Source: Seison nebaliae
Lineage: Eukaryota
Assembly (NCBI GenBank): GCA_023231475.1
Contig: JALJEE010001195.1
Coordinates: 1-55,573, forward strand
Length of the DNA stretch: 55,573 nucleotides
Direction: 5' to 3'
Position numbers and translations under genes: made by a program. The notes beneath the pieces are model-generated. The model worked only from the letters and a program-made list of their open reading frames with translations. It was not told the origin of the DNA and ran no database searches. Shown here one piece after another: positions 1 through 55,573 of this stretch; within the stretch, counting starts at the first letter, position 1; each line of letters begins with the position of its first letter.

Positions 1-664
1 TGGAATGTCCTCGGGAGGTAGAAAAGAAAGAGCCGTGAGTAATTGAATTTCTTTTTTGAATGTTTTGTTCGTTTGGTACTCAGTTTTCTTTCCACAACGT
101 TGGACTTGTCTGATAATAGACTGTCCTAAATGGAAGTAGCATCCGTGAATTGCTGCATTCGGAAAAACTGACCTAAAAGCGTTAATTGAAGATATCTCTC
201 GTCTTCCTAAGAATTTCCGAAATTCTGAAAAAACCTCAGCATAACTCTCCATTCTCTTATTTTTCATAAAAACATACCCCAAATCATTAATTGTATGAAG
301 CTGAAAATATCCGGATTGTTTTCCCCAAATGTTGATGCGAATTTGTTGTGATTTGTCTCCGATAAGTTGTTGGTGAGGGGTAGATTGGAGATGATTTTTT
401 CATAGTTACTCCATAGCTTTATGTTCTATCTACCCCGAATGACGGAATTTCTTCCCAGAATATTAGAATAATCAATATTTCGGGAGTCATGTATTTCGCG
501 TTTTCGAAAACTTCCAATACATCTTCCGGAGGGATAAAACTCAAATTTCCCAGAAAATTTACCCATTCTTGTGCTTCGTTGATGTTCTGTTTGTAGCTTA
601 CTATTAGTCCATTTCTTTGAATAAATTTTATAATGTTCTGTTTCAAGTGGAAATAATGTTTCAA
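1..664 (-). mobile_element. Two decayed Mutator/MULE transposase fragments
   Basis: Minus strand ~95-200 reads EISSINAFRSVFPNAAIHGCYFHLGQSIIRQVQRCG (MULE CxxH motif). ORF 419-664 reads YFHLKQNIIKFIQRNGL...LSFIPPEDVLEVFE, a second copy of the same transposase region. Broken by stops and frameshifts. Confidence 0.8.
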
Positions 665-925
665 GGGCCACCAGACTGCTTATACAATAATACTGAAAGC
701 GGGTGGTTCAATTCTGAAGTATTCAACGATTGGATAAGAAGAGTTGTAATTCCTTGGGGTAAAAAAATAGAAGGAACGAAAATAATAATAGGTGATAATC
801 TGGGCTCCCAGTTTAGTCCTGAAGCAATCGAAGAATGCGGCAAAGTTATAACATTAAAATGATTTTCCTAAAACACAACTCATGTGTTGCAACCGTTGGA
901 TGCTTCAATATTCCGGTCGATGAAG
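660..925 (+). mobile_element. pogo/Tigger-type (DDE_1) transposase fragment
   Basis: SGWFNSEVFNDWI...IIIGDNLGSQ, then after frameshifts THVLQPLDASIFRSMK; these are the DN and QPLD catalytic motifs. Confidence 0.8.
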
Positions 926-934
926 GATATTCCG

Positions 935-1557
935 CGGTACACCTAATCTTCGCTGTTACGGGGAGAGACTCCTTTCTTTTTCATATTTGCTTCGATGTCG
1001 TCCAGCTTGATCTGTTTCCGAACATTGGAGACAAATATTCTTATGGTAACAAGATCAGACGAGTTCTTCTTGTAACTAAGGACGAACTCATCAATACCAC
1101 CAATTCCGGTTTTAGTCTGAGATTGGTGAAATTCCGTCGTTTACCATTGGACTTGCTAGGTTCTCTAGACGGTTTTTTGCCTTTTTTCTTTGAGATCTCG
1201 TGGACCATAACTTGTTTTTTTTTTCATATTATCTTATTTCTTTTTCTATTTCTTTCTCTTATCGATCTGATGACGATTGACCGTTGCGTTGGATAGGATC
1301 AGCGGATTGTTTGTTAGCTGCGCCATTACCTCCCTCAATGACCGTTGAGAGGCTGCCCACTTGAGCCTCAATTAATTCCTCAGCAGTATCAGGTTTTCCC
1401 CCCAGGTTTTCAATCTCTTCGCAACTCGGGGGATCGATTCTCGACACGAAACAACTGCTGTTGCAGCTGTATTCTTCACATCTGTTTCGAAATCTGACGA
1501 ATCACCATTATAATCAGTAGACTGGGAACCTCCATCTTCACTTGTTCCAGGACTCAT
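935..1557 (-). mobile_element. Probable non-LTR retrotransposon ORF1 fragment (CR1/L2-like, RRM-like)
   Basis: Broken minus-strand coding sequence including RIFVSNVRKQIKLDDIEANMKKKGV, which resembles the LINE ORF1 RRM. Confidence 0.4.
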
Positions 1558-1867
1558 TATTATTAAGATTCAAATTCCGTATATCTTGTATCTGTCAGTA
1601 GTATTGTTAGTGAATATATCTTGTATATGATATATGATATATATCTTGTTAGCATCTTAGCATTGTATCAGAGATGGCCATTTGAATTTCGTTCTATTGG
1701 AGTTGGAGAGTAAAAAATCCAAAGAAATCCTTCCGTGGCCACCTAAACGTTTGATAAAACAAACTGTTTGTAGAAATTATATGTTCAAAGTAGAAGCCTT
1801 CATAAAAATATATTAAATTAATTAAAGATAAGAAGAAATAAACGAATATTACGTAGGAATAAAATAA

Positions 1868-2130
1868 ATGGAGAACAATGAAAATTTTCAGTTCCATGAA
1901 ACTTCTGCCATGTGCTTGCACTGTAAAAGCACAATTAATATTGTGACTCCTACGTCGTTAAGAAGACATTTGAAGACTTCGAAATGTCAGTCAACCCAAA
2001 TTGATAAAGATAATATCTCACCAAATTTTCCGAAAATTCAAAACACAAAGACTGACTTTGAGAAGAAGGTGTCTGAGCATATTTGTATGTAATATGTAAG
2101 TCTCTTCCATTAAATATTGGGGAAACTGTC
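1868..2130 (+). mobile_element. hAT transposase N-terminal BED zinc-finger fragment
   Basis: AMCLHCK...TPTSLRRHLK (BED finger CxxC...H), followed by a premature stop. Confidence 0.6.
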
Positions 2131-3159
2131 ATAATGCCATTATTGGATGAATGGATTAATATTTGCCAAAAGCATTCCGGCTAACTTATCGAAAAAACTA
2201 TTTGCATGTAAGAATAATCATTATTTCGTTTTTAGTATATCTATCTATCTATCTATACGATAGAAAATAGATGCTGAAATTTGAATTTTTCGCATTAAAA
2301 ATTTAATTTTTTTAAGTTAAAAATCATATAAAGAGGTTAAAAATTGATCTTTACTAGTTAAAACTTGACCTGAGAATGGTATAATGGACGTTACTTTCAC
2401 AACTAGTTGTACTAACCTAGTAATATTCCTGACATTTGGTTTGCTCATGGAGACAAATCCATCGTTAGAAAGGGAACAAATCAACCTCTATCTAATAGTG
2501 CTAAATTCGGGGAAAATAAATGTAAAATTCGGTCTCCAAGTATCCTTCATTTATAACATAATAACAAACTTCATTTTTCTCTCTTTCTGAAAATCGAGAA
2601 TCATATTTTAGGACAATGAATTTTAAAATCAAAGAAAAGAGAAATGAATGAACGGAAGTCTGTTAAAAGAAATAGGTAACAATTATCTCACTACATCAAA
2701 AACTCTTCATTAATTATTAATCAAACAATATTGATAGTTCTAATGACTCCGCAATTGACCGTGCGAGACGAATCGCAAAGGAATGATCGAGACGATTACA
2801 ACCGATCCAATGATTTGCTCCTTCCCACCGAAAATCTACCAAACTTCAGCGCTTTCCACTCACTATTTACCGTTTTCCAAAGGACGTCCTTTTCTTGCTT
2901 GTTATTCGTTATATGTTAACGAAATGGAAATTAGATTCCGTAAGGAGCAACACGATGTCGGTCGACTTGATGAAAAGAAGCACTGTGAGAAACAAAAAAG
3001 ACAATTAGGGGAATAACGAAAGAAAAAATTTGTGCGGTTTGTAAATTATTTACTGGGTAAAAACATAATTAATTGAAGTTCATTTTTTTCTTATTTTTAA
3101 TAACTGAATTCTTTAAATTGATTTTAATTTCGTATATTTTTTTACACATAATAATATAC

Positions 3160-4932
3160 ATGTTCACATTTACCATTGGATCTTCATTTATTTTTATGCT
3201 AAATCTCCAAATAATTAATGGAGTTAAAAATGTTACAGTTACTCCAATACGGCATGATATGTCTTATCCAAAGGCTGCAAAATTGACAACCGATGTAGTT
3301 CACATCTTACCTGCAGTTCAGACCATTCCACCAATTCAACCGGAAATATTTGCTTGTAACCGTTTTCACTTGATCAGATTAACTGAACTCGAGGCGAAGG
3401 ATTTGGCTGAAACGCAGAGAAATTTTCTAGAATATTTAGCCCCATTTCAAAATGTTTATGAACTTTCTATGGTGGCTTATAAAAGAGTGCTGCATATCGC
3501 TCTCACGTCGTTCTCAATGAAGCAGTTGCTGTTTATTTTATCCATAAACGCAACGTTCAACAAATATCCTGATATATTCGATAATTCATCAATAATATCG
3601 TTGTTTGATGAAGTTGTTCATGAATTCAATGACCAGGTGGAACAAGCGGCAATTTGCTTTTCAGCAATGAGAGCAGGATTTAATCCAAATAATTGGACAA
3701 TTACTAATCTAGAGATATCTAAAGAGGAATTCGAATTTATTTTCGAGCAATTTATACACAATTACAACTATAGTATTCCGATAGCGTATCATTGTTCGTA
3801 TATTGCATTGCAACTCATAATATCATTCAATGATATCATGAAAAATATTTTCATACCAATCAGTGTTATTTTAAATGAGCAATTTAATAAGCCGCCTATG
3901 CTCTTAATAAGAATGGTAAATATTAATCGTATTCGAATGGGATCAATTCTCGGTTTGGACTCCGAAATGAATAGAACTGTCACTATAATAAGAAAAGAAT
4001 ATAATTTTTGGCATCAATTACCAACAAATCAGAATCCAAGTCTTTATTATATGGTTATGCGTCAATTGGAATCAGTTTTGAAATTAAGTCGATACTCTTC
4101 GACAATTGTGCGTTCAAACATAGAACAGAAAATGCCTATTAATAAAAGAACCAATTTCATTTTAAATGATTTAACTAGTTTTGTTTTGAATCTCACCAAA
4201 TTATATCGGAAAAAAAATATCCAGGATTTCACAACGATGTTCAGTTTCCGTTCAACAGATGAAGTTGAGCAATTTTACATCGAACATGTTTCAACTGAGG
4301 TTCGATTAATATCCTACACAATTAAACCAATTACCGCATTTGCTACAAAATTTATTATTTTGAATGAATATTCCAAAGAAAGGTCACAGCTTTTGAATGT
4401 TCTTTTAGATATGATCAATGAGGATTTCTTTATTGATAACTTGAAACAAAAGAATTTGTCCAACAAAGATTATAAGAGTATCTTGGTTAAAAATAATGAA
4501 AAAATCCATCTTCGTTTAGTTGATTTGCCTTTAGGGAAGGCTCTGAAACTCAATACCAAACCATCTGTCACTAAAGTGAATTACACAAGTTATCATAATA
4601 AACATTGCAAACAAGAAGGATTAGGATTATTCCGAAGATTGTGGGATAGCACAACCAAGTTCTTTGAAAATTATGATGCCAGGAAATTAAAAGGTCCACT
4701 CTCTTGGGATTTACTTGACAGTCTTAGCTTCGATTGGCGAGGTCGTGTAACTCCTCGGCAACCGTCATCCATCACAACATACAATCCAATGAGTTATTGG
4801 CCGTTAATTCCAAAAGAAGAAGATATGTGTAATAAAGCTGGAAAACCTTATGACATCTTTATTTTTCAAGAAGTTTATGAAAACTTACTTGAATTAGATA
4901 CGACTGTTAATAATCCTTTACTCTTACCTTAA
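3160..4932 (+). CDS. Uncharacterised ~590-aa protein, intronless, probable signal peptide
   Basis: 1.86-kb stop-free frame. First ATG at 3160 gives a hydrophobic N-terminus (MFTFTIGSSFIFMLNLQIING). No family recognised. Confidence 0.75.
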   Translation: MFTFTIGSSFIFMLNLQIINGVKNVTVTPIRHDMSYPKAAKLTTDVVHILPAVQTIPPIQPEIFACNRFHLIRLTELEAKDLAETQRNFLEYLAPFQNVYELSMVAYKRVLHIALTSFSMKQLLFILSINATFNKYPDIFDNSSIISLFDEVVHEFNDQVEQAAICFSAMRAGFNPNNWTITNLEISKEEFEFIFEQFIHNYNYSIPIAYHCSYIALQLIISFNDIMKNIFIPISVILNEQFNKPPMLLIRMVNINRIRMGSILGLDSEMNRTVTIIRKEYNFWHQLPTNQNPSLYYMVMRQLESVLKLSRYSSTIVRSNIEQKMPINKRTNFILNDLTSFVLNLTKLYRKKNIQDFTTMFSFRSTDEVEQFYIEHVSTEVRLISYTIKPITAFATKFIILNEYSKERSQLLNVLLDMINEDFFIDNLKQKNLSNKDYKSILVKNNEKIHLRLVDLPLGKALKLNTKPSVTKVNYTSYHNKHCKQEGLGLFRRLWDSTTKFFENYDARKLKGPLSWDLLDSLSFDWRGRVTPRQPSSITTYNPMSYWPLIPKEEDMCNKAGKPYDIFIFQEVYENLLELDTTVNNPLLLP

Positions 4933-5864
4933 TCTCTATTGATTATTATGTACCGAACTTTTAACATTAAGTTAATAATATAAACATTAATATGTTAATC
5001 AACACAATAAAATAGTTGTAAGTTGGCGACAAATTCATCAATTAACTTTTGTTTCAGTTAACGATAATATGTCAAATTTACCTTCAGAGTTGTTTTCTGA
5101 AAAATGATTTTTTATTTTCTAATTAAATCTTTTTCTTAATGTAATAATAAGTAGATGTGAGTATGTAATAATATAAGACTATATTAATGAAGTGGCCAGC
5201 TTCAAGATTTATTTAGTTCAAATTCAAATAAACAAACAATAAATGAAGTCAAGCTGGAGCTCCTTGACGACGATGGAAAGTAGTTATGAAGATAAGGAAA
5301 TGAAGTGAAGCGGAAGTGTGAGACGGAAAGGAGTTTGATGACGTAAAGAATGATTAAAATGGATCGGACATGAGACGTAATAGAGGAATAACGGAAGAGG
5401 TGAAAGTACATAGAATATCTAGAGTTATAAAAGAATAATTCCTTCTTCTTCGACCACATTTAATAATTTAATTTTTCTAAAAATAGGAGGATTATTATTT
5501 ATTTTCATGATGATGATCAGGGTGATGTGCACAAATGATGCTCGTCATAGAAAAACGAGAAAGGAACTGACTAAAAAATAATGAACTATTGGAAGGTTGG
5601 AACATTTTTCCATTATGGTTTTGAAGCAGATTTCAACGATAAATGATAAATTTTGCAACCCACTTTGAACAGTTTATCAAAGCGTATTTCCGACTAATAA
5701 TGAAAAGTTAGTGGTTGAATTTTTATGATGGTTTGTCTATTGTAAATTTTAATGTCACTTCTGTTGCCTTATTCGACTAAACAAATGTCTTCCACAACCG
5801 AACTGATATGTTCGGTTGTCTAAACAAATGTCTTGATCCCAAAATGGGAAAATGTATGCCAGAA

Positions 5865-6215
5865 CCGTGGTTGGGCGATATACGTTGTTCGATCCAGAAT
5901 ATGATGGACCTCTAAATGTGAATTGTCTCCCAATAATCCTTCGATGTTACGGAAACCTCCCTATCCGTCGACCAATAATAAAGTTTTGGAATTTCGATCA
6001 CACGCGGGAATGAAACACAATTTTATCCATTCTTCTAAATGAAAATCAGATATCTTTCCACTCTTCGACGATGAAATTATTACATTGGACGGAATAATCG
6101 ATGTTTAACAGTAGGTGGTATGGAATCATTGCTCCCTTCCTTAAACACCATGTAAAGTTTTCCAACTAACTGCCCAGAAAACTGCCACCATCGGCATTAT
6201 CGTGTAGCTATGGAT
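5865..6215 (-). mobile_element. Decayed pogo-superfamily (Tc4/Tc5-like) transposase fragment
   Basis: Frameshifted minus-strand peptides HSYTIMP...GQLVGKLYMVFKE and SSKSGKISDFHLEEWIKLCFIP...TLLLVDG*...TTYIAQP. Confidence 0.6.
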
Positions 6216-6509
6216 GACGTTGTTTTTTTACTTGCAATTAACTGGTAGTCTATTTTTTCTCCACGGTTCGTTAGTTAGGAATAATACCTATATATATGTG
6301 TATATCTTGTAATACCTATATCCTAGAGATACTAGGTTAACGACCTATGTGCATGATAGGGAAGGGAACGCATGCTTCCAGCCGCTTAATCTGTCAGATA
6401 AGCAAAGGAAATAAGTGAACGAAGAAGATTGAGGACATTATGCTTCCAGATTGATGAAACGCTAGTATACTTCCAGTCATCGATCATGTCAGAGAGATCT
6501 ATTGCATAT

Positions 6510-7005
6510 GGGAAAAGTGATTTTCCTATGTTCTTGATAGTTCTCTTTCAGATATAGTTGACAATTTAAACAATAAATTTAATCTACTTTTTGGTCTCTC
6601 TCTTGATCTACCCTCTCTTCTATTTTTGGAGCGGGAATAACTTTAATTTCGGAGAGGGTTTCACCCTATGAAAAATTCGGAGAGGGGGTCGACGATCCTC
6701 AGGGTGAGACTCACTCCAAAATAGAAGAAATATGGGTGAGTCTTTCTCATATATATTCAGATATGATTGAAAATTTAAAAAAAATGGTCTATCTGCATTT
6801 TCAACTGATCCCAACATCAAAAACATTAAATAATATGTCAAATATATTAAAATGGTCGATCCCAAATGGAAAAAGTGATTTTTCAACGTTCTTGATAGTT
6901 CTCTTTCAGATAGAATTTCAGAATAACTCTTCAGCTGATCCCAACATTGAAAGCATCAAATTATATGCCAAATGTATTAAAATGGTCGATCCCATGTGGG
7001 AGATA
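6510..7005. repeat. Degenerate ~130-bp tandem duplication plus an upstream partial copy
   Basis: tca(a/g)ctgatcccaacat...attaaaatggtcgatccca at 6801 and 6931; aaaagtgatttt...ttcttgatagttctctttcagata at ~6513 and ~6872. Confidence 0.7.
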
Positions 7006-7505
7006 AAACTAGTAAATAATAGATCCAGAGTGGCAGTCATTTTCAGTGGATGTTGATGTTAGAGGATTCTGCTCATCATTTATGGAAGTGTAGCTGCTTG
7101 TGGTTGGAATCGGGGGTCTGTAGTAGATTATAATGATAGCATGGCACTTTCTGACATTATCCTTGATGATAATATTTAGTTTCTGAATGTATGGTAGTTT
7201 CTGAAATGGTAGAAATAAGATAAAATCTGTCCTTTTCCCAAGGAGTAAATTTATACATTCTGACATTCATTAATTAATTATAATATTATTAATTAAGTAA
7301 AGAAAACATAAAATAAACAACTGTCTGTCAATCATTAAAATAAAGTTTATTTATTAGATATAATTACTAGTTTAACCCGTTTAGTCCGACAAAAATAATA
7401 AATAATAACATGTTCTATTTTCTATGATTATCAATTGTGTATTATCTTAATTTCAAATTTAACTAGGAAGCTCACCATTAAGTCTCGTGGAAATAATTTT
7501 CACAA

Positions 7506-10500
7506 ATGGAAGTGATAGTTCGGAATACTAATATCGTTAGTAGATGTCACATCTCTTGATTTATCTGGAATATTTAACTACAGAACGAAAGCATTTTAGC
7601 ATTTGCTCAAGTGGTCGATGATATTTTTGAAAAGAACAAAGTCAACCCAACTTATTTTCAAACGATTTATCAAAGTATTTTAACTCGAATTCGAACTGTG
7701 AAAATTCAAGAAATTATTGTTCGATTTTTTCTAATAAATATATCTGATAAGTTTATTCTATAGAATTTAAGTGAAAATTTGATGAAATATGAGAAATTTA
7801 TGATAGTTATCAAAAATATCATAAAAATTGATACAGCAGCAAAACGTTTAAGTAAAAAGGATTCTTTATTAGAAGCAATCATTCGTCGAATCTTAGATGT
7901 TATTGTAAATGAAAAGTTTTAATTTTAAATAATCGAATAATCTTAATATTACAATTGTTCCATCAAGTGATGTAGAAAAAGCAGAAAAACAACTTTATCA
8001 GAACTATTTTCCGGTTGATGGGCAAAATGAGGAAATTAATAAATTTTTCATGAATTATATTCTCTTTTCAATTAAGTTTCATCGTTTCTTTTAATCCGTT
8101 TCCTTTCATTTGAATTTGAACCATTTTAGAATCAAAAGACGAATTCCAACATTCATTGATCAGGCTGTCAAATGGGAAGTGAATGAAGAGTTAATTTCTA
8201 TATTTCTCCAATTGATTTCGGTTAGTTATCATTAATTGAGAAAATATTTAATATGGGAAAAAGACTATTACAGAAAGTGATCCGACAATTATTCAATATT
8301 GCTCAAATGATATTCTAAATGTTATTTTAGTAATGAAAAGAAAAACGAATTTGTACAATGGTCAAATTGTTAAAATGTTTCTGCTTTTTTACAATCTCAA
8401 ACCAGATATGTGGAAGAAAATGTCCGAGGATGTGTTCCATCATTTATTTCAATTCAAGTTATTCTTTCAATTTGAAAGTGATTAATTCATTTTTAACAGA
8501 AATAAAGAATTGAAAAAGAATTTAACGGAATTCCTTCAACTTTCAATTGAAAATGGTAAACTGATTGAATTTGGTCGAAGTTTTTGCAAATTCCATCACA
8601 TTGAATTAACATCGGAGGATGTTAAAATTATCAATGAGCTGTTAGATTCTTTATTCGATTTTATTATTATGTTTTTAGAATTGAGGAAACATTCTCGAAA
8701 CAAGATAATGGAACACTGATGGAAGTTATTCAATTTCTATTGGAACATTCTGATAATATACGATCTACGAGAAACGAAATATTTTTTTGGAATATATTAA
8801 ATTTCGCATGGTCTTATATTCGTATTAGTGTCACGACAATGGATGCGAATGAACAAACAACTCAGTTGAGAAAGTATTACGAAGCAACAGAAAAACTGAT
8901 AAATGAAAAAGGAAATAAGTCAATTGAAAGTATGAAATTGAAGAAGAATTTAAGAATGTTCGACTTTCAAATGAATGGGAGTAAAACGTTGAAGAATTTG
9001 TTCGATAATAACGACGATTTTTCCAAATTGAAAAAGATGGCAAAGAAAATAGTGAAATCGTCGAATTATACTGATATTACAAAGACAGGAATTATTGATG
9101 GAAATGTCGACGACCTTTATCGACTATATTCGTATAGAAACTTTCGTATTGTTATTGAGAAATTATTTTATGAAATCTTCAATGAGAAAAAAATTTGTGA
9201 ATTTAACAAATTTGCAAAATCGTTCAAAGGAGATAATCGGGAAAGAAATATGAAGTTTTGTTTTTTAGGTATGAAAATTTTGGAAAGTGGCTGGAAGGAG
9301 ATAAACAACAATTTCAAAATTTTCCTTCAGAAAATTGGAGGACATATCCTGTTGAATTTAGAAGGTTTTCAAGAAGAATATATGCTCAGAACGATGGAAA
9401 CAATTAATATTGGAGTAGTTAATGAAATATTTGAGGAGAAGATTGATATACCAATAATTGGACGATTAATAAACTTGACAAAACGAATTCCATTTCTGAC
9501 TGACGACATTAAAAGAACTGAAAATCTTTATAAAAAAATTTCAGAGATTAACCAAAAGAATATCGAAATGAAGGAAATGAAGAAAGTGTTTGGAACTTCC
9601 GATAATTTTTTCAATGAACTTCCTCTGTTTATTACCAATGTGGAAAATTTAAAGTTATTTAAAGATGATATTATGGTTTATATGAAGAAGTTGAAGGATA
9701 ATGAATTACCGAACCATATTTTTTATTCGAATACGATAAGGAGAAATTTGAGCAAACTGATCCATCAATTATATAATTCCCGAATTGACGAACAATTTCA
9801 ATTACAATTAGCAGATGATTGGGAAGTGGTGTGTAAAAATGAATTACAGAATCTTTTGAAATTAGAACCGAAATTTGTTCAACCATTTTTAAAATGTCAA
9901 TTCCGCTCACTCTCCGCCGTCTCAAAGGAGAAAGATGAGAATGATGAAAAAATTATAAAGCTCCAAATGTTTTTCTGTCATTACCAGAATATGGAAGTTC
10001 CTCTGAATACTGAGTTTAATAATTGTTTGAACAGATTAGATGGGTTGGGAGAAATTATGGATATTATTCTTTCTGGTTTAATATTAAACAATCATCAAAA
10101 GCAATGGGAATATTTAAATTGTTCATGTAATTTGATTAAGGAAGTTTTTATCGAGAGATTAGGGGAAAATATCGTGAAATTGAATGATTTGCCTCTTAAC
10201 TGGCTAAATGAAAACGATTTGAATAATTCAGATCAATATGAACGATTATATTTACTCGTCGCCATCTGGTCTAGCATAGTAATGCGAAAAAATAATTTAG
10301 TTAATTTCGACAAAGTGATTGGAGTAGTTCGACAATGCCTAAAGATTCTAACGATTTCATTTCCGTCCAATACTTTTGTACAAACAAATACTGGTTCATT
10401 AAATATGAACATCTGTGATGAATTTTCGGAAAATGAGAGATGTCAACTTCTTTATTATTTCACTGTTTGTCAATTGATGGAATTGTTCCAATTCAGTTAT

Positions 10501-10870
10501 TTGAATGAACAAAAAGTTTTTATTTTCATTTTCATAACGATCAAAATTGAATAACTTTAAGATGAATAATTTCTTTGTGGAAAAAATTGAGTTGAATTTC
10601 ATTCCACTAATTTTATATGATTTGGGAAAAAATAAAAACAAGAGATCCAGGAAAGATATGTTTCATTATGGAATGAAATGTGTTAATATATTCCTTCAAT
10701 CTATTCGAAGTGTTCTATGGAGACGAATAAAAATGATGATGAAGAATGAACAACTTGAAGCATATGTACCGATTGTATCGGTGATGAAAGTGATTTCAGG
10801 TTAAATATTGTTATTTCAGCTGATTCCATTCCATTTGTCCTTCACCGATCTCTCTTACCAGCTGATTTAA
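7506..10870 (+). CDS. Uncharacterised ~980-aa, probably alpha-helical protein, about 10 exons
   Basis: Continuous frame after removing GT-AG introns 7536-7583, 7719-7763, 7916-7967, 8076-8129, 8221-8263, 8458-8499, 8641-8678, 10516-10561 and (uncertain) 10781-10820. Includes the 611-aa ORF. Confidence 0.75.
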
Positions 10871-13800
10871 CTGCCAGATACCTATCGGAAAAGCGATTCT
10901 CTAATTAGTCTCTCCCACTCTTAAAATAAAAAAGATTTCGTAATATCAAATATTTATGAACCAAATTAATATATAAAAGAGAAAGTATTCTTTCTAATTA
11001 TTCAACTTATTCTTTTCCTTCTCACACAAGAGAAGAGATAGAACTTTATTCGAATTTATTCCTTCGTTCAATCTTCTCTAATTTCCATCTCGAACATTCT
11101 GTACAGATACATTGATCTTATGCAACAGATTCCCTGTTATACAGTCATCGATCGATGTGCTAAGAACATCATTCAAGTTCAATATTTCTTCTTCGAACAG
11201 TTCTACTTACTTCGAATGATTTGGAAATCTTTTAGAGTAATCGAATTATTTGTCGAAAGGAAAGATGAAGTGAAAGATAGTTGTATCTTTCTCCTGATTG
11301 TCATTGTATCAATGAAACGTACCAAATCCAACAGGCAAACAGGAACAATTATTGAACAAAACGAGCGAATGTTTCAGGTTAATCCCAATTTCATTCTTAT
11401 AAATTTCCTCTCTGTTCTATCTATTATCATCATCAACATCATCAACATCGTTCCTTTTTATATGTTTTATTTTGTCAAACTGTATCAAATTATGTACATA
11501 GTTCAGATTGTTGTACTTGATAAAATAGATAACACAATTATTCCATTAAAACAACCAAGTAATATTTCGTGTTCTTATGTAGAATATGTAGAAACAATTC
11601 TGTAACAATCTCTCCAACTGATAATCGATCTTCTGTGTTTAGTAAGTCTTATCTGTTACCAACTGATGGTATTTACATTAGTTCAATCCATCAATATATT
11701 CATCTGAAATCTGGAATTAGATTTCAAAGAAGAATCAGAAGTACATCGCTTTCACAATCGTCAACTTCATTTTCTTCATAAACAACAAAATATTCAGTTG
11801 TTAGTCGATTAGTCGTCAATTATTTAGGGTTCATCTTAATATAACACCTATAGAAATTGGGAGTAATTCAAGGATTTTCATTTACGACTACTGTTGGGAA
11901 TATTTATGAATCATCATCTTCTAAGAGTGTAATAGTTGGAGAATATGTAATTAAATTAATTGAACGAATAATGGGAAGAATGCAACATTTCCCTATTATT
12001 TCACTTCTGAATAATGTTCCATTAATGAGTTCCTTCTATTCGTTCTTTGAATGATGAATGTTAAACAAAAATAATGGGCATCAATCAATGATATCCGTTT
12101 GCAATAACGACAATTATCACTGGACGAGTGGAAGTTTTTATTAAATTAATTTCCTTCAATAAAACATAGATAAATGGTAAATTGAAGTGGATGAAGTAGA
12201 TTTATGAGAAGAAAGGACAAAAGAAACATCAGACAAAATCGATTTAATCAATTCAGACTATAATCTAATCTTAATATCATTATCAGGTATCTTAATATAA
12301 TTCCAATATATTTGCTGTTTCATAATGGCTCTCTTGTTTCCATGATTCTTTGGTCCTATATTCGATTTATATGTCGTTCATAAGGATTTTCTTCCGCTAT
12401 CAATTAATTTCCCAATAACGAAAAAACAGAACTTTATTAAGTGATAGATAGATAGACCTTTTATAAGTATTATTTACCGAAAAACTTCCATATCTTCTCT
12501 AAAACGAGTAATATTATGCGATGAATATATATAGGAAGATTCCCTTCTTCCAACTTTTCATCAAAATCATTATCATCATCCGTTTTAACACATAAAGGTA
12601 TTTATTGCACAGATATTCAATGCTTGTTGTCTATCATCAGATGCTATTTGATGAATGTGAATTGAGATGGGAAGAATTGATGATTCATTTTCGTACGTTT
12701 CTCCAACTCGCTACAATTCAATTTTGTTCCTGTTCATCGTTTCCAGTAATTACTTCCGGCCAACTTCTTCCCGAAGTTACTTTGATGATAACAATTCGAC
12801 TGTTGAATAATAGCTATGATTACTTCATTCGATTCCTTCCTATTATCGCTTTCCATATTTCATGGCAGTTCATTTCCCGAAATATTCGCTTTTATAAATT
12901 TGTTCCAATTCAAAAAGTTTCTCATTTTATCTATCTTCCCCTACCCAAAAACATATTATCAAGATCAATGCATATATACAAGAATAAATGTTCCATTGCT
13001 TCATTTACACAATAACAGTGTTAACGAAAGAGAATGTGGAAAACATTTGACTTTCCCTCCTTCTCCCAAATGCACATTTCATGTCTATCAGATGCGAAAT
13101 AGTTGATTGATTCAATTTGTTTTCTTTTCCACATAAAGTTTGGACGTTATCATTCACGTTTATCCAAAATTTTCGTTTTTCCCAATTCCAGTTTTTTTAA
13201 GAAGAATATGAGAAGAATGCTTATGGGATTTTGGACAACGTATGGCCCCTAAACAACAAATCTCATCAGTATATCCCAAATAGAAAGAGAATTGAATAGG
13301 AAAAGTCTTATACATACGATATGAAGCGGAAAAGTAGTAGTCGAATGTAATAAAGAATCTCATTCATATTTATGAATGGATTCATTTATTTATTCTTAAA
13401 GTTCATCGCCATCACTCATTGAGATGAATGAATAGTCGTATGCATTAATGCGAAGGAAAAATGTGAATGGATGAGTGATTTGTTCGAAATTCGAATAAAT
13501 TTCCAATCTTTTCTTTCTTTTCCCCCTTTTTTTTTCTTCGAAAAAAAAGATAATAATTTTAACACAAAATCTTTTTCTAATCGTTCAACTTTCTATTCTT
13601 TCTTTTTATATTCTTGAACAATTATTTTTATTGTGTATCAATTCAGCTTCATTAAAAGTAATTTTAATCTAATGGGAATTAAATGCAGGAAAATTATATT
13701 CATAATATAATAATAATAATCCTTTTCGGTTATTGACCTTGCCATTCCGTTATTTTTAATGACTAATTGTTCCAGATGTTAGGCAATTCCTGATTGATGA

Positions 13801-14171
13801 TATTTATAAGGGGAATATATGAGATGTGCATATATCATTCGAGAAAAAAACATTTATACTAAATCTTCTTTTTTTTCCATTTTTAGCATTGGATTGAATC
13901 AATTTTTAAGATACTTCTGAGATCATGCGATGATAATTCCATCCAAAGCATGTTCGCTCGCCAATTGGATGAAGAGGCGAAATTGCGATTCAAACTTCTC
14001 TTTTCCAAATTGGAAAATAATGAAAATAAAAGGATTATAAGTAATTTGAGCTAACTATTTTAAAATAAATTTCCTTCATTTTCCCCCCATTTTTTCTGAC
14101 TCTCTCCCACTCTTATTGTTGTTGAGTCAAATCGATTTTGTTTCTTTTTGCCATCATTATTCCATAGAATT

Positions 14172-17100
14172 ATGTTTATCCCGCTACTCCGGAAGAAACA
14201 ACGAGTGAAACATCTGCTGAATAGGGAACCGAAGTAAAAATATATTTTTGTAAATTTTACAGAGTGGGAATATTTCTCTTACAGTTTTAACCACTTGAGA
14301 AAGAAAGGAAGTGGAAATTAAATTTCTTTAAATTCTCATTTAATCGAGTGAGATAAACAAGAAAAAATAGAAAAAAAATGAAAATTAACCTGTTTTCCGA
14401 TCTATTGGTTCTATCATTGGAATGAATCAATTTTGTTCTCTAAATCCTTTTCTTGTTTTAATTAGAATCTCTTTATTAATTTTCATGAAATTGTGAGTAA
14501 AATTTAATTTTCCTAAAAGGAAAATGGTTGACAATGTCACCGATGATCCAATGGAAACTCCTGTCGATATAGAACCGAATGCAAAATATTTAGCTGAATC
14601 CAACGAAACTTCATCTGAAGAACTTTCTCACGAAATCCAAGACGATGACGAACAGAATGATTTAGAGAACTTATTTTTGCTATCGGTAAACGATTTCAAA
14701 ACGTTTATTCGTGATCCGGACAGTCAATGGTTTTAATTGTCTCTTAGAATTGTCAACATTTCAATTTCTTATTCCGTTAATAGGTTAATTGGAACGAATG
14801 GGAATTCAACTCGGTTACAACTGAAAAAAGAATTAAGCTTCTCAAATTCTGTTAATTTCAATAACTTATCAATGAACAGCGATGGGAATGATGACGAATA
14901 TGAGAATAATATGAAAGTTTCAAAATCGATGAGCCATTTCCAATCCGACAATTCATTAATCGAAAGATTAGATATGTTGAGTCAAAGTTAATGACATTAA
15001 TTCATCTTTAACGATGTCGTTTCACATCATTTTTCATATGGTCTTATTAGGTCGACATTCAATAGCGCTAAAATTGGGAGGTAAACGGATTTCTAAATCT
15101 CCAATTCAAAGTTTGTTTTTCTATTTTTTCTTATATGTCCGGTATTTCTGGTGTAATGGATTTGGGAAGTGAAAAATCAAATTATTTTTGAGTTAAGAGA
15201 GACACATGTATATTAGTAAATAGAAGAATTTTATGTTAACATTTGATTTGATGAAATTTCTCAAAAGGTTTAAAGGAGAATTCAATTTAATAACATCATC
15301 AGATCAGTAGTAAGAAGGAAAGCGTTCTGATAGAACATCATAGATTGGAAGGTAGTTGAAATTTTGTCTGACGGTATTCGTTCTCTATCATTTCCTTCAA
15401 TGCCATATTTGTGGACTTCGAATAATCACATTGGGTGATGTGAGAAAAAAATGTGAAAGGAGATAGGGAATAATGAATGAATGAAGAATATTAGTTTTTT
15501 ATAATTTTGAAAAAATTGTTGGGTTAATTGGTTTAATTAATTTCATTCTTCATGTTCAGCATTGGACGACGGTGAGGAAAGTGATGTTTTGCAAACGTCG
15601 CTATATTCGTCTTCTTCATTAGTTTATGATCATGAAGTGAACAATTGTACGAAACCAGTAGTACAGAGATCAGCAATTCCTTTATCACCGAAAACGATGG
15701 GATTACAACATTCTCCTTTCTCCTCCTCTTCTATTAACGTTCTCTTCTCACAATATCAACGACAACAACCTCCGAATCCTTCGTCTTCCTTCTCCACATC
15801 TTCGTCCTACATTTCTCTTATGAGTCGAAGTACGGATGATAGTGGTTATTTCGATTTCAATCATCATCCAACTACATCTCATAATTCATTATATCAACGA
15901 TATTGTCCATTGAATAATGATCTGAATTCAATCAACAAATACAATTCTTCATTAATTTTCGACAGTTTCGTTTATTATCATCAACTCTATCGAATGAGGA
16001 ATAGTTTAACTAAAACGTCTTCCGTTGATAATAATGACATTGGCACAATGTTACATTCATCTTCCATTTATTCTCTCATTAATAATCTCCATATGGAAAT
16101 TAATGATATTCGAACAAGTACCAGAAAGATGTTAAAAGAAACGAATTTCCCAAATTTTGTTCCAGTAACCAAATTCTCAATTTCTCCCGATATCATGGAA
16201 GAGATTAAACTTCTAAAAAATTCCAAACAAAAAAACAGATCCGATGATGAGACTGAATGGGAAGAGAATTGTGAGAATGACCAACTTCCTCGGGAAATGA
16301 GTGAACGTGAACGAATGATCATCGAACAAGAAAAGAAAATTTTGGAGAAAATTAGTTTTCTCAAACGACAAAGAATAACCACAAAAAATTCAATAAAAAC
16401 TCCGAGTAAAATCAATAAAAATAATGAAGACAAATTGACAACCATCACATCGATCGATAGTAACCAAAATAATGAAAACTTGTGTGAAGGTAGGAAATTT
16501 TTGACATTTAAAAAGAAAAAAGCCAAATGCACCAATATCATTAAAACGATAACTCCTGGAAATTTGAGATTAAATAAGAAATTGGAAGAAGAAAAATTGA
16601 AGAATGTCAAAGAGAAGATGAAATATGACAAATCATTAAATGAAGGAAAAGTGGATCAAATGACAACGTCATTCATTAGGAAACCTTCAGCTGTCCACAA
16701 GAATTTCCTTCAAAAAAACCAAAAATTAAAACGTCCCGACTCTCTCCACATTTCTGGAAGTCACTACAATTCAAAGGAAACTGATGATACCGATGACGGA
16801 AATGGAGAAGTGAATGAGAATGATTTAATGAAACTTCTCCTCCCATCGAACGAGAAAGACAAATTTGTTGCCCAATATTCGGCTTTACCAAAATCAGATA
16901 CGAATGATACTTTATCTGTAGCTAATTCGGTAGGAACAATCGTGAAACGACGTTGTCCTTCAAAAGCTGAAATGAAGAACGGGCCTGTAATACTCAGACC
17001 CAAGACGAGAGATGACAGATCAAAATTATGTAGAAGTGCATTTTACGAGCGGAAAGAAGAGAAACATATATCTTCGATGAATCTTCCAAGTTCAATTGAT

Positions 17101-20100
17101 AATGATGGAATGTTAACTTCAGGTGCATTAACTAATATAACGACACCAGATACGCCAACATATAATTTGGAAGAATATTTGAAAAATATGAAACAATTTC
17201 AATTTCAACCGTTGAACAAATCTGCCCGATTAGTTTTTCCTGCATCAGATGAAGACGATGAGAATCAATCAGATCTATTGTTTAATAATAAAGTGATGGA
17301 AACATCGATTACTACTTCCATTGGAAGTGTTTCGTCTTTGGGTTTCAATCGAAATGAGAATAAACACATTTTTTCCTTTCCGTCTCAACTTCTACCCGAG
17401 AAGAAATTTAAAGAGAATGACAATGATGAAAATGATTTCCTGAATAAGAGAGATACACCATTAGATGGTGCTTATTTCTCGCCTGTTGATTTTTCTTCAT
17501 CGTCTTCTGGAGATCAACAACACTCAGACAAAGATGATGGAATGATAGATGGATTAGGGTTCGAATGGGAAAATGAATGGAGTGATGAAACATGTCGAAA
17601 TGAATTATCTCAAGATGAAGATGAAAGTAATTATGGTGAAATGAGAATGATAAATAAAATGAATGAAGCATATCGAACACCATCTCACTCATCTGAGAGA
17701 TCTATTAAACAATTGTCCGATATCGAATCATTAGATACTTATCTGGTTGGAAATGACAATCCAAAGAAGAATTTCGTTAATGGAATTAATCATGAACGAA
17801 TGAAATCTATTCCTCAATCATCAGCCTTAAAAATCGCCATGGAAATGGAAGAGCGATTGATAAAGAATATGAAACGTATTTCGACAACAAAAAAACGTGA
17901 AGATAAGTTAGGGGAAGAGCAGCAACAAAAGAAGAGACAATTCAAACCTCTTTATTCCATCTTCCAACGGAAGAGACCAGCCATACATAACTCAAACACT
18001 TCTCTCCATATGAACACGAATGTTGGTGAGAAAATCGAGAATAAATTAGAAGTAAGAAAACCAATAACTTTCTCTAAACGCAATCGATTAAATGGTAAAT
18101 TTCCTTCATTTCCTCCAACTGTTTGTTTATTTTGTTCTTCCCCGTTTATTTTTAACTATTCTTCTTATCTACTTATTGGATGGGAAAGAATATCTTCATT
18201 TCTCCTTTTTATTTCTTTTCATTGTCATTTCACTTCCAGCATGAGTGCTATGTATTTGTCGTCAATATCCAATTATTTTGTGTTTCTTATCATTGCTATT
18301 GTCTTCTCACAAACTTTCTTTTATTTCTCAACTTTCGTTTGAATTCCTTAATCGTTTGACATTAAAACAATTTTACTATATATTTTAAGAGAAAAATTTT
18401 AAAGATTGCGGTAGAATTTAGAAAGAATAGGAATCTCTTAGTATGTTTTTGAATATCAATCAGTTTTTCTGTTTGTGAATTGTGAATTGAATGGAAAAAT
18501 TTTGTAGAAAAATTTTGTAAAAAGATAAAGAAAATTTCTTTTTGTTTTATGATAATATTATGAAGAAATCAGTTCTCAACTACTTCTACCAAATGGAATT
18601 GTTAACGATTGTGGATATGTTTCTCTTCTACGCTCTCGATCTCGTGATGCATTGAAGTCATTGGAAGAAGACATTTTATATCCGATTAATATGAGGGAAA
18701 ATAGTGGAAGTGAAGGATCATTGGGTCGATTAGGTATGTCATTTCCACCATCAGATTTCACTGCTGTTACTCTTAGTCATCATCACCAATTAGTGAAGAA
18801 GACATTGGATTATATTTTATTTTACTTGTTCTCGAGGCACAAATTGATTTACCTTCGAAAGAAGGCAAATAATTCTGGAAAATATTATTTCACTTTTATA
18901 TCTTTTTACGTTTCTTTTCACATCTAATCTGACGAGAATGAAAATCTAATATATGATTTCAGCTTGATTTTATCGCACACTTTACATTATATTATTTCAA
19001 ATATTTTTGTGATTATTTTATTTTCGATTCATTGCTACTACTAATTGATTTGTTCTTTTTTTTTTGTGTTGTGCATAATAACTGTATGATAATCTAATTT
19101 CATATTATTTTTCTTTTTCAAATAATTTAGAGGATGAGAGAAGGAATACATCAATCAAATCCATATCTTCCAACTGTTTGGAACCTTCGTCCTCTTATGG
19201 AAATCAGACGTACCATCACAAATTGAATGAAACTCGTAGTCCCAGTAAAGAAAGATCATCGTCGCGGGATAAAATGAAGAATCGTCCATTCGTCAATCCA
19301 CATGACTTTGAAAAGTTCCGTAATATGGTCGCTAACGTTGAAGCAAATCGACAACGAAGTCGTTCAAATAGTCAACAAAAATCTGGTTATGTTTCTGATG
19401 GTTCCAGTACGAATGTGTCGCCAATTCCTCAAGACACATTGAGAAGAGCAGAATGCCGTTACAACAAAAACTTGAATCGAACAATTCATGCTCAACTGAA
19501 CACAAAATTGACAAATCGTCAAATTCCACTCAACGAACTTACAGATGGACAATCAAACGAAGATGTGTCTGGCATTTATCATGTAAAAAATAGTAAAAAA
19601 GATTTCAATCGTTTTCGTAATTCCAATGGTGAGTTATTCTTTTAAAGCTAATTTTATTTGATAATTTTTTGTTTGTTCGTTTTGTCTGTGGATATTGATT
19701 TTATTAATTTTGTTTTAGTTTTCTAATAATTTTCTTTTTGTGTTACCTTGATGTAGGTGGAATTTATAATAGTAAGCCGCCGTTACCTATGAATGGGAAT
19801 TTGATAGGGAAACATCAACAATCACATCTTCTACAAACGTCGTCCTCAAATTATTCGGAGAAGTCGATCAGTAAGAATTTTTCAGAAGTCATCAATTGTG
19901 ATCAATTAACAACGCCCATCAGGTTGATAGAAATTTTATGAGAATTATCTCAGAATTTCTTTTATTTTCTCGTCTCCTTTGGTGTTTTGTGCATGAAAAT
20001 TGTATTTGCGATTTTTACCCATTTCTTTTTTTTATCAATCGAATTTAATAATTCCTTATTTTTGTTGCAGATCGTCTTCCGCATCTAACACGATTTCGAA

Positions 20101-21349
20101 ATCGCGGTTGAAACCACCGTCAACTATTCAAAATTCTTGTTCATTACAGCTTTCTTCCCAAGAAAAAAATAAAACGAAATCTCATTGCAATCTTGGAATC
20201 GATCAAAGAATATCTAATAATAAAATTTATTCATCAAACTCTCATCACTCTCGACTAAAGAGTCATGCATTTAGTGATGACGACGACGAGTATGAGGAGA
20301 ATATGAGAAATAATAATGAAGAAAATTTTGTGTATGAAGATGAACATGTGATGGATTATGGAGAGAATGATAAATTGAAAAATTGGGGAAAAGAAACAAA
20401 TGAAAAGAATGAACAGTCGATCGATTTTCATAAAGAATTGAATGTAGAAGAGAATTCGAAGAGTCAGAATATTCAAAATAAAAGGAAATTCTTAGAACTT
20501 CGTCGTAAGACTATAACAAAAGAAAGTGGGGCAATTATTTCGGGAATAAGACGACCATCCACTTCTCCCAATTCATCCAGAGCAATTAGTTCTAACACCC
20601 AATCTACACTTCCACATTCGTCCTTAGTCTCTACATCAACACGCAACAAAAAATTATCAACGTCCATATATAAAGAAGTGCGAGATAATTCCCCTTCCAT
20701 GTCTCAAGTTTCTTCGTCCACAACCGTGAATCGACCACTGGAAATCATTTCAACTTGTTCACCATCAAACCGAATAAGTGGGTCGGTGAGGAAACCAACA
20801 GGAAATCCAAGTCGGAAATTATCGTATACGGTTGCCACATTGAAGAATCGTCAAATGAATTCGAACGACCAATTATCATTTTCAAATGTTCAAGATAATA
20901 ATAAACTTTTGACAACGTCTCTCATTTCTCAAGTAAGTGATTCATCTGATTCAATAACTCGACGCCCAACCGTCGGCCATACAGCGAAAGGTGTTCCAGT
21001 CATTGCACCGTTCGAAGACATTGATAGTGGAATTTCTTCGTTTAATCTCAATGGAAAAGTTAAATATCCTGAAACTACATTTTCTTCATCATTCTATTCG
21101 CGACGAGACGAAGAAATTGACGAATCTCATCCTACTTCCTATTCGAATGAACAGTTAATAACACCTAACGTGACGAGAGGAAATTTCCAATCGAAGTTAA
21201 AACCGATCTCATATATCAACAAACCAGGCTTCTCTTCTGAAGCAACACATCGAACACATCTACCGACAGAAAGACTATATTCCAAAACTGGAATAAACAC
21301 ATTTTCGAAAATGAGATTGAGTTCAAAGCATTTGAATAGCCAGCACTAA
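14172..21349 (+). CDS. Large (~1716 aa) Ser/Asn/acidic low-complexity protein of unknown family
   Basis: Phase-compatible exons 14172-14233, 14520-14729, 14784-14986, 15051-15080, 15560-18094, 18566-18733, 19131-19628, 19757-19922 and 20071-21349 sum to 5151 nt. The 5' end is uncertain. Confidence 0.65.
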
Positions 21350-21729
21350 ACATGACACCTTAAGTCGTTTGCTTCATTTGTCTTCCCCATTTATATTTCC
21401 TTTCTTTTCTTCACGAAACTCACATTTCCTGTAAATCATTTGCGTCTCGTGTTACATTCTTTGTCTCTACTTTCACCTCAGTAATTAATTGGGAAATTTC
21501 ATTATCATTTATTCATATTCGTCTTCGTTTTAATACGTCTATATTATGATCACATCGAACGAATCACCAAGTTCTAAGAGTTTCAAGAATATTTTATTCG
21601 AATATAATTCTCATTAATGAAATTAATTTAAGTCTATTTATTCAATTCAAATAAAATATTTTAAATTTTGCCTTCTGAATCCAAAGTTCAATTTATTGAT
21701 ATCAGCATTATTACAAAAATCATCGTCTC

Positions 21730-21970
21730 TATCATGGACATTTTTTGAAAAAAGATTCTGGAAAGTTAATGTAGAAAGAGTTAAAATAAAAGGAAAAACC
21801 TTCAACAACGGTCGTTCTTCGTGTCCATTCCTTACAATATTGAGAATATCGATTTTTTCCCAGGGAAACCAAGTTTGTCTCCTTTCCACAACATATTTTC
21901 TTTCTTAGAACTCCTACGTCTCTCAAATAGGTGATTAATTCCTTCGATTTTTCAAAAAAACGGTTCATGG
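21730..21970 (-). mobile_element. Possible Merlin/IS1595-like transposase N-terminal remnant
   Basis: LITYLRDVGVLRKKICCG...YCKE...GFSF resembles the Cys-containing N-terminus of Merlin transposases. Fragment only. Confidence 0.35.
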
Positions 21971-24059
21971 CACGATGGACGGTGTTGTTATTTGTTGTGA
22001 AAACGGATGGGGCTGGGTATAAGATGATAGAAGATGAGATTGGAGATGGAAGTTTAATATAATATTTGGTTGATAATTTACTTTTCTTGTGATCTTGTGA
22101 ATTATCTTTTCAGGTGAAGGATGGTGGTCACTTTCTTCGACATAATCTGAAGACAGACGTTTTTTCCTGAAAACCATTCTGATTATTATGTATTTTTATT
22201 ACGTAATTAAATTATAATAATTAAACTAACATTGAAAATTTTAATTGATTTGATTGAAATTTGACTGAATTTTAATTGAATTTAGAAATTAGTTAATTGA
22301 TAAAGCTTAAAGTTTTGAAATTTTATTTCAAAAAATTTATAGAAAAAAAGTGATAAATCAAAAATCTAAAAACACTTACTTGTTAAGAATTTCAAGCTCT
22401 ACCTATATGTTAAGTTTCAGAAGAATTAAAAATTTTGTATTTTGTAGTACAAAATTTGTATACCAAACAGACTTTTACCGAATTGAGACATTAAATAAAT
22501 ATTACCATTTTTCCTTTCGTATAAATCACATTTGCTCAAAGAAAGCAATAGCTAACACTCGCAATAAGACAAATTTGTCAGAGTATGACAAGGAAGATAT
22601 AAGATACGAAGAATTAGAATATCTGAGGATTTTATTATTCTATAAAGTGAGTTCTTAAGCCTAATAATTATGTCTTTTTTGTGATGTCCATTACTCTACT
22701 ACAGCCGTTTGTGACTTATCCGTTTCTTTAAGGTCTCGCTTTTGTTTCATAAAACTAAAAGAATAAAACCGTCGCACAACAGGTAAAATGATGTGTAATA
22801 AAATTATAGGGTAATTTCGATGACGAAGTTCGAAATAGAAATAAAATACAGATGGAAAGTAGTGACTGTTGAATAGGAATATAAATTGATTGGGAGAAAT
22901 CGAGTAAGAATAAAATTTATTATAGTTATATTTTATACTTATTATATTATTATTAATTATTGAAAGACGAATACAAATTACAACAATTTGTTATTCATAT
23001 ATTTTATACTTTCGACTTTTATGATTTGATTGTTTTATTGACTAGTTTTTATACGATGTCCAATATATCCAATAACATACGACATTAACATACTTATTAT
23101 AGTACGAGGTAACCTTACACTATTTGATAATTTTTTTTCCAATAGACACTTTTCGTTTATTTTAGAGTTGAAAGAGGAGAGGACGTAACATATTCCATAG
23201 ACCACTCCCCCAAATAAGGCGAATGGGGAGTGGATCTTTTGGAATATGTTATGAAGAGACAAGAAGAACTAAAAAGGGAGACGAGGGTCCAACTCCCTCA
23301 ATAGAGTTGACAAAGGTACGAGGAGTTTTACTTTAAATCCGATTTATCTTTTATTTATGTTTAGTAACTAAAAAGTGGGTAAGATGATGCAGAAAATTAA
23401 GATGCTAACAACTTGTAAGATGGATTTAAGAGGCAAGTAAGAAAATGGATGGAACGTTCTTGAACTTAATGGTTATAAAATGTGTATACGTGTATCTAAA
23501 CAATTTTTTCGTAACATTGAATATTCTTCAAAATTTATCTGATTTAAAATTTTATAGTTAAAATTATAGTCTTAAGAAATAAAGTTGAATTATAATTCTT
23601 TAATCTTTTATTTGAATATATTTATAATTAAGTTTATTAATAAGTTGATTTATAATTGAAATATTAAGATTATTCTCTATTATCTGTTAATTAATCTGGA
23701 CAGCTTGTCCGAGTCAGTTTGTACATTATGTTTTCCCTTGACAAATTTCATACAGTATAGTATACTGTATGTTTTCCCTTGCCAATCTCATTCTCCATCT
23801 CCAGATTTTTACCGATGTCTCTGACGATTTGGTTGTCATCGATATCGCTGCTTGATTATCACTAACGAGGGAACATCCACCTAAAGAGATGGAAAACATT
23901 AAAAATTTTTATAGCATCTTATATAACATTAATTTTAAGAATTTTTGGTGCAATCAAAATGGACACTCGGTCTTCTATAAGTACCATAATTTAATTTAAA
24001 ATTTTAATATTCTCAACTTTGGGTAGATGGAAAAATTTAGTTGTGGTGACGGAATTTAA

Positions 24060-24340
24060 TGGTTTATAATTAATGCACATTCTGTATTTTCCGTTCTATT
24101 TCGGAACGATTACCACATTCGAGCACCAATCACTTTCCAGTTTTTCAATGATTCCGTTCGCTTGCATTTCTCTACTTATTTCTTCCATAGCTGTCCGCTT
24201 TTTCTCTGAAGATCGATGCGGTTTTTGTGCAATTGGCTGAGATATTCCGTTAACGATCTCATGTGCAACTTTCGGTGGTTGAGTCATTCCGGTGTCCTCC
24301 AATAATTCTTCAATTTCTCGTTCAATAGTATTAATGTTCC
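24060..24340 (-). mobile_element. Ty3/Gypsy pol fragment (start of RT)
   Basis: AHEIVNGISQPIAQKPHR...EMQANGIIEKLESDWCSNVVIVPK*. Confidence 0.8.
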
Positions 24341-25175
24341 TTGATATCGACAAATCATTCGGATCCACGATGTCGTCGTTATCCGATTGCTCTTCATCAC
24401 TACAGAGGTTGTTCAGTTTAATCAATTTCGAACTTTTATGATCTATTACCATGTCCTTCTCTCTTACAAGTATAGTAAAATGGAAGAAACGCAAAATACC
24501 ATTGCATCTTTCGAACTCTTCAAGAACAAAAGTGAAGATAGTCAAGAAAATTCCGTAATGAAACTTCGCTCTGGTCTTCGGGAAAATGTTCAATCCATCT
24601 CTGGTAAGAAATTAGAGCAGCAGAATGGCAATATCGTAACTACTGGGTGTTTTTCAGTGGAGAATAACTCGCGGAAGCCAGGTGTGAGTAAAATAAATCG
24701 GAAGAATGACAGTTCTCTTCTTAGGAAGAAGTTGGAAAAGAATGGAAAAGAAGATGAGGTTGACCGATTAGAACGGTCTTCCAAACATTCCGTCATCTCA
24801 TGTAAGTAAGATTCAGAAAGCTGGGAAAAAATATACCGGTAAAAAGAAAGGAGTTAAAAAAGGATCACAATAGGTTATTGTCGGTTGAAATTTGTCGTCT
24901 GTTATATCATATAAAGTACGACCTCCAAAAGTCAAACTCCGATCGATTATGATATCGAACGTATATGCTGATGTTAGCATTGAAAAATTTGCTAATTTTT
25001 TGCAGAATGAAGGTTTGAACTTCTCAAATTTGGCGACTGAAACATAAGAATTTTGACAACAGCGAAAGAATCCCTAAAACGTTTATTGTTAGTTATAAAC
25101 ATAGCTAACAATGATACTTTTTTCGATTCACAAAAATGGCCGACGAATTATATCGATGTCGTTGGGAGTCTAGGG

Positions 25176-25244
25176 ATTTGGTAGACCGGTCATTTGGTAG
25201 ACTAAACTATTTGGTAGACCGGTCATTTGGTAGACGGTCATTGG
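25176..25244. repeat. ~16-bp minisatellite (atttggtagaccggtc), about 4 copies
   Basis: atttggtagac recurs four times at ~16-17-nt spacing. Confidence 0.85.
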
Positions 25245-25789
25245 TTACTTTTTTCAATATATAATCTCATAATGTATATATTTTCGATTTCGACCTTTTT
25301 ATTTAGATTGAAATTACACCAAAATTTTGGATTATTTAAAGGGATTATTAGCATTATTATATTTAACATGTATTATTCTTATATTATCATTAATATTTAA
25401 ACGGATATCAATATATATCTAACAAGTGATAATGAAAAGTATATTTCATGCACATCACCAAATCACCCAAAGACACCTATAAGAAATGACCTTCTATAAT
25501 AATCGCTAATACGTCATTAGTAGAAGCAAAGAGGAGTTCTCGAGCCACTACATCATGTGAATAACACAAACCGTACGATAATGATGTTATTCACATTGAT
25601 CAACAAACCATTGTATATAAATAGGAAACCTTTTCCTAAGATATTATGTTCAATTTCTCTTTCTTAAATCCTTTATCCCTAAATAAAGTATCTATTATCG
25701 GAATAGTTTCCTCGCGTAGCCCACTGCTAAAATATATAGTGCAATATATCAAAGATGTCCTGACTTCAAATGTCGACTACAGCATCAAT

Positions 25790-26360
25790 CGAATCTCCAA
25801 CAATACAACATCGAATTGAAACAGGGAAATACTGTCCGATTGCGCAACGTCATCGAAAATATTCAAACAAGGAGCAGGAAATTATTGGGAATCGTCCAGT
25901 GAGGGGCGTTCAAATATTGTTTTGGTATTGAAACCAATGGACATATATCGGACGTGCATCAATTTCCCCGTACTCAATCAAAGTACTAAAATAATTCCAC
26001 TCAATTTTCCTAGAACAGAAGAGTTACTGAAATTATACGACGGCCACAAATGGTATCCGAAATTGGATCTTCTTAATGGACATTCATCCGGACGATCGTA
26101 AAAAAGCGGCATTCTCGGGGAATAACCATATTTACCAGTTCATCAAAATGACATTCGGTCTTAAAAATGCATCGACAACATTTCAGTCCAACCGAATAAT
26201 TGGAAATTGCGACTTCTGCACGGTGTACATGTATGATGTAATAGTGTACTCAGATACCGAAGGGGAACATCGAAATAACATGGATATGGTAATAAGGTGA
26301 AATCATTGAAAGGAAGCAAATATTTAATTGTTTTGATAGACGGATTTTCCAAATATAGGG
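25790..26360 (+). mobile_element. Decayed Ty3/Gypsy reverse transcriptase
   Basis: IQHRIETG..PIAQR, IHPDDRKKAAF, YQFIKMTFGLKNASTTFQ and VYMYDVIVYS (YxDD mutated), with deletions and frameshifts. Confidence 0.85.
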
Positions 26361-26699
26361 AAATAGAACGGTTTTTGAGAGTTTTTGAATGTCATCTATT
26401 TAGTCATTCGTTCTTAATGTTTCGATTACACTATACACCCTATAATATAGGGTGTATCAGATAAGTTTACAGAAAGAAGATTAATCACATTGTTCATTCC
26501 ACAACATCTTCCTTAATCGCGAGTCACTAAACAATTATGATAATTCAGGATTCAATCAGCGTTTTCGACGTTGAAACAATCTTTACAACTGTTGGTTGTG
26601 CATTATTAAGCCATTACATAATATGTAGTTACATTACAATACAATGTAGAATATAATTTTGAATAAGTTTAACATGATAACAAAATTTTAATTTTATAT

Positions 26700-26772
26700 C
26701 GCCGTGACCCGGGATCGAACCAGGGACCTTTAGATCTTCAGTCTAACGCTCTCCCAACTGAGCTATCACGGC
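26700..26772 (-). tRNA. tRNA-Phe (GAA)
   Basis: GCCGTGATAGCTCAGTTGGGAGAGCGTTAGACTGAAGATCTAAAGGTCCCTGGTTCGATCCCGGGTCACGGC: complete cloverleaf, A and B boxes, downstream TTTT. Confidence 0.97.
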
Positions 26773-28234
26773 GTACAAGCAACATCAATAATTTGATTGT
26801 CATATGAAAGACATTGTAATTTGGATTATACTATCACCATTGTAAATGGAATTATTAAAACATAATATCAGTAAATACCATAAGATGGTAATCGATACCA
26901 TACTCAATCGATTTTCTCAACTTTTCAGGAACTATTTAATAATTTGTAAGAAGAATGTAACTATCAACCAATTATTTTTTTTAAGTGGAATTCCCGTCGG
27001 GATAAATTTTTTGATCGATCTCCTCTACGGTCAGTGGTAGTACTATCGTTGTGGCATTTGGAACGTGCATAAACCACTGTGTTACGCACACCCCAATATG
27101 ACTCTACCGAGGTGCAGGGTACGTTATTTCGCAAATATGCCTGGAACATGCGCTACGCATGCCCAATTCCATTATAGTGAACTTAAGAAACGAAATTTCT
27201 ACTTCAAGTATTAAATTCCATATTTTTTTCATTTAATCAAACTTAATCTTAAAATAAAATTTTTATTTTAAATAATGATCAGTAATTTTCATTCAAGATT
27301 AAACATTAAAAATATCAGACCGTACTTACCGATCAGAGTTAATCGATGAATCGATAATAATGAAACTTATCGATTTATTCCTTCTCTGTTATTTCCAAGC
27401 AGTTTTTTTTAAATTACCACACTTTATGATTGGACACAACGCTTTATTAGATAAAGGACCAATGTGAGTTGTAAACGAGTTTATTAGTTGAAAGATGATA
27501 ATTTTTAAGAGATTAAAAGTCAACTATTACAAATAAGTGCGACCGCCAATTTCATTATATAGAACGTGAAGTTATTGAGAAGGGAATTATAGTTATTACC
27601 GTAGGTTTAGTAGAGGTTCCTTACTGTCCACCGGATTCGATGGCCAGAAGAATTCGAATCCAAGGGACAGAAAGTAACAGCCCGTATGAATGTCAATCGC
27701 GACGACCACAGATAGCTTATTTGAAAAATTTTGCTAATATTAGTATTGTAATTTCGGAGTACTAAACCACTGTATTATGTATACATAATCCACCGTATTG
27801 TTGGTTTTCCAAAGCTTCGTCTACCAAATGCGGTTTCCTCCATTTTCAGTGTTGAAGTTTCCTGACCCAGATTCTATATCATCAAATACGGTGATGACTA
27901 AATCGTTAATCCGACATTTATGATGAATTGAAACAAAATATGAATTTTTCATAATCTTATATTGAACGATATGTTTCCGAGCTTGCACGATATGTAAGAA
28001 TAATTTATAAATTTTATTTTTATTAATCTCATTATTAGAGTATTCTGAAAGAAATAATGGAAAACATAAAAGGAATTATTGAAATTGAATGGACTTCATA
28101 GAAATGGTCGTATCAGTAAACGGTTTTTATTTTGTAGAATAAATATAATAAGTAGGAAGATGGAGTGGTGAGATGAGGAAAATAAAATATGATTATTTAT
28201 AAAAATTATATTAAATATAACGAAAAAATCATTA

Positions 28235-31200
28235 TTAGAATTTATTTACATAAAGTACGTTACAACATTTGGTAAATGCCACCAGGGTTTTCACTGCATT
28301 TCCCGTTACACGAACTTGGTTGAATTTATGTTCATCTTCGTCACGGAGACACTCATATCTTTCAAATGAAGATAATGACCAATCAATAGTATTGAAAGCC
28401 ATTAATTCACCAAATTGATAAAAAATAAATATTTTGCAATTGTTGGAAAGAAACATAAACATTGGTGAAGACAAACCAGAAAGATGTGATATTCGACCTA
28501 ACAAATCCACTTCCCATAACTTTTCTTGAATGATCATTGACGTATCCAGAACCCGAACTTCGATAAGAACCAATTTCAATGATTTCATCAAAACATAAAC
28601 ATTTATAGGTAAATCTGCGGAAAATCGATTAATACTCATCGATAATCGGGAACAACCTACAAAATCGGTAAGGAAATCGATAATTGAATCGTTTTTGGAA
28701 TCGGGTAATTCATACAGACTCTCCAAGTTCATCTTAGCAATTGCTGAGGCATCGGAAATAGATAACACATTCCCCACCAATGCCATATCGTTAGATATAG
28801 CGAATAATATCTCACCCAATCGACCGTCGTCTAAACTTCTGATCATTAATCGTTTGACGATGAGATCCAAACGATCATTTTTGAAACTTAATTTCATTGT
28901 ACCTTTCTCAAAACGGTCAAGAGATACTACAAAAGCAGCTTTGTGTCTATTCACTAATAAAATTTTCTTGGTATTTCTAGAAACTGCCACATCATAAAAT
29001 TGACTCATTCTTCGAAACCGTTTATGAAGTGGAAACTGAGAAACATTGTTGATGATAAGACAACTCGATGAAATATATTTTAAGATTGTACAATTCTTTT
29101 TCTCATCTACTTTCCAGAGATAAGCGATTGATTTAGAGAGACCGACCAATAAATCGAGTGATTGATAAAATTTAAGTTGGAAACACGAAAAATCTTCAAC
29201 ATCATCTTCATTGACACAAACGTTGCAAAATGATTCGGATAAACATTTCCTGGAAACAACCTTCTTCCCAAAGAATTCCAAATACCATAATGAGAATGCT
29301 AAAGTTGTATAAAAAATGACAGAATGATCTTGACTATCTAAACAAGTCATTGAAGTGACAAAAATCTGTTTACCTTTTTGATCTTCCGAAATGTCAATAT
29401 GTTGGAACGCATCATTTGAACGAATATTACTAGTTTCTATTTCAGCTTCATTTAAAGTTTTATTTAAAAGATCATCTATATCCATTTGATCTTCTTGAAT
29501 AACATTATTTTTTCTTTCACAATTTTCTTCGTTTGATACCCAAAGTAAACGCAATTCATCATATAACACCGAAACTAACACCAGTTGCTCCAATACTTTC
29601 CACAACAACATAATTTGACCTTTTTCATCCAATTGTTCATGGAACTTTGAGATAGCTTGAACGAAATCGACAGTGAATTTTGTTGATGCATCAAATCGTT
29701 CTCGTAGAATCTTTTCGATTCGAAGACATCCTCGAACATTCTTCGACATTCTCATTTTATTTATGTAAATTTCTTCTTCGAACTCTACAATACGTCGTTG
29801 AGTTTCGGATATGAGTTGTTGATAATAAACAATTCCTGACTGAATTTGTTCTGAACTATCTTCTTCCGATGAATAAAGAGATCGATTAGAAACTAGTTGT
29901 GGTTTATTTTCACCCATCTTCTCCAATTCACTCACCAAATTATCTCTTTGTTGCAAATAACGATTATATTGAGATTCTAATTCTTTCTGCGCTTGTTGTT
30001 TCGATACTTCAGTTTTTAGAATTGTCAAAAATTTCTCGAAAACAATTTTATGATTCTTTATTTCTTCCTGACGTTTTCTCCGACATGTCATTTGTCTAGA
30101 TGGTAATTTTGTACTACCGATTTGCCTCCTCATTGGTCGAGCTGATTGAAATTGAATCTTTTTTTGAGACTTCTTTAGAGTTTCATATTTCAATTTTAAA
30201 TTTTTCATTTGTTGTTGACTACCAACTTTCTCTTGTTCTAATTTCTTGATTTTAAGCAATTTCTTCCAATTCTCTTTATTTGCCTGATTCAATTGTTTTG
30301 TATTAGCTAAATTGTCGCGATGTTGTTTCTTTTCTAAATCAGTCAATTGTTTCGATAATTTTACATGAAGTTTCTTCAAATTTAATAATTCTTCTCGTTT
30401 CTTTTCTAATTCTCGTTGTGCCGCTTTTGCTGAATTCATTTCTCGTTGACTCGCCAATTTCTTTTCATTATACATTTCAATTTTTTCTTTTAAAACTTTA
30501 ATTTCATTTTTATATTGTTCGCGAACACGTTGAATTTCTTTTGACTTATCCTTCTTATTCGAATTCGACCGATTAACCTCTTCAATTTTTGCATCCTTCT
30601 TCGTCTCCATTTCTTCAATGTGAAAATGTAACAATTGTACTTCATTCTCATATTTCATTTTAAGAAGTCTCGTTTGTCGTTGTGCTTCCTGCAATCGATC
30701 AATCGTTTCCATTTTTTCTTTAATATCTGTCTCTAATCGTCTCAGATCCGTTTCAATGAGTTCACGTTCTTCCTGATTCTCATTAATTGGACTCATTGTC
30801 TCATCATGATCTTCCGATTCTGATTCATCGATATCAGTAGACTCAATTTCCTCATGATCAGTCAAATCATCATCAGCATCACCACCATCATCTTCACCAT
30901 CCTCCATTTTCATTTCATCCGATTCTCTTATCATCATTTTCTTCTTCTCATAATTTTCCAATTTATTTTTCATTTTCTCCATAGCTTTCCTCTCATAAGC
31001 AAGAATAGATTCTAAATTATCTTCCAATTTCCGATCTTCTTCATTCATTTGCTCTAATTCTTTCACTTTTGCTTCTTCCTCCATTTGAAAGATTTTAGCT
31101 CTTAACAATTCATTTTGATAAACGACCGACGGCAAATTACAATTAGGTTGTCCTCCTTCTTTATTCTCTCTATTCAAATCATTCAACCATTCTGGTACGA

Positions 31201-32761
31201 CAGGTAAACTATCCAATTCATATTCCAAATTCTCATTTTTCAACAATGACGAATCAGGAGAATATGTTGCCAATTCGGCTGCCAAATATCCCAATCGAAT
31301 CTTCAAATTATTATTAACGGAATTATTCGCTCTCAATCTCAATCTTAATGATGTCATTTCATTTTTGAGATGAGCAATTTCTCCATTTAATTGAGAGATG
31401 CTCCGTTCCGCTTCTAGCAATTCCTTATTCTTCTCATCTCTTTCTCTTAAATTACCAGTGGAGAGCATGTGAAAATTTGATTTTTCCTCATTCTTTTTCG
31501 ATTTCCTTGTTGAAGAGATGATTGATTGTCGGAATCCATGTGGAGCAGATATTTCACTTTTCGTTTCCACTAATTGTTGACGAAGTAAAGCGTTATCGGC
31601 TCGCAACATTTTCAATTGTTTCACCATTTCTGATGGCGACAATTGTTCAAGAACATTAATCTTTGCTTGATTTCTAATATTTCTCGCACCACTCGCATAA
31701 GTTAATGTGCTAATCGTTTCCAAAAAATCGCAATCTGATGGAGATACACAGGCTAACATTAAAGTCTTGGCATTACCTCCCAACGAATCCTGAAGAAGTC
31801 GTGTTAATTTAGAATCTCTATAAGGAATATGACAATTCTTTTTCTTACTCAAATCATTCGAACTCAAATTAGCAATGACATTTCCCAAAATTAATAATCC
31901 ATAATTTATTGAAATTCCTTCTTTCGCTCGTTGTCCTGTAGCACCGGTACGATCTAATCTTTCTGAACCAGCCAAATCTACAAAATTTAACTTAGATCGA
32001 ATAATATTTTTTTCCATTTCACCAGTCGTTTCCGATTTCTTCCAAACTTCCAGTTTGAGATTCATAGTGAAAATGGCATGGGATCTCGATGATTCATCAT
32101 TCATGTTCGTTGAACCGGTAGAACGGTTCGAACTACCACTAATCAATAATTGATAGACGTCGTTCATTTTATCCACAATCATCGTAGTCAATCCTTTCAC
32201 TTTGATTTCGTTCGTTTCTTTGTCGGTATAAATTTGAAATTTCTCATTAGATGATGATTTTGGACGGTTAGTTTTCGGTTCAAATAGATCGTTAATGGAT
32301 TCATTATATAATTCGAGGAATGAACAACCGATTTGAACATTCGGTTCACTTTGAAAGGAAGAAATCGCTTCATTTTTAATTTTTTCTATCCTGGAAAATA
32401 GTTGGAGTATAGCTCTGGGAATGATTCCAGTTTTCTCATCAATTCGAATAATATCATCGTCATCACCTTCTAGACTTGTTCCCATTGTATATGTTTTCCC
32501 ACTTCCCGTTTGACCGTAAGCCAATATGGTAATGTTGAATCCTTCGAGAGCAGTCTCCACCATTTCTTTAATACATTCTTCATATACTTCATTTTGATGT
32601 GTGTTCAATGGGAAATAGTAATCACATTTAAATATCTTCTCTCCTAATGTTACTTCGTTAGAAGACTCATCATAATCGAAATGAATTAGACCGCTACTCT
32701 TTTCACGACGGTTTTGTGGACGGAATCGGAATGCAACATTAACTGATAATTCATTTTTCAT
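28235..32761 (-). CDS. KIF21: Kinesin-4 family motor, KIF21-like, 1508 aa, single ORF
   Basis: AYGQTGSGKTYTMG, SSRSHAIF, FVDLAGSERLDRTGATGQRAKEGISIN and HIPYRDSKLTRLLQDSLGGN; long coiled coil; beta-rich C-terminus where KIF21 has WD40 repeats. Confidence 0.9.
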   Translation of the reverse strand: MKNELSVNVAFRFRPQNRREKSSGLIHFDYDESSNEVTLGEKIFKCDYYFPLNTHQNEVYEECIKEMVETALEGFNITILAYGQTGSGKTYTMGTSLEGDDDDIIRIDEKTGIIPRAILQLFSRIEKIKNEAISSFQSEPNVQIGCSFLELYNESINDLFEPKTNRPKSSSNEKFQIYTDKETNEIKVKGLTTMIVDKMNDVYQLLISGSSNRSTGSTNMNDESSRSHAIFTMNLKLEVWKKSETTGEMEKNIIRSKLNFVDLAGSERLDRTGATGQRAKEGISINYGLLILGNVIANLSSNDLSKKKNCHIPYRDSKLTRLLQDSLGGNAKTLMLACVSPSDCDFLETISTLTYASGARNIRNQAKINVLEQLSPSEMVKQLKMLRADNALLRQQLVETKSEISAPHGFRQSIISSTRKSKKNEEKSNFHMLSTGNLRERDEKNKELLEAERSISQLNGEIAHLKNEMTSLRLRLRANNSVNNNLKIRLGYLAAELATYSPDSSLLKNENLEYELDSLPVVPEWLNDLNRENKEGGQPNCNLPSVVYQNELLRAKIFQMEEEAKVKELEQMNEEDRKLEDNLESILAYERKAMEKMKNKLENYEKKKMMIRESDEMKMEDGEDDGGDADDDLTDHEEIESTDIDESESEDHDETMSPINENQEERELIETDLRRLETDIKEKMETIDRLQEAQRQTRLLKMKYENEVQLLHFHIEEMETKKDAKIEEVNRSNSNKKDKSKEIQRVREQYKNEIKVLKEKIEMYNEKKLASQREMNSAKAAQRELEKKREELLNLKKLHVKLSKQLTDLEKKQHRDNLANTKQLNQANKENWKKLLKIKKLEQEKVGSQQQMKNLKLKYETLKKSQKKIQFQSARPMRRQIGSTKLPSRQMTCRRKRQEEIKNHKIVFEKFLTILKTEVSKQQAQKELESQYNRYLQQRDNLVSELEKMGENKPQLVSNRSLYSSEEDSSEQIQSGIVYYQQLISETQRRIVEFEEEIYINKMRMSKNVRGCLRIEKILRERFDASTKFTVDFVQAISKFHEQLDEKGQIMLLWKVLEQLVLVSVLYDELRLLWVSNEENCERKNNVIQEDQMDIDDLLNKTLNEAEIETSNIRSNDAFQHIDISEDQKGKQIFVTSMTCLDSQDHSVIFYTTLAFSLWYLEFFGKKVVSRKCLSESFCNVCVNEDDVEDFSCFQLKFYQSLDLLVGLSKSIAYLWKVDEKKNCTILKYISSSCLIINNVSQFPLHKRFRRMSQFYDVAVSRNTKKILLVNRHKAAFVVSLDRFEKGTMKLSFKNDRLDLIVKRLMIRSLDDGRLGEILFAISNDMALVGNVLSISDASAIAKMNLESLYELPDSKNDSIIDFLTDFVGCSRLSMSINRFSADLPINVYVLMKSLKLVLIEVRVLDTSMIIQEKLWEVDLLGRISHLSGLSSPMFMFLSNNCKIFIFYQFGELMAFNTIDWSLSSFERYECLRDEDEHKFNQVRVTGNAVKTLVAFTKCCNVLYVNKF

Positions 32762-33978
32762 AATTAGGAAAGAAATTAAGGAGAAGAAATTCTAAAAAAA
32801 AATTGAAATAAATTTATAACACACTTTTCTAACGACATTTCTATGCTTCACTAAATAATTTAAGGAAATCCATTGGCGATGAATAGCAACATTATCTTTC
32901 TTTCAACACACCTCATCTTTACATTCAATTCAATTAGATAAAACAATGTAAATGTACATGTACGTACAAAGATGAATAACAAAACATATATATTGAGAAA
33001 TTACTTTTATTGAAAGAATGATTGATATTAAATTATTCTAATTAACATTTCCAGGTTACACGTTCCATCTAGTTAATTATAAACCACCCAAATACATCAA
33101 TTCATATTTAACATATTCATTCTTGTATCATAACACAACTTTTTTATTTTTCAAGTCGACTACTATCAACATTGAGAACACACAAACTACTTCACAGAAC
33201 ATCACTAGCGATATAAATATTCATAAAATGTAAAGAGTACGGAATGAAGGAATATTATGGAGAGCTTAAATTTCAGTTGTTTCAAATTCTTGTTTATGTC
33301 AACAGTATAACTATAAGAAGAATTGAAATGAGGCGGGCGAAACAAAAAGTAAGCTGACGGATTTTTTCATTATTCAAACCTGTTTTGCTTATGCTATTGA
33401 ACGTTAATATTATGAATAAAATTATTATTAAAATTAGTAGTAGTATTAAGTAATTATTAAAAACTATAAAATTACTCTTAAACTTACTATTATTATCTAT
33501 TCATAATAGCATCACAACATTTAATTCTTTCCATTACAATAATGATCATCTGGAAAATCAAATTTAGTACCTTTTCAAAATTGTAGATTTTTTTTCCATT
33601 AGTTGCAGTACAGTAGCATACAGTATAATAAACCGAAGGAAAACTTCCGAGAATTGGAACTTCTCACCTATCGGTTTTACAACATCATCCGAATATCCAT
33701 ATTTTTATCCATAAAATGAAGAATATCGATTTTAATAATATCAAAATTTTAAACATTTGCTAAGAAATAAAATTCCAGATTAATGAAATGTTATTTTCAC
33801 GTGTTTCATTGAAACATTATTGAGATAGATTTTTTCTTTAATTGTCAATGTAAATATAGACATTTTAATTTAACTCTTTCGCCCACCTGAAAAAATAAAT
33901 ACTATAATTAAGTTTTACACATTCGTGTAATTGTTCTTATCTGACAATATTGTGAGACCTGAGACTTGGAAAATAAGA

Positions 33979-35520
33979 ATGACGCATAATTTGAATGATG
34001 TACTTATGGATATATTATGTCGTTTAGCGGATTGTCGAAATATTATGTCAACGACAACTCTCATAGAAGAACATACGAAACATGAACCAAATCGGATTTT
34101 ATTGAGTCAAAGTGTCATCAAAAATGTATGTTTTTCATTAAATTTCTTTCCCTTAATATTAATCGTCTAATTTCCAGAATTATACATCCAGAGAACAATC
34201 TTGTCTCTTTCAACATCAACGTAGACGTTTGAAACGATCGAAACCGATTCCAAACATGATTGTCGAGAAGAAGAGTTCTCTTCAACCATTGAATTTCCAT
34301 AAATTAATTTATAATCATGAACATTCGAAATATTTGAAGGATGATAATCGACGTCTTGTTCGTGCTATTAAAAGGAATTATTTATTATTAGAGATTAATC
34401 GTTTATGGCGACTACATGGATTTACTGATATTCCAATTATATCTAAACAATTGACGGAACTCGAATTATATTCGAAGCCGATTGTCATATCACCGATATT
34501 TCCATCAATTTCTCCAAATAATAATTATGAACAAATTGATGATAATTCAACAATTTCTCATGATAATAGTGTGGAAAGTGAGAAGAATAATCAATCATAT
34601 TCTATCGTAATTAAACCTCCACTTCATATGCAAATGATGAAGGAAATTGAATTATCCAAAATATCGAAATGGAAAAAAGAACGATCAAATTTTTCAGATG
34701 TAGTTAATCATACGAAAGAACCAGTCATAAAATTCGAACCATTAAACAAATCTCACGTCCAAACGCTTAACAATCTTTTGAATATTTTCTATGCCGATTT
34801 CCAAAGTGACGATTTTATTGATGTCACTCCTTGGCTCCAATGGCCAAATCAGACGGTTATAGCCATAGGTCCTGGTAATATTATCGTTGGATTTGCATGT
34901 TCAATAATGCAGTACCATTATTTATCTCGAACGAAACTAACGAAACCGCAACTTCTTTACCGATTATCGGACGAGACGGAACACAAAGTAGAATTGAGTC
35001 AGGAAAATGACGAAACAGAAAATAAGAAATACAATTATAATGAAATACGATTCTGTCTAACGGATCAATTGTTTGTTAAAGGAAAATTGAGAAATCCTAG
35101 ATGTAAACAAGTCTATCTTCCATATGTTTTCATTTTACCGAATTGGCGAAAAGTGGGAATTGGAAAAAAAATGTTAACTCTCCTTTTAAAACAAGTTCAA
35201 TCCGTTTTTCTTTCTTATAAAAATGATTATTTCTTTAGATTATTCGTCAACGATCTTCTCATGAAGGTTTTACAATCGCATGTATTCATGTACCCACAAC
35301 AGATTGTGATACATTAATTTTTTTTCAAATGTTCGGATTTAAAATTCTCAAGAAGATTATTGGTTTTTATAAAAATTTCAATTACAAAAAAATCCGTATC
35401 GGTTGCAACAGTACCAGATGTTCACAACATTTACAATTGGATGAAACTCATCTTTATAATGAACTTCCAACTTGTGTTCCAAAGCGGTATGATGCATTTC
35501 TATTGTCTCTCGTTTTGTGA
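33979..35520 (+). CDS. KAT14: GNAT lysine acetyltransferase, KAT14/CSRP2BP/ATAC2-like
   Basis: Introns 34126-34177 and 35195-35238. Motifs HVQTLNNLL..F, IDVTPWLQWP, FILPNWRKVGIGKKML, IHV...FFQMFGFK and AFLLSL match the KAT14 C-terminal domain. Confidence 0.75.
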
Positions 35521-35732
35521 TAATTCCACTTTATTCTCATCATCTCACGAATACAGTCAAATATATTGTCAATTTATACAAATACATCTTTTTTATTATA
35601 GGATTTTTTAAATTTTCATTGTAATTTATTTTCTATTTTCTATTTCTTTAATTTTCTATCGTAATTTTAAAATTGATCAAATATATAATTTTTCATTTAA
35701 ATTTTATATCAGAATCATTTTTTTTCACTGTA

Positions 35733-38053
35733 ATGGTCTCCAAAAATCGAAAAGATAAATTATCGAAGAAAGAAGAAATTTTTCAATCACAACTAAATGA
35801 TGAAATTAAAGAATTAGAAGAAACTTTAGGAAAAATCGATAAAGATAAAAAATATGAAGATTTTATTGATTTACCAATTTCAAACAAAACCAAACGAGCG
35901 TTGAATAAAAATTCCTTAATAACATTAACAGATATTCAACGGGATACTCTCATTTATTCATTAAAAGGAATTGATGTGATGGGAACGGCAAAAACAGGAA
36001 GTGGGAAAACATTGGCATTCATAATTCCAGTTCCAATTTTTCTTTTTTTTTATTTTTTCTTCATTTTTCAGATTCTAGAACTTCTCTATAAAAAACGATG
36101 GAGTAAGATTGATGGATTAGGAGCTCTCGTTATAACACCAACTAGAGAATTGGCGTATCAAATTTTTAATGTTTTACAAAGAATAGGAAAGTTCCATGAC
36201 TTCTCAGCCGGTTTAGTTATAGGAGGGAAATTTATGAAAAAGGAAGCAGAAGTTATTCGAACAACAAACATAATAATTTGTACACCAGGAAGGCTGTTGC
36301 ATCATATGGATGAGACATGGAATTTTAATGCTGACAACATTCAGTTGTTAGTTTTAGATGAAGCGGATCGTATGTTAGAGATGGGATTTGAAGAGACAAT
36401 GATAAATATTTTACAGAATATTCCAGAAATTCATCGACAAGTTCTATTGTTCAGTGCCACGAGAACCAAGTGAGAATTATCTTTTACTTTTGTAAATTAA
36501 TAAAAAAATTTTCTTTAAGGAATTTAGATTCTTTGATAAAGTTGTCTTTGAAAAATCCTGTGGATATTTCCTCTCATGAATTAAGCGCATTGATGACACC
36601 TGATAAATTGAAACAATATTATATGGATGTGAAAGTTGAGGAGAAGATTCATATTTTATGGAATTTTATAAAGATTCATGTCAATTCAAAAATACTCATT
36701 TTTGTTCAAACGTGTAAACAGGCGAGATTTATTTTTGATGTTTTCAGTCATATGCAACCAGGAATTCCCTTATTGGTTCTACATGGAGCAAAGAAACAGT
36801 TACAACGTGTAGAAATTTATAACCGGTTTTTGCGAGACAAACGTTCGTGTCTTATTGCAACGGATTTGGCATCAAGAGGACTTGATTTCCCTTCGGTTGA
36901 ATGGATCGTGCAAATGGATTGTCCTTTTGATATCGAGACATATATCCATCGAGTTGGACGAACAGCACGTAAGGACTTGAGTGGACAATCATTATTACTC
37001 GCAACAAATAGTGAAATGAAATATTATTCTTCAATTTTCCAAGAGAAGAGAATTCCGATAACTAAAATGGAATCGAAGAAATTTCATAAATTTTCGATTG
37101 AAAATAAATTACAAGTGATTTGTGCGAGAGACCAAACTTTTCAACAAAATGCTAGATCAGCTTTTGTGGCTTATTTCAAATCGTTGTATTTGTCGGGTAA
37201 AAAGGAAATATTCGATATCGATTCAATTAACAAAGATGAATATGCACAATCTCTCGGACTTGTCACTACACCCAGATTACGATTTTTAAAGAAAATGGAA
37301 AATTCCCAATTTTCCGTTGAGATTGATCAAGATGATGATGACGAAGTAGAAGTTTTAATTAAGAAAGTGTCAAATCGATCGACTGATTTTGAAGATAATG
37401 ATGATGTGGAAGAAGATTTAAAATTAATGAATGAAGAAAAAATTAAAAGAAATCAAAAGAGTAAATCGAAAAAAAAAATAATTTCCAACTTACTAAAGAA
37501 AGAATCGAATGAACAAACAACAAACCATATTCATTTCACCGAAGATTATGAAATGGAAGAGGAAGAATTAAATGATGATGAAATAAGTGATATATTGACA
37601 ATTGATAATCGTTTGGAACGAATGAAAGAGCAAGATAAGATTGATAAAGAAACTTATCGGAAGTTGCTTAAAGATAAACATAAAGAAAAAAAAATTAAAG
37701 AGAAGGACAAAAATAAAGAAACAAAAGACGATGAAAAGAACCAAAAGTTTAATGTTTCTCTTAATATGGATAATGATGATAACAGTGATGTTACTGATAA
37801 TTCTGACGAAGATTTTATTGAGAATAAAAATAAAAGAAAAATAAGAAAGGATGGAAATGAATTTGATTCAGATTCACAATCAGATAATAAAGAAATTTTG
37901 GAAACCAATCTGGATTCTGATGAGGATAGAAGAACAAAAAGAAAAAGATCATTAAATGAACAAGATGTTGGAAAAGAAGATGAAATGAAGAAAACGATGA
38001 AATTTTCATTGGAACAATTAGAAGCAGAAGCATTAAAAAACTTAAGTGGATAA
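35733..38053 (+). CDS. DDX10: DEAD-box RNA helicase DDX10/Dbp4
   Basis: AKTGSGKTLAF, WSKIDGLGALVITPTRELAYQIF, HDFSAGLVIGG, DEAD, SAT, HRVGRTAR. Introns 36030-36071 and 36470-36519. Confidence 0.95.
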
Positions 38054-38134
38054 TTTTCATGAATTTTTCGATCTATCTCCTATTTCAGTTAAGGAATATA
38101 AATATATCATTCAATTGCTTAATCTAAATTGATG

Positions 38135-40927
38135 TTAACCTATCGTTAATTTTCCTAATGCTTCTATTCGATTTTGTATCGCTGGTTTTTCCATGCTCTT
38201 CAACTTTTCCAAAGCATCATCGAGTGATACGGAATTAGCGAGGAGTCCCTTCTCCATTAATGTTGATACTTCATCGATTGCAGATTTCATGTCGCCATTT
38301 GTAGTATGTTTATCTGCCTTTTTAATTAATTCAGATTTGAGTAAAGCAGCATTCGTTCTTGCTGTATTCATGGTAACACCAGGACGTAATGGTAAAGAAG
38401 AAGAAAATCCGATCTTCTTTCCAATCAATTTCTTCTTCTGTTTCTTCTTTCTATTTTTTTTCTTTTAACAAAAATAAATTATCGAATAAAATAATTTTCT
38501 AACAGATTTAGTTGACTAAAAATGATGAATGTTCAAATGGAACAATATTTAATATTTACGAAATAATAATAAAGAAAATTTTAACAGTTGACCGTTTTCT
38601 CGTATGGGAACTGATAATACTTTCTGTTTCCGACGTTTCCAACGATTCCGTTCGATGATGTTTTCGACGTTTCTATAAAACTTAATTTTCAACAAATATC
38701 AGAGAAATTATAAACTGTTCTTGCAAAAATGCTCAAGAAAATTCCATCGGAAATTGATGTTGGTGGTGCTTGATAATAGTTCGTGAAGGTCATATGCTTC
38801 TCAATTCCATCTTGATCAATCGGAATTAACGGTGGTGAAGGTTTAAATATCCAATTGTAATTAGATGTAGTCCGAAATTCCTTCAAACAAGCATTCACTA
38901 AATCGCTGTTTTCTGCTGTATTGATGGATGTCGTCATATAAACGATTGCAGATACAGATCGAACTAAAAAGAATTAATAAGAATTAATAATTAGAGAAAG
39001 AAAAATATGGCGAACAAGTCATTGCATGTAGCATTAATTCTCGTTCACGAGATATCATCGAATTGATGTTACTTCTTCCGTTTTGTAAATCTGCAAATGT
39101 TTTCAATGAACTAAAATCTAATGTATGTCAATTTCATTTTATGTCATAGATATAAATCGTTGAAGATAAACAAAACCATCACTATGTCGAACAAAATAAT
39201 CAACTGGGTCTTTAATTCCGCTAGTCGAACCGTCGACATTGATTGTGATAACTTTAATATCAGACCATTTATCTGAACTGTTTTTCGTCGAAATAAAATT
39301 CTCTCGGTGTAAATTGATCGTCTTCTTATAACCAAGTTTCTGAATAAACGTTTGAATTTCCTGGAATTTTTCTGTTGATATATCATTAGTAAATGTATGA
39401 ATTATTCCATTCATTCCGTAAGATAATGACGCTATTAATGATGGGAGATATCCTATGTGATGTTATTGGAATATTAATTTATCATTTAGAAATTATGCAA
39501 AAACCATTATCAACATTGGTAACGATAATTGGATCCTGTCGATTTAACAATTTCACAGTTGTATAGGCAGTTAAGTATGTTGTTCGAGAATCGATAATCA
39601 ATTTAAAGGATGTAATCAATTTTGACGATTCCAATTTATCTCTACATCAGATTCATTAAGAAGATTCCAAATTATACAAAAATACTTACTCAACTGATTT
39701 ATCAAACATTAATAGCGATGAAAAATTTGGGTCGACAAAATAATGATCTTCATCTGTCCCATCTGATTCTTCAACACTCTTCAATTGTAGTTCTTCTTCC
39801 AACATCTTCGTCACTTCTTCCGCACTTAAAGATGAATGATATCAATAGAAATGTCTGAATTCTCAATGTCTAACTTAGATTTTGCAAAATTGATCCAAGC
39901 ATAGAAATGTTTGACAGGAGATGTTAAATCGGTGGATGTGTCTTTATTTGAAGCGAGACTATCCAAATCCTGTGCTTCATGATCGATTCTAAATGAAAAA
40001 TAAATTAACATTTTCAGTTTTTATTTAATTAAATCGAACCGATTTCGAGCAATAGATGCAGCAATCTTCGTTCCCCAACTATTAACTGCATCTTCAATTT
40101 TGTAAAGAATCTCCTCTCCCTTTTCTTCGTCATTCAATATATTTCTTTTAGTAAATTTCCTTCGATAACTATCAAAAGCAATTATTGTACAAAAGTTCTC
40201 ATATTCGGAGAACTATTAACAGATGTTGTGAGAGAAAAAAAAAGAGGAAAATGAACATCAGGAAAAGTTGTATAGAATTCCGTTTCATCCATAATCTTTT
40301 CAATCAGCCACTGAACTTCAAAAATTGAAAAATTATTTTTTCCAATTACAAAGAAAGAATGAAACATTTCAAGACTCGGAAGGCTAATCGGAGAACATTT
40401 TCTTTTTGTTTGGGTGAATCATATCGAATATCCAAACCTTCTGTTAAATGCGAGTCTTTATCAGAATAATTTCCAATTTCAACTTCTTTTGTTTCTTTTA
40501 GAAATCCATAAACTTTTGATGCTTTCAATAACGTGACTTGGTTATATTCCAATTTAACTTTATGGATGGCATTCTTTAAAATTTCTCCATCCATTTCAGG
40601 TGTTTTTAGTTGGAAAATCTTTCCAAATTGTCTCAATCTATCATCCATTGAAGTAACTGAAATTTTCTTGCTAACTAATCGTGCTATACTTATACAAAAT
40701 GGGAAAGTAATTCAACAGGTAAAAGGAAAGAACAATTATTATTATATAGACAATGCTCATAACGAACTAGCAAGTGTAGTATATGACGGCATATTCTCTT
40801 TCATCTCACTGTTCTCGGATGACCTCTGACTCTCCATATGAGTTTTGGACAACTTCCTACTCCTACTCCTACTCCTTTTTATGGATGAAATAGACGATTG
40901 TCGTGACTTTAGCCGACCTCCAGCCAT
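38135..40927 (-). CDS. NSUN7: NSUN7-like RNA m5C methyltransferase-family protein, about 13 exons
   Basis: Spliced product contains RLAFRVLKFQWLIEKIM, IIAFDSYRRKF, KIAASIARNRIDH, FYAWINFAK, KVITINVDGSTSGIKDPVDYF, LHAMTF and AIVYMTTSINTAENSDLV, colinear with vertebrate NSUN7 blocks. Twelve short introns. Confidence 0.85.
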
Positions 40928-41214
40928 AGCAAAATTATTCTCAGAACGAAATAAAGAAAAGTGAGAAAAATGAATTGATAAATTCCTTCCTGTAAACTTC
41001 AATTAAAACCAAGAATGAAATCTGTTAATTAATATACATAATCCAAAAGAAATGTGTAAACTAAAGTAAAAAAAACTAGTTTCTAATAGCAACAAAGTCA
41101 GATTTAAGTCAAAAGAAATAAATTACAAATTTATTTTTTCATGTTAATATTTCTCCAAAATTATTATGAAAAGAAAAAACTTTAGCTCGAAACAGAAAAA
41201 AAAGTCAAATAAAA

Positions 41215-41696
41215 TCACAAAGGAGGTTGATTCAGACGTTGTTCTTTTTTTTCATTCTCAACATATTTCTGGAATTGTTGAAAAACCTTCGAAGGAAAAA
41301 AAGTTGAAAGAAAACTATTTTTTTTCCAATTAAAAAATAAACTTTTAAGTTCAATAAATAATTGGGAGTTGGTTTATTTTTAATTGCATAAAAATAAAGA
41401 TCCCATTCATTGTCAGTTGCATTTAAAATTATATCTAATTCCTTCAATTCATCAAGTTTCATTTGATTTATATTGTTTTTGACGAAATTGGACAAGAGAA
41501 TTCCATTTTCTAAATTTCCTCGTTTGCGACTCTGATAAATGAGCCGACTTCTAATTAAATCTTTATTTTCATTTACGCCTTTCGCTTGATTATATTCATA
41601 TGCGTTCGAAAATTCAGAAAGATTCGTTCCAGATGAATGTCGAGTATTTATAAATGCTTTTATTAAAGATAAACGAGAATTCACTGAGCGAAACAT
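41215..41696 (-). CDS. SDHAF2: Succinate dehydrogenase assembly factor 2
   Basis: RSRLIYQSRKRGNLENGILLS...NEWDLYFY. Removing intron 41287-41342 restores the C-terminus KEQRLNQPPL. Confidence 0.93.
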
Positions 41697-41911
41697 CTCT
41701 GAAGTCAAATAAATAGAAGCTCTTATTTCAAATATGATATATCTAACTTTTGTGCGATAGAATTTTCGAATAAAGTTGCGGAATTTTAACGCAATAAATA
41801 CATAAAACCAATTCACGAGTAAGCAGGTAAGAGCCAAATATTTGACAAAGGAGAAACGAGGAAAAAACTTGGAAAGAAAATTTGTGAAACCAATATCGTT
41901 ATATTCTATCC

Positions 41912-42894
41912 ATGACCGAATTGGTATGTCTGCAATTATAAATTACAAACTTTTCGTATAGATACGTGTATATATTATTGTTAACTAGTTATTTTTTTCA
42001 TTGAAAGTTCAAGTCGATTGAATGACGTCGTGAATTTTGCAAAGGATAAAGATGCGCCATGTTCTAAATATTTTCGGTTGTAATATATCAACTGTCTGAA
42101 CTGGCTCATTCGAATCATTCCTCTGTTTTTCTCATATATCTAATTGTTTGAATCTTCCGTTTTTATTTTTCGTATCTTTCTTTTTAACATGGTGTCAGAA
42201 TATCAGAAATAATTTCATTTCTTATTAAATTAGTATAGAAGTTTGAAAATTTGTTCTGTAGATTGATATGGTGAAGTGTTATAATTGTAACGAAGATGGG
42301 CATTTTTCTCGCGATTGTCCCAATGGCAGTAGCGGAGGAGGAAATCGTGAAGGAGGTGGTGATTCGAGACGATGTCACCGATGTAATCAGACTGGGCATA
42401 TTGCTAGAAACTGTACCCAGATGGAACCAGTTTGCTACGAGTGTAACGAAACCGGACATATGAGACGTGATTGCCCATCAGCTGGAGATTCTGTTAAAGA
42501 AGTCACCTGTTTCAAATGCTCTCAACCGGGACATATTGGACGAAACTGTTCAGCTTCAAATGACTATGACAGTCAAGGACGTCAATCTAACAGTGAATGT
42601 TATCGATGTCACAAATTTGGACATATTGCCAGAAATTGTACCAATTCAAGCAATGGAGGTAGTTATGGAAATAGCGGTGGCGGTTATGGTGGTGGTCGAT
42701 CTTCCAACGTTGTCTGTTATCGATGTAACGAGGAAGGTCATATGGCTCGCAACTGTACACAGGCCGGTGGATCGTCAGATATTACATGTTACCGTTGTAA
42801 CAATACTGGACATATGGCTCGTGATTGTTCGGAAGAGATTAGATGTCACTCCTGTCAAGGAATTGGACATCTTGCACGTGAGTGTAACGCCTAA
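41912..42894 (+). CDS. CNBP: CNBP/Gis2-like zinc-knuckle nucleic acid-binding protein with 8 CCHC motifs
   Basis: Eight CX2CX4HX4C motifs and Gly-rich linkers in 42268-42894. A probable 4-codon first exon (ATG 41912) joins in frame through intron 41924-42261 (GTATGT...TAG). Confidence 0.88.
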
Positions 42895-43344
42895 CTCATT
42901 CGAATTTGTGAAAGAAAAGAATTTCCCGCATATCAATATGAAAATCGAATCGAATTTGAAGAATTTTCATTTCTGTTTCGATGGTGTTTTAAGACGATAT
43001 TATTTCAATTAAAGATATTTAAAATATTATTATAGTTTTACCTCATCGTAATTCGGAACATTTGTATCATTTTTCATTATCATTAATGGAAAGTCAATTT
43101 AATTCTACATATAAAAATCCTTCAAATTTTTTCCTACAGGAATAGTGTGTTTAAACTCGAAATTTCAATATTTGGAATTTATGAGTAATATTACAATCTT
43201 TTTCGTTATCTGAAAACTTTTTCGAATAATCCTTATAATTGTTTGTTAACAACTTTTTTAAAGTCAAAATTTAAGCTTTCAAACTTTGATCGATTCAAAA
43301 CGATTTTCTTAATTTACAATTTTTTTCAAAATCAGAAAAACGAA

Positions 43345-44568
43345 ATGGGAAAAGAAGATGTTGGGCAGTTTTTTGATCATCGTTTACAAACTAAAGTGAC
43401 TTCTCGACGTCCTGCCAAACTATTCCGAGGAGATGTATTGAGTGAACGGATTCAAGATGGGAGAAGTGGAAAATATAAAACAGCTGGAAGGAAATTGAGG
43501 AATGAGGCAAAGATAAAAGCGTTACAAGAACGAATCGCACCCAAATTGAAACAAACAGGAATTGAAACCGATGCTAATCTTGTGACGCGAATACGTGGAT
43601 GTGAAGAGTCTTCTCAAATTCTTTCGACTGTCGACAATGAGAATTTTGTGGAATGGTGGGACAAACCATTATTGTGCTATGGTGAAAATGGAGAGTTCCA
43701 TACTTATAAAGAAATCACCAACAATAATGATTATACATTCAACAATTGTATCAATTCGTTAATTGAACATCCAATTCCATTAAAATCAGCTCGCGATCTT
43801 CAAAATAAAGACATTGTCATTGTTGCCCAATTGACGGATAAAGAACGGAAGAAAATACGTAGACAACGTCGAGCCGAACAACTAAAAGAAGATCAAGAGA
43901 AAATCCGTTTAGGATTGTTACCGCCACCAGAACCAAAAGTCAGATTAGGAAATCTTCATCGTGTTTTAGGTACTGACGCAGTTCAAGATCCGACGAAAAT
44001 CGAACAATACGTTCGAAAACAAATGGCGAATAGGAAACGAGCTCATGAAATAGATAACCAAACGAGAAAGTTGACAAAGGAACAATTGAGAAGGAAAAAA
44101 TTTCGTAAAGCAGCGGAAAATCTAAATTTTGGTACATGTGCTGATGCATATCGAATTGACAATTTGACTGATCCGGCTCATCGATTTAAGATAAAGAAGA
44201 ATATTGAACAATTGTTATTGACTGGAATTGCGGTTGTTACAAGTGAAATGAGTCTAATATTTGTGGAAGGTGGGAGGCAGCAAACTCGAAAAATGAAACA
44301 TTTATTATTGGATCGAATTGATTGGACTCATACTGTATTCCGTCAGACGGAGAAGGATAAGCAGTTACAGAATAAACCATTAGATAAGAATTGTTGTCGA
44401 TTGGTATGGGAAGGAGAAGTGAAAGAAAGAATTTTCAAAGATTTCAAAATCAAAATATTTCCATCTTCTTCAACTGCGAGAGAGTTCCTTTCAAAATATA
44501 ATATTGCACATTATTGGGATGTCGTTCAATCTGATACAATGGTTGGAGAGATTAAGGATGTATTATAA
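43345..44568 (+). CDS. PRPF3: U4/U6 snRNP protein Prp3
   Basis: VEWWD, LIEHP, LTDKERKKIRRQRR, KIRLGLLPPPEPKVRLGNLHRVLGTDAVQDPTKIE, LVWEG and HYWD. Confidence 0.95.
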   Translation: MGKEDVGQFFDHRLQTKVTSRRPAKLFRGDVLSERIQDGRSGKYKTAGRKLRNEAKIKALQERIAPKLKQTGIETDANLVTRIRGCEESSQILSTVDNENFVEWWDKPLLCYGENGEFHTYKEITNNNDYTFNNCINSLIEHPIPLKSARDLQNKDIVIVAQLTDKERKKIRRQRRAEQLKEDQEKIRLGLLPPPEPKVRLGNLHRVLGTDAVQDPTKIEQYVRKQMANRKRAHEIDNQTRKLTKEQLRRKKFRKAAENLNFGTCADAYRIDNLTDPAHRFKIKKNIEQLLLTGIAVVTSEMSLIFVEGGRQQTRKMKHLLLDRIDWTHTVFRQTEKDKQLQNKPLDKNCCRLVWEGEVKERIFKDFKIKIFPSSSTAREFLSKYNIAHYWDVVQSDTMVGEIKDVL

Positions 44569-44819
44569 GTACTGTGTTTAATATGTTAAATAAAAATGTT
44601 CATTTCATTCAAAAAAGTTTAATGAGAGATTAGTAGAGATTTTAAAATAAATTCTAAGTACATGTATATGTGTGAACAATTATTAAAATGAAATATAGTA
44701 TATAAACTTTAATAATAATGATGAGAAGATGAATAATGCATGTTAATGGAAATCAGATGATGGTAAGAAGACTTATTTTCTGAATTGAAGTTTATATATA
44801 TATATATTTTTAATTTTAA

Positions 44820-45320
44820 TACAACAAAACCCCGCGGGATAAATTAAAAAGTAAACGGGATAACTCGGCCGAAGTATCTGAAGAAATAAGAGTTTTAGCC
44901 TGATCCACAAGAGATCGTAGAGAGACATGTCTCTCTACGTTTAGCCTGATCCACCCGATTCCTGCAGGAACGAATATGTCGACTTTAAAATTATTAATGG
45001 TAGAACGGGCGTCTTCTAAGGAAGAAGGCAACGGTATCGAATAATAGTTACAGAAGAAGTTGACAGGAGTGGAGAAGGATTCGCATTGGTTAAATGACGG
45101 AAACGGCAATTCGGAAGAAGAAATTGATTCCAGAACTCTTAAATATCTAATAGACAGAAGATGTGGTAATGGCTTTAATTCACAGATAGAAAACATAAAT
45201 GCTCCAATAAAAGGTTTACCACATCCGAGAATCATACGTATCGTTCTGTTATATGTTCGATCAAGAGAGTGTAATGATTTCTGAGTGGAAGATAATGATA
45301 CGCCCAGACCATAAAAATCG
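44820..45320 (-). mobile_element. Probable LINE ORF2 C-terminal fragment
   Basis: YGLG...LHSLDRTYNRTIRMILGC...ELKPLPHLLSIR resembles the region after the RT domain of non-LTR elements. More GC-rich than its flanks. Confidence 0.5.
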
Positions 45321-46059
45321 CAACATTAACCATATGTTATATAGTTATAGCTATTGAATATTTCTAAAAGAGTTCCTTCGAAAGTTCTTACCTGAAATTC
45401 TCATGTATGAGTACAACAAAATCGGAATATAATGAAACGATCAATTCTTTAAAAGAAATTATTATTAAATGTTATTCTTTTATCGAGAATGGAAACATCC
45501 GATAATTTAACGATAAAATCTTATGTTCTTTTCATGTGTCCATATGGAATATGATTAATAATTTTAATTTAATAATATTTATTGTATAATAATAAATAAT
45601 ATAATACACATAACTTTTAACAAAAAGGCGAAACCGTGTAAACAATGAGGGTACGTTGGAATGAAAAAGTGAGAGAGAACAAATTTCTCTTTGACAGATT
45701 ATGCTGAAGTATCTTTAAAACTGTGAATTTTGGTGAAGAAAATTTAATCTTTTTTGTTAAGTTGGAAAGTTAAATTATTACTTATACTTTCACATCAACG
45801 AAATTTCCTCTTCAAATTTCTTCGATTAGTCACGTTGAAGTTTTCTCTCTGGACAATTGGAAAGAGAATGATTGGAAGAAGAATCAACTAATAACCTAAA
45901 TTATTATTGCTTGGTGAATATTTCTTATCGGGTTGACCTTGATAAACTTAACTTTCGGGTCATTATTCCAACACCCCTCTCTTATTATTAAAAGACTATC
46001 GATTCTACTTATTTTTCTGAAATATTCTCTACTTTCTACTCAATTCGAGAACGTCAAAT

Positions 46060-49000
46060 ATGAGAGGAAACGTTTATATGATTATCTTGATCATATGCGC
46101 AGTGCACTGTGAAAAAAGAATGATAGATTATTGTTACGAGAGGATTGCAACAAATAATAGTGATTTAGAACGATTAAATAATTTAAAGATTGTACTCGAG
46201 GAGGTAACGAAATCACAGGTTGATTCATTAACTTGCGCAATAAAGTTCAAAGAAATAACGAAAAATTTGCCTATGGTAGAAGAACATCGATTTAATCAAG
46301 TTTATCGATATTATCTTGGTACACAACTCTTCGTACAATATGGCATCATAAGAAACGGAGAATTATATCTCAATACTATCTGCGCAATGGGTAATGGAAC
46401 AAAATTGAAGAGATTGATATTTTTCGATACATTTGTCATAAAAATTGATTACAAGAATGAAGGGAGATCGTGCAATTTAATCGACCATCGATGCATAAGT
46501 TTTCGAATAAAATCAAAAGAATTATTGGATCTGAAAGAGATTGAAGGTCAATTCTATGTCCTTACATTACACGAAATTTGTGTTGCTCAAAGGATATTTA
46601 GTGAAGATTTATTTCGAAGTTTATCTGGCGAAATGATCATCGATATTTCCTTGTTAATAGAAGAGAAAATTTTCACTTGTGAACAAATTACTGTAACTTC
46701 ATATGATGATGGTAGATTAGTTGATGCAAATTCAATTTTAATTTTCAAAAACAATGAAACCGCAATCGTCAATTGGAGAAATCACAATGAAATCGTTTTG
46801 AAAAGTTTTTCTGAGTTTAATCAATTGGGTATAGATTTTGGCAGTGTGAATAAATTTGATGGTGCGTTAATTTACTCAAAATCGGCAAAATGTTCAGATA
46901 AATCTCAAAGTATTTTCAGTCATTTCGGTTGTTTAGAAAGCGACGAACAATGTGAAAATGTAAATGAAGGCGGGAGATGTTTTTATTGCAATGAAGTACA
47001 GTCTTGTGTACCAACGAATTATATTCATATTTGCAAATTCGAAGTGAAACAATCTTGTAATTTGTTGTATATCGAAAACGACCGTTTTAGAACCGATAAT
47101 TATCAAATTTCCTGTATGAAGGATATTGAAGATGGAAAGACAGAAGCAAAGAATGCTATACCTATAAATTCAATCATGTACCAAAAAGGAGATGATACGT
47201 TGATTATCGATTTACAAGGAAACGTTGCGGAAGTATCACAGGTGAATTGCATAATACAAAACATCATGGCTGAAGACATATATCATATGCCTGAAATTGT
47301 ATTAAAAGATTATACGGCTGAACCTTTTTTTCCTTTTGAGTTATATGGTTTCAACGGAAGTCAAAAAATGATTGATAAGAACTTTATGGACAATATAATG
47401 TGTAATTCTTCATATGAATTTGAAAGTTTCATGTTTCAGGATATAATTTTTGAAGAATTTATGATAAAGTTTCCTTATCCTTCCAAACAATTTTTTAAAC
47501 TTATCATTTTAGAGACTTACACAATTTGGTAAATTCTTTAGAGAATATGGATGTTCCTACTGAAATCCGAGGTACTTCATTAAATTTGACAGGAGAAGTC
47601 ACCAACTTCAAGGCAACTATTAAAGCGAAAGATAATTTCTGTCCAAATCCGTCCAGTCGAATCGTTAACGTTTTATTTTTTTGGGCGTTTCCACCACAAA
47701 TATTTGGATATATTGGGAAAAATTTTACATTGGACACTGGAGATACTATTGTAAAATTCAGTGGAATCAATTTTAAATCTGCCTATAATATTCGGATAAG
47801 AATTGATGTTACTTCCGATCTCCTTCGAGTGAACACATTTGACGAGTTTCTGTAAATATTGTTAATCATTTTTCAATAACTAATTCACTGATTTTTAGGG
47901 AAGATGGATCATCGAACAATTTTGGAAATGTTTAGAATTAATTGTAATTATTTGTAATGAATTATTTTCTTTAACATTAGATTGGTTCATGTTTAGACAA
48001 CCTAACTAACAATACATTACTCACTTGTAAAACAAAGATTATGAGCAAAGTGCAAATCGAAAATTACCAGACTCCAACTATGGCTAATATACGTATATTA
48101 TCAGATGAAGTTCCTACATCATTATCTGATAGGGCAGCACAAATAAATGTTTATAAAACGCCGATTATGAGCAGATGTGAATTTGACATAATTAATTGTG
48201 AAAGCAAAATACCAAATAGCAAATATGTTAATAAATTATCTACTGATTTCATGACGAAAGTTAATCAAAGAATTTTTATTATATTAAATTTACGAAATTT
48301 TCTTAGACTCAATATTTATCAGAAGTTGTTTATAATCATGTGAAGATAAGTCTAGCTAGAAATGGAAAGTTGTTTGACCTACCCGATTATTCGGATATTG
48401 TAAACGGCAAATTGAAATATACATTAAATATTGATAAACAATATCTGATGGAGAATCGAATAGATTTAAGTAGCTTCCCAAATCTTATTCCAGCGACATA
48501 TGAAGTTCAGGTTAATAGTTAAATATTCCTACATTTTTAATTGGATGTGTCTAGTGGAGAATTGATGAGAATGGACGAGTGTGGGACATTTGTCGAATTA
48601 TATTCACTGATGAAATACATAAATTAAGATCAAGTATTGATGACATCTGCTCAACAGAAGATAATAAATTAATTATTTACCTTGGAGTTCTCGCGGGAAT
48701 TATTGCTTTGTTACTAATGTTCTTAATGATAATTGGATTAAGGAATTATCATTTAAACAAATTAACTATATCAAATTCATTAAAAGGTTTCTTACTTGTT
48801 AGAAAATTCTAAAAAAAATTAAATTTCTTATTATTTAAAGATAATTCATTATATTCTGATAAATTTTCAGAATTAAAAATGAATCTTCGATGCAAAGTTA
48901 TTCCAATAGAAAATATAAAATTTGAGAAATTAGTTGGATCGGGCAATTTCGGTAAAGTTTTTCAAGGAAAATTGGATAATTCTTATTCTTATGGGAAAAT

Positions 49001-49982
49001 GAACAAACCGGAAGATAAATATGTTGCTCATCGAAATTTATTTGAAACGATAGCAATTAAAACCGTAAATAGTGATCTCATTGGAGTAAATTCAAAATTT
49101 CATCGGTTTTTTTCTCGAATTCAACCAGACAGTTATCTTAATCAACGAACGGAACTGTTGAAAGAAGCAATTATCATGAATGATTTGATTACGAAAATTG
49201 ATCATCCTAACGTTGTTCCTCTATTATGTATATGCTTATCGGAGAATATATTAGACTTGACACCATATATAATTATGCCATATTATGATCGAGGTGATCT
49301 TATTACATTTCTGAAGACAAATAAATTAGTTCTTTTCTTTCTATTATATCTTTTTCATTGAGATTTTTCTGTTAGTCAATCAAACAGAAAATATTGTTTT
49401 GTATTCAAGCGGTTAGAGGAATTGATGCCATTCTTAAATGTGGCATCATTCATCGAGATCTTTCTGCACGAAATTGTTTAGTGACATGTGACATGGAACT
49501 TGCTATAAGTGATTTCGGTCTCGCACGTCAGCTATTCCAATCATCAAACAAACAACTTTATACTGCAGAAGTTTATAAATAATTTGAAAGTTTTTATTAA
49601 TTTTTTGATTATAAAGACGGAACATCGTTTACCATTTCGCTCGATGTCACCTGAATGTTTGAAAAAGAAGAATTTCAACTGTTTCACCGAAATTTGGGCT
49701 ACTGGCGTACTATTTTGGGAAATATTTTATGAGGGTCGAATGCCTTATGAAGAACTGGACAACGAACCTGGAGATATTGTACAAAACCTTTACAGGTATC
49801 TCAAAGCAGGAAAACGATTAACAAATGATGAAAGAATTCCGAAAAAATTGTTAGATTTAAATTCAAATTTTTTTTATTATATTACCTTAAAAAGATATTC
49901 CTTAATGTTGAAAATGTGGGATGATGAACCATCAAATCGTCCAGAGACGAAAATCATCATCAAAATTTTGGAAATGATATAA
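46060..49982 (+). CDS. Receptor tyrosine kinase, divergent MET/RON-like
   Basis: Signal peptide, Cys-rich PSI-like cluster, IPT-like segment, TM helix (LIIYLGVLAGIIALLLMFLMIIGL), then GSGNFGKV, IAIK, PYIIMPYYDRGDL, HRDLSARN and DFGLAR. Introns 47469-47512, 47846-47898, 47930-47980, 48260-48306, 48511-48554, 48787-48840, possibly 49072-49128, 49329-49375, 49571-49616 and 49850-49894. Confidence 0.85.
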
Positions 49983-50012
49983 TAATTTTTTTTCGTTCAA
50001 TTAAATTATTTT

Positions 50013-50360
50013 TTACGCATCATCCGGCATGGCCGATTGTCGATTATTCTCTTCGGAAGTCAACGCACCAGCTTCTGGTTCATAACTTCGTAAACGTTCT
50101 TTCAACTTCAAATTGTCGTCAGTTAATTGAACTACCTTTTCTTTTAATTGTGCCACTTCAATTTGTAAATTTTCCACATCAGCACTTTCAGGCACTTCGC
50201 GCCCGAAATATTTTTTTATGACATCAATCGGATTATTCGGCTTTTCAGGTTCCTCATACAAATTTACCAAAATCTTCGTTAACGCATCAACTACTCCACA
50301 TCGTTCAAGATATTTTCGGAATTCTTCTTTCTTTTTATCGGCACTTTTGAAATTCGACAT
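50013..50360 (-). CDS. MYCBP: c-Myc-binding protein (AMY-1)
   Basis: FKSADKKKEEFRKYLERCGVVDALTKILVNLYEEPEKPNN followed by a coiled coil. Confidence 0.93.
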   Translation of the reverse strand: MSNFKSADKKKEEFRKYLERCGVVDALTKILVNLYEEPEKPNNPIDVIKKYFGREVPESADVENLQIEVAQLKEKVVQLTDDNLKLKERLRSYEPEAGALTSEENNRQSAMPDDA

Positions 50361-50504
50361 CGTTATGATTTTTCACTTTTTTCCGTTACTATGCTAACGG
50401 ACGTTAAATTATAAATGATCATCTATTTAGAAATTTTCATTTAGACATTTCAAAATATCGAAATTCAGAATTTTTAGCCTAAATTTATTTATTAAAAAAC
50501 CACC

Positions 50505-50810
50505 ATGGTTCAAGGAAAACAAAAGTTAATTTCGAAGAAAAAGAAAGTTTTATCATCTAAAAATGTCAAAGTTAAAATTGTGAAAACAACAAAAAAGTAT
50601 TCAACGAAAAAAAGTTCAAATATTTTTTAATTTTAATTTTTTATTTTCTTCCATATTAGCCAAGCCGATGAAAACGAAAGGAATTAGCGTTATTTTCTTT
50701 CTAATGTTCATTAATTCCATTAACATCATCATTTCATTATTTAGGAATTATCGAAGGGAATTGCACAAATGGCGGAAAATGCGATCAAAGAGAAAAGTGC
50801 CGCCAATTGA
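50505..50810 (+). CDS. C19orf53: UPF0390/C19orf53-like small basic protein, 67 aa, 3 exons; missed by the ORF track
   Basis: CACCATGG start; introns 50614-50659 and 50689-50744; product MVQGKQKL...ELSKGIAQMAENAIKEKSAAN*. Confidence 0.7.
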
Positions 50811-51010
50811 ACATAAATTAATAATTGGTTTTCATAAAATTATTTCGTATAAAAAATTATTGTCAACCAATCTTATCTTCTATAATCAGGAAAAAAAGAT
50901 TCTTTATTCTAAATTCTTATTTATCTGTGATATCTTCGTTGTGGGAATATTATTGTGAAGATAAAAAAATAGAAATTTCAATAAAAATATCTGTAGAAAT
51001 TGAAGGGAGA

Positions 51011-53444
51011 ATGTATGGAATGTTATTAGAAAGTTTGCATTTTTTCATTGTAAAAGAATATGGGAAAGATGTTTGGGAAACTGTTCTACGCAAATGTTTC
51101 ATTTTCGAACAATATTTCATTACACATAAAGTTTATGATGAGTCTTACATTCCAAATCTTGCTAATGGTTAAAATGAATATTTTGTTTGTTTGGAATAAA
51201 ACGAATTTATTTATGCATATATTGAATTTAGCTTTAGCATCTATAACATTAAAGTCAGCAGATAATCATTTGAAATATTTCGGAGAATATTTTGTCCGTT
51301 ATCTCTCGTATTATGGTTATGACAAATTGTTACGAGTAGCGGGAAGAGATTTCAGTGATCTACTTCATACCATTGATGAAATTCATGAGACGATGAATTT
51401 TACATTTCCTCGAATGAAATCACCGTCATTTTATGTTGAGAATGAAACAGATTATGGAATTCAACTTCATTATCAGTTTCTTATTTTCATCTTCAGTTGA
51501 CGATTTATGACTTCTATATTCAAGTTCTTGTCGTAAAGGATATACTTCTTATGTTATCGGCCAATTGGAAACATTAGCGAAAATGTTGTATAATATTGAG
51601 ATTGCTGTGACACCGGAAGATAGAAGTGGAGAAAGTGGCTCTTACATCGTTTTTCATATCAAATTCGATAATCAACCTAAAAGGAAAAAAATGGTTGTCA
51701 AATATGAAACAACAGGAAATTGTTTATTATTTGGTGATAATAATTATGAAAGGATCAAACAACAACAGTTGGAAAATATGGGAAACACAATTCTAAGTAA
51801 ACGAAATCGAATTATTAACGGAATATTTCCAACGTTCAAATTTCTTAAAGTTTCCGATAATATTTTAAATGAAAAATTAAATTATTTTCATTCAGATTTT
51901 CCCATTTCACATTATTATTGATAAAGAATTACGGATTCGACATATGGGAAATAGTTTAAGTCGAATTCCAATATCTAAAAACTTTTTGGGTTCAAAATTA
52001 CTTAAACATTTCCATATTAGACGTCCATCGGTCAATTGTTCATTCGAAAGAGTTCAAATTATTTTCACAGTCAGTTAATAAATTAAAGAATACTTTGAAG
52101 ATCGTAAATTTTTCTTCTTATCATTTATTCGAATTGGAAACGAAATTGAATTTGGGAAAGAAATCTCATTGTACAACTTCGCTGGTATTAAAGGGTCAAA
52201 TGAAACATTTTCCTGTTTGGAACTGTATCATTTTCATATGTCGTCCACTGTTAGACATTCTCATTTTTATTTGTTGAGAGAATAAAACTTTTCTTGAACG
52301 ATTTATGATTATCTATTTAATAGATTAGAAAATATTCAAGAAATGGAACAACTTGGACTGTTCATAAATGATTTATGTTTATTCGATGTCAGTCGAACAG
52401 TAATTATTGAAGGAACGAATAGACATTTTAAATTAAAAAAAAATTTTATGAAAGTTTTCATTTTCCTTAAATTATATTAATTCATTGATTTATTCTAGGC
52501 AACCGATTTAGTAGATCAGATGCATTGCATCAATGATCGATTGAGAAAGCAAGAGAGTCGAACGAAAGAACTCCTATTCGACTTATTTCCTTATCAAATC
52601 GCTCAAATGATTGAAAATGGGAAAAATGTTTTTGAAATTAACGAAGTTCATCAATTTGAATTCGAAGTAACTAACAACCATTTTTTAGACATTCGAAGAT
52701 ATTAGTTTAATGATGATTAGATTATCTAATTTGGATATTCTTCAAAGTATTTCTCCTCCAAAATTACTTATTGAACAACTTAATCATCTTAATAGAACAA
52801 TCGAGATATTAATCAAAAGCTATCATGTCACTCGTGTTAATTTTGGTAATGATTCCTCATACATAATTGCATCAGGCATCCGAAAAATGAATGAAGATAC
52901 AAATATGATAAAAAGCGATTCAAATACCAGTTTAATGAAAGTAATTTTCAATTTATTTAATAGAATTTCAAATTCATTCAATTTAGACTGTTGAAGATTT
53001 CCAGATGAGCGATGAGTCCATAATGTCCGATGTCATGAGTCAAACTAAAACTGAACCGAATTTGACAGAAATCCTGTTAATTCTCGCAATGGACATTCGG
53101 GAGTCAGTAAAAAAGTCGAAATTGATCAGTGAAAATTTCCATTTCCAAATTGGAATTCATACCGGAAACGCGATGGGATGTATTGTCGGTCATGAGACAA
53201 TCCAATATTTTCTATTTGGACAAATTGTAGAAGAGACGAAATTAATTATGAATTATTGTGCTGACAAAGAAATATTATTATCGAATGAAGCTGCTCTTTT
53301 CATCAATAAAAGTCAATACAACATCGTACAAATCGAGGTTTTCTTCCTAATTATTTTTTTATTAATCAAATTTTTCTCTTCTAAAAGAAATGTTTAGATA
53401 ATCCTGAGACAAATAAAAAATGTTGGGTATCCTCCTGCTACTAA
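51011..53444 (+). CDS. Atypical soluble guanylyl cyclase subunit (Gyc-88E/89D-like H-NOX, PAS, coiled coil, degenerate cyclase), 10 exons
   Basis: MYGMLLES, YGYDKLLRVAGR, DEIHETM, FPRMKSPSF, YHSCR, FPFH, LKGQM, GLFINDL and IGIHTG. Introns 51168-51231, 51476-51524, 51850-51895, 52052-52100, 52250-52323, 52454-52498, 52646-52688, 52941-52986 and 53338-53387. Confidence 0.9.
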
Positions 53445-53665
53445 ATGTCATCTACGTCAATATTGAAATCTTTCAAATTAAACTCATTTTCATCTCCTTT
53501 TGATTGATTTTGATTCAATTGCCAAATAGCCGATCGTTCCATTCTTAAACGTTTCAATTGATCCTCAATCTTTAATTTCATTTCCCCGAAAACTTGAAGT
53601 TGACTTTCGATCTCATTCATTCTTTTCAGTGCAGAAGCTCTATCGCATTTGTTTATAGAACTCAT
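53441..53665 (-). CDS. SNAPC5: snRNA-activating protein complex subunit 5 (SNAP19)-like
   Basis: LKRMNEIESQLQVFGEMKLKIEDQLKRLRMERSAI aligns by eye with human SNAPC5 LSRLQELRKEEETLLRLKAALHDQLNRLKVEELAL; acidic tail. Confidence 0.7.
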   Translation of the reverse strand: MSSINKCDRASALKRMNEIESQLQVFGEMKLKIEDQLKRLRMERSAIWQLNQNQSKGDENEFNLKDFNIDVDDI

Positions 53666-53796
53666 TTTTTTCTCACCAACATTGATTGTTTCTTAAGTAG
53701 AAATGTGATTTCTTATAAAATATCTGAATTCCAATGGAAAGAAGAGAGATAGAAAACATTTCTTCAAATTTTATTTGTCGTCAAAATATATGAAAT

Positions 53797-54312
53797 TTAA
53801 AATTTCTCTTCCTCCAAACCATCTTTAAAATAGATAAAGTATGGTGTTGTTCCATCTTCTCGATAGTTCATAACCACAATCATACCATCATCATCTAAAC
53901 TTTCGCTAATATAAGTATCGAAGTTGTCGAAATCGGGCAAGATTTTCTTGGTAATGAGATTTTGAGCAGCTTTCATGAATTCTTCTGTTCTTCCTGGTTC
54001 CTTTTCTGCCACTTTAGCCTTCAACTTTTTCATGTATTTCATCACCCATGCTTTATAATCTTTTTTGGAATAAGGAACTAATTGCAATTTGTGATTATGC
54101 ACAATATTGATAACTTTCTCGGCAGTATCCATAGTATCATCGACGTCATCACCTTCGGCAGAGGCGTTTCCACCAATTAATGCGTCAGAAATTCCGCTGT
54201 CTACTGTCATCATTCCTCCGTCGACTTCATAGTAACAATTATCCACTAATTTCATCTTGTAGGAATCACTCAAAACATCATCACCAGTAAATATATCTTT
54301 AAAAATCAACAT
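53797..54312 (-). CDS. TPT1: Translationally controlled tumour protein (TCTP)
   Basis: MLIFKDIFTGDDVLSD, LIGGNASAEG, NYREDGTTPYFIYFKDGLEEEK. Confidence 0.97.
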   Translation of the reverse strand: MLIFKDIFTGDDVLSDSYKMKLVDNCYYEVDGGMMTVDSGISDALIGGNASAEGDDVDDTMDTAEKVINIVHNHKLQLVPYSKKDYKAWVMKYMKKLKAKVAEKEPGRTEEFMKAAQNLITKKILPDFDNFDTYISESLDDDGMIVVMNYREDGTTPYFIYFKDGLEEEKF

Positions 54313-55110
54313 TCTAACGACTCAAGATATTTCGCTGCGTAACCAGAAAATTTCTAATGCAAATGTAAATTATGTAAGTAAAATTTAGGACTAAAATCTT
54401 CATATGATTATTAGTTTAATATGACTAGCTCAATTTAAAATTAATAGCAAACAAATATTAGAGTCAAATTTTAAGCTTCTTTTTAAGCCAAAAAAACCAC
54501 ATGTCTCTTCAGTTTATTTGTACTCTTAATTATTCATATAGGACTGTTATAAATGTTTTATAATTATTGTATAAATTGTTATACTTGCGGTATATCAATC
54601 AGATAGGATTTAGTAATTTCATAGGCCGAGCATACAACTAAAATACATGAGTATATATAGATTCTACGTTATATACAAGCTGTAATACAAGTTAATATTA
54701 AAACTATATTAATGAATTTAACATAAATCTCCGTAAGAAAATTTAAAAGTTATGTTGAACATGTGTTGTGTTATGTTTTGATTAATGATATTATTATTAA
54801 AAAAGCTTTAATACAAAATAATAACTCCTAAATTTACTAACCAAATTATTTTCATATTCGTCTACACCAGCTAGACATCAATGTCTTTATCGAGCTGTAA
54901 AGGTTTAATCCTTGGTATATAAATATGTATAATAAACAAAAATTAGATAAATATGAAATATGATTCTTATAGTTTTTGTCGTTTCCATTTATCATTCGTG
55001 GATATCTCAACCGCGACCCCTCGTCGGTTGCTAAGCGATTACTGCAATTTCCAATTGTCGCTCTCATTTGGTTCATGACGAATGGTTCGATGATTCCCGG
55101 AATGTAGCTA

Positions 55111-55250
55111 AATTTGGCTAAGTTCCTAATGAAGATATGAGATTTGGCTACGTTCCAAGTCAAGAAAAAAAATTTGGCTACATTCCAAGTGAAAAACAAA
55201 GATTTGGCTACGTTCCAAATAAAGATAAGAGATTTAGCTATGTTCCGTTT
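55111..55250. repeat. 30-bp minisatellite, about 4.7 copies
   Basis: (a/g)attt(g/a)gctaN(g/a)ttcc recurs at 55111, 55141, 55171, 55201 and 55231. Confidence 0.9.
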
Positions 55251-55573
55251 AGGACTTATATCATATCTGGATTTTGCAAAGGTGAACCGTAACGGACTAA
55301 CAAGGGAAGTATCCGATATGCAGGAAACGAAATTAAAATTAAAAATAAATAGGATATGTAAAAAATAATGCTTATTAGGATAGCATTTTTATTTTCTGCC
55401 ATTTTTTTCTATTAGTGCCTAAAATGGTGCAAAGCTTTATTTCCAATAAAGTTGTGGAATAATTATTCACGAACTATGCATGATCTACCACGTACCAATA
55501 ATTGTTCGGAAGGACATAATAATACAATAAAGATCTTTGTGAAAAGTGGTTGCTTAACGATGAACCGTTTCGA

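Follow-up and report, generated by a model that had tools for sequence, protein, structure and literature searches.

Predicted short introns in a stretch of Seison nebaliae DNA begin predominantly with GTT

Roughly 90% of the short introns predicted in a window of Seison nebaliae DNA (the whole stretch analysed, 55,573 nucleotides of contig JALJEE010001195.1) begin with GTT and not with GTA or GTG, the usual starts of animal introns; for this reason the splicing machinery is likely to read intron starts in an altered way. The predicted GT-AG introns look real, and the third base is U in 38 of the 42. We put forward tentatively, as a possibility, that in an intron-rich animal the 5' splice-site code has been rewritten to GTT, through a recoding of the base of U1 (or U6) that reads +3 or through splicing of most introns with next to no U1 pairing.

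Few features of animal splicing are as constant as the U1 5' end and the +3 purine. If the rewriting is real, a GTT-only signal in an intron-rich animal would be new and, as far as the literature search shows, the first such case in Metazoa; it would mean that introns need not be lost before the donor code and the spliceosome change together, and it would serve as an experiment of nature on the component that reads +3 and on the least U1 pairing with which short introns can be spliced. The first-pass annotation of this DNA had spoken of a candidate for an undescribed system, which is an overstatement, since Entamoeba is known to have +3U donors and a U1 that has co-evolved with them; what would be new is the GTT-only signal in an intron-rich animal. 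A search of the accessible article text found no report of GTT-type donors for rotifers, and a search on the Seison nebaliae spliceosome found nothing. The species genome paper deals with introns only for gene compactness and with splice sites only as method, and its supplements contain none of six splicing terms. In practical terms, gene predictors set to animal defaults would get the genes of this window wrong.

Placement of the introns

The introns are predictions, placed on DNA alone; two of the window's proteins are filed in the database under Seison nebaliae. Thirty-one come from exact mapping of three database proteins (P0121, P0122 and P0123; Table 1), which match the window letter for letter with 9, 13 and 9 introns, respectively; the proteins are themselves the product of a gene prediction whose method is not stated. 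Any dinucleotide was allowed as an intron end, at a penalty, and all 31 mapped introns nevertheless run from GT to AG and leave the reading frame intact when removed. Eleven further short introns were picked by the author from the output of a donor-blind gene model and are GT-AG by construction. The full sample is 42 introns of 9 genes on one contig. A candidate at 15494 was discarded as doubtful (counts with n = 43 include it, those with n = 42 do not), and the long introns of one hand-built model were kept outside the set.

Table 1. Genes, introns and donors, in window positions (a slash marks the exon end)
Feature	Position	Strand	Introns or donors	Basis
P0121, soluble guanylyl cyclase beta-like gene	51011..53444	+	9 introns	Exact mapping; HNOB, HNOBA and cyclase Pfam matches
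P0121 donors, GTT	51168, 51476, 51850, 52052, 52250, 52454, 52646, 53338	+		Exact mapping
P0121 donor, GTA	52941	+		Exact mapping
P0122 gene, 721 aa	38057..40927	-	13 introns	Exact mapping
P0122 donors, GTT	40767, 40365, 40256, 40039, 39874, 39504, 39176, 39015, 38715, 38585, 38503, 38139	-		
P0122 donor, GTA	39689	-		
P0122 micro-exon, 12 nt	38504-38515	-		
P0123, MET/RON-like receptor tyrosine kinase gene	46120..49982	+		Exact mapping; PDB kinase alignment
P0123 donors, 9, all GTT	47469, 47846, 47930, 48260, 48511, 48787, 49329, 49571, 49850	+		
DDX10 gene	35733..38053	+	36030-36071 (GTT), 36470-36519 (GTG, canonical-type)	Donor posteriors 0.98, 1.0
GNAT acetyltransferase gene	34006..35520	+	34126-34177 (GTA, canonical-type), 35195-35238 (GTT)	Donor-blind model
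Small basic protein gene	50505..50810	+	50614-50659, 50689-50744 (both GTT)	
SDHAF2 gene, GTT intron	41287..41342	-		Donor posterior 0.75; Sdh5 Pfam match
Large gene of no assigned family	7618..10804	+	Confident GTT donors 7916, 8076, 10516	Posteriors 0.95-1.0
Low-complexity gene	14524..21349	+	Short GTT introns 14730 (counted), 14987 (not counted)	
Long introns of the low-complexity gene, 128-479 nt	15081, 18095, 18734, 19629 (G/GTR), 19923 (G/GTT)	+		Hand model

Short-intron lengths lie between 42 and 84 nt, with a median of about 50 (n = 42). The earlier estimate of about 43 GTT donors among about 49 introns of 38-84 nt survives in the dominance of GTT and in the upper limit of length; 42 introns were placed, not 49, and none is shorter than 42 nt. 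The ten donors named at that stage as examples all lie where they had been placed. Several other genes of the window are intronless.

Homology anchors part of this set. Junctions 1-5 of P0121 lie inside gap-free blocks of the alignment with human beta-1, and intron 1 of the DDX10 gene reads as a 14-residue insertion relative to human DDX10. The NSUN-like label of P0122 is taken from the first-pass annotation and matches RsmB/NSUN weakly (Pfam E 0.024); the P0122 gene model may be a fusion of two genes. The KAT14-like label of the GNAT acetyltransferase gene has the same origin (Pfam GNAT E 0.007). Both donors of the small basic protein gene have a posterior of 1.0 in the donor-blind model and 0.93 with a canonical prior. 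The two exons tested of the large gene at 7618..10804 gave no Pfam match, and the hand model of the low-complexity gene yields one open frame of 1694 residues. Contigs from sequencing runs over the window are without spliced joints, runs X1 and X2 behaving as DNA; a diverged second copy also appeared among them. A protein search with PRPF3 returned relatives only 37-50% identical, with no close taxon among them.

The third intron base

The 42 donor triplets comprise 38 GTT, 3 GTA, 1 GTG and no GTC; among the database-mapped introns alone GTT accounts for 29 of 31 and GTA for 2, and GTT also begins each of the eight introns whose junctions fall in well-aligned homology blocks. Composition alone accounts for at least half of the T at +3. 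The 38 of 42 nevertheless exceed what is predicted by the T content of intron bodies (0.50, p = 3e-8), by T following T within them (0.55, p = 6e-7) and by T following an internal GT (23/39 = 0.59, p = 7e-6; Fisher p = 0.001), so that U at +3 does lie above intronic T content on this one contig, as had been anticipated. The 38:3 ratio of U to A at +3 departs from dinucleotide composition (p = 0.0009) and from internal GTs (p = 0.019); +3A, at 3 of 42, compares with a neutral level of 0.22 after T, and +3C is absent (0/42, p = 0.001). The real signal is accordingly a +3U excess together with a lost +3 purine. The T excess is confined to +3 because positions +4 to +7 hold only 19, 10, 18 and 17 T of 42, which also bears out the variability ascribed earlier to +4 to +6.

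Even under a canonical GTRAGT prior in which +3T was set to 0.04, a gene model returns a +3T of 0.63 for the three mapped genes; of the 18 donors that it recovers, 16 are GTT. Fully unsupervised, the model gives 0.62 over 68.5 expected introns, with local backgrounds of 0.42 (+ strand) and 0.55 (- strand), and held-out genes give 0.65-0.68, all of these being averages that include many uncertain parses. For 30 of the 38 GTT donors there is no frame-keeping non-GTT option within 24 nt; of the alternatives that exist for the other eight, only two are GTA, and homology rules out two.

The remainder of the splice signal

A GTRAG donor able to pair with the 5' end of canonical U1 is not the pattern of this set, in which only 4 of 42 donors are GTR. 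GTT donors match canonical U1 no better than decoys do (3.76 versus 3.61 for 121 decoy GTs, p = 0.24), and at +4 to +6 their Watson-Crick matches number 0.84 versus 0.80 for 56 decoy GTT sites (p = 0.40). GTR donors have 2.25 at the same positions versus 1.03 for 34 decoy GTR sites (p = 0.003), and all four short ones form 6 of 9 canonical U1 pairs, as do 2 of 34 decoys (p = 2e-4). Because the extra consensus at +4 to +6 is found on the few GTR donors and is lacking on the GTT majority, compensation is reversed, which suggests that U is the favoured base at +3, as first proposed. The base G at +5 is still enriched among GTT donors (7/38, p = 0.012).

On the exon side, A occupies 66 of 117 positions at -3 to -1 versus 43.9 expected (p = 3e-5) and -1G occurs 8 times versus 7.1 expected, both in the 39 of 42 introns with resolved frame. 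An AG precedes the donor in only 4 of 43 introns (the set that includes 15494), so that exon ends are indeed usually not AG. Intron bodies are U-rich and G-poor, and in 41 of 42 no second AG lies between +40 and the acceptor; with the narrow range of lengths, these features fit the length-based intron definition already considered in the first-pass annotation. A TRAY branch-point pattern at -30 to -15 is found in 25 of 43 introns versus 16.2 in simulations (p = 0.009), as one of five patterns tried with that null; against mononucleotide shuffles 7 of 8 branch-point patterns are not enriched (n = 43). An apparent enrichment of TGA near acceptors (n = 43) disappeared under a dinucleotide null.

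The long introns of the low-complexity gene, whose donors were chosen by eye and have posteriors of only 0.16-0.75 where listed, differ from the short ones in having a purine at +3 in 4 of 5 (4 of 42 in short introns, p = 0.002) and G at -1 in 5 of 5 (9 of 42, p = 0.001); their G/GTR donors make 6-7 matches to canonical U1.

Within the window, Rfam returned only a tRNA and a U1 loop pattern had 0 matches. When four DNA runs were matched to an invertebrate U1, each yielded one U1 with a canonical 5' box. This U1 may derive from an animal other than Seison, because its contigs are short (626-2236 nt) and are covered at 0.4-0.6 of the depth of the window, and because its sequence is similar to that of L121, an unrelated environmental U1.

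What might read +3

The explanation preferred here, and advanced with reserve, is a changed partner of +3, likely a U1 snRNA with A opposite that position, acting on top of an intron definition based on length and composition. Such a U1 would pair with GUU and is the most probable changed partner, although its part could also be played by U6 with an altered G44 or by a protein. An altered U6 and changes in U1C, LUC7, SNRNP27K or METTL16, named in the first-pass annotation beside a variant U1, are likewise no more than candidates. With just three or four pairs around GUU the site would be insufficiently marked, and the intron would then probably be defined across its length, by a U-rich body of 42-60 nt that ends at the first AG. 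The A-rich exon end would be gripped by U5 loop 1, and the changed partner would set the register at GUU; rare GTR donors would persist through better pairing at +4 to +6, and a canonical U1 copy might coexist with the changed reader. The +3U excess, which persists under a canonical prior, the rarity of +3A, the reversed compensation and the A-rich exon ends suggest a changed partner, for which Entamoeba supplies a precedent. The missing +3C would be easier to explain if the partner base is A than if it is G; against this, +3C is rare at the donors of other animals as well. Also to be set against a changed partner are the canonical 5' box of the only U1 found (if this is Seison's sole U1, the variant-U1 version fails), the long G/GTR introns, which for all that their donors were chosen by eye suggest a working canonical U1, the +5G enrichment among GTT donors, and a sample of one contig. 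Several lineages with atypical +4 donors, moreover, retain a canonical U1 (bioRxiv 10.1101/2022.06.08.495308).

A serious competitor, though on balance a doubtful one, posits two donor classes and canonical snRNAs. A normal U1 would read the long introns and the few short ones with GTR donors, and the short GTT introns would be spliced by intron definition with little or no U1 pairing, helped by U-binding proteins, by U5 pairing to exon ends rich in A and by a wobble of U6 G44 with U at +3. It draws on the canonical U1 contig of all four DNA runs, the canonical matches of all four short GTR donors, and the +3 purine and -1G of the long introns; +3U is able to pair with an unchanged U6 ACAGA (Roy and Bowser, bioRxiv 10.1101/2022.06.08.495308) and +3 interacts only weakly with U6 G44 (PMC11732430). 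However, a canonical U1 leaves +3A below its neutral level unexpected, and the doubtful origin of the U1 contigs weakens their testimony. It is unlikely that selection has simply relaxed, the +3 purine rule having lapsed with C still excluded and U filling in from intron bodies that are 50% U, and with a species-trained gene predictor inflating the remainder. The frequency of T after internal GT, the modest +3T of the unsupervised model over its backgrounds, the values of the held-out genes and the eight GTT donors with frame-keeping alternatives speak for relaxation. Against it, U over A at +3 is significant under both nulls, the T excess stops at +3, 30 GTT donors have no alternative (two of the eight alternatives being GTA and two removed by homology), and the low model averages contain many uncertain parses. 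A shifted register, with canonical U1 pairing one base deeper (GTT-RAGT), is highly improbable: such a donor class was rejected because +6G occurs in only 2 of 38 GTT donors, and +5A is joined to +6G in 1 of 43 donors.

Comparison with known splice signals

Nematodes and other compact animals have short introns with a minority of GTT donors, which usually carry +5G. Seison introns are likewise short, U-rich and probably subject to intron definition; they differ in that GTT makes up 90% and the extra consensus lies on the GTR class.

Entamoeba has a +3U donor, GUUUGU(U), to which U1 is matched by co-evolution (AACAAAC), and ACAAAC is present in U1 of all five species of the genus whose donors have +3U; the compensated snRNA changes described in that preprint are in amoebae (bioRxiv 10.1101/2022.06.08.495308). 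A dominant +3U (38/42 here) and short AU-rich introns are common to both. Entamoeba, however, is intron-poor, with a strict motif of 6-7 nt that is GUUUGU in 88-90% (same source), whereas the mapped Seison genes contain 9-13 introns each, in which +3 is the one fixed position, and a U1 change in Seison would be hypothetical. GUUUGU itself was rejected as the donor (+4U 19, +5G 10, +6U 18 and +7U 17 of 42).

A shift to +4U is tied to loss of METTL16/SNRNP27K (PMC11732430), a signature absent here (+4U 19/42 versus a background of 0.50). The AG//GUNNN donors of the U5 class, known from animals and plants (PMC11732430), share with Seison degenerate +4 to +6 positions and an exon-side signal, which in Seison is the A-rich -3 to -1; Seison exons, however, end in an AAA-like sequence and not in AG, and +3 is not free but always or nearly always U, and this class was rejected on the exon-end counts given above. 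In length, Seison short introns are similar to those of bdelloid rotifers, which are mostly 42-70 nt, with G/GT at the seven class-1 tubulin introns (PMC3464624).

Donor usage in the short introns

The window, a whole contig of 55,573 nt that is AT-rich (GC ~0.3), comes from Seison nebaliae; Seison is a seisonid within Rotifera/Syndermata living on the crustacean Nebalia (PMC8351084). Three database proteins, P0121 (sGC beta-like), P0122 (weakly NSUN-like) and P0123 (MET-like RTK; 100% match to its window exon), were aligned to it letter for letter, with any intron ends permitted at a penalty. The introns so placed number 9, 13 and 9; all are GT-AG and 42-84 nt long, with GTT donors in 29/31 and GTA in 2/31. 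Eleven further short introns chosen from donor-blind gene-model output bring the total to 42: GTT 38, GTA 3, GTG 1, GTC 0. The first-pass annotation had listed about 49 introns of 38-84 nt, ~90% of them GTT; the dominance of GTT stands, with the count at 42 and the mapped introns at 42-84 nt.

T makes up 50% of the intron bodies and G 7%; the base after a T is again T in 55% of cases, and the base after an internal GT is T in 23/39. The possibility, raised in the same annotation, that +3U merely tracks intronic T is not borne out in the window introns: GTT exceeds T content (p 3e-8), T after T (6e-7) and T after internal GT (7e-6). U is favoured over A at +3 with p 0.0009 or 0.019, depending on the null. 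Since T counts at +4, +5, +6 and +7 are only 19, 10, 18 and 17 of 42, the signal is confined to +3. Much of the +3 T is compositional; the striking feature is loss of the +3 purine rule, with +3A under its neutral level. Judged from the DNA of one contig, the donor pattern is real and unusual.

Tests of donor placement

As the three database proteins are predictions, donors were tested three ways: by homology, with our own gene model and against alternatives. Homology-supported junctions are GTT in 8/8: five in the sGC gene inside gap-free blocks against human beta-1, two in the kinase gene in gap-free blocks against EGFR, and DDX10 intron 1, which would translate as a 14-residue insertion. 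At kinase junction 49571 a one-residue gap adjoins in the EGFR alignment. The gene model is blind to donor positions +3 to +8. Unsupervised, it gives +3T of 0.62 over 68.5 expected introns (background 0.42-0.55); once its acceptor, length and body terms have been fitted to the 31 mapped introns, it recovers 24-27/31 donors, with +3T of 0.77-0.81 in mapped genes and 0.65-0.68 in held-out genes. Under a canonical GTRAGT prior (+3T 0.04, our assumed values), +3T is still 0.63 and GTT makes up 16/18 recovered donors. For the 38 GTT donors (33 scripted, 5 by eye), a non-GTT donor that would keep the frame is absent within 24 nt in 30 cases and present in 8 (5 GTC, 1 GTG, 2 GTA); were all 8 wrong, GTT would still account for 30/42.

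Anatomy of donor, body and acceptor

U1 pairing was scored against the U1 5' end of L015, a U1 locus on an environmental contig. GTT donors have 3.76 Watson-Crick matches against 3.61 for 121 decoy GTs (p 0.24). They exceed decoy GTT sites on the exon side alone (0.92 vs 0.54, p 0.003); at +4 to +6 they pair no better than these (0.84 vs 0.80). Six matches occur in 4/4 GTR donors vs 2/34 decoy GTR sites (p 2e-4), donor 39689 having low donor-blind support (0.03-0.06). A is abundant at exon ends (66/117 vs 43.9 expected), -1G is at background and +5G is mildly enriched (10/42). True GTT donors stand apart from decoys chiefly through the sequence downstream, which is rich in U and poor in G (p 5e-6, 3e-7). 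The branch-point signal is at best weak, and 41/42 introns have no other AG from +40 to the acceptor. Acceptors are TAG 26, AAG 13 and CAG 3; at -3, A is at its background share and G alone is excluded, which differs from the usual YAG rule.

The gene at 14524-21349 (+) is readable in a hand model as a single frame, 1694 residues long, that five introns (128-479 nt) interrupt. Their donors, hand-picked by eye, are G|GTR in 4/5 with -1G in 5/5; the contrasts with short introns (p 0.002, p 0.001) inherit that choice by eye. Model support for them is 0.16-0.75 and GTT alternatives exist; a length-dependent second donor class is a lead from a hand model and not a result.

U1 in the DNA runs

Metagenome contigs scanned with a sequence pattern yielded 129 loci, almost all of them U1 genes; on seven contigs (L002, L013, L015, L042, L066, L067, L079) U1 lies clustered with U2, U5, 5S or U6 within 3 kb. 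The L015 U1, tied for top mean identity to other animal-like U1s, served as bait on four (X1-X4) of the five DNA runs containing the window, at an 80% identity limit. Each run returned one U1 contig, 80/91 letters identical to the L015 U1 (L015:1527-1617), whose loose end carries the canonical box ATACTTACCTG. The variant U1 5' end envisaged by the first-pass annotation was not among the sequences retrieved with this bait, and the canonical one possibly belongs to another animal. The contigs are short (626-2236 nt), with depths of 5.4 (X1) and 15.2 (X2) vs 13-14 and 25-27 for window contigs, and their U1 resembles an unrelated environmental U1, L121 (23/25 and 28/30 loose-end letters, 4/5 listed changes common by eye); these features fit a multi-copy U1 of the host or another animal. 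The retrieved U1 is less likely than not to be Seison's, and its weight as evidence against a variant U1 is reduced accordingly. A diverged Seison U1 may have slipped past the 80% limit.

Known systems and competing explanations

Window introns share GT-AG ends with major-type introns and depart from the GTRAG donor. They resemble those of Entamoeba at +3, without its strict motif or low intron density. The donors belong neither to the shifted class nor to the AG//GUNNN class. The accessible portions of the literature searched (PMC8351084, PMC10125929, bioRxiv 10.1101/2022.06.08.495308, PMC11732430, PMC11347168, PMC3464624, PMC10639083, PMC3033335), in which subscription journals are thinly covered, contain no +3U-dominant animal donor and no earlier report for this lineage. 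Six splicing terms looked for in the supplements of PMC8351084 gave no hit, and "Seison" is absent from the available main text of PMC10639083.

In animals, a disfavoured +3 base normally needs compensating consensus elsewhere. In the window the extra matches sit in the GTR donors and are missing from the GTT donors, and +3A is under neutral, as expected from a reader preferring U. The lack of +3C is more readily explained by an A partner than by U6 G44, and Entamoeba, a published +3U lineage, has A at the matching U1 position (bioRxiv 10.1101/2022.06.08.495308); a changed +3 partner is favoured. We rate such a change, probably in U1, at a little below even. The reversed compensation suggests a U-preferring reader; the snRNA change itself we infer. 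A canonical U1, with a GTT class largely independent of it, is a less probable but serious contender: it would accommodate the retrieved box, so far as that is Seison's, and leaves the shortfall of +3A below neutral to be explained. Relaxed selection plus base composition would account for much of the +3 T and is unlikely, GTT exceeding every composition null; a donor read in shifted register is very improbable. The changed +3 partner would act inside an intron definition set by length and composition, with U5 gripping the A-rich exon ends.

Other features of the window

Intronless genes adjoin intron-rich ones.

Coordinates of further features in the window
Feature	Position	Strand	Remark
P0122 gene	38057-40927	-	12-nt micro-exon 38504-38515; methyltransferase match weak
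Intronless open frame, 1509 codons	28235-32761	-	presumably kinesin
PRPF3, intronless	43345-44568	+	database search
CCHC zinc-knuckle protein, intronless	42268-42894	+	Pfam
Intronless ORF	53797-54312	-	presumably TCTP-like
Intronless ORF	50013-50360	-	presumably MYCBP-like
Open frame, 619 codons	3073-4929	+	Pfam search, no match
Broken transposon-like pieces and high-copy repeat	1-900, 24100-26300, 44800-45330		repeat depth 130-400 in runs; pieces taken by eye as MULE/DDE-like and gypsy-like
tRNA gene	26700-26772	-	

The P0122 gene may be a fusion of two genes. The sGC-like protein (51011-53444, +) retains a histidine aligned to the human beta-1 position that we take to be the haem ligand, and its cyclase domain aligns poorly with human beta-1. 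Low-depth contigs in X1 and X2, ~81-83% identical to the window at 36192-36460, 37051-38419 and 51090-51172, represent either a second lineage or paralogues. One such alignment extends to 51172, covering the first five bases of the intron with the GTT donor 51168, which hints weakly at a shared donor.

What the first reader, a model, noticed from the sequence alone, without database searches (positions are those of the whole stretch)
14234..42261. Length-dependent dichotomy: long introns keep GTA/GTG donors
Seen: introns over 100 nt start GTAAAA (14234, 286 nt), GTAAAC (15081, 479), GTAAAT (18095, 471), GTATGT (18734, 397), GTGAGT (19629, 128) and GTATGT (41924, 338). Only one starts GTT (19923, 148). 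Five of these six GTR donors follow an exonic G. Inference: canonical U1 pairing still operates for long introns, while ~45-nt introns use a different rule, implying two coexisting recognition modes. The sample is small, and most long introns come from one gene model without homology support.
Basis: partly seen in the sequence, partly recalled or inferred. Interest (0 to 1): 0.72.

Follow-up and report, generated by a model that had tools for sequence, protein, structure and literature searches.

The report
Rotifer introns that start with GTT
In the rotifer Seison nebaliae almost all short predicted introns start with GTT instead of the usual GTA/GTG, while the few long ones keep stronger, more conventional start signals, likely an extreme form of the known rule that long introns need stronger splice sites rather than two separate splicing systems.

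Summary
The window is a Seison nebaliae (rotifer) contig. All seven quoted GT..AG intervals exist. The deposited gene models share four exactly (18095, 18734, 19629, 19923), use a GTT donor 30 nt downstream instead of 15081, and lack 14234; 41924 is unresolved. No RNA run was available. Short introns are 46 of 50 GTT (background 43%), and 23 of 23 where the reading frame allows only one donor. Their match to canonical U1 is no better than a random GT's (4.18 vs 4.13 pairs). Annotated long introns are 3 of 7 GTR (p=0.033), not 6 of 7; four short introns are GTR. The sharper length signal is total U1 match: -1G in 6 of 7 vs 11 of 50 (p=0.002), and three of four long GTT donors are CAG|GTT. This is a leaky strength gradient, known from worm, fly and human, resting largely on one alternatively spliced gene. 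Two U1 classes are untested. The more unusual fact is GTT-dominant, nearly U1-blind donors in an animal; bdelloid-like controls are mostly GTA, and a published BUSCO table scores METTL16 missing only in Seison among 25 syndermatans.

The parts
14524..21349 (+). SNEBB_002230, orphan low-complexity gene, two deposited isoforms (1626 and 1682 aa); holds 5 of the 7 annotated long introns
   Evidence: no Pfam family
14234..14519 (+).
   Evidence: upstream 14172-14233 is 45% GC against 24% for the interval
15081..15559 (+). Long intron with two frame-compatible donors: 15081 GAG|GTAAAC (reader) and 15111 AAA|GTTTGT (deposited model)
18095..18565 (+). Long intron, ATG|GTAAAT, 471 nt (1036 nt when the next exon is skipped)
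18566..18733 (+). 168-nt cassette exon, present in P0051 and absent in P0043
   Evidence: a divergent low-depth contig aligns over about 18688-18746 (joint table)
18734..19130 (+). Long intron, TAG|GTATGT, 397 nt
19629..19756 (+). 128-nt intron, ATG|GTGAGT; most of its sequence aligns with a divergent lineage
   Evidence: 19602-19739: 19 other letters, 9 gaps, in X3 and X4
19923..20070 (+). 148-nt intron, CAG|GTTGAT (long, GTT, strong exon side)
41924..42261 (+). Candidate 5' intron of CNBP, TTG|GTATGT; donor unresolved (rivals 41819, 41827)
10800..11106 (+). Annotated long GTT intron, CAG|GTTAAA, 307 nt, in the doubtful tail of SNEBB_002229
11378..13886 (+). Annotated long GTT intron, CAG|GTTAAT, 2509 nt, in the doubtful tail of SNEBB_002229
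36470..36519 (+). Short (50 nt) GTGAGA intron in DDX10, forced by the FSATRTK motif: counterexample
34126..34177 (+). Short (52 nt) GTATGT intron in SNEBB_002234; no frame-compatible GTT alternative
38080..40927 (-). SNEBB_002236, 13 short introns, 12 GTT and one GTAAGT (39689)
7506..10561 (+). SNEBB_002229, first 8 short introns, all GTT
46120..49982 (+). SNEBB_002240 receptor tyrosine kinase, 9 short introns, all GTT
51011..53444 (+). SNEBB_002243 soluble guanylate cyclase, 9 short introns, 8 GTT and one GTAATT (52941)

Best explanation
Short predicted introns in this Seison nebaliae contig start GTT with almost no other match to canonical U1 and long ones keep a stronger U1 match, likely because one ordinary spliceosome defines the short introns across the intron and the long or alternatively spliced ones across the exon. 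Shown: short introns (38-84 nt, median 49.5) have the donor GTT-H with 1.1 bits at +3 and at most 0.26 bits at any other position beyond GT; long introns reach 5-7 U1 pairs through +3 A/G or through the exonic AG/G. Inferred: the narrow length window plus a T-rich 3' end supplies most of the specificity for short introns, so U1 pairing has decayed; +3U is probably selected after or beside U1, for example as a G.U wobble with U6 G44 or by a protein contact, possibly linked to loss of U6 m6A; long introns cannot use the length cue and keep U1-complementary donors. The length effect is a gradient in donor strength, not a switch at +3.
For: 46 of 50 short donors GTT vs 43% background, p=3e-13; 23 of 23 frame-forced donors GTT; short U1 pairs 4.18 vs 4.13 for random GT; information per position; long vs short U1 pairs p=1e-4, -1G 6 of 7 vs 11 of 50 p=0.002; long GTT donors with exonic AG 3 of 4 vs 4 of 46 short, p=0.007; both long introns flanking the cassette exon are G|GTA. 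Literature: splice-site strength rises with intron length (PMC3245539 part 1; PMC1713244 abstract and Background); +3 faces U6 G44 (PMC11732430 section 9); METTL16 scored Missing only in Seison of 25 species (PMC12256650 supplement row 252).
Against: No RNA confirms any junction; how the deposited models were made is unknown to me. Only 7 annotated long introns, 5 from one gene and 2 from a doubtful tail; two of the three CAG|GTT long donors are in that tail. Within the gene p=0.2. No length trend among short introns (rho 0.05). Known METTL16 loss shifts +4 to U (PMC10581693), but +4U is 19 of 50 here, and 18 of 46 GTT donors vs 16.3 expected; about 35-40% of BUSCO genes are scored missing in Seison, so the Missing call is weak. 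U1 and U6 sequences were not seen.
Confidence: 0.48

Rival explanations
1. A single co-evolved U1 (Entamoeba-like, A opposite +3) reads GTT as the optimal donor; GTR donors are tolerated leftovers, and long introns simply add exon-side pairing (CAG|GTT).
For: +3T is a strong positive signal (1.1 bits); 4 of 7 annotated long donors are GTT, three of them CAG|GTT; precedent in Entamoeba (bioRxiv 10.1101/2022.06.08.495308 passages).
Against: 3 of the 4 long introns agreed by both models are GTR, the opposite of what a U-reading U1 predicts for the strongest donors; +4 to +6 carry almost no information, unlike Entamoeba's near-invariant GUUUGU; U1 ACUUACC stayed invariant during +4 switches in yeasts (PMC10581693).
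Confidence: 0.2
2. The association is with regulation or gene history, not length: a few old, alternatively spliced introns in one gene keep ancestral donors, and genome-wide the +3 base is unrelated to length.
For: All 3 annotated long GTR donors are in SNEBB_002230, two flank its cassette exon and the third intron aligns with a divergent lineage; within-gene p=0.2; long GTR frequency 3 of 7 equals random GT background 38%; unsupported models leave 3-6 frame-compatible donors per long intron.
Against: All strong candidate donors for the CNBP 5' intron and for the 14205/14234 donor are GTR; the test is significant for all five intron sets tried.
Confidence: 0.2
3. Two coexisting machineries: a canonical U1 for long introns and a variant U1 paralog (or a U1-independent route) for short GTT introns.
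For: Short donors match canonical U1 no better than random GT; long agreed donors are 3 of 4 GTR.
Against: Both classes leak (4 of 50 short GTR, 4 of 7 long GTT); the short class has no consensus at +4 to +6 that a dedicated variant U1 would explain; no snRNA evidence.
Confidence: 0.12

Closest known systems
Length-dependent splice-site strength; intron versus exon definition (C. elegans, Drosophila, fungi, human; PMC3245539, PMC1713244, PMC1431713)
   Same: [quoted passage not shown]
   Different: Here short donors fall to the level of random GT for U1 match and carry a positive non-canonical +3T signal (92%), so the gradient shows up as a base switch.
Entamoeba GUUUGU donors with co-evolved U1 (bioRxiv 10.1101/2022.06.08.495308)
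   Same: +3 U dominates; G.U or other pairing with the U6 ACAGA box is possible.
   Different: Entamoeba is intron-poor with an almost invariant hexamer (88-90% GUUUGU); Seison here is intron-dense with no consensus after +3, +4 G absent, and GTR kept in some long introns. U1 not seen here.
U5-class (AG//GU) versus U6-class (//GURAG) donors and METTL16/SNRNP27K dependence (PMC11732430, PMC11347140, PMC10581693)
   Same: GURAG is nearly absent (2 of 50 short); long GTT donors are AG//GU; METTL16 is scored missing in Seison.
   Different: The known signature is +4U, not +3U; short donors here have neither AG// (4 of 50) nor GURAG; SNRNP27 is scored Complete.
Bdelloid-like rotifer introns (metagenome loci L003-L013)
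   Same: Same short length (43-66 nt in TCTP), AT-rich, A-rich exon end, T-rich TAG acceptor.
   Different: Mostly GTA: 19 of 19 TCTP introns; 6 of 8 distinct short positions.

Membership tests
Major (U2-type) spliceosomal introns | GT..AG ends whose removal restores the reading frame and conserved domains | tested here: met
   57 of 57 introns GT..AG by construction of the mapping, each deposited protein mapped with one solution; Pfam profiles continue across junctions
Major (U2-type) spliceosomal introns | Junction seen in RNA | not testable with these tools
   No RNA holder listed; X1-X4 behave as DNA
Length-dependent donor strength (intron vs exon definition) | Donor complementarity to U1 higher in long than short introns | tested here: met
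   p=1e-4 for pairs, p=3e-4 for duplex energy, n=7 vs 50
Length-dependent donor strength (intron vs exon definition) | Holds across many genes, genome-wide | not testable with these tools
   No genome held; within-gene p=0.2
Entamoeba-type co-evolved U1 | Near-invariant atypical donor hexamer | tested here: not met
   Only +3 is fixed; +4 to +6 carry 0.26, 0.10 and 0.12 bits
Entamoeba-type co-evolved U1 | U1 5' arm changed to pair with +3U | not testable with these tools
   No U1 in the window
METTL16-loss splice-site phenotype | Preference for +4U | tested here: not met
   +4T 18 of 46 GTT donors vs 16.3 expected
METTL16-loss splice-site phenotype | METTL16 gene absent | tested here: inconclusive
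   Scored Missing in a published BUSCO table, in a genome with about 35-40% missing; no direct search possible
Shifted-register (+1) U1 recognition | Consensus displaced by one base (GTT followed by RAGT-like) | tested here: not met
   Shifted-register pairs 4.35 vs 4.02 background, no test run; no G or T excess at +6/+7
Two-U1 / two-mode system | Non-overlapping donor classes by length | tested here: not met
   4 of 50 short GTR, 4 of 7 long GTT
Two-U1 / two-mode system | Two expressed U1 paralog classes | not testable with these tools
   No genome or small-RNA access

The most novel reading that the evidence does not exclude
Seison nebaliae is an intron-rich animal whose bulk of introns is recognised almost without U1 base-pairing, through a rewired +3U rule (variant U1 paralog, or a U6/protein contact after loss of U6 m6A methylation), while a canonical-U1 route survives for long and alternatively spliced introns: two donor-recognition routes in one major spliceosome, partitioned by intron length.
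Probability: 0.2. Interest if true: 0.85.

Novelty: new variant of a known kind. Interest (0 to 1): 0.5.

Why it matters
Donor consensus is among the most conserved splicing features in animals (PMC3033335 passages). An animal with about 90% GTT donors that carry no more canonical U1 match than a random GT would be a natural test of how much U1 pairing intron definition needs, and of whether +3 is read by U1, U6 or protein. If METTL16 is truly lost, it would be an animal counterpart to the yeast cases but with a different sequence outcome. It also matters practically: gene predictors and readers using GTRAGT will misplace donors in this lineage. The length effect itself is an expected gradient and would be surprising only if two U1 classes turned up.

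Tried and rejected
No whole genome held. No RNA holder listed for 14200-24000; X1 and X2 laid on 2300-22200 behave as DNA with no intron joints. Deposited CNBP protein not retrieved. Rfam found only a tRNA; a U1-like pattern gave 2 hits vs 4.4 expected. No divergent-lineage cover was seen over 14100-14343: absence of cover, not evidence. 15081 vs 15111 could not be decided. Outron/spliced-leader reading of 14234 and 41924: acceptor-like AG upstream of 16 start codons scored only slightly above 370 intergenic ATGs (p=0.04); SL trans-splicing is reported in bdelloids and not in Brachionus (PMC1925144 passages), nothing found for Seison; kept as a minor possibility, and the 45% GC of 14172-14233 favours a real upstream exon. 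Shifted register and +4U signature not met. No clear branch-point word. Protein atlas gave no answer for the 13887-14051 frame; Pfam had no hit above cut-off. Rows dropped from the rotifer control: L018 (51% identity, not clearly a rotifer; its two introns were GTT and GTG), 8 loci without introns in the match, three positions per locus in the taspase-like gene where L008 and L011 disagreed or were implausible (L008: GTC, GTT, GTT; L011: GTC, GTA, GTA), and one 235-nt GTA intron. The 1036-nt skip junction was not counted as a separate intron.

Full report
Identity and data. Deposited proteins on a 55,573-base contig are named SNEBB_002229 to 002243, Seison nebaliae, so the window is a whole contig of this seisonid rotifer. 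I therefore used (a) seven deposited proteins of six genes, each mapped back to the DNA with a single exact spliced solution, giving 52 introns; (b) five hand-placed introns in DDX10, SDHAF2 and a small basic gene (Pfam support for the first two); (c) low-depth divergent contigs. How the deposited models were built is unknown to me; two isoforms for one gene suggest transcript evidence (inference).

Observation check. The seven intervals are as quoted. The deposited isoforms share 18095, 18734, 19629 and 19923. The exon 18566-18733 is a cassette: present in P0051, skipped in P0043. A divergent contig at depth 3.75 aligns over about 18688-18746, consistent with a real exon end and donor. The deposited models use AAA|GTTTGT at 15111 instead of GAG|GTAAAC at 15081; both are in frame. 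They have no intron at 14234. An upstream exon is plausible (45% GC), but donor 14205 gives an equally open chain from an exon at 13950-14040 through a 127-nt GTAATT intron. For CNBP, no deposited protein starts at the three in-frame ATGs tried, and CAG|GTAAGA at 41827 is a stronger donor than 41924.

The short class. Of 50 introns up to 100 nt (38-84, median 49.5), 46 start GTT against 43% for all GT in the window (p=3e-13). This is not a predictor preference: in 23 of the 50 only one GT within 30 nt keeps the frame open and the intron cannot be read through, and all 23 are GTT. Beyond GT, information is 1.1 bits at +3 and at most 0.26 elsewhere; +4 G is 0 of 46 against 9.9 expected; -1 is A in 26 of 50 and G in 11. 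Pairs with canonical U1 (sequence recalled; -3 to +6, G allowed opposite consensus A) average 4.18 against 4.13 for random GT. Four short introns are GTR; 36470 (GTGAGA, 50 nt) is forced by alignment of FSATRTK to human DDX10 FSATQTK, and 34126 has no GTT alternative; 52941 and 39689 do have one.

The length effect. The annotated 3 of 7 is no different from random GT (38%), and within SNEBB_002230 the contrast is 3 of 5 vs 0 of 3 (p=0.2). The stronger signals are -1G (6 of 7 vs 11 of 50, p=0.002), total U1 pairs (5-7, p=1e-4) and duplex energy (-5.7 vs -1.9 kcal/mol, p=3e-4). Three of four long GTT donors are CAG|GTT against 4 of 46 short ones (p=0.007), though two of these three lie in the doubtful tail. 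So long introns keep U1 complementarity by either route; +3 is one component. No trend exists within the short class (rho 0.05).

Outgroup. Metagenome loci with TCTP 57-82% identical to the Adineta steineri protein (taxon inferred) have introns of the same size and base content, but 19 of 19 TCTP introns in 10 loci start GTA. Counting distinct short positions, with neighbouring genes, gives 6 GTA and 2 GTT, against 46 of 50 (p=1e-4). The sample is small, rows were dropped as listed, and had the two uncertain L008 GTT calls been kept the contrast would be weaker. Shortness alone does not force GTT in these relatives.

Mechanism. Shown: donor composition and its length dependence in this window. 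From the literature: short introns are recognised by intron definition and have weaker sites, and exons flanked by long introns need strong donors (PMC3245539, part 1 of 3 read; PMC1713244, abstract and Background; PMC1431713, abstract). Inferred: in Seison the length window and T-rich 3' end carry the specificity, U1 pairing has decayed, and +3U is selected at another step. Position +3 faces U6 G44 (PMC11732430, section 9 part 1), where U could wobble; Roy and Bowser note extra U6 pairing potential for Entamoeba GUUUGU (passages). A supplementary BUSCO table scores METTL16 Missing in Seison alone among 25 syndermatans, with U5-40K and SPF45 also Missing and SNRNP27 Complete (PMC12256650, supplement rows). 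In worm mett-10 mutants usage moves away from GURAG, in one example to AA//GUU (PMC11347140, passages), and GURAG is 2 of 50 here. Against this link, the known signature is +4U (PMC10581693, passages), which is not enriched, and 35-40% of BUSCO genes are scored missing in this species (PMC8351084 section 9). That 3 of 4 agreed long donors are GTR argues mildly that U1 still reads a purine at +3. Odds: one spliceosome with a strength gradient 0.48; single variant U1 0.2; gene or regulation effect rather than length 0.2; two U1 classes 0.12.

Novelty. The length gradient is known. In ten library searches (listings read, selected papers opened) I saw no description of Seison or rotifer GTT-dominant donors; the library lacks most subscription papers, and bioRxiv supplements are closed, so a donor logo may exist elsewhere. 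Earlier scan notes on GTT donors in other genomes pointed me to the Entamoeba paper and the shifted-register test; they are leads, not support. Verdict: observation partly confirmed, interpretation partly supported, new variant of a known kind, interest 0.5, most of it owed to the GTT short class rather than to the long-intron contrast.

Noticed in passing
PMC12256650 supplement, BUSCO rows 240, 252, 709: METTL16 is scored Missing only in Seison among 25 syndermatans; U5-40K and SPF45 are also Missing; SNRNP27 is Complete.
   Followed up: partly
window, 46 short GTT donors: G never occurs at +4 (9.9 expected); acceptors end in AAG in 14 of 50 short introns.
   Followed up: partly
window 13887-14519 (+): An open chain 13950-14040, 14168-14204, 14520 onward (introns GTAATT 127 nt, GTGAAA 315 nt) would give SNEBB_002230 a longer N-terminus, using an exon that the annotation attaches to the end of SNEBB_002229.
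   Followed up: partly
window 19629-19739: The 128-nt intron aligns with divergent low-depth contigs (19 other letters, 9 gaps over 138 letters), unlike the neighbouring long introns; may hold regulatory elements.
   Followed up: no
window 10900-13400 (-): Protein-like open stretches of 40-67 aa that overlap in different frames without intron-sized gaps; possibly a decayed gene; no Pfam hit above cut-off.
   Followed up: partly
window 41233-41696 (-) and 42268-42894 (+): SDHAF2 (Pfam Sdh5) lies head to head with CNBP; it has a 56-nt GTT intron at 41342.
   Followed up: yes
start codons at 14524, 32761, 35733, 41696, 42268, 43345, 50505: Acceptor-like T-rich AG within 30 nt upstream of the ATG; slight excess over intergenic ATGs (p=0.04); could be 5' UTR introns or spliced-leader acceptors.
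   Followed up: partly
   Followed up: no
window 6284-6947: Very high-copy repeat (summed depth about 18,000-43,000 against 15-30 elsewhere).
   Followed up: no
window 25800-26400 (+) and 26700-26772 (-): Broken frames resembling a retrotransposon reverse transcriptase (resemblance recalled, not tested) next to a tRNA gene (Rfam; anticodon reads GAA).
   Followed up: no
L003-L012: In bdelloid-like loci the gene upstream of TCTP has lineage-specific intron presence (none in L003 over 396 codons; one or two in L009, L010, L012).
   Followed up: partly
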